Below are positions 1-64,000 of a stretch of DNA of 64,000 nt, piece by piece; the stretch's first letter is position 1; the number at the start of each line of letters is the position of its first letter. Source of the stretch: Bigelowiella natans CCMP2755 (taxonomy: Eukaryota > Protista > Cercozoa); the NCBI GenBank assembly GCA_000320545.1, contig ADNK01000765.1, positions 12,813 through 76,812 of the forward strand. Reading direction: 5' to 3'. A program made the translations under genes and the position numbers. The notes under the pieces are model-generated. The model saw only the letters and a program-made list of their open reading frames with translations, had not been told where the DNA came from and did not search any database.

Positions 1-981
1 TGAGTTATTCGCAAAGTAGAGGTCGTCATCCATCTACAAATAAATTTACTTTTCTGCTTGTGCAGATTGCTACCGTTTCTGGAGAACTGGTTTGGCGCGT
101 AGCTTTTTCCGTGGAGGCGAACGCGAAACGTGTGCACTGGCTGCAGCACTGATTGGTCGTCCTTGCCGAAGAGGGTCGCGTTCACCTGTAGCAGGGCGGG
201 CACAAAGGTCCCTGTTAGTGTTGTTTGTCAGGCGGTATATCTTTCGGCTGGACTTACTTCCTTGTCCCGATCCGAGAAAACGTCAATTGTAATCAAATAG
301 CTATACCCGTCCGGAAGGGACGAAATGTGGCTGAATGAGGGGGTATGAAGAATGATCAGAAACTGGTAGCTAATTATTCTTTTCATCTTTCCCTTCCTTC
401 TCCCTCCTCCTTCCTCTTCATTCTTCTAGGACAACAACTGTTGCTATCAACCTGTAATTATCTTTAGTGTGTAGGTCGAGGAGCAATTGAGCTGTGTCGA
501 CTCCCACGACTCCGTCGTCGGCGAGCCCGTTTCCAGATTGGAATTCTGATGATCCGATATTGTGCCTCAAATCACAGCGTTCAACATTTCGAAGTTTCCA
601 ACTATGCTAATTCCAAAAGGAGGGTAAAACTCACTGGTTGTAGCCAGCACAGATTCTTTGTCGAAGACTCCAGACGTGAAATTCACATCCTATGTATTCA
701 CATTATGAGCGGGACAAAAGGGAAGCCTCAGAGTTGCCCAACTTTGTGAACGTGAGGCAGCAGATCCAAGAACAAGGGGAAGGAGTTGTGATGATTATTG
801 TTTTCGTCAGACATGCCTTGGGAACGTAGGGGGATCTTCGAAGCAGGTTCTGAGCAATAACCACATCGTTTCCTGTATCGTTCTCTCTTAGTGTTCTTGT
901 GAAGGGAAGTGGCATATCAGTTTCGCCGTTTCTATTTCCATGCGTAGCAGCGATTGGGAACAGGGCGAGCAGAAGCAACAT
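1..981 (-). CDS. Secreted peptidoglycan-binding-domain protein (PG_binding_1 plus probable L,D-transpeptidase/YkuD-like region); spliced, 3' end runs off the window
   Basis: Signal peptide MLLLLALFPIAATHG (ATG 981). Joined exons read RTLRENDTGNDVVIAQNLLRR / FTSGVFDKESVLATT / KFQSGNGLADDGVVGVDTAQLLLDL (PG-binding pattern G-x-D-V..Q..L..G.FD..FQ...GL..DG.VG..T) / PDGYSYLITIDVFSDRDKE / VNATLFGKDD..HTFRVRLHGKSYAPNQFSRNG. The identity of the C-terminal domain is from memory of similar protist proteins. Confidence 0.75.
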
Positions 982-1270
982 GGAAGTGGGGGAGAGAGTC
1001 TCCACTGGACGAGCTCTTCCGACTGCAGGCAAAATATTCACGTTAAAATCCAATGAATTTTCTTCTTGCGACATGTAAATTTCCTGTGATATGTTAGGTT
1101 TTCCCATCCCATTCGGGGTAGGTGACAGACAGATAACTGGGGTTTTGTATACGACAACAAATATTTGTTGTCGCACGATCTAAATCCCATTGAAAGGCTG
1201 GATAAATCACCAGAGCCATCAGCCATCTGCTATCCGCCATCCTTCCGGCAACACTGTGAGACTAGCAACC

Positions 1271-3274
1271 ATGAGTAGAACGAAGGAGGGAGTGCAAGAA
1301 AGCATCGTGCCTTACTGTCTGGTACTACATGTGCTAATATACCAAGGCGAAATTTTTGCTCGCTTACACGTTTCACCATGCGTGTTCTTTACTAACACAG
1401 TTCTACACCCTCCCCCTCGTGGGCCTGGCCAGTCTTTACGCCTTGGGAATATGGTACGGAGAGATTATTTGTGGTAAAGATTGCGAATTTATTGTATGAA
1501 CCTCAATGGTCAAAAGGTCATACGGTGGAGCAATGTTTGCTTTCGGCTGCATTCCAGTAATGGATCTGCTCGTATCGGTGAGTCGCTCCTCAGGTTTATA
1601 CTAGAGCGGTACCCAACATCCTATGTGCTTGTTTCTTTAGGAAGACACCACAAACCCTACAAAAGAACAAAGTTCGCGTTTGGCACGAGAGTTCAGATTC
1701 AAAGTAAGCGAGTACACTCATGTTGTATGCTGGGTCGTGAATAGTTTCCAAATTTTCATATCCCATACTCGCAAGTGTTGTTTTGCGTATGTTCGTTGAT
1801 TTCTTGTTTTCTGCTTTGTTCCAAAGTTGATCCCAGCCTTCTGGGTGCCTACGCAGTTTGCATTGATGGTGTATAGCGGGTTCAAGTTTTGCACCCCAGG
1901 ACTGGCCCTGTATGAATACATCGGCATAATTACTTCAATCGGAATTCTTGCCGGCAGCATTGGAATCAACGGTCAGCTCAGCTTAAACTTGCAGCATCGG
2001 CTACTGCTACTACGAATACATTGTTATTTTACAACGAACACATTGCTTCATTACTTATGACACCGATCTTGCCAAAAAAATTGGCGGTACCTTCCTTGCT
2101 AAATTTTAAAGTCATTTTCTATGGACAGTCGCCCACGAATTGATCCACAAGCCAAGCTGGTGGGAGAAGTTGCTGGGACGAGCACTTTTGGCTTCTGTGT
2201 GCTACGGTCACTGGGCTGACGAGCATTTATACGGGCACCACAAATTGGTTTCGACCCCCTTTGATCCTGCAACCAGCCGATTCGGTGAGTGGCGAAGAGG
2301 CGGCGAAGATATACGAGAGAGTGGGACGACGACCTGCTTGTGTGTCCTTTGAATTCTTCACAAGTGTTGTAGTACTTCATAAAATGATATGCGAGAGTGC
2401 ACGATGATTAAACGGAGATGTCTTCAATCATTGGTGGATGATTTGCTTTTTAAATATCGGAACAGGCGAGAGTTTTTACACGTTCTGGTTTCGCACTGTG
2501 TGGGGGACATGGACATCAGCCCTCGACATGGAAAGGAGAAGACTTAGAAATGTGGCATTCCCTGAACGAATTCTTCGAGACAGGGTGTTCCTATCTTGCC
2601 TATCGTCCCTTGCTGTTGCTGCATGCTTCGGGCTTCTCATGGGGCCCTACGGCGTGCTCTTTTTCTTCCTGCAATCACCGGTTGCGTTCACTATGCTGGA
2701 GGCAGTCAACTACATTGAACACTACGGGCTGCAGAGAGAATTGGTTGAAGGAGCTCCTTCGATGAAGGAGCTTGAGAAAAGGAAGAAACTGGGCGACTAT
2801 GGTTACGTGGCCTCCGCCTTTGAGTCCGTGACCCCATTCCACTCATGGAACGCCGGCGAAACAGTCACAAACTACTTTCTGTTGAAACTGCAACGTCACA
2901 GCGATCACCATGCAAACGGGTATCGACGTTATCAGGTAGGAACAGCAACAACACAAAACTGTGAAGTCAGACCTTGCCAGCGCTGTTAGTGCGGTGGGAA
3001 AGAATTATCTCATGATAATCTGTTTCAGGTGTTACGTTCATTCCTCGCCAGTCCACAGCTTCCAACAGGATACGCAGGGTGTATGGTTCTTGCCACCATT
3101 CCTCCCCTTTGGTTTGCTATTATGAATCCGCGGGTGAAGAAAGTTAAGTCGCAAATCGAGTACATCAAGGGGACAGGGATAAACGTTTTTTCGGATGAAT
3201 TTGACGTTTTGGCACGTAAGGAAGGCAGCGTCGAAGCGGCATTACGAAAGATGAACGAGGGAAAGAAAAAATGA
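1271..3274 (+). CDS. alkB: Integral-membrane non-heme di-iron alkane 1-monooxygenase (AlkB/AlkM family), about 7-8 exons
   Basis: All four family motifs are present: AHELIHK (~2130), EHLYGHH (~2221), NYIEHYGL (~2708) and LQRHSDHHA (~2888), plus DPATSR and PQLPTGY..M...A..PPLWF..MNPRV. GT-AG introns e.g. 2285-2466 and 2936-3028; stop TGA 3272-3274. Confidence 0.93.
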
Positions 3275-3624
3275 CTCGTCCGATTATTTTCTCATGTGCA
3301 GTGACCTGCACTGCTTCCGGCGACGGTGTTTAATTTGATATACGTATGCCCGTTGCATCTTCATGACCGATGTCAAAAAAAGTATAAAGATGGCGGTAAT
3401 AATGCAGATACTTCCTGTATCTATTCGCTTTAGTTAGATCGTATTAGTCGGAACAATAATATGATCATGTCTAACTTATATTATGTACGTAGCATAGCAT
3501 AAAGCTTACACCTGTACATATTGCAGCTGCATGCACGCAGCACGCAGCACGCGTAAAGCGGCTACGTACAATACAGCAGGCCAGCGCATGCACACGAGTG
3601 TGACAAGCATGACGACTGACTGCT

Positions 3625-3700
3625 ACATGTGACGGATGTAATAAAGTGATTAAAGCTTTTCAATGGTTATAGTCATCCTGATTTAGCTATATATGCAAAT
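3625..3700 (-). mobile_element. Degenerate 3'-terminal fragment of the LINE family at 36612-38610
   Basis: gacggatgtaat...ttttcaatggt(tatagt)catcctgatttagct is the reverse complement of the LINE end agctacatcaggatgaccattgaaaa...attacatccgtctc, with a 6-bp insertion. Confidence 0.75.
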
Positions 3701-3771
3701 ATAACTGACGGTTTGCTTACTGGACAGTTGCGTAGTTTGTAATAGAGCGATAGCGTTAGTGGGAAATGTAT

Positions 3772-5291
3772 TTAAACCTTCGAGTGGCAGCATGCTATTG
3801 CAAACGAAAGAGGAGTATTGTCTTTGGAACCAACAAGGAAGGGCTCTGGGGTGTATTGCGCATACGCAACCCTTCGTTCGCGCAAGCTTCGATTTGGCCC
3901 ACTGTGCCAAATGAAGAATGTTTAGTGGACGAGGAATGACTATGATACTGAAGATAGAGAACAGTACCTACTATGGATTCTGGAAGAATGAAATAATACG
4001 CAATCTCCTGCCTCGCACTCTATCCGAATGTTTCTACGAGAGAAAAAAGGAAGTAAAGGCGCTAGTTCTCAAGAAACAGGCTTAAACGATTACTTTGACT
4101 CCTCCAAATCCTCAGATCCGAACACTAATGTGCCATTTGACTCTTCCATTCGATCAAGAGCACACCAGACTGTGCATATGATGGAAAAGGATGAAAGAAT
4201 GACATCTTGCACAATCTGCCGATTCGCACGCGTAAAATATGTTACCGGAAATATACTGCATGGTGTTAGCTTTAAACCATATTCCAAGTTGTTCTTCAGC
4301 ATCCTTGTGCCAGGCTACATTACATTTTAAGGTTTGTGCGCATTTCGAATCCAATAAATTTTTCATTGATACCAAACGAGAGAGCAGAATTTGCCGGCTT
4401 CACAATGTAGTTTTCGTTGAAAAGGTATGCCCTGTTGCTTTGCATCAACTAAGAAAAATTGAGTATAATTTCTCATTCAGCTATTTTGCGAAAGATAAAT
4501 CTAACCTGAGAACACAGTGCGGGGAATATTCGGAGAATAACCTCCGGGGCAGATCCTGGATGCAGCTTGCAGCTATCTGCAAGTGAACTGCTAGTACTAA
4601 TAAGGTTGTTGGCGGCGATTGTTAATCTTGCACGTTTTCGTTTTCGAATGTCTTCGTCCTCATGGGAGCTAGACACCTCCTTTTCTTCTCCATCCTTCGT
4701 CTCTATTTCCCTGCTTGCCGCGCCTCCTTTCATCATGGAATCAAAGGACTGTGTTCTCAAAGCGAGATAAGATTTTACTGATGTACGTTCAGGCGATGAT
4801 TCCGGGATGGTTGAATTGACGAATGGGTCCTAATCGACAACCTTGTCAGCCATAATGTTATGTAGAGTAAGAAGTGTCACTAACTCGGCAACATACCAGT
4901 GTGCATGATTCTTCCTCACAAGACCGATTTTCTCGCTTGTACTTCATCTTTAGGCGCAGATAGAATTACACTTGTGAGCAAGCTCCAGGATTAAAATTTT
5001 ACCTTGAGGATCTCAATCTCGCGTTGCATCGACCGTATGTGGCGTTCAGAAAGCGCCCCACGCACTAAGACGAATCTATAAACAATTTTCTCTCTAACAG
5101 AGTTCAATGTTACATATTTGATGTTGCAGATACCCGTTTTCCTTGTAAAACTTAATCTCTTCTTGTGTAAGCTGTCTGGGTGGTTGGCTCGGGGAACTGT
5201 CTGATGTAGCCAATAATTTCCTCTTCTCCCCCTTAGTTTTCCTTTTATCCTTATCCTTCATCGACACGATATTGTTTTTACCCGAATCCAT
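3772..5291 (-). CDS. Phytanoyl-CoA dioxygenase (PhyH)-family Fe(II)/2-oxoglutarate oxygenase, spliced
   Basis: Exons encode LTQEEIKFYKENGYL, YLFNENYIVKPANS, WHKDAEEQ (HxD), WCALDRMEESNGTL, EAGDCVLFHSSRIH (distal His) and GPNRSLRERRVAYAQY; stop at 3772-3774. Confidence 0.85.
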
Positions 5292-5740
5292 TGTTGGTAT
5301 ATTCTTGGCGCGTCCGTGTTCTGGCGATGGGAGCAGCGACGGCGACTACGACTACGACGACAACGAGACTACGACGATGAGACACAGTGAATATGCTGCG
5401 GGCGCTATTTTGATTGACACAGTTGCATTATGCAAAGAATTCTGTTTCCGACGCAATCGAGCACGAAAATACTCGATCGGCAAAGAAACACGCAATACGA
5501 GAGGGAGCGAGAGGGGTCTTGGCCCTGCAGCTCGTACGAAATTTTGCTGCCGGAAGAGGTCGATCGCCCAACATAAAAACGAAATACGATTTTAGTCTGA
5601 CGACAATGACTATTCTATGTCGTCGGCTAATATAGGGGGTTCTGTGTGTGTGTGCTCGGCATGCGAATAATTTCCCTAAAACTTTTGACTGAACTTCTGG
5701 GCCACTACAACAGTCACAACAGTTTCCAGCGTTTCGGCCC

Positions 5741-6196
5741 ATGGCGGATGTGCGCTGCGGGGTTGATGATGGTGTGACGACGACGATTGAAAGCCGTCAT
5801 CACGCAATCCAGTTTTCACCAAACAGAGAAGAAGGAGATTCTCGACCTAGCAGCCATGGCACAGATCGGAGTATCAGTAGAACACGCCGAAGATTGCTTG
5901 TCGCGCAGCCAGTTTTACGCTACCGAGCTTTACAAGGACTAGTGGAAACAATGCAACCGGCCCTGGGTCAAACCTTTTCCGAGGCGGCTTCATTTACGGG
6001 GTTGTTAAATCGGCGCGTCTGTGGTTCCCTTGCAATACCGTACGGAATTCAACAGCGGTGCAGTATTGAAAACTCGCTACCAAGATTAGATACCCTGCCT
6101 TCAAAAAGTACGAATATGATGTTGGAGCCCGGCTTTTTGGCAGGTCTAATGCTGATGCTTCTACTTCTGATCCTCATCATTCTCTGGTATCGCTAA
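5741..6196 (+). CDS. Hypothetical protein (may be spliced further 3')
   Basis: 151-aa ORF about 450 bp from the PhyH start in divergent orientation, where a partner gene is expected. No recognisable motif. Confidence 0.3.
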   Translation: MADVRCGVDDGVTTTIESRHHAIQFSPNREEGDSRPSSHGTDRSISRTRRRLLVAQPVLRYRALQGLVETMQPALGQTFSEAASFTGLLNRRVCGSLAIPYGIQQRCSIENSLPRLDTLPSKSTNMMLEPGFLAGLMLMLLLLILIILWYR

Positions 6197-6845
6197 CACT
6201 TTATGCATTGTGCAAGTCATGAAGAAACCAATGCAAATATGGTTTAATGATGCCTTCGGATACATATCGAGATAGATACTATAAGAAATCTTTATTCAGT
6301 TTTAATGGTCAATCTGGGACACTCATCCAGTGAATTTGGTTTTCTAATTCAGGAACACATAACAACAGTCCTGAGAATCATATTTTAATGTTGCGCAGTA
6401 GTCTAAGCAAATTACTCATGAACATTGTATTCTTACATGCTATGCGAAATGTTTATCTCCTCATCATCAGTGAGCTGTATGAATTTACCGGAACATAGTT
6501 TCTCGATGAATACATGCTTATGTAGTATAGCTTTTGAGCTCTGTTGGTGTCATTGAAATGAAGATAGGCATGGCTTATATACTCATGTCTTAGGTACTCA
6601 TGTATGTAGACAGATCATGTTGCGATGCAGTAAAGGGAGCATGCCACACGTAGGCAAGCGCGCTGTACGCACGACTACCAAAGCAAAGATTTACCAAATT
6701 ATAGTTGCAGCCGCAATATGCGTACATGCAGCACGCTCAAGTAAACCCGAAGTATTATCCAAGCCTATGCCTCGCATCGGCTGCATATTTTTAACGTAAT
6801 AAACATTGCGTGTGCCTCTTTGCGTCTTATGTCTCGAAAGCCAGA

Positions 6846-6888
<43 letters not shown>

Positions 6889-6892
<4 letters not shown>

Positions 6893-6933
6893 CGGATGTA
6901 ATGAAATGTTTAAATTGTTTCAATGGTCATCCT
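6889..6933 (-). mobile_element. ~45-bp LINE 3' terminus embedded in (TA)n on both sides
   Basis: (at)n-gagacggatgtaatgaaatgtttaaattgtttcaatggtcatcct-(ta)n; the reverse complement matches 7494-7538. Confidence 0.85.
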
Positions 6934-6982
6934 TATATATATATGTATGTATATATATTAAATTATCTCTCTGAACTAATTA

Positions 6983-7099
6983 CATAGATACTGTAAAATC
7001 ACGAAAAGATGTATGGCATGATATTGTGTGTCGGTTCCATAGATACTGTAAAATCACGAAAAGATGTGTGGCATGATAATATTGTGTGTCGGTTCCATA
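6983..7099. repeat. Direct tandem duplication of ~55 bp
   Basis: atagatactgtaaaatcacgaaaagatgt(a/g)tggcatgat..attgtgtgtcggttcc occurs twice. The copies differ by TA vs TG and a 3-bp indel. Confidence 0.9.
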
Positions 7100-7183
7100 A
7101 TGTACTCTTCGAAAAGATGTAACCATTAAGATGTACTAAGCTATTATTCTTCGTAAGTATTGTATTAGCTTCTTTTAAATAGA

Positions 7184-7217
<34 letters not shown>

Positions 7218-7220
<3 letters not shown>

Positions 7221-7540
7221 CACATGCAAAACATTGCAAGACATGGACCACATTCTGCAATGCAGGAAATACGGACCACAGAGACTCAGAATCAACAAAC
7301 AACTGACGGCGATCATGGATCGCAATGATGAGACCACGCGCCTCACAACCGCACGAAAAACAAGTGGAGAAGCTGCGCGCAAAGCGCGACATGCTAGACC
7401 AAATCATGATGCATTTTCATGCATGCGCCATGTGACCAAGGAAACAAACAGATGCAATTTAAGCGCTGTAGCCGCTGCATTGCACAGCTACATTAGGATG
7501 ACCATTGAAAAATTTAAACATTTCATTACATCCGTCTCAT
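7218..7540 (+). mobile_element. LINE 3' fragment, sister subfamily B
   Basis: Follows a (TA)n run. Encodes DTCKTLQDMDHILQC...RNDETTRLT...ETNRCNLSAVAAALHSYIRMTIEK, homologous to the C-terminus of ORF 37342-38589, and ends catccgtctc-atatgtgcatgtgt. Confidence 0.9.
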
Positions 7541-7552
7541 ATGTGCATGTGT

Positions 7553-7737
7553 AAAAAGATTCACGAACTGTTGCGCGCAGCGCGCGACAACATCGATCGC
7601 ACGAGGACGCTTTCAAATGCATGAAGCACGTGGTGGCAGAAACCAACAGACACAATGTCAGCGCTGTAGCCGCTGCATTGCACAGCTACATCAGGATGAC
7701 CATTGAAAAAATTTAATTGTTCATTACATCCGTCTCA
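7553..7737 (+). mobile_element. LINE 3' fragment, subfamily A, inserted in the tail of the previous copy
   Basis: Near-identical to 38426-38610 and 56956-57144. Confidence 0.9.
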
Positions 7738-7770
7738 CATGCACACACACATCTAGATGTGTGTGATGAG

Positions 7771-8530
7771 ACGCCAGGGAAACTCAGTATTAGAGCGGAA
7801 GCATCGACCTATTAATAATGGGATTATGGCGATGCTCCTGCAAAATGTTGAGGATCGGCACAACTGGCATAAATATTTGGAGATGATAACATTTAGTGTG
7901 AATACCACAATCGATAAGTGTGGTTATTCCCCGGCTCACCTCATGTTCGGATATCAGCCAAAGTTCGTGGCTGATATGGAGAGCAAGTCGGTGGCGGCTC
8001 CAGGGACCGGGGACCTCGATAAGAGGATCCAAGATCTGGAAAAGATGCGGCTGTTGTATGCTACTATGAAAGAGGATTATAAATTAGTGAAAAATTTCAC
8101 GAGGAACGAGAAGCTTAATACTCAAGACGAATATAAAGTAGGGGATATGGTGTGGCTTTTCCGCAAGGAAAATCGTAAAGAAAATGCTGTTACGAAAAAA
8201 TATGAAATTAAAAAGACTGGCCCTGTGACTATCGTGGCCAGGAGTAGCAGATCCCATACCTATCAAATTATTGACCCGAAAACGGGGTATAATAATAATG
8301 TACACGCGAAACATCTTTCGCCTTATGGTACATTTACCCCGTTACCAGAAGTGCGCCCGGTAGCTCCAGATGTAGAGGAGAAATTTGCTGCCGACGAGAA
8401 TGAGGCTTCGGATGGTTCCTCAGACTCGTCGGATTCCCAGGGGCCTTCTGGTAACCGAATTTCGCGGGATAACATCGTCCGGGGTAAACGTAATAGGAGA
8501 CCGGCGGATATAGGTCCGTATATTTCGTAG
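7771..8530 (+). mobile_element. Ty3/Gypsy LTR-retrotransposon pol remnant (integrase C-terminal half)
   Basis: QGNSVLERKHRPI (P-Q-x-N-G-x-x-E-R motif with the third catalytic Glu), W..YL....F..NT....CGYSPAHLMFG, and a GPY/F-like region YKVGDMVWL...TGPVTIV...TYQI...VHAKHLSPY. The integrase lies at the 3' end of pol, before the PPT, as in Gypsy. Confidence 0.88.
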
Positions 8531-8679
8531 ATTTTGTATTTTCGCAAATATATGCTACTGTATAAATAAATTGGTGGCGGTGCAGTTGGTGCAAAATTTT
8601 TCTTTTCTTCCCTTTTCTTCTAATTTTCTTCTAGCACGCGTGATCCTACTCATATGTTGTTATTATTGAGTTAGGGGTG

Positions 8680-9361
8680 CAAAAATTGGGGGGGGGGGGT
8701 AGTGTGGTCAGTTTGCGACCACCAAATGCATGTAAGCGCGCATGTACATGCATAGCATAAATGGTAGTGCATGCTGTGCTTTATTATATCTTACATTTGC
8801 ATGTGAGCATGTTTATATAGGTTCAGGCTATCGTTCCTGTGCCTTAATTAGTCATATAGGGGCATGTAACGTGAGTTACATGCCCGGAAATACAGTTATA
8901 GGAGGGGGCACGTGCAACTGGGAACATCCTTCTCGGTTGTTTCCCCAACCGTGGATGTTCCTAGGAGCACCCTCGGTATTTTACTTACGACATGGAGTCG
9001 GCCTACGTATTGTAATATTATAGGGGAAAATGGCCTACATTTTCCCTAATATTTTGGGCAACTGCTGCTGCGTAGCATGTTGCTGCTGGGGACGCTGTGT
9101 GCCCAGCACATGATGTGTATTGGCGCGCAACGCGCTAGTTTAGCACACTCTAAAAGACCCGCAAGCAAGCGGTAAGCTTTCTCCTTTGGTAGTTTGCTCA
9201 TGCATGCTCATGTCATGTTATCTATTCAACAGGGTTTTAGTTTTGTGGATTTAAAGCATTGTAAAAGCATACATTGCACAGTTGTGTTGTTAGCGCTGCG
9301 CAATACAACTACAGTCATCATCTAGTCTAGGCAATTGCCAAATAGTGCAAGAGCCCTAACA
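8680..9361 (+). mobile_element. Polypurine tract and probable 3' LTR of the Gypsy remnant
   Basis: aaaaattg13t at 8681-8700 is followed by TGTGG at 8703. Candidate end ...ccctaACA at 9361; the right boundary is tentative because no second LTR is present. Confidence 0.55.
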
Positions 9362-9382
9362 GCAACAGCAATAAACATTGTT

Positions 9383-9470
9383 AATAGCGCTATAGCCGCT
9401 GCATTACGCAGCTACATATAAGGATGACAACATTGAACAAATTCAATCGATTCATTACGTCAGTCTTACA
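9383..9470 (+). mobile_element. Degenerate LINE 3' fragment
   Basis: agcgctatagccgctgcattacgcagctacat..aggatgac..cattgaacaaattcaat..ttcattacgtcagtctta, with several small insertions. Confidence 0.75.
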
Positions 9471-10026
9471 AGCGATGTGGACGTGTACCTGCTACGCAGC
9501 ATGGCTAGATGGGCGTGCGTGATTGGAACGAGCATGCATGTTGAAAAGTCGACGCAAGACAGGAGCAAGTGTACTGTGAGCGATGCAAAGTAATGTGTGC
9601 ATGTCATTCCCGTACAATTTAGCTTTACACGTATACATGATACCATAATTCACAATTTCACATTAATGTATCCTCGTTATTCTTTGTTAAACGGACTTAC
9701 ATCTGTAACGCATAGAGCACAATCAAGATGGCTAGTCCAAGCAAGTTGGCAAGTTGCACATATATGTCCAGTGGTTCTACTTATTTTCATTTAAATAGAA
9801 ACAGAATGTGTTGCAATATAAAATAACAGATATAACTGCTGGCCAGGTCTAAATGGAGATGGCAGGTGGTTGAGTAAACACTTCATTGTATTAATACTTT
9901 GACGCTTCACTCCAAAATAAAGTTATACCAAAGAAGATGGTCGTTAGTATTGTTATGATGATGGGGCCATGGTCTAACGGAAAAGTGAAAGGTTGACCAG
10001 ATTTTACATCGGATTGTGGACACCAG

Positions 10027-12367
10027 CTACATCGAAGAAGTTTGTGTCGCGCCGCTGGTAGGTGCGGCAGCAGCTGCATGCTTAGCTTTTTGTCGCCTAA
10101 AAACGGAAAGCATAATCCAGAATCACGATATATCATCGGTTCCCACATATGTCTGAATGAATACCTGCATGCAGCACAACGACAGATCCCTCTACAAGCA
10201 GGACAAGCCCAGCTAAAAAACAAAAAGGGTATGAATAAGAGACGGACTCTTGGACAAGAGTGGATGTGGAACCAAACGGAATGCAATCTGCGGGACTGCA
10301 GATTGAAGCACTACCTTGCCTGCTGTTCCGACGTTGGGGCATTTTCACTGTAGAACTTGTTCAAACAACGGTCACAATACCTAAAGAGTAGTTGTAGTAG
10401 TAGTAGTAGTAGTAGTAGTAGGGATTACTCTCACGGTGCAGAATTAGAGGTTAAGTAAAGCCATTACTTTTTCCTGCATCCCTGACGTTTACCTGGTACG
10501 GATTTAAGATATACAGATCATTTTTATAGAAGGTTTTGACTCGGAAGTACTGATTTGATTGCATCACTGGCCAAGAAAATGTGGAGTTTGTATCTAATAA
10601 CTTTACCTTTTCCCCGAAGTGACGGCAAGTTTTTGCACAGGATTAGGGAGGACAGCAGACATCTACTTTTGCACTGATAAGATGATACAAAGGAGGTATT
10701 GAGTTTCGAAATTATCCCATTTAAGTAAGAAAATAATCCGCTAACCTGGTGACAACTGGAGCCACTTCCATTTCCAGAGACTTGCTTAGACCCTGAAGCC
10801 GTAGCAGATGCGGTATTCGTACTGGAAGGTACATGGCTATTGTTGCTCCTTGCCACGTTATTACCACCTGCTGTTTATCCAGAACATGTGTTACTTAAGG
10901 ACAGTGGGGGGGGGGGAATCAATTAGTGGTGATACCTTTTCTTTTCTCCTCTTCCTCATCTTCATCCTCATCGTCCTCATCTTCGTCAGGATCATACTCG
11001 GGTGCTCTGGCTGGCTTCAAAGGAGGGGTATTTGGGAGCATTGCCTCCTTCGATGCAGGTATTTTTAATTTTTTATTCAGGTCTTGGACATCCGTCCGCC
11101 TTCTCTTGTTAGTCCAAAACCGTGTCACAGAAACAGGAAGCTGAAATTCGGCTCCCAAAGAAAGTAATTGTGAAGAAGTGCTTTCTCTTTTCTTCCCATT
11201 TCTCGTGAATTTACCCAAATTACGCACTTCACCATTTGCAATAATGACAGGGGCTGGGAGGCGAGTGCTCTCAGGCAGAGGGGAGCTAAGATCAAGATAG
11301 GAAATACCAGGAGGGTAGAGGGGCGATGGCATCGAAAATGTCGGCGTGGCAAGAGCAATATCATTCCCCGTTGAGAGGATAGATGAAGGAAGTAGATTTG
11401 GAGTGGATGATGGCTGTAAGGATGTTGACTGAGGGGTGGAGGATGGGTGCAAGGAGCTGCTTTTATTTCGTGCAGAGGAGATTGCTGGAGATACCATGCT
11501 GTCAATGAAGGTAGTAGCAGTGGTCATGTCAATTTTTCCTTTCGCCAGAGAAGAAGTTGAGGAAGAATTCGATGACGATGAAGTGGAATTTGAAGATGAC
11601 GAAGATGACGCCAACGAAACGGTTATTTTAGGCCCTACTGACACACTTGCTTTCTTGTTGGCATCTCTCTGTTCTCTATTGGATCGTCCTGATTTTAAGG
11701 GATCTGATGCTACGGCGCCTTTGCTCTTTAGCATCGATGCTGTTGGACCAGTCGCCGGGGGGGTGTTGTTGAGACCCCTCAGAGTGCCATAAACAGTGTT
11801 ACTACTCATCTTCTCAACGGGTTGCCTTCTAACTGTTGAATTAGTGGCAACTTTTTTTCCTTCCTCAAGCTATCTTTGACCCTCCCCCTCGTGTAGCGTC
11901 AACCTCTTCCTCACTTACTAGCACTGTCCTCCTGATGAACTTTACCAACCAGGCAACAGGTTGTGAGAGTCCTCCAAACTCAGGAGGAGATGCAATTTCA
12001 TTTCTAACCATTTCTAACTACGAAAGTATAAGGGTTGAACTAATTGAAACCGAAATTAATACATTGAATGTGAATGGGGCAAAGAAAAAGGGGGGCGGGG
12101 AGAGCACCTCCACTTCAGCTCTATCCTGATGATGTGTAAAGAAATCTGAAAGCTCGAGCACGCCCAAAACCCCATGGTTTTCTCGTTGAAATAGTCGACC
12201 GAAAAAATATTATGATGAAAGGTACAAGCCCCTTTTTTTTCCATTTTTAGAAGAGTGACGCTTGTAGGGTGAAAGTCGTTATACGAAAATGGTCTTGTTC
12301 GTGTGAGCTCGAGTCTGTGCAGTTCTTGTCTTTGTCGCCTGTTCCTAGGACTAAGGGGAATTTGCAT
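10027..12367 (-). CDS. Ser-rich protein with C-terminal zf-4CXXC_R1 (CDCA7-related RING-like) zinc finger; start uncertain
   Basis: Large low-complexity exon (ORF 10919-11809). Joined 3' exons read SSCHQ|CKSR..LILCKN..GKRQGCRKK|YCDRCLNKFYSE..|SWACPACRGICRCAACR|RQK; stop 10027-10029. Confidence 0.8.
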
Positions 12368-12778
12368 GCAGCAGTTATGAGTTTCTATAATTCTCCGGTT
12401 CTGGCTGTAATAATGCGCCGAAATAATTTTATTTCCATACATTATGTATGTCGGAGAAACGAAATATTATATAATTTTAAAACAATTTTCATCAGATAAT
12501 ATTTACCTGCGACAGCAAATATTATTATTTCTTTTCCCCCCGAGGAAGCGGCCGACACAGCGTCCACTAGGCCACTCTAGTCAGAGTTTTGACCGTAATA
12601 TATCGCATACAGTCGATTGTATTGTTGTAAGTTATGATCTTTTTTATTTCCTCATATAATTCTGATAGTTATACTCGATTTGGTCAAACGTATTATAAAT
12701 TGTTGCCTTATTAACGGAAATTTGTGGAGGAGAAGAACTAACACAGGAAAATTAGACCCGACGACTACTGATCCGCCT

Positions 12779-12926
12779 ATGGCGGATCTCCCGACCCAGC
12801 CCCCCATCACCTGTTCCTCTAGGTGAGTCTTTTCGTCCCTTTTATCAGCAGAACTATTGAAATAATCCTATTTCGGGATCTATAACCATATCCCCGCAAC
12901 CAGAAAGCAATCGAAATATCATGAAA

Positions 12927-12971
<45 letters not shown>

Positions 12972-14216
12972 ACAAATTGTGTCCCGTGCATTAGGAATGG
13001 GAAGGATGAGGGCACCCCGGAAGACCTTTATCGAAAGGTGGTAGAGATGTTGAGTCAAAGAGAGTGGGAATGTAATCTTTATTTTGTTACCAGGAGATTA
13101 CTTCGAAGGGAATCGAATACCTCGGTAAGGGATAGGGAATTTGAGACGGTAGAGACGACGAATCAACCTCTCTATTTTATCCACAAAGGTACCCTAAAAA
13201 GCGTTCTTAAATGGCGGTCAGCAATTACTGCCCTTGGAGAGCATATTCGAAGGTAGTGAAGGACAGAGTTGGAGTGTCGCTTGACACTCACCCCTTGTGC
13301 TATCATGTAGGACAAATTTCGATCTGCAGCAAAGCGCAAAGACGTTTACGATGAAGGTCGATTTTTATGCTTCAGTAGTACCGGTGTTGTACTGATGTGC
13401 TAAGCCTTGATTGACATCATTTCCTAGGCCGAGGCGTTGTTCCAGGCTCGTCAAGTTCGTCAAAATATCGACGATGCGATTGATCTTACGGTACGTAGGC
13501 TGAAGTTAAATTTGCGGTTTTCTGAACGAGACAGAAGCAATTTGCTATTTAATTTATCCCAGGAGCAAATCATGCGGATTCTGGATATGGTTGAAGCAGC
13601 ACAGTACGAAACCAACAACAAGAGATATTTCTCAGCCTTCAAGATTCTGATAAATCTGCAAAAGGTGGTGCGCTTGCATCTTAATTATTTCTTTTAGTGT
13701 CTCTTTAATTTTGCTCACAGTGTACGTATACGTTATCGACCACAGGATTATAACAAAGGGCCTTTCAAAGATATCGCCATAGTTACACAGTCAGGCCGTC
13801 GATAGCTTTAATCGCCACCCCTCTCTCGCTCGCTCTCTCTCTCTTTCTCTCTCTCTCTCTCCCCAACAATATTAATAACAATGTCGTCCTCCTATGTACC
13901 GACCCTTGATCATATTTTCTTGACCCTTTCGTTCCCTTATGTACGTAGCCTCTTAAATAGTATTGAGTCCATCCTCAAGTCCACACTCAAAGCCATGGAG
14001 AACGACCTTTATAAATGGTACTACGAGTTTATTACAACGAATGTTCATGTTAGTTACCCCTCCACGTTTGCTATATTTCAAATTCTATTGTCGTTGTAAT
14101 TGTTGTCGTGAACTATCAGGTATGATAGAACTAGGAACAGCTGCCAAGTGCTTGGTATTTGAGGAGTTTCTATGCAGTTTGTTGTCGTCGTCATTGATGT
14201 CTTCCGGATTTACTTG

Positions 14217-14254
<38 letters not shown>

Positions 14255-14270
14255 TCTATCTCTATGCAGG

Positions 14271-14305
<35 letters not shown>

Positions 14306-14827
14306 TGAGCGAATGGGATAGAGAGCGAAAGAGGGTGGGATGAAGCGGGGCTGAAGCACGGCTGTTATTAACACAACAACTACGACAACAACTATGACAA
14401 CGGCATCGACGCGCATAAACACTCACAGGTGCAATGATACTTGTGGAGATGGACCGCAAGTTACAGCTGGACAACGAGAGGAAAACGTCGTCTTGCACGC
14501 ATAACACTATGAGGAGGAGGGAGGGGGGGTTACAGTGATGATAATAATGAAGATACTGCGATAAACTTGATGCGAATGTCTACCCACCGTCCTACTAATC
14601 GTATAATCTCCCTTTTCCTTCTCAGCACTACCATCATCATGGTCGACATCACTATCACCATCGTTACTCAGGTCGCGACAACAGGCCTATTTGAGCAGCA
14701 TCGCGCCTGCGTTCTCCCGGTCCCTGTTCGCGCATGCCCCGTTGCTCACCAGGACGGAGCAAAGACCCATCCCCACAGGTAGTTGTAGCAAAGAAGTAGA
14801 AGAATAGTAAAATCAGCATCTGAAATA

Positions 14828-14863
<36 letters not shown>

Positions 14864-16189
14864 GTGATGATGATGGATGATGATAGTGGTGATAAGAATA
14901 AGAACAACGACAGCAGCAACTAGCGCAAGTAGTAATGTGGAATCTGGCCATTCAATTCCGAAATCCAACCGACAGCACCGATAGATACTCTTCTTTTTTG
15001 TCCCACAAATCGGGCATGCAGGACAAAACTCATTTGTGTGTTCAGTATCGATGACTTTCCATTCCAAAAAATACTGTAACAAGTGCATAGCAGCATGTGA
15101 TACAAAACATAGGCGAAGAAGAGGCGCCAGTCTTTCCGATTTTTTGCATCTTTTATAGCATTTCCTTTGCTTTCGCCTTCCTTGAATTGCTTTGAATTCG
15201 GTAGGTGTTGAAGACATTCTGGGGGAGTTTGGACTGATGGAGGTAGACCAATCATAATAAATAATGATGATGGTGACGATGATGATGATGTATGATGATA
15301 ATGCGAAATTAGAAGCAAATCAGGGCGGTAAGTCTGTCTGTCGCCATTATGCATCAGCAAGAGAATCGTCGTCTTCGTCGCATCATCCCTTTCTCCTGTT
15401 CTGGTCTCTTCTTTTTCCCACAGGGAGTCGGTATCGAGTATAGCCATCTGTACGATTCACTACGAGTGATGGACCTGCTGGGAGAGCAAGAGAGATTCAA
15501 GGTGATGATCTGTAGCGGGCATATGTCCTCATCACAGTAGTCGTTGTCGTCATCGCTGCCATCATCAAGTTAAACCTTCCTCCTCTCCTGCAGAGTCAAT
15601 ACCAAAATACGCGCAAGGAACAACTCTCTGATGCCGTCAAGGTTTGGGAGACCTGGAAACGGGGGGGTGTTCGTAGAAGCGGGAGGGAGGAGGAGCAAGG
15701 GACGTGGATATAGGGAAATGTTAACCTTCACATGATAACACCTACACCAGTGGTTTATAGAACAGGGAAGATGCTAGAAGTAAAAGCAATAGTCATCACC
15801 CAATTTCTCTTGGCGTTACGTTCACTACCGGCTGCTACCGCTCCTTTTTTTTTCTCTGTTGTCAAATAGATGATGCAGGTCTCTGGAGATTGTCAAGCCG
15901 CACTTGAGGTGGGTGGTCCCTCCATCCATGTTTTCAAGCACGTCCTGTCCTGCAGCCCAGTTCATCCTGCTATCGTGTCGTAGATGTCACTGCTGCCCAC
16001 TCATTTTGCTCTCTTTATTTCGTCTTTAGCCTCGTCGTTCGTTCCCGTCGTTGTTTGTGCTGATGCAAGTTGAACAATACTTGGGTAGGTTTACCCCTAC
16101 TACTTTGCGACTCTCACTGGGCTGCTACTCGTCGAGGTGGTGGCCATAGATAATAGACTGCATTATCGTCGTCATCGTCGTCGTTGTCG

Positions 16190-16221
<32 letters not shown>

Positions 16222-16800
16222 GGTGATACGGGGGCTGATACGTGTGAATTTTGGCTGCGCGAGTTGCAGAGGTGGCATTCACTTGTGTGCGAGCGTATGT
16301 GCGTATAGTGACGGTTGTGCCGCTGCCACAACCCACCGTTTATGCTGTTTTAGGTGTCCATTATAGACTGGAGCTCGAAGGAAGAACTCGTCCCCAACGT
16401 GTGGGACTCGCCACTGCAGGTACTTACTCGCTTACCTGCTGTTGGCAGACCATGATATTGGATGATGATGATGACGATGATGATGGATGATGATGGACTG
16501 TGGCGAAGAACTCATTCAGGGTACTGTAGATAGATCGCGCCCCAAAGCAGCAAATCACCTTTCATCGCAGCATTGCTGTCATAATGTCGAGTGTGCGTAC
16601 GTGCGTGTGTTTGCGTGTGCGTGCGTTCTTCTCTCAGTATCACACGATTGGTAATGAAGCCTTGAGTAAAGCAGCAGTGAAGATTGCCGACCAGCTCAAA
16701 GAGTAATTATATCAACACGTAAATACGCGCATATAATGAGTATATGGGAAATCCGACGCTGGAATGAATGACCCAATGACCTCAATCTCACAGCGTCACA

Positions 16801-16860
<60 letters not shown>

Positions 16861-18199
16861 CGCCCCGTCGTCATTCTGTTCTTTCTGAGGTTGCATGGTC
16901 GTGAACGTGCATATAATAATGTTTTCATGCACGTACTCAATTTGTAAATAAAGGTTACTACCGGGACCCTCGTTGGCCAGTCATCGACGACGACAAAGGG
17001 TTGCAAAAAGAGCCGTGACGTCGTCTTCACCATCACGACATCCTCGTCGTCACTACCATTCAAGCTTCGGCTCGTCTAATTCCTCCCCTCCTCCTCCTGC
17101 TGCTTCTTCTGCTGCTACTACTACCACTACCACTGCCAAGCAGCAGAACAAGAGCTTTTTGCTCCTGCACCATCCATTCAAGTCCAAGTCTAGGATCCCC
17201 TCTTCTCCACACGGTAATAGTAGACACGGACAGCCTCTATTCAAAGAAGAATCAAAATCTTGCCAGTTAATCGCCTCTTCATTCCCTGGAAAGCCCCTTC
17301 CAATTTTGCCAACTTTCTCTGATAAATATCAGCGAGCTATTTTTACGAAATCTGGGTCATTCAGATTGAGTAGCTTAAGATGATATGTGTGCAATTTTCG
17401 CAAGCATGTGCACGTACGATCGTTGATTATCCCGTCGATGATAATTTCTGGTGCTGTTGTTCTTGCACACTGCTGTCGTCATATTCATCATCATCATCAC
17501 CATCGATGTATTCCTCCTGCCACGCAGCCGCTGGGTCCTCCCCCTCCTATACTACTTCTTCTTCCTCAAAATCCTTGAGGAAGAGGAGGGAAGGTGGCCG
17601 AGGAGGGAGCAATGACGACGGAAAGTCTCCCCCATCGTCGTCTTCGATATGCCCTTCTCCCCTGGACGGTGGTGAAGGTTGGTCGGGATCAAGTAGCGGA
17701 CGAGGCCTTGGGGGGAGAGGCAGCAGCGCTAGCCTACCAGCAGCACTACTATCACCACGTCCACCGATAAAACCAGTCCAGCTTTCGGAGGGAGGAGGAG
17801 GAGGAAAAGGAGAAGTAGGAACAAACATCATCATCATCATCACCATCGTCGTCGTCGTCGTTATCGATCTTCCCTCTAGACATTTCGTTTCTCATACACG
17901 ACATCTATCTCAGGTGGTGCCTACACCTAATGCTGCCGGAACGAGCGCAGTAGAAGCAGCAGCACCAACAATTGAAGGGGGAAGGATGGTAATCGCAAAT
18001 TATGAATCGACGATCGCATAGAAGCACCACACGCACACACACACACACACAGTTCATCATCATCATTATCATTCACAACAACAATAACAACAACAAAACC
18101 CAGCGAGCAAGCTCTTCGTGGCACTACTACAATTTTAAACAAATGGTGCTTTTCCTGATATACTCCGCTCCATCATTTATCCCCTCTCTATCAACAAGC

Positions 18200-18235
<36 letters not shown>

Positions 18236-19081
18236 GGTCTGTCTGCTTCTTTCTTTCACCACCTCTCCTGTGCTTCCCTAACTAAAGCCATTCTCCATCC
18301 ACACGCCAGGCTGGAGAGTATTCTTCGTTTAATTCGTCAATAGATCACAAGTTCGGTGATAAAGCGGAGGAGGAGGATGATACGACTGGGCAAACATCTT
18401 CATGTAAGTATGTTAGTGCGTTGGCGTGTTTTGTGCTATTAAGTATATATTGTCAACATCGTAATAGCATAATCATCGTGATTGTCATTCACTCACATCC
18501 GTTGAATCTCACGGGCAACTTGAATAATCCCCCTCCCACTACTCCCAATCTCTTGTAGTCTCGGCGTACAACAAGACACTCCAGCAGCAGCATCTTAGCA
18601 ACAGCTCAAATCCGAAAGACGTACGTTCGCCCCTCCTCACAGCGCGCACCACCGACATAATCACGGCACACCTAACATTCTGTTAGGGGGGGGGGGAGAA
18701 TCGCATATGCTGCGAGGGTGACCACAGTGACGAAGATACTGACAACTCCCTCCCCTCCCCAACCCTGTTCGCATGAGAGATAAATCATTTAGAGCTGGAT
18801 GTTTCTCGATGCTGCTGCTACTGCTGTCGGATATACTCATACGTTCTTTTTTGCTCGTATAATGCAGCCACAACGTTTGCTACATCTGGATTACACTCCT
18901 AGAGGGGGGGGGGAAGGGCCCCATGATGATAACGACGACGATAACAACAGCAGAAGTTGTTTAAACATTGCATACAGCATATAATGTCATCATGATCGCA
19001 TGCTTTGCTTCCTTGAACAAATTCGAGGTGATGCCACTCTATTGGAGCAGCAAGGCCTTTTTTCCTCTCCTTTCTTCTTCT

Positions 19082-19127
<46 letters not shown>

Positions 19128-19132
19128 CTCTC

Positions 19133-19169
<37 letters not shown>

Positions 19170-20274
19170 CTTACCAAATCCACCGCCGTTCTTCTTCTTG
19201 CTCCCCATCCCCCTCCACTACAGACACACACGACGAGGTTAGAGAACAGAAGGAGAGGAAAAGGTAGTTGTTGTTGTTATTGAAGGATTTATCTTATTCT
19301 TGCCGCCCTCCACACTCATTGAAAGTCGTATACTCTCCTCTCCCCCTCCTCATTCCCCTCTTTCTCAAGCTCTCCCCCCCCCTCCCTACCAAGATGGTAA
19401 CGTTTCTCTGCATTTGTTGTTGCTGCCGCTACCGCTACTGTTGTAGATCCCTGGATTTTTTCCTCAAGTTTCGGTCGTTGTTGGAAGTTTTTTGCTTCAC
19501 TCTGCACTCAGCCGGTTGGTTTTGGTCGCGCGAAGCATTGGCAGCGCAGTAGGCAGAAGCTCTTGCGTGGGTGCCGGGGACGACATGATTACAGCGACAT
19601 TACATGCGACTTTTTCAGTACTCTTCCCAACATGCACGCGCCCACTGTGTCGGTCGAGCAGTGGTGGAGAAGGAGATCGGGCAGCATATGCCCCCTCTTC
19701 TTCTTCTTCCCGCCACCTTTGCTGCATTATCCGACAACGTCGATGGCCAACGGCCCCACAATACGACTCGCCGTTTGTTACTTACCCTGGTGTGTGGCTG
19801 CTTCAACTTTGTTGTGTTCGGAAAGGCTTCGATGCAGTAGCTATGATGGAGACATTGCTCGGTCAGTAGTTCTTTGTGGAGTTGAAGGATGCAGCGGGAA
19901 CGGGGAGGGGAGAGAATGGAGGAGAGAAATGATCCGGAGGGGGGTGACTTTTGTGCTACATCATTATCTTCAACATGGATCAATACCACCCTCCTTTCCT
20001 CTTTTTACGACATGCAGAGAGCTGCAAGGACAGTGCGTTGAAGGCGATCGAGGCGCGATGCGAGAATGTATGGAAAATTGATTATTATAAGATAGCGGCG
20101 TTGAAAGCAACAACGACGAACACACAGCCGTCAAAAGGCAGCTTATTCGTTCGTGCTGTGCAGTCTAGTTGCCCCAGTGTTGTCGCATAAGAACAAAGAA
20201 GAGGAGGAGAGAGAAGAAGAAGAAGAAGAAGAAGGGGAAGAAGAAATAAAAGAAAAAGACATGCGTGTTAGAGC

Positions 20275-20306
<32 letters not shown>

Positions 20307-20573
20307 TCTGGATGAAGATAGTCCATTGAAGAATGTTGGAACACACGCACACGTACATGCACAGGAGTTGGACCAGGCTGTCACCCGTGAGAAGTACGAG
20401 CCACTGCGGATCTCCAACGGTATGTTTGTCTATCAGTTGGTGAGTGAGCGGATGAATGATACTGTCCACCCCAACCCTTTGTCTCTTCCTTTATCATCTT
20501 CGCCAAAACGGAGGGTGGGGCAGGATGATGCCCGAAAAGTCGCTTACATCGACTATTGTCTTCGTCAGATATA

Positions 20574-20613
<40 letters not shown>

Positions 20614-20841
20614 CTCCTTTCTCTGTCTCTTCCAATGCCTTTCTCCAAGCAGTTGCTGTTCGCCGCGCATGGAGATTACTTGCGGCGATGTTATTGTTGC
20701 TGACGATGATAAATTTGATGGCTGAGGACATTGATTGATGATGAGGGTGGTGGTGGTGGTGGTTGTGGGGATAGGTATTCAATATCGTCATCTGGTTCTT
20801 GCTTATGGGCTTGAAGATAAGAGTGACGAAGGTATTACCAG

Positions 20842-20878
<37 letters not shown>

Positions 20879-22562
20879 TATACATATGTGCTAGTAATAG
20901 CTATTCACTCGCTTTTCTTCGTCGTCCTCCTCCTCCTCCCCATTGATCCTAACTTCGATAGGATTATTATCAACGAGGAGCAAGAGAAGCTCCGACTGGA
21001 AGAAGAGCTTTCAGCATCATCCCCAGCACCAGCACCAGAGCAGCAACTACCCGATAATGATGCCGTTCTCCATCTTGGTGAGAGAGCAATAGCAGCAGCA
21101 GATCAGTAGTAGCTGTAGTAGTAGTAGTAGAAGTAGCAGTAGCAGTAGCAGTAGCAGTGAGAGGAGAAGAGTGAATGTGGTCGCAAGGCCAACAGTTCTT
21201 TGGTTCCTAAGGCACAACACTGCTGCTGCTGCCTCTGCTATGGCCTATTCTACAGGTGCCTCGTGTGTGCGCAATCCTGAGTGATTTCGTATCCCTCTAC
21301 GCCAATATATGCGTGACCGATCCCCGCCGGCGGTGGAATGAGGGGGGAGGAGGGGGGGTAGACGCCGGGTACAAAATCGGGATGATGGGTCAGTTCTCAC
21401 GACTTAACCACTTTCGTATCATACCGTGCCATGCTGCCATGTGCCATTTCGTCGTCGTCATCGACGCAGATGGGGTGTGACAGCTGCTGCTGGCGTTCAC
21501 CCACCGTCCGTCGCTTTGCTTGCTTCTCTAGGTCTGATGCGAGGTAGCAGCGCCGGAGGGGGCGACATGTGGAGCGACAACAATAGCAGTGGTAGCTCCT
21601 TCAAGAAGAAGAAGGAGAAGAAGAAGAAGAAGAAGAAGAAAGCGGAGGAGGAGGCTGGGAATGACGACGTCACGTCATTGGTGATTCATGCGGCGGATTG
21701 CTGCATGACTATGCTCAATCAGAGGTAAATGTGATCGTGCGGGGTGTGGGAGGGCCGGGGGGGGGGGCAGGGAGTGATGTAGGCTCGAGAAGTTTTGTGT
21801 AGAGAGATAGAAAGGGAACGTTATTACAAATGCGATTCCTCTCGATAAATGGAGGAGAAGGCATCAAGTTGCTTCAATTATCCCTTTTCCCTGCTGCTGT
21901 TTCTGCTGCTGCTGCCCGTAGCACCACCACCACCATCACCACCGCCGCAATCATCCAATAACGACTACCACTCTCCTCCTCATCCTCCTCCTCCTTATCT
22001 TTATATCATCACAGACTAAAGGCCATAGTCGTAGGTCCTGAGTCCTCCAACACGGTAAGTGAGTGAGTGACTTGTAGTTGTAGTAGTAGTAGTAGTAGTA
22101 GTAGCTAATCGTTGTTATTGCTGTTCCTTCTTCTTCCCGTCTCTCAAACCCACCACCATCTCCTCCTCCTTGTCGTATTTGTGATGATTACCATGTACGC
22201 TCGGTCACATTCTCACCGCGCCGCTTTTCAGGAAGCAAACTCTCAAGATCTGGACGCGAAGAACCGGGGGGGGGACCGTCAAGGAATGGGGGGACACGCT
22301 GGTAGTAAATCCGCGTTGTTGTCCGGAGAACAGCCGTATCTTCCAGTCCAAATATCGATGGCCGTGCAGGTGTCGCATCATCGCATTATTCTCAACAGCA
22401 ACAAGAACCAGAAGAAGAAGAAGAAGAAAGAACGAAAAAGGGCGAGGAGAGGGGGGAAAGAAGAAAAGGAGGGTAGCCCGTGTCCCACTTTTACTACTAC
22501 TATTACTACTACTGCCGTCAACAGCTGCACAAGGCATATGACTACGACAATGCACACGCACA

Positions 22563-22615
<53 letters not shown>

Positions 22616-23001
22616 GTACGCACGTTTTCCTATATACTTCCGTAACAAAAACAAACCAAAACATAGGTGGCGCTGAACGCGAGCTACTTGATCCAAGCCT
22701 GCTCTTGGCTAGAAGCATATATCTACGCGGTGACAACGACGAACGATGGCGGCAACCACGCGACGACACCGACGACGACGACGACGACGACGACAAAGCC
22801 CAATGCTGGCCAGCAGCCCTTCGAGCCCAGCAGCAGCGGCAGCAGCCGCCGCCTCATCGACCCCGTGAACGGTATAGCCGTCTCCGCGGGAGCAGTGGAA
22901 GCCAAATCTGCAATGCCAGCGACAGCAGTAGCACCAGCCCCTCTTGCTTCTGCTGCAGGGACGACGACCAACAACACGATTTCTACTGCTGCTGCTGCTA
23001 A

Positions 23002-23036
<35 letters not shown>

Positions 23037-23315
23037 AGCATGAGACTGCTGTTGCTGCTGCCGCTACTACTAGTGGTGGAGGTGGTGGTGGTGGTGGTGG
23101 TAGTCCATTGAATGCCATGAGTGGCAGCTCCCCGTCGGCTGTCGAGAGGAAGATGACGAGTAACAAGACGGCGGGACAGCAACAACAGCAACAACAGCGT
23201 GCAGTACCGATGATGCAAGGACGGCTCACTGGAGGAAGATGCTTTCAAGCCAGGTGGTCAATCATTGTACTGCAATTAATAATTTCGGCTGGTCCCGTTG
23301 CCATATTTACCTTTG

Positions 23316-23347
<32 letters not shown>

Positions 23348-25245
23348 GTTGCTCTTCTTACGATGAGCTCCTTGATGACGACGATAGCTGCTAGTGCCTT
23401 CTTCAGCGAGACGTGATATTCCCACTCCTGTTATTACTGTCGTCGTCGTTGATTGCGTATTGCCATCTACAATTTTCACAATGAATCAATTCATGCCTCT
23501 ATCTTGTCGCATCGGACAACATTATCATCATTATTGTCATCATTATCATCATTATCATCATCTTCGTCTTCCCACCCACCCGAAAGGCTACTTTTCCGGC
23601 AAACACAGTCGATTTGTGAGGACACTATCTTTAAACTGGTCGTTGGCACATCCCTCATCTTCTCCTCCCCTCCCCCTCCCGTGACACACTAAAATGCCAA
23701 TATAACGATTCCGCTTCAGTCAAAATACTAGCTCAAGGACGAGGCTGCGAGAGTTGAGAGTGACATGCACACGTTATTGGCATCATCGTATGCCTCTCGG
23801 CCTCTTTCTTCAGTGTTTTTAAGAGTTAGATATGAGTGAGTAGTTGAGTTATTGATACTAATTGATTGATTGCGGTTGGTTGATTGATTGGTCATCTGGG
23901 CAGGTGAACCAGAAGATACAGCTGCTCATGGCCCTAGCCTTAGACGTCGACTGGGTTGTAATTGAATGATCGTCATCATCACCATCGCCACCACCACCAT
24001 CTCTTACTTATTGAACATATAATAGGCTCCCTCCACGCCTCCGATATCAGAGCCGCATGACTATGTGACCGACGTGATAACGTACCTGACGACCACCTTC
24101 ATCTCCCTCCAGAAGCTTCCATCGTCGATCCGGGAGAACGTACCTGTGGCTGGCTTCACGCTGATCACAGAGTACTACATGGAAATCTTCAGCGGTATTA
24201 GTGGTAGCGGCAGTAGCAGCAGTGGTAGCGGGGGTAGCAGCGGCAGCAGGAGGGCGTGCAGATTCAACATGTATGGAATTTGTAACCTGTCGTGCGACCT
24301 GAAAGCTCTGGAGCACTTCGCAAAGGCGCAGGCCGTCCCAAACCTTCACAATGCCTTTCGGAATATCCGCCAGGTAATTACTTACTGCTGCTACTCTTCC
24401 TCCTCCTCCTCCTCCTCCTCCTCCTCCTCTTCCTCCTCCTATCTACCAAAACTGCTGCTACCAAATATCTGCAGCTACAGCTTGACGATGAAGTATTAAC
24501 GCGGCTCTCGCGCCCAAGAATGAAACACACTCATACAGACGCGTACCGCAGCTTGATGGTGGGCATTACCAACGCCGCTCGCTTGATTTATGTATTGTCT
24601 AACGAATAGATCGTCGACATGCTGCTCACTGGCAAGATACTGGACCTATCATCACAGATAAAGTTAGAGATGAGGACGAATTTCAAGAACACGGAAGAGA
24701 GTGACAAGTATTAATTGAAGCAGAACAGCAGCAGCAATAGCAGTAGTAGTAGTAACAATGCAAACAGCGTTTGTAGGTGTTCGGTCTCAGATTTTCGTTA
24801 CTTGACCACTCCCTCCTTATTCTCCCACCCCCCTCTCCTTCTCTCTCTCTCTCTCTCTCTCTCCCTCCCTCCCTCTCTGCCTGTCTGACTGTCTACCTTT
24901 CTCTTGTTTAGTATCTTCTCTTTCTCCTCTCTCATATTCTCCGTCACTTGTATTCATTTTATGTAATCGCGAGTTTCATGATAGTGATCTTGTGTACCAA
25001 TTGATATTTCTGATTTCTAGAATTGCTTCAATCGGCGAGATGAAAAGGTGAAGTTTGGTTTAACATCGTCTCCTCCTTTCTTATGATGTGCAGCCTCGCC
25101 AGTAGCTAAATTTGTTCTCTTGTTGGGTCCCCCCTTTTATGTATGCAGACTAGTGATGATCTTAGGGAACTACAAGACGTTGAAAAGGAAAGAGGCAAAC
25201 ATACTACCCATAGAGGTCGGAACGGAGTTTCTATCGACGATGCAG

Positions 25246-25288
<43 letters not shown>

Positions 25289-25503
25289 TATTACGCATAA
25301 ATATCGAACTTATCGACAGTTGTTATGCAGTACATATGTCTACTGTTTTATGTTCGAGATGCTGTCCACAAAGCAAAAGTTTGCTGATGTTGGGGTGTTT
25401 ATAATGATTTTAGGTCCGCAACCTTAGCAGTAGAGACGTCTCCAATGCAATGAAAAGATTGAAGGCTAAAATTAGAGCAATGGAAAAGCGAGGCGCATCG
25501 TAA
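12779..25503 (+). CDS. SEC15: Exocyst complex component Sec15/EXOC6, many short exons with microsatellite-rich introns and low-complexity insertions
   Basis: Exons RQVRQNIDDAI, NKRYFSAFKILINLQK, IEYSHLYDSLRVMDLLGEQERFK, YFATLTGLLLVE, PHDYVTDVITYLTTTFISLQKLP, RFNMYGICNLSCDLKALEHFA..LHNAFRNIRQ|IVDMLL and LVMILGNYK match Sec15 blocks in the correct order. ATG 12779, TAA 25501-25503; middle exons not all resolved. Confidence 0.8.
12930..25285. repeat. Dense intronic microsatellites ((CT)n, (CA)n, (GA)n, (TA)n, (CAT)n, (TAG)n, (GAA)n and compounds); similar density at 50100-54700 and 58400-64000
   Basis: Directly visible, e.g. 14221-14303, 16797-16858, 19085-19167, 20842-20868 and 22560-22613. 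Confidence 0.95.
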
Positions 25504-25700
25504 ATTCTAGTTACGCATGCCCGTAATGATGTAGCCATGTCTAGATGCTTTTGACTTAAAAGCGACTGAACATTGATAAGATTGGCATTCATTCGCCAGA
25601 CTTCGAGTGCAGAAATTGTTGCGATGGTGACCGCCACAGTGCTGTGTTCACTGTCTTGTGGGCCATTAGAGCAGCCAAGCTGACGCAAGCTAGCAAGTTA

Positions 25701-26663
25701 TCACGCACAACGCTACGCACTTCACGCGCAAGCACAAAGGTCAGGAACGTCCAGACGTCCAGTCGCCTCCACTGCATGGTCCAACACGTCTAGACGTGCA
25801 TGTCACAGTGCATGAACACATCTGGACACAGCTAGACAGCTCTAGAGCTAGACAGCCGCAGACAGCAAAGATGATGACACCATGCTAGCATGGTCATGTG
25901 CAGTCTAGCAGTGCGTGCTGGCTAGCTGGCACCACTCTGGCACTGCTATGTACAGCTAGACTGCTGCACTGCTAGACTGGCGCTAGCTAGCTAGCTAGCT
26001 GGCTAGCTAGCCAGGCTAGCTAGCTAGAAGGCGCACTGCTGGCTAGACTGTCCACACCGACGTGCACCTGCTAGCCTGGCGCACGGACAGACAGGGCCCG
26101 GCCGGGAAACGCACGGGGCACGCCTGCCAGCACGGCGGTCGGGTGCTCCAGTCCAGCAGTGCTGCTCACTTCCTCACTTGCTCACTTGCTGCACGCGCTG
26201 GCGCGCACGACAATGCTGCTGGCTAGATGGTCACCACAGAAAACACGCTGTGCAGCATGTTCTAGATGTTGCCTAGATCACGCTGTGCACACGAAATGGG
26301 CTGCTACTGGACTGAGCGACCGTCCGCTAGACGCAGATCGTGCATCCAGATGTCGTCGTGCGCATCGCCGCAGCGATCGTGCAAAGTTGCATTGCCAGGT
26401 TGTTTTCGTGCAATGAGCTGGCAAGGACAGCCACGCACGTCGACGCACACCACATTGCATCTAGATTTCTTCAGGGCGAGATGGTGCAGTGTGACACTGT
26501 CACGGACTCAGACGCAGTCCCCCATCCCCCCACCCACCGGGCTAGCTGTGCAGGGTCTGTCTCGAAGAAGATGGTGTCTTGCAATGCAAAAAAATGTTGA
26601 TGGGTTTTGCGGGGCTCGAGACACTCTCGGTGGTCTCAGAACTTTCTCCATTTTTCTGTCGCT
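25701..26663. other. TpA-depleted, CTAG-rich hypermutated intergenic patch (decayed repeat of unknown family)
   Basis: By eye, roughly 30 TpA remain in ~960 bp. All but one (25951) are in CTA/TAG context. (GCTA)n arrays at 25982-26027. Confidence 0.8.
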
Positions 26664-27429
26664 TATCGCCTTTCTCTCTTGGATGATGGATTCGATCCTA
26701 CCGGGTACGCTCGACATCTCGATTTGAATTGCGCCGTTCCAAGACTCACCTCATCTCAACATGAATCGCATCAGAATTCAAAAGGACATATTTTCAGATT
26801 TTCCGAGGAAGAAAGCACTGTCTCTTTATGAAATTACATCACAATCGAATATTTTTTAATATTTTTTAGCGAATGTGGCAATCTGATCGTGTGTACATGT
26901 GATGGTACATCCCATTGCTTAAAAATTACCCCCCTTCGCCCCTCTTTTGATCCTGCACCCCTATTTTCTTGCTGTAATCAGAATCAAATCTGTGTTCTTC
27001 AATATTTTACTTTGGCAAATGTCCTTAGTGTCACATACCTTTACTGAAATTCTTCATGTCGTCATATTAAAGTTTATAAAAATCTGCAAGATTTCTCCCG
27101 ACAATGAAAAAGAAGAATACTTACAGATCATTCGCTAAAAATGGCTTGAACTACCATGATTTTGATAGTCGAAGGTGAGAATCCCGGGGATAATTAAATA
27201 TTAAAAAACAATGGAATTACCTTCTGCGTCAAGGATTTCTGGTTGTCACACAAGCAAAACAGAAATTCATCTCTTTAAATCACATAACTCAACTCTTCCC
27301 CCCCCCTTGCCCCCGAAACCTCGCGAGGTTTGAAAATCCATCATGAAATGGATGTTATAAACTCTAATAGCTTCTAGATCTAGTTTTTTTTCCAAATTAA
27401 AAGGAGAAATCTAATTGCTATGTGACAAA

Positions 27430-28770
27430 ATGCCCAGAAATAATCCATTTCGGGGACATAGAGAGCCCGGATCATTGCACAGAATGACTGATAAGTTACT
27501 GTCGAAGACTAAAAAGCTCGTGAAGTACTTGAGCAGTGCCGTTCAAGATACTGAATGCGATGAGGAGGTGCATATTCCTGCACGGTAGTGGTAGTGATAA
27601 TGACATTTCATCAATTTTCTATTCCTATAGGCTAGCTTGTCTATTTACATTCACCTGCAGAAAGCGGCCAGTGTGTTGATGAACCAGGTACTGGTAGCAT
27701 CAGATACCCAAATATCTATTACCCTTGTAACATTCTCTTGCGCATCGAATAATCAGCAAATAAAGCATGAGACGAAATCCAAGGAGGAAGACAACAAGAG
27801 GATGTCAAATTTTTCCAGTGGGCTCATCGCACCTCCTCAGGTCTTCAAAAATTCATCCACTTGCAGCAGACTATTTTGCATCCCTTATAAATATGTTCCT
27901 TACTAAAGGTGTGGTTTCGTATCACGTATTCGTCGACAATGGTAGTTCCTGAAAACTCAAATGTAGGTAATAGGAGAAGTGGTCTCTCTTGGCCAGTCAT
28001 TTGAAGCAGTATTTTGTAATTCGCTGAGGACTAGAATGAATTCACATTTTTTTTTATTTTGTTTAGTCGAACAAATCATTCCGATCATCAATTTTGCGGT
28101 CGTCCAGAATCAGAAAATGAGAATAGGTGACTTCTCTTATATTTGTTAGTAGTGGACATAATTAAACCTTGAATTGTGTCGTACCAGGAGGGATGCTATT
28201 CTGTGACGTAGTTGATGGAAGGGTCATTCAGGTAACCAAGTGATCTTGCGCATTACTCTTCGTAGTATTTAAATCCCCCAGCAGTGGCATTCCTCATCCA
28301 TGGCGATCCATGATGAAACAGGTGCTGGAGGGAGAGAGGGCGACAGTTCAAGCATTGTACACCAAAATTGATAAGGACAAAAGACACACGAATGTGCAAG
28401 TGCTAAAAGAAGAGACGGTTCGCGAACGGTAACATGCTTTTAAGAACCTCTATATAATCACCCAATAACAAAATCACGTGATTGCTTTTCACAGGAAATA
28501 TCAATCGTGGGGGATGCAATTCGCTCAGTCGGAGGAGGATTGGGAAACTGTCGTCAAAATTATTCGCCAAGAGAGGCAGAAAGGTTAATTTTACTAACAT
28601 TTTTGTGGGAGGTGTGGCTCAAAGAAATGATACATCCGTCAGGACTAGCACGCGATAAGGCCGTTACCGACCTTGGTACGTTGTCTGATGATGACGAGCC
28701 CGTATCTGCAGTTCAGACCCTTGGGTCACTGTCTGGGTGTTCGGAGGAGAAGCAGAAGGTCTTGTCTTAA
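27430..28770 (+). CDS. BLUF-domain (blue-light, FAD) photoreceptor protein without enzymatic effector; spliced
   Basis: Joined exons VWFRITYSSTMVVPENSNV|VEQIIPIINFAVVQNQKMRIG|GMLFCDVVDGRVIQ|VLEGERATVQALYTKIDKDKRHTNVQVLKEETVRER|KYQSWGMQF keep the conserved Tyr, Asn, Gln, LEG, D-x-RH and W-x-M. 5' end uncertain. Confidence 0.85.
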
Positions 28771-29372
28771 AGCGTTTCTATCCTTGTAGCAAATTAATTC
28801 ACTATCCTACCGGCGCCTGCACATCACTGCTCGTAATGCTGCAGAGAAGTGGTTATGCAAATGGGAGTCGTTGTATATTTGTCAATAATAATAAAGTCTA
28901 GAGAAATGATATCTAAATTGGTCACTCTTGAGCTGCTATTCAAGAGAGGGACCAAACTCAGCTATATCGCCGGCCGAAATATTGCCGAGTCACCACAAAT
29001 AAACGCTATGCATGCATTCAAATACACACATGTCTTAGTTGTGGTGTGGAGGTGCGCGATAGACAGCGGCGGCACACATGCACACAATGTATCAGCTGTC
29101 GTTGTTAGTAGCTGCGCATCGTGTAGGTGCTAACGTAGTGTAGCGCAAGCCCTTCAGCTATAGATGTGCAGACATGCATTGTCTAGATTGTGTCTATTAA
29201 TTAACTAGCTACATTTAGAACAGAACATTAAAGCACTGTGCTGATTAGTACTACGAAATGTGAAAGTCTACATTCGTTGCGTTAATTGCGGTTTTCCACA
29301 ACCATTCACTTACAGCAAGATCATCAGCTAGTCTCGAAAATCGTCTTGATTTTTCGTCAATAAATAGTGATC

Positions 29373-30154
29373 CTAACATTTTTTAAATACGAACACTGAT
29401 ATGTTGAAGTGTAACATTTTCAAACCCGAACATGAAGATATTATGCACGGGACCTGGGGGAGCCTCTTCGTTTGTGCACGCGCTGAGGATCGACAAAGCA
29501 CCTTGTTCGCAAGTTTTAAAGATTCTCGGATATATCTCACGAGCCTAAAATTTGTGCATACACTTGACATCACACATCGCACAATGCACGAAGAGCGTTG
29601 ACACGCACAGTCTAGATGATACCTGCCATTTGCTCTTTTCAGGAGAATATCTCCAGATGTCTGAAGCAACTGCACCGGGATTGACGCTATGAGAGATTAT
29701 CTTGTCGGAAACGTCCAAAGCCTCCAGTCTAATACGGACCATGGAACTCAGCGTGAGGTGTCCCATCCTCATCAAAACCACGCCAAAAAAATAAACTTCA
29801 AGCTTCGTTTCACAGACATCCTACTTCATTGAACTACCTCTTATTTAGTGAACGAGTCAGCACGTGCATGAAGAGTTTCGACCGCTTATATTCGCCTCCT
29901 ATAGTTAATGAGCATGTACAGTACTTTCTCACTATCACCACCACAACCACCACCATCATTATTATTATCATAATCAATCACTTTTCTTATCAGCAGTGCG
30001 TGCGCTAATACCATCCAATTCCCGATCAGTTTTGCGCCATACTGTGGAGTCCAGTTCATTTAATTTATAACCTGTGTGGCAGCAGAGAAGCTCTGATCTT
30101 CCAGACGAGTATGAATATGAGTGTGAACACTACACATTATAAAATGATACATAC

Positions 30155-30189
<35 letters not shown>

Positions 30190-30694
30190 TTCATATAGCC
30201 ATTATTTCAGATGAACGCGTGACTGACTTGCTAGCCAATGGACCCCAGAGGAAAGGTTAATCACACGTGATATCTCACCTAAGACGAAACCATAGCAGTA
30301 TTATCGTCTAAACCATCATCATGATCACCATCATGGCGAGCACGAATATTCGTGCGATCCGTATACTTGAAGATAATCAAGCGCGCGCACCCGCAAGCCA
30401 AACAACCTGTCTCAACTGCTCCGGCAAGGAGGGCAGGCAGCAGCAACATAGTCAGCTTAAAATGGCCCAGGAAGTTCACGCCGAAATTGAGCTCGATCCC
30501 ATCCTTTCATGAGTTATTCGTAGCGAGTGCGTTACGGGCTATCTGCTATTCTTCACGTTCCTCTCCGTCCACAATCATGATCCTGTACTGTGTATGTGTG
30601 TGATTGAGTACCTTGGTTATTCCGCCAGCTCCACCTCCTCCGTACCTGAGAAAGTGGAGGAGAGGAAGATGAACCACTCTTCCTCCCCTGGCGA

Positions 30695-30740
<46 letters not shown>

Positions 30741-31970
30741 ATATTTCTCGGAGATGCATGTGGGAGCACATCGGTACGTACCCAGCATTATTGATGAGGA
30801 TTGAAATGTTTGGGGCTTTCTTGTGCAATTCCTGAAGCATTGTACAACACAACAAGCAACAACCCATGTAATGACGACGACATCAAAATTATGATAGAAA
30901 CAACAAAATTGGCGCCTACGGAGACAAAGCCGTCGACAGACGAGAGGGAGGCAAGATCCAATTCCACGGCGTCGACTAGAGCGCCTTCACCCACCTACGA
31001 TTAACACCGGGCCAGTCTTTACTCTATACTATTCGGAGGCGAAACAACTACGAAGCAGGGACGGCAAGCGTACTTCGTTTTTGATGTATGAGACGGCATC
31101 TTTGGCCTTTTTGGCGTCGCGACATGCTAGAACTACTCGGGCTCCCCTGAAAATTAGAAGCGCCGTGAAGAACATGTGAAAAAGCACGCAAGAGACTCTA
31201 CCTCGCTGCCAATCCCAGAGCAGCTTCTCTTCCAATTCCAGTGTTTGCCCCGGTGATAACACACGTCTTGCCCTAACGCAAAGACGCACGGGGGTTACGA
31301 AAAGAAGCTTAGGGTTTTTCATTAGAGGAAAGTGCTTAACGAATAGCCTACCTTGAAAGATTGATTCGCCTCTGCCTTCTGACCATCTGGCGTGTTGAGC
31401 AGGCGTTTGCGGTGGCGCCGCCTCAGCAATCGGTTGCGCGCCAGAGACCTGCCATAGCGGATTCGTTAAATAGCGATAACGATATGTCCGTGCAGTTTAA
31501 TTAAAAAACACACGTCATCACCATGTCACATCGTAAAGGACGTGAAGAGCACCGAACCGCTCCTTTGCACTTGCATCCATTTCTGTCCTTACGCTCCTCA
31601 AGAGCGGGAGACGCCTATTTAGTATTCTTGGTCCTTTTATTATTACCCCCCTACTTCCTTGTAGGGTATTGCTGGTGCGGCGATTCCCCGACAGTCCAGA
31701 GAGGCCGCAGTAATAGCTGACTATACATAGAAATACCAGACCCATCCGCATTGCTGCAAACATGTTCCTTTGACCCCGTTTCCTTGTCCGTGCCCTGGAC
31801 AGCATCTTCGGCGAGGATGATGCTTCTGAACCTCGAGGCATTCCGGCCCTCTCCCGTGCAAGTTTGAAATCCTCTACGACGTCATCAGCCTTGACCTCCC
31901 TTCTTTTTGTTCCGTCGTAGCAGGCGAATGTCACAGCCGACACTATGGCGGTGGTTATGACGATCACCAT
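29373..31970 (-). CDS. Short-chain dehydrogenase/reductase (retinol dehydrogenase/WWOX-like) with N-terminal leader; both ends approximate
   Basis: GKTCVITGANTGIGREAALGLAAR|GARVVLACRD, ELDLASLSSV, NFLGHFKLTMLLLP, YKRSKL (YxxxK), SVNPGAVASDIWR. Confidence 0.85.
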
Positions 31971-32283
31971 CGCCGTCGTGGATGCTGTGGGGTGGGAGGG
32001 GACCGCCGAGTGGGTGAGTGGGGTGTGCGGGCAGCTGGAAATGACGCTGGGACTGACAAAATATCAGGAGAGCTCAGAGCTGCGTCTGGGTGTCGGTCTC
32101 TCGGTTCGTCGGTCGGTCTATCGTTTCGGTCGGGAAATTAGGATATTTTCGGGTTTATTATTTCCTCGAGTTATTCTGGCAACTTACGATCACGCCCTTG
32201 GATATTCTGTGGTTTTTCTACAATAAACTTACATTTTACGATAAATAGATTATGTTTTATTTCCTGTTTTCGTCATTGCTATT

Positions 32284-32325
<42 letters not shown>

Positions 32326-32640
32326 GGGTGGTGTTGTTGTAGCAGTGGTCGGTGTTGTTCGAAAGTCTCTGCTGGCATTGCAGAGTGGTCGGGTACCCCC
32401 CATGGTTGGTGCACTCAGCTATCCCTAATCCCTAATTCGACCAAGCCGAGCGAATTGCAAATATTTACAGAAATGTCCTTGATTATACCTCTGCGACATG
32501 TCCGAATTACTATCTATGACAAAATCCTACGTTGTCCGGCATCTCTCATCTCGCAAACCTCGGAGTGGAAGGAGTACCATCCCGAGGTGTGGCCTTCATC
32601 ACGCTCCTCCTCCCCAAGAGGCTCGGCTTCCATAGCGACT

Positions 32641-35501
32641 ATGACTGCCATGATGACAGCTATACTATTGGCTGTCGTCTTCATTCTAGTGGCCAGTTTT
32701 GCTCCGCAGACGGCCCGTCATCCAGGAGTAGTAGCACCACAACAGATGAAACTCTCGCTTACAAGAGCTGCCCGCCTCCTTTCGCCAGGGTCTACATTTA
32801 ACCCAAAAGCCTCTTTAAGGGGCGAACAAGCGCGACTGGTATCTTCAAGGCTTACGACGCAGCCCCTTATGATGGAAGTGATGCAGCCGAGGCACATAGG
32901 GGTATCCCCGAAGAGGCGAGCCGCCAGAAAGAAGAATGGAAAGTTTTCTGTCGGAAGCATTTTTAGAATGGTTTGTGCTCATTAAATCCCATTATAAGAT
33001 TTCGATATTTATAGCCCGTATACCAATAGTGATGAGTTATACTGCGTTCATTGTGTAAGTGTTGAAGAACAACGTTGTGCAAATATCAGAACACATGCAA
33101 ACACACACATACACCCAACAATCTATATCAATTTTATGCATACGTGTATGTGCATGCAGTTGCATATACAAATATGGCACAGTACACGGGAAGATCGTGA
33201 GATAGATAGGGAGAGAGAGAAACATTGTCTTGCATACGACAGATGAAAACCTCAAGGGAAAAAGCAGACGATGAAGTCGTCAGAAGTATCCAGAAGTGGC
33301 TGAAGATGCGCCAAGATCCATTACTTATGCCTACTGCACTATCTAGCATGGAAGGTACGGTTCCCCAATTCTGGGAATTAGGGCAACACACATGTCTGCA
33401 CCATGAATATCGTTATTCTCCAAAACTTATCGCTTACCAACCTCCTACATCGTATTCGGTTTACCACGTCGGCAGATGCGAATGAAGATCGTCGCCTGGT
33501 CATAATCGTTAATCCTACAAGCGGCGGGAAAACCGGGCTCAAAGTCCTACACGATATAGTTCTGCCTGTTCTTAATGCCGGTGGAATCCACAAGATCACG
33601 GTCGGAAGAGCATGTTTTTGTGGTGTTTGCGTGTGTGTTTATACTTGTATGGTGTGTACTAGCCGGTGGTGTCCGTGTATCGATCCTTTCGAACCATCAG
33701 GTGCCAGCAGCTGAGTGTAAGTGGTGTTGTGTCGCGTGATTGCGCAAATGCAGGTGGTTGAAACACTATCCCGGTTTAGCGTTCCGCAGCAGGTCGCAGA
33801 CTTGAATCTAGACGAAATCGATGACATTATAGTGATCGGTGGTGACGGGACGCTCTGTGGAGTCGTATTGGGACTCAGTAAGCACCAAGGTTAGGCCTTT
33901 CCACGAGTGTCGATGATGAGAGGAAAGGCGATAATGGTGATAATGCCACCTTGATATGCACGTATTTGCTCAAACGCATCTGATGTATATGTTAGCGGAA
34001 AAAGCTCTGTCAGTACCCGTTGGTCTTATTCCTTGTGGCTCCCACAACCACATGTTCAAAGTCATGTCAGGATTCAAGAACGTCCACGGCAGGTAATAGC
34101 ATTGATACGCGCAGCAACAGCAGTTATATTGTAAATGTTGGACTTATCCCATCAGCATTATTCTCCAAATTTCGCGAGTTTGGTGATTAAACTACTACAG
34201 CTGCCACCGCACCATCTTCCCAACACCGCCCTCTTCTTCTTTGATCCCTTCCTTCATATTCAACAACTTGCCGCCGTTTATCCATTCTTCCAGAGTTAGG
34301 CAGAGGGACGTGCTACTTTCCCTTTACCGTGTATGCAGACATGAAACGACGAACCTGACGATACCACTGGTGCAAGCAGATGGCCGTGATGAGGTCGTCG
34401 GAGAGTAACAGTGGTTATGTGAAAGTAGTTGTTGGTGCAAGTCATCATAGACCTTACGACGACCACTACGACGCGCAGAGAGTAGCGCTTCTATCGTTTT
34501 TGTATGTGCTGCAGCAGTTAGATATGACAACGCCATGGTGTGTCTTCCTCACATCGTATCTCTCATCAGAGCCCATTCATGTGTGGGCTGTCGTTCGCAC
34601 TCCTGGCAGCGGCATTCAAAACATCCGAAAAGCTTCGATGGACGGGTCTCAGGAAGACACGCTACTACGCTTCCATTCTCTATCACATCTTCAGGATGAG
34701 AAAGTAACGATAACGTCGGATATGCCGCAGTCTGGGCTCTGTCCGCCTCCCACCGCTCGAATCCGTTGATAATGGCGATTGATTTTAAACTTCAGGTACA
34801 GCTATGATGTAAGATATCTACCTGCGACGTCAGAGGAGGTGCCCCCTAGTATGGCCCCAGACACCTTTTCCGAGGTAGGTATATAATAGCTAATATCAGT
34901 ACAGCAGCTGCAGGTTAGACGTCGTAGTCGTCGTAGTAGTAGCAGTAGCAGCAGCAGCAGGTATTGTCTGAAATCTATTTTTGGGGAGAGAGAGAGAGAG
35001 AGAAAGAGAGATCAGCAGCCCTAAATACCAACATATCTTAAGCTCTACCACAGCCTTCGATAGCCGATATTCTTCTTCCCCCTCCTCCCCGCGTTCAGTC
35101 CTTGGCGCCATACTAAGAGTCGGGTGTTTGTATGTGTCTTATCGTCGTCGTCCTCTTTATCGCGTGCATGCATATTTATTCATGCACGCATTGCAGGAAT
35201 GGGTTGCTGAGACCGGTCCCTACCAATGGCTGGGATTTAGCCCCCTCTCATTTGGAGTGCCTAGAGAAGGTAAGTCAATGTACGTGGGAGTAGCACAGAT
35301 TGTTTTAATCGATTCATGAATAGACAGGTTAGTATGAGAGCTGGGTATGAGGCACTGCGATAAACAAGTACTCCTTCGTTTTTGTGCTTGCAGAGGCGTT
35401 GAACGATGGGTGGGGTTATCTGATGACGATAGAGAATGCGAGGTCTCCCTTCGGTATCATTAAAACTGTACTGAACCCCAGGTAAAATGTCTCTCTCTCT
35501 T

Positions 35502-35579
<78 letters not shown>

Positions 35580-35983
35580 TGGGTGTGGGTGTGTAGAGCA
35601 TGCGTTGTGACAACGCAAGCCATACAACTGAGATAGTTGGAGCATGCAGTTTCGTGCATCATTTGGTGATTATGTGTTACTCGTTTTCTCCCCCTGAATC
35701 TTCCTATCCCGACAACGGCATCATCTATAGCCTGAAGATGTGGGAGACTGAGAAAAATGCCCGGCTGGTGAATGTCAAAGCATTGTCTATAAGGCCTCTG
35801 GGAGACGACAGAGTAACTGATGAATGCCGTTGGATGTACCTCCACGAATGTGATCCATTTATACATTTTCTTTTTTTTAACAATAATTATAACAAGGAAT
35901 GGAATATGGATGGAGAAAAGATGGACAATTTTGATCAAGTATATGTCAGATTTGCTCCCCAGCCTGCTAAGTACCTAGGTTAA
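32641..35983 (+). CDS. Diacylglycerol/sphingosine kinase (DAGKc) family protein with signal+transit-like leader
   Basis: VIIVNPTSGG, DIIVIGGDGTL and VPVGLIPCGSHN motifs; C-terminal WNMDGE; leader MTAILLAVVFILVASFA followed by an Arg/Ser-rich stretch. Confidence 0.82.
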
Positions 35984-36611
35984 AACGTACTCGCCGACAT
36001 AGCAATAATCCTGCATATTTCGTGTGTAAAATCCTACAGCTAGCTCTGAAAACTATCTACTGAGCATTGAACCATTAATCCTCATGCGTTGCGTGTGTCT
36101 ATATTGTATGTATAAGACGGATGTCATAGCAATGACATGATTTCATGTGCATGTGTGTGTGATGTGTGTGTGTGTGTGTGTATGATTGACAAAATAAAAG
36201 CACACGATCTAGCGATGGATGCTCGCCCTCTAGCGCGAGCAGCACGTAGCGCCACAAGCTACCAAGTCAGGTTCATGTTCTCACGCGTAGCACGTCGCAC
36301 ATGGCGCATGAACAACAACGACTTGCCCTTTGCTAGTTTGCGCGCACAAATAAACTCATCTCAACGGACCTGGCACCACAATTTGAACAATGTGTGGAGC
36401 CGCCCTAGCGCACTGTGAGTGCCATGTTGCATGTGCGCAAAGCACAGTGTTTTTCGGCGCAATTAGCTAGCTAGACAACGTTGGGGGCGATCAAGATCAG
36501 GCTAGCAGGGTTGGGTTTGCATGCTAGCTAGCTAACTGGCATGGGGTTGGGATCAGGATCAGCTAGGCCAGCAAACTAGCGTGACTGTGTGCACAAACAC
36601 CATGGTTAGCC

Positions 36612-38610
36612 ATGTTCAACATGTCACGTGGATGGGGTACCCGAGATGGCTCACGCAAGGCGGCCATTTTTTGTCTCATCCCCAAGGCCAACAAAGAACT
36701 TGACACCCCTCTCAACGGGAGAACAATTTCTCTCCTGCAAGTGGCTTCAAAAATGGAAGACAAACTGACAGAGCAACGTCTCCGCGAAGCTGTGCCCCCC
36801 AAAAACATTGGCAAACATCAGTGCGCATTCATGAAAAATCGATCCTGTGAAACTGCACTCACAAAGATGACGCAGTCAATCGAGGATGGAGTGTGCAATG
36901 AAAAGCTTGCAGCCATCACATTGTTTGCAGATGCCTCCAAAGCTCATCCAAAAGCCTGGCATTCCGGCATGATGCGCAAGTCACATGACAAATGCGGAAT
37001 GCGAGGCTCGCTGTTGCTGTGGATCGACGACTGGCTCAGAGATCGCACCGCAAGATTCAGATTTGGCAATGCTCTCTCTGAGCACATGAACCTTGGGAGC
37101 GGCGTCCCCGAAGGATCATCTCTCAGCTGTTTCCTTTTCATGACCTGTTGCGATGTTCACGAACAAATTGCCAACACAGATTTCCAAACGTGCTGTGACG
37201 ACGTCACCCCCTGCAAATCATTTTCGCCAAACCGATGGGGGAAAATGCAAGATGATGTCCAGGCCGACCTGAACCAAACGACGGACTGGTGCATGAAATG
37301 GCGGATGCGATTCAATGGGGACAAGAGCGGGCACCTCATGATTGACAAAAGAAATGAAGCCCACCGACACCAAACCTCCTGGAACATCTCTCTCAATCTC
37401 CAAGGCAAAACAAAAAGAGTCGACAGCGGCAGATGTCTCGGTCAGCGGACCAATCTTCGACAACAAATTGACCTTTGAAAAACATGCTCTTGCTTCTCAC
37501 CTGAGATTGCAAAAGAAGCGAAGGTTTTTGTCAAGGTTGTGTTGTTCCAGACACCTTGCACCGCCAAATGTCAGACTGAAATTTTGCAAATCATGGTTCC
37601 TTGCATCCAGCAGATGCGCAGCTCCAACATGGAGATCACGAAGAAACATGCGAATGAAACAGATGGATTCCATGGAATCCCAAACCCTGAAACGTGCATT
37701 GGGATTGCCTGGATCCATCTCCAACGACGTCCCCCACGTCCTCACTGGCACGTTGCCACCCCGATGTCAAACCAAAGTGCAGTGTGCTAAATCATGGTTG
37801 CGCACTCATGCATGGATCGACACAGGCAGCGGTCCTCAAATCCATGAGGGAATGAATGATTGGAGCAGTCATGGCTTCATCATTGAAAATCGAAAAATGC
37901 CAGATGGCACATCGTGGATTGATGTGTCCACAAATGCGTGGAACAAAGCATCCTTGTTTCGTCGGCTCAAATCGATCACTGACGATTTGTTAGATGACGA
38001 ATTGCCCACCGTTTTGGCGACAACAGAGGCGCTGAAAAAAGAACTGAAAAAACATCACAAGGTGGTGAAATCCTGTGCTTTCAACGAATTCGAAGAGGAA
38101 TGGTCCAATGATTCATCACGCGCTGTGCATCTCAAGAATCTTGGATTCCTCCCGTCATCTTCGATCACCGGCATCAAACCAAAACTTTCAAGTGTTGCTA
38201 CATCATGGATGCGCGCCATCTGTGGTGTCGGCAATCTTGGAAAATTCATGTTCTCACGTGGACAATGCACAGAGAAAGATGCCACGTGCGATGCATGTGG
38301 CATCCTGAAGGACATGGATCATCTCCTGCAATGTCCAACACACAGTCGAGAACAAATCAGATTGCGCAATCAAATGCGCGCGATCATGAATCGCAACGAC
38401 GACACGAACCGGCTGACAAAGGCTGAAAAGGACTCCAGAACTGCTGCGCGCAGTGCGCGGCAACATCGGTCGCATGAGGACGCTTTCAAATGCATGAAGC
38501 ACGTGGTGGCAGAAACCAACAGATGTGACATTAGCGCTGTAGCCGCTGCATTGCACAGCTACATCAGGATGACCATTGAAAAAATTTAATTCTTCATTGC
38601 ATCCGTCTCA
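36612..38610 (+). mobile_element. 5'-truncated non-LTR retrotransposon (LINE): RT domain plus C-terminal CCHC, one frameshift, hypermutated and catalytically dead
   Basis: LIPK..RTISLL, HQCAF...RS, DASKAH.KAWH, GVPEGSSLS, CCDD (YxDD position, 37191-37202), W...W.M.FN..K, RCLG|PIFD (7-bp insertion ~37443), CDACG...DMDHLLQC. Stop 38587-38589, then a ~20-bp UTR ending catccgtctc. Confidence 0.93.
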
Positions 38611-39394
38611 CAAACACAGTTGCATTTGTGCGCATGTGATGTCATGTCCATTGTCATGCAGGGTTGGGCTTGTAGGCAGGGTCGATCGGGTCAAAGGGAA
38701 ATTGCGACAGAGACTCATTGCATGCTAGCATGTGTCATGACGCAGCGTGACTGTCTAGCTGTGCTGTGCGCGCAATGGCACGACAGCAGTGCGATTCCAT
38801 GCGCCTGTGGTGCAACGTGCTTGTTACAGCTCACACGCACATGTGTAATAAGTGATCTGGACGCGACTTGTGACGGCTTATAGTTATGACGAACCTTGAT
38901 GCATGAGCCTATAGATTGATGTGTTAGAAATATACATAGGGATGTGCACATTAGCTTGCGCAACTATGTTCATGTGCTCATCATCTCACTGTGTTTCCTA
39001 TGCGTGCCTCTACCACATTGTAATGTTGTCGCAGCAGTGGTCCTATCTACATCCGATGCGGCCGCACACCGCAACCTGCGACTAACATTCAATACAAGCG
39101 TGCAGATCCGAGCCATAGGTCGAGAGCTGCATTGTTCGGGTGATTATACATGCTACAGCTTCCTCTTCTTCTTCTTTTATTGTTGCTGTTAGTAGCTCAT
39201 ACTTGCTATTTCTGTTCGTATGGTTTCATGATAGTATTTCTAGTCTGCTTTCGACGGCGATACAGCATTTCCGCGAAAAATAATAATGCGGGGCTACCTC
39301 CCTCTCACAGTGACACACATCATACTATCCTATATCCTTCAGAACTGCTAGAATTTAGCGGGAAGTTTACTCATATCCCATGAGGGCTCACTCA

Positions 39395-41654
39395 CTATGA
39401 CGAACCTGATATAACGTTGGAAAGTGCTGCCGAAATTGCACCGCACATGTCCGAGTCGTACTCGTACTTCTCGTAAAACCTGCTCCCAGCAGCAATTAAC
39501 AGCATCAGGTAGGGTGAAGGAACGTGTATGATGATGATAATGATAATGATAACGACGATGAAAAGGCAACGGAGGAGAACCACGAGTCGCATGATGAATT
39601 AATTCGCTTGTATACGAGGAGGAGGGGGAGGAGAAGAAGAAACGAAACACCGGCCATTACTTTATCCAATACGCAGGCATTCCCGGATCTTGCTTCTCCC
39701 CAGATACCGGTGCTTCACCATCTGCCTTGATTGCTGCTGCCTCCCTGGCAGCCTTGACTAGGGAGAGAGATTCTGGATTGTCCTGTGAAAGAACATGATG
39801 GTGTTCGTGGAAAATTTACTACACGTGCGTGGTACAACGCAACTATGCAACTTTTCCTCCCCTGCCCTGGACAAATACTGCATTTAAACATACCTTCAAA
39901 AGTATCTGAGCTCTCGTTGCTACGCGCTGGGACATCTCTGCGAAGTCTTCGTTTCCATTGCGACGATGAGCGAGGACCATTGCGGTTGGCATCACCTTAA
40001 TTAATACAATTTTGAGCAACGGCATACAGCAGACTATTTTATTCTTATGTTGTCCCTACAATCACACAAACTTTAAAATGTCATTACTCATGTGTGTGCT
40101 GTGAGTGCTGTGTGTGTGTGTGTGTGTAACATACGTGTGGCACCATGAATGGAATTCTTCATTTCTTACCGTATTCATGACAAGGAGTGGCCCTACAACC
40201 TGTTAGAAGAGGAGGAGGAGGAGGAGGAAGAAGAAGAAGTTGAAGAAGAAAAGTAATGGTTTTGCCGATCTCTAGAGTTGTAACAAAACATATTCTTGCG
40301 CAGTATAAGATTGTGCCTCTTCTCTTCTTCCTCCTTCTCCCCATCTCATCCTCCTCCTCCACAGTAATGTCATAACCACGGCGACATTGTACCTTGTTGT
40401 CTGCCTCCTTCAATGCATCACTTATGAGTGGAACGGGAGGATTGCTACACGAAAGGATATATGTTGTAGTAGCTATGAGTGTTTAATTCGCATACAGTCA
40501 TGATTCATCGTCATCACGCTTGTCGTTGTCGGTCTAATATTGCTCAAATTTTTGCTGCACACAACAAACCTGTCTGCGAGTGTACGCGATCCGTCTTCGT
40601 TTTCAGATGTCAGAAAGCTCACGAAAAATCCTCGAGCTCCGGCCTGAGTTACAATTGCACGACTAGGTATTAATATTATATATTTATGACATGCTAGCTA
40701 CAGATGATTTCGTTTCTGCAAACTGTTATTATCCACCTCTTTCTGGAGTAGCGCTTGTAAGACTTCTTTCGTCGTCTTATCATCCTTCTGCAAACATCAT
40801 AATTATTGCCTGAACTTTCTAAATTTTACCACATATTCAGTAGAATAGGGTCAGCACCTTGTCCTCGAGACGCTCTGATACGAGAGTCCCAATTGCTATC
40901 GAATCTTCAAAACCTGCCTGCGATATGACCCGAAAGGAACAATTTTGTGGGTGAAATCTCCAATTAACGCAATGGTGTCTACCTTCTTCACTTCTTCCAG
41001 GGTGGGGAAGGACCCTCCTGCATCATCACTGCTACCTGCTGGACGATAGTAGCAAACCAGGATGTTTCAGACCAACATCGACTTCATTTGCCACGGGAAC
41101 TTACCCGCAAAACGGTGAAGAAGGCGAGAAACTCCTCTCCACGGATGACGATGACGACTTTCCGTGCGAACGTATTGTTTGTAAGTTAAAGACTTCGTGC
41201 TCGAATGGAGTAGCCCTCTTTGACGGCAGCGCGCTGCAGCAGGTAACTTCGCAGCAAATGCCGTCGAAGCTGTAAATGCTGTAGGAGGAAATCAAGGAAG
41301 AGAATATCATACATTTCGCAAGTAGCTCAGCAAATCGAAGCGCGCACACTGTAATGCAAGTAGTAAGATGGTAAGAGGTCTGAAGATACTCGAATATCAC
41401 TGAAACGAACCTGCGATGAATGTGAGCGATAAGGTCGCGAATCTTAGCCTTGCCATTATTGCCACAACGTCTGAAAGATATTTCGGTTAGTCAGGGATGG
41501 GTGCTTTCCTCATTAAAATCAGATACCCTCTTACTCGTGCAATTGCAAGGTGAGGACACAGAGGAACGGTCGTGTGAGTCGTGTGGTCCCAGAAGGATGT
41601 TGATGATGAGCAAGGTAGAACGTTTATTATCGAGATAATAACCAAGAAGCTCAT
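39395..41654 (-). CDS. Conserved hypothetical protein of cyanobacterial type, probably plastid-targeted; start uncertain
   Basis: Exons GRFEDSIAIG, AIVTQAGARGFFVSFLTSE..TLAD, VVGPLLVMNT|VMPTAMVLAHRRNGNEDFAEMSQRVATRAQILL and FYEKYEYDSDMCGAI. These resemble a cyanobacterial family I recall as DGARGFFV..NLAMSTAMA..H.R.GD...S.RV (recognition from memory, unverified). Confidence 0.65.
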
Positions 41655-42283
41655 GTCTTATCTCAAAAAAATGTTACCTCGATCGGTCGGGATGATATTC
41701 GAATATTTATATTTAGATTAGCTGTCATCATCGGGGAATAAATGTCTAAGAGTTGCTCACACTCACTCGATTGTGGAACGACGGGTGCAAATCCGTGCTC
41801 CTGACAGAGTGTGAAGCGTTCACCAAAACGACCTGGATATGTGATCTATTTCATTCAAGATATCGCCATACTTCCAAAAAAACCGAGAACAAAGCTCATC
41901 CTGATTGATCCCCATTCTGCGCCTTTCTCCTTTGATTTTCGGTTGAAACCCCCTTCATTCTGACAGACATCTGGACATCTCTACGAACAGGATTATCGCG
42001 CGGTTTCGAGATTATCTGAAAATATCACGCTGCGTACAAAAAGGGTTATATTTTATTGGGTACGGTAAAAGAATAGGGATGTCGTTAATATGAAATGAAA
42101 AGCATCCACGGTCTGTGCGTACGTCGTTTGATAGGAAATCAAACCACGCCTTCTTAGCTTGCTTGTGAAAGGGATCCGAACACCTTCCTAGGCACATACC
42201 ACAAATTTCCCATCCGCTAACTACCTGCAAGGCGCCCCATCTACATTTGCTCCTTATTATCAAGTGCATATTAAAATTAAATC

Positions 42284-43470
42284 ATGTCTGACGGACAAGG
42301 AGCAGCTCCAGAAGGTCAGTGGTGTTGTTCGAGAGATTTGGGAGGTGGGTGGTGCAGCACGCCAACAGCGTCTGAGTATCATTGCTGGGTATGCATGTCT
42401 TTCCAATGTGAATATTTAATGAGTTTGCCCATTTTACAGGAGAATCGCAAGGAGGATGCTGTAATAAATGCATCGAGAAACTGAAAAATTTGGACCCGTC
42501 AACCCTGAGCTACATCATGAAGATTATCAACATCATCAATGCAGGCCTTCTGGCATTTACTGGAGTTTGGGTGTTCATCTCTCAGTCTGTAGATCTTCTA
42601 TTGGTTTTGGCGGCGATGTATGTCATGTAAGTATATCTTCCGACCAAGAAATATTTGCAGGCACCTCTGATTCCCATTTTTTTGTAAAATTCACAGCATG
42701 TTCAGTATGATTCTTCTATTCTGGGAACTCCGACTTGAAGCGTGCAACCTTTGCTTTTTAAGAAACATGGGATTTATGTTCAGCTGGCGAGGAAGGCTCT
42801 TGTTCTTCATCTTGTAATCTTCCATAAATATATATTCGACGTAAACTTGGCTCTTACCAATGACTTTATTTAGTGTGGGCACTCTCGCATTCGGACTGGG
42901 TACTCCGGGACTCGTCATTGGAATCTTCACATTTGTCAACGCCGCATGGAATGTCACTATTGTTTGTATTCACCCAAAATACTTCGAGCAACAGCGTGAG
43001 ATAGGTGAGAAAGAAATGGCAAGCGCACTTCGGACTGAAGCGGTATCTTCCATTTCACAGATATTCACATTATCGACTTTCAATATTTCTGTGAAATGAA
43101 AATATTTTTACATCCTTTTTCGAGAATATTTTCTCAGCCCTCCTTGTGGTGATTTAATCTTTCAGGCCAGGTTCGCTGCAAAACAAGCTGGGGCGCCACA
43201 GGCCGCAGGTGTTATCGAAGAGGGACTGAACCAAGCTCATGAGATGAAGCAGTGGGAAGATGAGCAGAAAGCTGCGACTCCTGCTTCAGCACCTGCTGCT
43301 GGTGGGAGCGACCTCCCAGCTGGATGGGAACAAAGAACAGACGAGCACTCCGGTATGGAAACCCACGACGCCGCCTACGAAACTTGAATAATAAGTGTGA
43401 TTACTTCTCAGGCACTCCTTATTGGGTTAACGCTACGACTGGAGAACAGAGCTGGGAAAAACCATCTTAA
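42284..43470 (+). CDS. COPI-associated/TVP15-type Golgi membrane protein with C-terminal WW domain
   Basis: Hydrophobic exons with MFSMILLFWELR..NMGFMFSWRGRLLFFIF|VGTLAFG; C-terminus LPAGWEQRTDEHS|GTPYWVNATTGEQSWEKP; stop 43468-43470. Confidence 0.85.
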
Positions 43471-43827
43471 TTAATTACTGTCATAGCGATTGTATGTCTG
43501 ATATCTCATTTTGTGAGCTCCAGTTTTTGCGATGAAGACATTTGATGTGATGTGGTGAAACTGAAAAAAGTCTCCAAATTTATGAGATAGAAAGAAATGT
43601 TCATGAATAGGAAGTTTCCAGAAAATATTTAATACTGAAGTTCGTATGGCTTTGTTTCAATAGAATTTTGACTGCATCTGGCAGATTGACATTGAAATAA
43701 TCCCGGAAGACATTGCAGCACAACACATCTTGTTTAAATATTATAGCTATAATCTACTGTGCAACAAATTCAGACTTGATTCGCTCAAAGCATATAGCTG
43801 CGTGCGTGGCTATAGACGCAGTATATA

Positions 43828-43866
<39 letters not shown>

Positions 43867-44174
43867 AGTATATTAATATATACTCTACACGTATGTCTAT
43901 TGTCATACAGGTCCTTCATGATGTATGACAGTATATATAATATGTATATACAGTGTATTATACATATGATATATATATACGTATGTCAATGGTCGTACTA
44001 ATATATAATGCGTTTGCTCGCGTATTACTTGCATAGCAACTACTTGCATGTAATGATGCTATTATAGCGCGCTTGGCTCCATGTACAGCACCGCAGATAT
44101 TGGAAAATTGATTGTTGAGTCTGACGTGACAGCATAGTCTTATATAAAATTTGCGCATTTATATTTCATTATTA

Positions 44175-44323
44175 CAATGCATTTTCATGCATGCATGCAA
44201 CATGTGACCAAGGAAACGAACATACACAATTTAAGCGCTGTAGCCGCTATAGGTACCGCTACATTGCATAGCTACATTAGGATGACCATTGGAAAAATTT
44301 AAACATTTCATTACATCCGTCTC
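44175..44323 (+). mobile_element. LINE 3' fragment (subfamily B), lightly mutated, with a 12-bp insertion
   Basis: Matches 7407-7540. It keeps TA where other copies have TG/CA (gctacattgcatagctacattagg). Confidence 0.88.
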
Positions 44324-44451
44324 ATATTTCATTGTTTACACTTTACACATCGTATGCCTCTATGCACAACTATGAGTTGCGCTACGTATACATGCAGCGC
44401 AGATGTGTGATGATGTATCAGATGCACCTAGCTAGCTTAATAATTGTACAT

Positions 44452-44512
44452 ATGAGACGGATGTAATGAATAATTAAATTTTTTCAATGGTCATCCTGAT
44501 GTAGCTGTGCAA
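44452..44512 (-). mobile_element. LINE 3' terminus, tail-to-tail with the previous copy
   Basis: atgagacggatgtaatgaataattaaattttttcaatggtcatcctgatgtagctgtgcaa. Confidence 0.88.
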
Positions 44513-44704
44513 ATGTACATGGCACGCTTATACGGCGCACGTACATGCATATACATACATGCATCGCAGCTAGGCGGCCCGAACATACGCAGTAATAATA
44601 GTGCAGCTCCACGACATGCGCAACATGCAGTCACACTAGATCGAAGAAGCAGCGCACAGCGTGTGCTAGCGCGTATCATGCGTCCGCCACACAGCATAGC
44701 TGTA

Positions 44705-44840
44705 TACAAGCGCTGTAGCCGCAGCTTTGCATAGCTACATTATTAGGATGACTATTGCATTAATAAAAGATTTAATTTTTACTAGCTTCCGTCTCACAAT
44801 TGAAAATTTAACATTCTTTACATCGATTCGTCTTACAATT
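44705..44840 (+). mobile_element. Degenerate LINE 3' fragments with multiple micro-insertions
   Basis: agcgctgtagccgc..ttgcatagctacatt(att)aggatgactattg...tccgtctca, followed by a second, more decayed terminus. Confidence 0.75.
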
Positions 44841-44998
44841 AAAAAAGTAGCTGTGTCCCATCGTATCGTCAACTATCTACCAAGCACCGCTACATCTAGA
44901 CATGCAAACACAAACGTGCCAATTTTAGTATTTAACAGTTAACTTCATGCGTACACAAAGTCTTGCTTGTGTAAGCCAGCAAGAAGCCCAATGATCCA

Positions 44999-46537
44999 TC
45001 ATATTAGGCAACTCAATCCAGACTGAAGAGGATGAGGGATGCATCCAGTAGGAACATTGAAATTTGCTGCACCCGTGATAGGTTGTTGCGCTGGACAGTA
45101 GCTCTTACCTGCAGCCAAGGTTCCGTGAAGAGAACTTACTTGAGAAGCCGAGAGTTCTGCGGACATGATGATGGCCTGCCAAATTTTCCCTATGAAAGGA
45201 TATCCACCCCCTTCGTACTCATATCCAACATGTAATTCTTCCCCACCATTCACACCGCTGAATGACCCAGTGCTTTTGAGAATTCCGTCTATGTACACTT
45301 TCCCTGTGTAGGAACCTGCAGACACGGCGCTACGCGTGAAAACGATGGAATGCGCTGATACTCGTCCAGCGGAGTCAAATATCCCCGGACTAGGATCAAA
45401 TGAAGAGATGTAGTTTCCATCTTGAACACCTAGGGCGGTGTTTCCAGAATTCTTACCGACAAACCATTGAGTCCCGCCCGAGGTGTCTTTCCCACCGAAG
45501 ATCGCTGAATAAGTCCGTGAATTTGTTCCTGTGTACTGGAACCAGGCAGCCACGGTGTATGCACCACCTCCTCCACTTGCGGTAATCAAATCAGACATCT
45601 TGAGGCCTGTGTTGATAGAGCCAGAACTGAAGACAAGATGATCCCCCGAGCTGCTAACGCCACCTGAAATGGTTCCATCGTTCCCCCGTGCGCTAATATC
45701 CTTTATTACTCCGCCATTCACTGGACTTATGCCAGGGTTATAGTAAGCCACAACTGAATTTGGACAAACGGCTGCTCCACAGTGTAGATCATTTCTAGCA
45801 AGCCTTCCGTGAAGGATTGCCGCCTCTGCAGCACTAAATTCCGTTTTTAGGATAATTGCTTGCCAGATTTTGCCTTTGAACGAATAAGCTCCTCCGAATT
45901 CCTTTCCTATAGTGAGTTCCTCTTGATTATTGACACCAGTAAAGCTCGCACTTGCCTTAAACGCGCCATCGATGTACACTTTCCCTGTGTAACTGCCACC
46001 AGAAGCTGCGCTACGAGTGTAGATGATGGAGTGAGCTGACGCCCGTCCTGCGGCGTCGAATATCCCAGGACTAGCAACGAAATTGGAACGGTAGTTTCCA
46101 TCTTGAACACCAAGGGCGGTGTTGCCAGAATTCTTACCAATGAACCATTCAGTCCCGCCTGTGGCGTCTTTTCCACCAAAGATCGCTGAGTAGGTCTGTG
46201 AATCTGTTCCCGTGTATTGAAACCATGCTGCCACGGTATACGTACCAGCGCCACCGCTTGCCGCGATGACATCGGACATTTTTATCCCTGTGAGTATGGA
46301 GCCGCCATTGAAGGCGACATGATGGCCTGATGTGGACACACTCCCTTCCACGGTACCGTCATTGCCACGCGGCCCCAAGTCTTTCCATTTGCCACCTGAG
46401 ATCGGGGAGGCGTCTTGGTGATAGTAGGCCAGCACATCAGATGTACAACCCTGCAAAGCGTGAACGGGTGCGCTGAGTAGCAGCACCATCAAGAAATGGA
46501 GCACCCGTAATGTTCTATTTCCATCCATGGCCATCAT
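44999..46537 (-). CDS. Secreted protein with two tandem LamG/concanavalin A-like domains, single long exon
   Basis: Signal peptide ..VLHFLMVLLLSAPVHA. Two ~220-aa repeats: YY...WKD...GNDGT...YTVAAWFQYTGT...AIFGGK...GKVYIDG...IG..F.GKIWQAII...LS..E...LH. The ORF track starts at 46612, but the upstream part lies in an inverted repeat. Confidence 0.85.
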   Translation of the reverse strand: MMAMDGNRTLRVLHFLMVLLLSAPVHALQGCTSDVLAYYHQDASPISGGKWKDLGPRGNDGTVEGSVSTSGHHVAFNGGSILTGIKMSDVIAASGGAGTYTVAAWFQYTGTDSQTYSAIFGGKDATGGTEWFIGKNSGNTALGVQDGNYRSNFVASPGIFDAAGRASAHSIIYTRSAASGGSYTGKVYIDGAFKASASFTGVNNQEELTIGKEFGGAYSFKGKIWQAIILKTEFSAAEAAILHGRLARNDLHCGAAVCPNSVVAYYNPGISPVNGGVIKDISARGNDGTISGGVSSSGDHLVFSSGSINTGLKMSDLITASGGGGAYTVAAWFQYTGTNSRTYSAIFGGKDTSGGTQWFVGKNSGNTALGVQDGNYISSFDPSPGIFDSAGRVSAHSIVFTRSAVSAGSYTGKVYIDGILKSTGSFSGVNGGEELHVGYEYEGGGYPFIGKIWQAIIMSAELSASQVSSLHGTLAAGKSYCPAQQPITGAANFNVPTGCIPHPLQSGLSCLI

Positions 46538-46579
46538 CTGCATCGCTGTTGTGACGAAACCTACAAATTTACAAATTGC

Positions 46580-46937
46580 CCTAGATATATTACACATCGA
46601 ATTCAGGTTCATCTCTCAAGATTTCGTACTGTCATTGCGCGGCAAGACCAGAATGTTGCATGCGATTTTTGTAATGCGACATCCAGAATAGTCCCTGTAG
46701 CATAAAAATACCATCATTTCTGCCCATTCTGTGCGACGCTCGCTCGTAGCTCTTGTCGTCGAGCGATGCATTTAACTCATCTGGGTGAATTCCATGTAGA
46801 TCTAGATCTAGATCTAATCCATGAATTTCTAGACTTCCATGGACTACTTTAAGACCGACAGAAGACAAGTTTTGTTTTCGGAAATCCTGAAATCTTGAAA
46901 TCTTGAGAGATGAACCTAAAACCGAAATATATCTAGG
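46580..46937. repeat. ~360-bp segment bounded by bipartite inverted repeats (MITE-like)
   Basis: aggttcatctctcaagatttc (46605-46625) and gaaatcttgagagatgaacct (46897-46917) form a perfect 21-bp IR. Outer cctagatatatt / aatatatctagg form a perfect 12-bp IR. An internal (tagatc)3 lies at ~46797. Confidence 0.8.
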
Positions 46938-47143
46938 AATCTAGGCGAAATCTTTTAACCGACTGGGGAAAATGAGCGTCTTACTTAACCCCTCCCCAGC
47001 ATTTGTGTTTTTGCTTTACTTATTACGACACTTATATTTAATTGTCGCATGCATATAATTGCAGTCCGGTCTCCTCCTTCCATTTCACGACCCGAGGATT
47101 CCAGAAGAGAGAGAGAGAGCAGTACGATTTGGAACTCGTACGC

Positions 47144-49010
47144 ATGGTGGACTACTCCCGCTTCGACCAGCTCTCTAAGCAGCTGGACGAGGAGGAAGTC
47201 CAGGAGAAGCAGAAGCGCCGAAATGAATCGATGCAGCGCTACTACAAGGAGCAGAAACTCAAACAGGAAGAGTGGGAGGCCAGGGTCTGTAGCTCACCAT
47301 TCAGGCTTCGATTCGGCATCGTCTCACCTTTTCCAATATAACTGTTGTTTGGTGATAGCACGGGCATAAAGATGGCCACGGTCATGCGCACGGGGGACAC
47401 TCATGTGGACATGGACATGGCGCGGAAGGAGCAGGCGATCGAAGTAGTCGTTCGAAGCAACCACCCAAGAAGCGGAGCGGGTGCATGGGCTGCGTCGCTG
47501 CTTCCGCTGACCCTTCTGCACTACAAGAGATGATGTAAGGATATTCTCCCGATTCAATTGTGACAGATCCTATCATTGTTATTATTGTTATTCTCCCACG
47601 TATTACTGTTGCGTATCTTGATTCAGAGAGGAGAGCAAGCGGATAGAAAAGGAACCCAAAGAACCAGAGATGACAATAGAGGTGAGTGTATTAATCATCA
47701 TATTTTGGCTTGGATAAAGAACTTTGTGCGATGCTCTGTATGACGAATACAACTGAAGTGCTCCACCGAAAACAAAAAATTCAAAATAGATTATTGAATG
47801 GTTGCATCAGGAGAAAAACACCAAGAAGATCAAAGCTGTAGAGGCCACAAGGATAGATGGTAAAGGCAGATACACTTCAATTCACTCTTGGTTGCAGACT
47901 GATGTTGGTAGCTTCAGGCAAAAAATTCTTCCAAAAGGGGGACTACCGAACAGCGTTACAGATTTACAACAGGGTAAAAATTGCATCTAGGCTCGCATGG
48001 CCTTCGCTAATAGCCTATCGCCCATCTGATCGTTGGCCGCATATATGTTTCTGTATCAGGGTGCTCTCATATGCAATGGGATTTATGACCTCTCCGATGA
48101 GTTGTGGACAGTGGTGCAAGAACACGAGGTGAGGGGAGGGGAGGGGAGGAGGTGAGGTGTCGCACATTCACAAATATACCACGGAGCGCGATGGGGGGGG
48201 GGGGTGAACCATCGTGTCGTACAGTTTCGATTCAACGTGTGATGTCAAGCCTAATCCACAAGGCTGGTGCTGCTGCCATGCACAGTTACACATACTACTA
48301 CAATGAAAGGTCGTTCTCGATGTGAACATAGCAACCTGTCATCTGAAGTTGAAGGAGTATCAAGAGGTGAGAAGGGGGAATCTCCTGAGCCATAGCATTG
48401 TGATAATACGTTATAAGAGAGATGGGCGCCATGGCAGTGCGTGAATGTGATCACTCTCACACGCTTACTTATTACAACCATTGCGTGTTGCTAAGCTTTG
48501 TGTTCTGCTGCTTCTTCCTGTGTATATTTTCTCAGGCTATTGAAAGATGCAAAATGGTCTTCGACTCTTCTTTCTCCCTCTCTCTCTTGCTTTTATCACC
48601 CAATCACCGCATCGCATTCCACCATTTGTCATCATTCTCTCCATAAGCATACATTCGAGGTGCATATTTGTGCAGGCTTTAGCTATTGACAAGAAGCACG
48701 TCAAGGCCCACTATAGAATGGCACAGGTGCTGCATCACACATGCTAGACAGAGGCTTGTCGCGACCATGCAAATATGAGTATATACGCATAACGTGTGAG
48801 AGAGGTATGTTGAAACCGCTCTCTCACCATCTTCCCATATGTTTTGTCGCTTTTGCTTCGATATGGTGCGTTCCGGGTCATGATTATGTCCCTCAATCCA
48901 CTTTGCAACTTCGAAAGGCCAACCTTGAACTATTGGGTAAGACAATACCGAATATATATTTACAGAACATATCTGCGTGTTTGTGTCTGCATGCGTGCGT
49001 GCATAAATGC

Positions 49011-49050
<40 letters not shown>

Positions 49051-49516
49051 TGATGAATAATACGCACGCATGGATCAAAACTCAGAGTTTGAAAATGCCG
49101 AGAAGTCCCTCGAGAAGGCCAGAGAGTGTGGGCTTCAGACGAAAACTTTGTCGGTTATGCGCAAAAAAATCACGGCAGCCAGAAAGGAGCAGAGGAAGAT
49201 AATGCGAAATTTTCAGCAGAAAATGGTCCCCTCCTCCTTCCCCATCCTTACCCAATAAATAATCCCCTTCTCCTAATCTTCTTTCGCGTTTCTACATAGT
49301 AAGAATACCTGCACATAATGCCACTTTTAACATACACTTACATAAAAGAGGCTTCCATTTCCCGTGTTGCTCTGATTTCTCCATGGCATATTATTCGCCT
49401 TTGGCTCTCCTATCAGTTTTCTCCACATCCATTTCGGAGTGACAAGCCAACATTTTTCCTAATTTTAACCCGTGAACAACTAGGCTGCAAAGCTAGCCAA
49501 TGGAGCTACTTTATGA
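47144..49516 (+). CDS. TPR co-chaperone-like protein with N-terminal MVDYSRFD motif and His/Gly-rich segment
   Basis: Exons MVDYSRFDQL.., HGHKDGHGHAHGGHSCGHGHG, GKKFFQKGDYRTALQIYNRG, AIERCKM|ALAIDKKHVKAHYRMAQ and EFENAEKSLEKA; stop 49514-49516. Confidence 0.82.
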
Positions 49517-50041
49517 AAACTAAAACGGCTTGATAGGCCATGCGATGAATGCTAGAATGTGCATGATCTAGATGATTTAGTAGCCCAACGTATTCGATTG
49601 AATATGATCAAATTATTCAGCATGCTGCCACAACAAGTCTGTTTCTATTTATGCATGTGAGTCATTGCTGTGTCTGCATGCAATGCAATGTTGCCGTATC
49701 CTCAAGAAATTATCGATGTAGAGATATGTCTACATGTGCTTTTCCCTGCGCACATTTAGAACGTCTTCTCACCAACAATAATGTAACGCTCGCGCAGCAT
49801 GCTCATGTGTATGTGCCAGCTAAACTGGGCTCGCTAATATAGTAGTATCAAGGTTTCCAGTGGCTGCCTAGCACCTCGGCTAATATAAAGGTCAAAGCGA
49901 TTGCAATGATGCATCTAGACATACGCACATCTAATAAAAATTCAAAATCCAACTGCTTTATCTAGTCATATCCAAGCTCGCCACGAGATGGTGCCGTGCC
50001 TCCATGCGCACTGAAGGCACTGCTAAGCTAGTAAGGCATAC

Positions 50042-50120
50042 TTACAGAATCTGTAAAAGGTTGCGATGTCCAGACCATTACTTAAACCGACAAAATGTGA
50101 GAGACCATTCGTCGCCTTCC

Positions 50121-50163
<43 letters not shown>

Positions 50164-50643
50164 AGGAAAATGTGAATGATCAGAACAAATAGCTCAATAA
50201 CAACAATAACCACCTCGCATGATAACACACACACCTTTAGAGTTTCTGCCATCTTCGCTATCATTCCTGTTCGGTCGTCGATGCTCTCCCCTCCCTCCTC
50301 ACCGAACCTTTTGAAAGTGTTCCTCAACTCGCGGAGTTCCACTTCCCCCAGTCCTAGACGCATCTCCATTGCACGCTCTGTCGTGTCAGATAAACCGAGG
50401 TATTTCTGCGAAGAATCTTCTTCGTTATTCTCCTTGTAGCAGAGCAAGAGGAAGGCATTTCCTGTCGATGATTGATGAACAAACAGAGGCCTCTCAAGAA
50501 CCGTGCATTCAAAATAAACGCAGACATCAGCGCGGCCCCTTTCGGTGAAGATGGGGGGGGATGGGGGCATGCCAGGAGGAAGAAGCCGAAAGTATAGCAT
50601 AATTTATATCTTCAAAAGATATCTCTATATTTATACATCATTA

Positions 50644-50685
<42 letters not shown>

Positions 50686-53041
50686 TGTGTGTGTGTGCGT
50701 GTGTGTGTGCTATGTCGTACCACTTCTATAGTTGCTTTCCACGGTCACGATGTACACCTTATCAAATGCCTGTGATAGGATTCGGAAACAACGATGTTGG
50801 CTTCGACAAAGGTCAAAACAGCTACGATGGCGGCGGCTTTTGCCACTTACTTTCACCGCATTATACGCACACATGCAGCAGCTGGAATAAGCAGGTGGGT
50901 GAATACCACACACTATTCCAACCCTCCCCCCCCCCCCCCCCCTTCACCTCAACTGCCTTACGCAGGCACTCGCTCTTATGAGCCGGCGGTCCAACCATGT
51001 TGATGATAGCACATGCTGACCATTGAAGGAGGGGGGGGAAGAACAGAGCATCGATGAGGAAATCACTCTTCGGCGCCACTACGGCTGTATTGCTCACAAC
51101 ACGATCAATCCCACCAAAATGCGACCATCTCACCTTCTCTGTCGTCCCTCATCGCACGCCGGAAGCATGTGAAGTCGTCGAGGCCCTGATGGTTTCCGTA
51201 GTCGTAACAATCAATCAAGCGGCATCTTAGCTCAACTATGAACGAGTGTGGTGTAGGGCGCCTTCAGCAGGTGTCTCAGCGAGCAGGTGATCAACCATAA
51301 AGATGTGGGACCAGGCGGGATATTATTCAAATCGTTGCTTACTACTTTGGGAGGTGCTACGCCGTCTGCGAACGCATCATTAACTGGGGAAGATACGAAG
51401 AAGAAGAAGGAGAAGAAGAAGAAGAAGGAGAAGAAGAAGAAGAAGGAGAAGAAGAAGAAGAGGAAGAAGAAGAAAAGCGGGTGCATTGCAGAGATGAGCA
51501 CGTGCTTGGAGAGCACCAACAGAACAACGACTAACATTGACATCTATGTCATTTCTGCGGTCGCGGTGACGGGTGGGAGGTGTTGATTCCTACTTAATAC
51601 GTCAAACTTCGGAGCTGAGGAGGCACGATGATGAAGTTTTTCCTCAAGACACCCATTCTTGTTATCGAGTCCTCTTGATGATGATGATGATGATGATGAC
51701 GACGATGACGACGATGGCGATGACGACACGTATTCTGAACAAAAACGACAATTATTGATCATCACTCCTTACGACACCGTGCCTCCCCTCCTCCATTTCA
51801 GAATCATCATCGTCCATGATCATCATCCATCATTGTATCCAGAAAGCATTTGAGTGGAATGCTTGGGGGATGGCAGTTGCTTGTGCAGCACACGCATCAG
51901 TCGTTGTTACCTAGCAATGCTGCTCCATCTCCTTTAAGAAATAATGGCTCGTGTCTCCCAACACTACCAGCAGACGTAGCAAATGCTTCTTCGACTCCTA
52001 ATTATCACGAGCGTGCACACACAAACACACACACACACATAACTATATATTCATTCTACAAAATTAATATAGCAGGCCACTACATCTTCCCAAGAGACAC
52101 AACACACAGTTTCTATGATGATGAGCACAATCATGGCCATCCATGGACAATTCGGCAAAAACAGTGATCCGGCGTTGTGGTTGAGGAAGCCAACAATAAC
52201 GATAATAATGGTAGTCACAAAATGCATGTTAAGTAGCATCTTCCTACCAACCAACATCGGCAGGTATAGATACCATAACTACTACTTATTCGCTACTACT
52301 TGGTACACTATTACTACTACTACTACCACCCTCTATATAGTCTGGTAGTCCAAAAAACTGCGAACCAGCATCAAGAACCTGATGAATTATGGTGATGATG
52401 ATGATGATGGCTCTGATTGATGATATCCCTCAGTGAACGGCAGCAGCAATTCTACCACTACTAATGGTGATGATGATGATCTTATACTGTCATCGCATAC
52501 ATCGACCACCATCACTCGCTCATCCATCTTCCCAATCATAGTCAAACATGGATATTGTCATCGTTTATCATTATCATCATCATCATCATCATTATCAGCA
52601 GTAGCAGCAGCAGTAGCAAATTGACCTCCTTTTCCAATTCCACGGCCAGAATCTGAGTGTTTGTTGGTGGTGGTGCTGCTGCTGCTGACACCGCCGGCGG
52701 CCTCATCATCCTGGCAAGGAACATCGGTACTGCACCTGTGGGAAAGGTAACGAATACGTACCAAGTGGCGAGGAGAGGGGGGGGGAGAAAAGCATTCACC
52801 AAAAATGGTCGCTGTTCACTATTTAGAGTGTCTTTGTTCGTCGTCTTCGCCTCTATGATTTCCTTCACCCACCTGTGCCGGCTCCTAGCACACCGACAGT
52901 GACGCTGTTTGATTGGCTCACAGCGCCCTCCCCATCGTCTTTTTTGTCCTTCGTCTTCTTCTTCGTCGTCTCCTCGCGGAGCAGATGTCCCAGCGTAATC
53001 CAACTCATCGCTGAAACAACAGCGGTCAGGCTATTATTTGA

Positions 53042-53084
<43 letters not shown>

Positions 53085-54033
53085 ATACTCCATTTCAACA
53101 TTATATGGGGAGGGAGGTTCTGCTGCATACATCACTGTTGCTGGTGCTGGTACCTTTGTGTATGGGCATCGGAACTTTGGTATGCTCTGGTAGTAGTAGT
53201 AATAGTAGTAGTAGTAGTAGTAGGAAGAAAAAGAAGAAGACCACCAACACATCGCAGTAAGAGGTGTGGCAACTCACATTCAATCAATCATGAGTCCCCC
53301 CTCCACACACAATATAAAGCACAATAAGCGGCAGCGATTGATTAGCCAACTCGTCCACTTACCAGGGGCACCGGTGATCGGGTTAATGATGGCTTCGGTT
53401 TGTGACAGCCCAGGACTTGAATGGAAACTCAATGTACGAATGATCGTCCCCCCCTTCCCACCCCCTTGCCCTGATGCTTCTTCACTGTCCTCTCCCGGAA
53501 CGTGCTCGTGGATGTGATCCAGCACCTTGAAGCTATCAGTCTCGAGCAGAAGCTCAGTGCGGTTTTGTGAGAAGAATTCTGAGAGGAGGCCTGCGGTGAG
53601 GCTCTCGTCGATTTCAGATAGAAACTCCACGGCTTTTGGATAGCTGAGCAGGAGTGGGGAAGAGAGAGAGGAAGGGAGGAGGAGGGGGGGTTAGATTGTG
53701 TGTCCTCTATTTAAGCGATAGGCGGCGGCAGCGACACAGTTGAAACAAAATTTGGATCGTCTTATCTTTTCTTTTCTTTCTTCTCCAAAAACTCTGGCTT
53801 CAAGTAGCACGTAAAAGTGAAAGAGGATGCTGAAAACCACCTGTGCTCCCCCCCGTGCTGGTGCACGAGGTGAACGGCTAAGTCTCGTTTTATCTCTTCT
53901 GCTGTCACAACTGAGTCGGTGCTGGAGGAGCTTGTTTCACGTCCGAGCAGCTCGATTCCCTCGCATCTGCTGCTTTCGGCCTATTGGTTTAATGAAGAAA
54001 TGTTGACGAAGATGAGGTAGGTAGGTAGGTAGA

Positions 54034-54066
<33 letters not shown>

Positions 54067-54094
54067 AACAAGTAGCATATCTTTGTTGTCATAA

Positions 54095-54134
<40 letters not shown>

Positions 54135-55168
54135 GTAGTGCGGATGCCACAGCAGCGTGGATACAGCTACTACCTGCCACTCATGTCGAGAAATCAGTGA
54201 TCCAGGCCAGAATGGATATGTGCTGCGAACGCGCGCATACCGAGGGCATTAGTGATAAAATGATGTCAATAGATAGTATCACACTAGATTCTTTGCATTG
54301 CTATCACCTGCACGTTGTCGGACGCACTGGATGAATGAGACATTTGTTGTCCACAGACAAGAACAAACACTGTTCGCTCCCATCCATGTCAGTTCTCTTT
54401 AGGCGATACCTTTGGTTCAGAAGTAACATATATGCTACGTCATCACACCCCGAGACTCATAAATACAAAATAATCGGAAAAGTAGGAGGAGGAGGAGGAG
54501 GAGGAGGAAGCACCCACCCTTCAATCCCAGATTTCTCCTCCTTGCTTTCACAAAAATTCTTCACAAATTCAGATAGATCAATTTGAAGGTATTTAGCGAT
54601 TCTAAGCCCTTCTGACTTGTTCAACCAGACTTTATTCCGACGCCCCTACAAAAACCACCAGCAGCAGCACCACCACCAGCAGCAGCACCACCACCAGCAG
54701 CAGCACAAGGAGTAGGAAGACGAAGAGGCAGCAGCCACCAGGAGGGCACGATGAGTGATGATAACTCATGTTAGCATTCAATCCCAAACTGGAATGTGGG
54801 TATAGATAAGAACATCTCATTAAGTTTCGCTCACCCTGCAGCATTGGCCGCACTCGGTGCATTTAAATTTAAGGCCATCGCGGAACCACGGACTGTTGTT
54901 TTCGCCTGCTGGATCCTGCGCCGTTGCAGTTTCTACCATTTACCGTACCAAAAGGTTGTAAGAATGACATTCGAACATTCGAATCAGATCAAATCATTTG
55001 TCAGCTGAACTGAAGAAGCCACAAGCGATAGTTATTACCCGTAGTTGATGATGATGATGAAAGCTCCCGAACCGAATGATGTCTACATCTAATCGCTGCA
55101 CGACGGATTGAGTTTGACCGCCTTATTCCTTCCCGTATCACATGCTTCATGACCACAAGTCTGCGCAT
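50042..55168 (-). CDS. YkgJ-family (CxxCxxCC) cysteine-cluster domain fused to a spermidine-synthase-like/METTL13-C-type SAM methyltransferase domain
   Basis: PWFRDGLKFKCTECGQCCR, CLFLSVDNKCLIHPVRPTTC, TYPFWP, RCEGI; then RTLSFHSSPGLSQTEA, VGVLGAGTG|AVPMFL, ILAVELEKEV. Arg/Ser-rich N-terminus from ATG 55168; stop 50042-50044. Confidence 0.72.
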
Positions 55169-55640
55169 CGAGAGTAGGGCAAGGTAATTTTAAGAAACGG
55201 GGATTAGTGTGGAAGGGGACGGGTTTTACCTATACGCGCTGTGCCCCCTCGGCGAACGCTCCCGGATGAATCAAGACTTATTTTTTCTGAACATGAAAAT
55301 GTATGAGACGCAGCACATTCCATTTTTGCCATACGACAATCGTTTTCGTTCTAACGCAGGAAAAAAACCATCGGTAGTTTCGGAACCGTAAAAGAGATCA
55401 TTCCCTCCCCGCAGATCTTCCGTTTTGAATTGGTTGGCATTTTGTGCACGTTGGCGTTTGAACGGAGCACGGAGGGAAATACTTTTTCGCGACAAGAATA
55501 TATGCGAAGTCTCAGGGACTGAATTGCATGCCTTCTCCTGTTGGCGAAACAACAGTCTGGCAACAACATCCTCCGTCCCTTCGCACATAAGCGAACGCGC
55601 AACCCGAACGAGAGGAAGGAACAGCACCTTGAGCTCAATA

Positions 55641-56392
55641 ATGGAGAACCTCTTCCTGAAGATTGTTGCCGGAGAGATCCCATCGCACAAAGTGTACGAA
55701 AACGACCTGGTCTATGCCTTTCTGGACATAAACCCGCTCTCACCCGGCCACACACTCGTCATTCCGAAGGTGGCACCTGCTTTCACGATTATGGAATCTG
55801 AACTGGACTGTGTGTGTGTGTGTGCGCGATGATGATGATGATGATGATGATGATAATGATGATGATAATGATGATGATGTGTATTGAATTGAAACAACGA
55901 CGGTGTTGTACTACTTCATCATAGAAGAAGTACAAAACCCTGGATGAAGTTCCTGAGGAAACAGCCGCGGCACTCGGAGCAGCTCTGCCTAAGATTGCAA
56001 AAGCAATCATGAAGGTCATATATTAATTGGCTCGAAGAATACGCTCTGTTCTAAATAAAAATTGCAAACTTAAAAGGCAACGGAGTGCAAAAACTACAAT
56101 ATTCTTCAGGTTAGTGTTGCAGATGACCTTGCAATCCAACACTTCCTTCCAATCTTTACTTGATGCTCATGCCATCGCAGAACAACGGGAAAATTGCACA
56201 TCAAGAAGTACCCCACGTGCATTTCCATATCATTCCAAAGCCAAGCAAAGATCAGGGCCTAGGAGTGGGATGGTACAGATCATTTTTACTCTATGTTGTA
56301 TTTCCACATGTTGAAGCAAGAATTATTAAAGGCCGAGTAAGAAGCTGCAAAACGGGGAGGAGCTTGCGAAAATGATTACAGCTGCGTTGTAA
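55641..56392 (+). CDS. HIT-family (HINT-like) nucleotide hydrolase, 5 exons
   Basis: [40 protein letters not shown] ... YNILQ|[19 protein letters not shown] (HxHxH); stop 56390-56392. An upstream in-frame extension is possible. Confidence 0.93.
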
Positions 56393-56732
56393 TCTGACTT
56401 GTCAGCAAGAAGCAAGCAACCTCGTAACAGTCAGACAGTGCAAACGACTTCGAAGATATTGCAGGAATCAACAGGCTATATCTAGCGAAGACTAACAAAA
56501 AAATAGTTTTATGCAGAATGAGCAAATGCCGATAATTGCTTGCTCAAGTCAGAATCAGTGACACATTGTACCAGTCATATACATGCAAAACTTTCATATC
56601 TAGTAGATTCGTGAAATCCGTAATAGTGAGGTGTACTACGCTAATAAGCTGCCACGATGATGAACACGCGTGTGTGTTGATGATCTGTGTGACGGAGTTA
56701 TCGTATTGTATCATGCAGCAGCGCTAAATAGG

Positions 56733-56767
<35 letters not shown>

Positions 56768-56825
56768 TATACATGTGTACATGTACATACACATGTATAC
56801 ATGCATACAATATATATGTATGCAT

Positions 56826-57144
56826 AGGCATCCTGAAGGACATGGATCATCTCCTGCAATGTCCAACATATAGTCAACAACAAATCAGATTGCGCAATCA
56901 AATGAGCGCAATCATGAATCGCAACGACGAGACGAACCGGCTAACAAATAGGCTGAAAAAGATTCAAGAACTGTTGCGCGCAGCGCGCGACAACATCGGT
57001 CGCACGAGCTAGGACGCTTTCAAATGCATGAAGCACGTGGTGGCAGAAAGCAACAGACACAACATTAGCGCTGTAGCCGCTGCATTGCACAGCTACATCA
57101 GGATGACCATTGAAAAAATTTGATTGTTCATCACATCCGTCTCA
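56826..57144 (+). mobile_element. LINE 3' fragment (subfamily A) inserted in a partly converted (TA)n array
   Basis: Aligns to 38299-38610 with TA and CTAG insertions at 56949 and 57009. Confidence 0.92.
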
Positions 57145-57432
57145 CATGTGCTCACATGCTGCTTGTGCATTGGATGAGAGACGAACGCAATGAACATGTT
57201 ATTTTTTTAAAATTGTAATGAGATAGCGATTTATTCATGTTGTACATGTGCTTCTTGCAAGCTAGTCATGGCATGGGCAGGTTGCGCATGCCACGTGCCC
57301 ACACCTAGATTGTGACAGCATGCGTTATTTGCACATGTCAAATGCTGCGGCAGCAAACAAGCAAACATGAATGCTGGTGCCATGTCAAGAACTTCATCCT
57401 ACATGACAACAGACGGCGGGCGCTACGGATAT

Positions 57433-57480
57433 ATGAGACGGATGTAATAAATTGCTTTTAAAAAATCTCGATCGTCATGT
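57433..57480 (-). mobile_element. Short degenerate LINE 3' terminus
   Basis: atatgagacggatgtaataaatt... Confidence 0.65.
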
Positions 57481-57878
57481 AGTGCCCATTGCTAAATTGC
57501 TAGATTGGTTGCAGGATTTTTGTTTACATCGATGTTGATAGGAGCGCGTTGCGGCGTCATATTCATTTACAATAATATTGCATCGGCTAGCATTGGTCCT
57601 CTTTAACAAGAACTTATATTGGCACAGTGACGCAGGAGAAACAAAAAGTAGATTGAGTATTGCCTAATGAATGAATTTCAACAAAAATGATGCAAGGATC
57701 AGAAGCGGCTGGGCTCGCTCATGCCTCGATCTTTACGGAAGGCTCTGCGCGTTCTGGTGCAACAGCACAAGTTTTTTAGTGCAAGGGGGCATTTTGCCAC
57801 TTTCCAGATTTTGGGAATGTGAAAAAAAAAACAGGGCGCGGTACAGCACCGAACAATTCTTAGTCTCTTGGATATCAG

Positions 57879-58559
57879 CTAGAAAGGCATTCCGAACTGC
57901 TCTCCGCCTTTTTCCGCTGCAATGAGGTTCGATCGAAGGCCTCGCACCTGAGAGAAAACAGACAAATCTCCTCGCGTATGTTTTGTGCTTTGAGATGGAC
58001 AAAGTGATGAATGATTTAAGAGGGAGGGTTCAACTGGGGAGGGGAACCACGCACCTCTGCGCCCTCATCGTGAAGATTAAAGAATAGCAACATTAACGGA
58101 TGCTGATTGATAGCGCGACAGAATTCCTTGGGAAATAGCAAAGAACAACAAACCCAGGCCGGACAGCGTCAAATATTGAATACACGAAAAGACTCAATAA
58201 TAGTAAGAACATCATTGGTGGAGAACGATTGACTGCCAAGCTAACGTTGGGGGGGTGGGTTCAGCTTGCTACTCACTATCTGCTACTGTTGGTGTTGCTA
58301 CGGTTTATTATTCAATCCTGCACCTGAGGCGACAGTTTGAACTTTAAGGTCCGAAACCGATGCCTGCCATTAGCGAAGATGAGGAGAAGAGTACGGTGAG
58401 GGTGAGGGCAAAGGGAGCAAAGAGAGAGAGAGAGGAATAAGATATCTCACCTCTCCATGAATGCTCGTCTTTTCGTCGAATCTAAAAGGAGTAGCGAACA
58501 AAACACAACATTGAACTTGGAACAGTTCCCATATATTATCAACAATATATGTATATATC

Positions 58560-58601
<42 letters not shown>

Positions 58602-58848
58602 AATGACGACTTTCTGTGGTGATGTGAGTTATTTGCATATGGGGCAAGGGGGGGGAGCGACAAGAAAGAGGGATGCAGGATATCATCATCCTCACGCTGG
58701 TAGTGTGCCGTCCGTTTTGGAGGTGTGCGAGATTTCTTGTTCGATGGCATTCCATAAGTAGTAGTAGTAGTAGTAGTAGCACTCTTTATCTCCACGTCGA
58801 GATTCGTGTGCATAGAGCTATATCTCGCTGTAATGGAAGACCTGAAAG

Positions 58849-58888
<40 letters not shown>

Positions 58889-59091
58889 ATACACCCAAGA
58901 TGTGATGATTATCTGTTTGCTACTTCTTATGTTGGGAGGGAAAATACTGGTGACTACCATCTGCCGCCCCCTCTGTCTTCTTCTTCTCCTCCCTGTCCTG
59001 CCGCTGATTCTCGGTGATCGTCTCTCCTGTTGTCATCCTTCTTGACGAGGGCAAATTCGAACATCGCTTCTACGAATTTCTCAATCTGCAG

Positions 59092-59136
<45 letters not shown>

Positions 59137-59701
59137 GAGGAGCCGTTTCACAGCAGTGGGTAGCAGAGACACGAACAGTATAAGCAACAAAATGACCAAC
59201 GCAGCAGTAGCAGCAAATGACGACATGAGATACTAATGTGATGTCGTTATGATGTATGCATGTATGTATGTATGCATGCATGCATGCCCCACTTGTTGAT
59301 CCTCTGAGGCAGGATTACGGCCGTTGTACAAACGGTGTATTATCTTCAGCGCCTTCATCAAGTCTAATCTTGATACGAGACTGAGCACATTTCATTGGGG
59401 GAAGGGGACGAGGAGACGGAGGAGGAGGAGGAGGAGAGGGCGATGAAACAATCACTCAGCTACCCCCCGCTTTTTGAAAGCTGCAGTTTTGACATTGGTG
59501 ATAGTGTTTTGACGGGAGAATTGATAACAATACAGCGTGCCACGCACCCATCTGCATCCATGTCGCAAAACTCGAACGCCAATCGCTTTCGCATATCCTG
59601 TATGGTGAGCAGCAAAGATCGATCACCAAATTGCCTCTTTCAACAAGCATGCATGCGTGCCAGGAATGAGGCTATGTCTGCGCCGTAACTACCCGCATTA
59701 T

Positions 59702-59735
<34 letters not shown>

Positions 59736-59877
59736 TTTATTATCGTAACCAACGCAGTAGATGATATATTACTACTGCTATTGCTACTACCGGATCTGCG
59801 CTTGTCAGGACGAAGATACCGAACAAATACTGCTCGAAATTTACCTTGACAGGGATTATCGGAACGACGATGACGGC

Positions 59878-59909
<32 letters not shown>

Positions 59910-64000: not shown

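Follow-up and report, generated by a model that had tools for sequence, protein, structure and literature searches.

TpA-specific transitions in the copies of a LINE family of Bigelowiella natans

In Bigelowiella natans, a host process that acts on chromosomal DNA very probably replaces the A in TpA dinucleotides with G, in selected regions and regardless of strand, and is the same process that operates in mutation-accumulation lines of this species. The signal that we found in copies of a LINE family in a 64-kb stretch of the genome (the whole stretch analyzed, here called the window) is a further instance of this already described process. What the LINE copies add is copy-level evidence for a LINE family, a near all-or-none mutational load, a signal of selection in the source lineage, and an order of the sequence contexts that are spared.

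TpA hypermutation of integrated viral DNA in B. natans was described by Mettrop et al. in a 2026 preprint (bioRxiv 10.64898/2026.01.13.699255). In that study, mutation-accumulation lines yielded 231 de novo mutations, nearly all of them at TpA and of the type A>G/T>C. Two viral inserts mutated roughly 1,000 times faster than the remaining genome, in some lines only, with a spectrum that consisted almost solely of TpA to TpG/CpA. De novo hypermutation was limited to an NCLDV region and a virophage region, with none in LINEs, which counts against the explanation favored here, although repeats had been largely filtered out of the callable genome. Reverse transcriptase (RT) and endonuclease-RT Pfams were enriched among TpA-poor coding sequences, and transposable elements were called "potentially" targets, without an analysis of transposon copies. 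The authors' hypothesis for the cause is an ADAT2-like deaminase (an adenine deaminase) (10.64898/2026.01.13.699255). The viral system of the preprint and the LINE copies share the species, the TpA to TpG/CpA spectrum, the involvement of both strands, and a regional, on/off character; the LINE analysis differs from the accessible text of the preprint in comparing individual copies and in separating inherited from postinsertion changes.

The genome used for comparison was the B. natans assembly of 91,405,885 bp in 3,736 contigs (published figures, 91.4 Mb and 3,736 contigs [PMC12730881 Table 1]). All nine strings quoted in an earlier sequence-only reading of the window were recovered in place, and its 15-mers at 38521, 57055, and 7648 indeed lie in 3′ ends that are homologous to one another and belong to a single LINE family (89 to 93% identity over 193 to 328 bp). 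At least ten pieces of this family lie within the window (Table 1). In the 2-kb bin 36001 to 38000, the observed/expected ratio (O/E) is 0.28 for TpA (0.77 for the whole window) and 1.57 for TpG/CpA (1.20 for the whole window). The longest copy is 93% identical to young copies, and its frame is broken near 37400. Changes are seen at 63 of its 74 TpA sites, only 9 TpA occur in its 2,008 bp, the catalytic Tyr codon encodes Cys (CCDD), and its two reading frames together contain one Tyr in about 700 codons. The fragment at 56820 to 57144, on the other hand, keeps TpA at four columns where the long copies mostly have TG or CA. The pairing of the 20-mers at 38643 and 43892 is also beyond chance, with four genome matches to the degenerate pattern and none to a reversed control (an estimated ∼0.01 expected); among the genome matches, TA, TG, and CA are all found at two of the three sites.

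Table 1. LINE-derived pieces and associated features in the window
Feature	Position	Strand	Remarks
Longest LINE copy, 5′-truncated	36603..38610	+	RT domain (PF00078, E 1e-15), C-terminal CCHC knuckle, 3′ end
Candidate 9-bp target-site duplication	36592..36600	+	Same as 38609-38617; TpA-free; predicted from sequence
TpA-poor 5′ flank	36185..36602		No other genome match
TpA-poor 3′ flank	38611..38830		4 TpA in 220 bp vs 20 in next 270 bp
Older-subfamily 3′ fragment	56820..57144	+	325 bp
Older-subfamily 3′ fragment	7553..7745	+	∼190 bp
Diverged 3′ fragment	7240..7546	+	∼70% identity to main family
Short 3′ tip, diverged subfamily	44177..44327	+	TpA largely kept, 5/8 variable columns
Short 3′ tip	44445..44512	-	Inverted relative to copy at 44177
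Old short 3′ tip	44709..44798	+	
Old short 3′ tip	9385..9471	+	
Short 3′ tip	6885..6939	-	Adjoins (AT)20 microsatellite
Old short 3′ tip	3621..3688	-	
20-mer of small unrelated repeat, converted state	38643..38662	+	Inside 3′ flank of longest LINE copy
Same 20-mer, TpA-retaining state	43892..43911	+	

We compared 30 genomic copies of the LINE, a sample biased toward long copies that resemble the window copy; the column majority of the young copies was used solely for labeling TpA sites. At full length, the element spans 4,958 bp, with an ORF1 of 486 aa and an ORF2 of 1,179 aa that contains APE and RT domains and a YCDD motif. In copy L031, for example, the 1,179-aa ORF2 matches PF14529 (E 9e-18) and PF00078 (E 7e-18) and is preceded by ORF1. 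Eleven long young copies are 99.5 to 99.9% alike and have both ORFs intact. The assembled contigs collapse the family, and read depth gives a rough figure of 14 to 20 near-identical ones. The copies have a common 3′ end, variable 5′ truncation, and no LTRs. The family shares with APE-type non-LTR retrotransposons an ORF1, an ORF2 with APE and RT domains, a C-terminal CCHC knuckle, and 5′ truncation. Its similarity to human L1 ORF2p, the closest solved structure, is weak (E 9e-9), and its 3′ ends adjoin TA/CA repeats rather than poly(A).

The direction of change proposed earlier, from TpA to TpG or CpA, is borne out by the intact young copies, which keep both TpA and YCDD, whereas mutated copies have CCDD or HCDD. 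Across copies, the catalytic Tyr codon reads TAC in 13, TGC in 8, CAC in 4, and TAA in 1. Tyr codons across the ORF2 of mutated copies follow the same course (110 to Cys, 77 to His, and 3 to Arg, with 16 still Tyr). This polarity, together with the rarity and stability of CG, indicates that TA is the ancestral state and excludes both repeat-induced point mutation (RIP) and CpG decay. Under classical RIP, CA/TG would be ancestral and the TA-rich copies would be the mutated ones; the three dinucleotide states are identical to those seen here, and short old fragments are richer in TA than the long copies. However, richness in TA is a property of the copies that are intact, nearly identical to one another, transcribed, and in possession of YCDD, and TG and CA are distributed nearly randomly at the same sites in TA-poor copies, which neither a CA nor a TG ancestor could give. 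The de novo direction measured in B. natans is likewise TA to TG/CA (10.64898/2026.01.13.699255). Classical RIP was rejected on the Tyr-codon polarity and the random TG/CA states, and we give it practically no credence. The probability of CpG decay, in which methylcytosine deamination would turn an ancestral CG into TG and CA, is just as negligible. CpG is the most mutable background context (∼1% in recent copies), but CG is seen at only 11 of 1,116 site observations, 729 of 767 young CG sites are still CG in mutated copies, and intact copies have TA at the sites in question; this explanation, too, was rejected on polarity. No stop codon can arise when TA becomes TG or CA, so that even at saturation a copy may retain a long open frame. 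The saturated copy L035 has an open frame of 1,198 codons with 0.2% Tyr.

The changes are highly specific to TpA. In L034 and L016, two copies close to the young clade, TpA transitions account for 68 of 75 and 60 of 67 differences, respectively, and mutation reaches ∼90% per TpA site compared to 0.3 to 0.6% per other A. TpA had been read as the hotspot of a wider A:T-to-G:C bias, which did not hold up: in a symmetric purine-context test, heavily mutated copies of recent origin gave a ratio of private RpA>RpG to RpG>RpA rates of 0.90 (P = 0.86), and old copies gave one of 0.59. An apparent bias (ratio, 1.35; P = 0.07) was discarded because the underlying count omitted CA/TG-to-TA events. The T/C and A/G differences outside TpA that had been quoted for such a bias do exist, but they are differences between subfamilies, ctgctg being common to the intact young copies.

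Both strands are affected, as the pooled states at TpA sites are TG (478), CA (358), and CG (11). TG and CA are interleaved within each copy, which indicates that the process acts on double-stranded chromosomal DNA. A mild sense-strand excess of TG (370:270 over the 2 kb at the 3′ end; P = 9e-5) counts against the explanation favored here. Editing of retroelements by ADAR/ADAT or APOBEC enzymes acts on RNA or cDNA and leaves one-strand signatures in the inserted copy. Such editing and the LINE changes are both deamination-type transitions with a preference for the 5′ neighbor, but in the LINE copies, both strands are affected in the chromosome. A-to-I editing of LINE RNA prior to reverse transcription would be in line with the TG excess, with the antisense RNA present at the LINE 5′ end, and with the U-before-A preference of ADAR, as stated in the preprint (10.64898/2026.01.13.699255). 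Against it, 43% of the changes are sense-strand T>C, interleaved with A>G in the same copy, RNA reads over the LINE 5′ end carry unedited A (the unmutated alleles), and a single-copy flank is likewise TpA poor. RNA editing as the sole cause was rejected on strand symmetry, and we regard it as highly improbable; it could at most contribute the small TG excess.

Postinsertion mutation, copy by copy, had been proposed from the 3′ ends, and it is in the element body that we found it supported: TG/CA agreement between copies is mostly 0.5 to 0.7, while inheritance would give ∼1. That agreement lies slightly above 50% may be due to preferences at individual sites. The homoplasy expected from independent events is present as well: with the tree constructed from non-TpA columns, the consistency index is 0.38 for TpA columns and 0.74 for all others. 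Alternatively, the signal could be mainly inherited, with a few mutated source elements having spread their TG/CA states, as most of the 25 tail columns are common to all long copies and a few TpA changes are common to the young copies. The consistency index, the low agreement (only ∼0.5 to 0.7 in the body even between near-saturated copies), and the absence of the catalytic Tyr from near-saturated copies, which therefore cannot have been autonomous sources, make this very unlikely as the main explanation. Inheritance is refuted for the element body and holds for the 3′ tail.

The 3′-end examples from which the proposal was drawn stand only in part as postinsertion events. Most are inherited subfamily states, and the sole private change is that at the middle site in the 38521 copy. 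At 38545, the TG/CA/CA states recur in nearly all long copies, among them the intact young ones. The first 15-mer site cleanly divides an older subfamily with CA (57055 and 7648) from a younger one with TG. The quoted examples come from the terminal 330 bp, a part almost devoid of TpA in the active lineage itself; the TpA O/E of this lineage is 0.10 to 0.19 past position 4200 and over the first 350 bp and 0.4 to 0.9 between.

The active lineage itself carries the marks of the process. We considered a site fixed in the lineage when TG or CA in the young copies stands opposite TA, or the alternative of the two, in two or more older copies. At 25 such sites, 19 changes (76%) are silent in ORF2; the share expected on the basis of all TG/CA sites is 39% (P = 2e-4), and that among the postinsertion TpA changes is 29%. 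The excess of silent lineage-fixed changes indicates that the source lineage was mutated while active. We infer that source elements take occasional TpA mutations and that selection keeps those that still work.

Load was measured at the 203 TpA sites of the young copies. It varies by copy, as the sequence-only reading had it, and is nearly all-or-none: 0 to 8% in 16 copies, 33% in one, and 60 to 97% in 13 older ones. The numbers in the preprint (10.64898/2026.01.13.699255) give a rate of ∼1.1e-5 per TpA per generation, at which 90% saturation would need a computed ∼2e5 generations. Neutral change over that time is computed to stay below 1e-4 per site, and the estimated rate and this low neutral change fit the all-or-none load.

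Many saturated copies have a normal TpA density in their flanks, so the LINE element itself is the target, in keeping with a process localized to foreign or selfish DNA, and a general neighborhood effect was rejected. Some flanks are depleted, including those of the window copy (∼420 bp and ∼220 bp). The candidate target-site duplication of this copy has the same TpA-free sequence at either end, a hint that the tract may have been converted before the LINE inserted. More TpA is retained in short fragments (54/159 versus 14/323), a comparison that is suggestive of a length threshold for targeting but confounded with subfamily age and the spared 3′ tip. In copy L034, the first 704 bp and the last 2.1 kb are mutated, with ∼97 intact TpA between them. 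Its 5′ patch matches in extent a set of RNA reads containing a spliced joint, the ends of which fit an antisense intron, and also adjoins a depleted high-copy repeat. Reads on L034 confirmed neither the 5′ mutated patch nor the spared middle, whereas the 3′ alleles at 7135, 7152, and 7804 to 7828 were found in reads at single-copy depth. The patchwork may be an assembly mosaic.

Sparing of TpA is partial and follows the order CTAG, GCTA/TAGC, other CTA/TAG, and the rest. Outside the LINE family, we compared TpA-depleted 300-bp windows, defined without the tested classes, with ordinary windows; the TA share of TA+TG+CA in the former relative to the latter was 1.43 (CTAG), 0.66 (GCTA/TAGC), 0.35 (other CTA/TAG), and 0.10 (all remaining contexts, where the way in which the windows were defined makes for a low value). 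Inside the LINE, with the tip excluded, the sites are few, and retention was 19/69 for GCTA/TAGC, 18/154 for other CTA/TAG, and 8/536 for the rest. In a patch at 25700 to 26660, 26 of 30 TpA lie within CTAG, as do 11 of the 18 TpA remaining in the 5′ flank of the window copy, where nearly all others are in GCTA/TAGC. A rule restricted to GCTA/TAGC proved too narrow, as a retest gave the graded order. The accessible text and supplements of the preprint contain no flanking-context rule and no match to CTAG (10.64898/2026.01.13.699255), and in the literature on 6mA and chlorarachniophyte methylation, we found nothing on a TpA or CTAG mark.

Under the host process favored here, long LINE copies would become targets at some point after they have inserted and would then saturate quickly. 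Saturation would destroy nearly all Tyr codons, the catalytic one included, and would create no stop codons. Lightly mutated copies may sometimes stay sources, which would erode TpA at both ends of the active element. As to the chemistry, we lean slightly toward adenine deamination to hypoxanthine in silenced chromatin; the alternatives that cover the remainder are an adenine mark with mutagenic processing and an error-prone repair route. It is also conceivable, though rather unlikely, that the mutator is guided by RNA or chromatin and starts at the LINE ends (the 3′ end, which is present in many copies, and the 5′ 730 bp, over which a spliced antisense transcript runs). The active lineage would then survive in continual conflict with the mutator, losing TpA where the change is silent, and CTAG-type sites would be shielded by a sequence-specific mark or by enzyme preference.

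RIP in ascomycetes produces dinucleotide-specific transitions on both strands; transposon copies become saturated where they lie, and the changes can extend into the flanks. It changes C to T at CpA, creating TpA, and requires homologous repeats and a sexual stage. The LINE changes in B. natans are alike in outcome, with in-place saturation of transposon copies on both strands, but opposite in direction and base, the C:G-to-T:A change that creates TpA being the reverse of that seen here. The ∼14 to 20 near-identical young LINE copies are almost untouched, and the main target of the B. natans process in the preprint is single copy (10.64898/2026.01.13.699255). The process is unusual in being a mirror image of RIP.

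The LINE family provides direct copy-level evidence for retrotransposons as targets, a point left open in the preprint. It also constrains the mechanism: copy number alone is no trigger, flanking bases modulate the process, and source elements can be mutated and survive. The family offers one sequence in young, partly mutated, and saturated states, a ready-made test set for long-read modification mapping. If the mutator is indeed guided, the LINE family would be a natural reporter for its trigger and enzyme.

Copies of the LINE, an APE-type non-LTR retrotransposon family, often have (TA)n runs adjoining their 3′ ends, as at window positions 6849-6939 and in the 3′ flank of the copy L011. This suggests either insertion at TA microsatellites or a tail of TA repeats. 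Two copies, L029 and L030, have flanks in common and are identical in 14 of 16 states; the pair is probably a segmental duplication that postdates mutation.

In the partly mutated copy L034, reads of RNA run X21 lay over the first 730 bp of the LINE, on one strand (L034:4246-5037, the 5′ end), and included a spliced joint, 4528-4803, whose ends are compatible with an intron in a transcript of antisense orientation. Almost no reads of this run fell in the ORF2 body. Immediately 5′ of this copy lies a high-copy, TpA-depleted repeat (L034:3850-4245), with a read depth 100 to 300 times that of single-copy sequence.

Four other features of the window are tabulated below. The Laminin_G_3 ORF has a normal tyrosine content and an internal duplication (45285-45642 and 45966-46323; 77% identity), and a Pfam search of the 257-aa ORF returned only a weak match, below the cut-off.

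Further features of the window
Feature	Position	Strand	Remarks
Fatty acid desaturase exon	2438-2989	+	PF00487, E 5e-13
257-aa ORF	7757-8530	+	TpA-rich; adjoins two LINE fragments
537-aa ORF	44999-46612	-	two Laminin_G_3 domains
Further LINE 3′ tip	about 57430-57480	-	spotted by eye

As to mutations outside the TpA motif, in the preprint on B. natans mutation-accumulation lines (Mettrop et al., bioRxiv 10.64898/2026.01.13.699255), Table S2 lists four T>C mutations in ATG or ATT contexts, i.e., non-TpA, in the NCLDV region, whereas the text states only one off-motif mutation.

A GC-rich, TpA-depleted patch at window positions 25700-26660, for which no LINE match was found, has 26 of its 30 TpA sites within CTAG and contains tandem GCTA runs. 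Genome-wide, GCTAGC occurs 44,612 times, compared with 15,750 for the reversed string; as this control has other dinucleotides, the excess gives only a rough hint of sparing throughout the genome.
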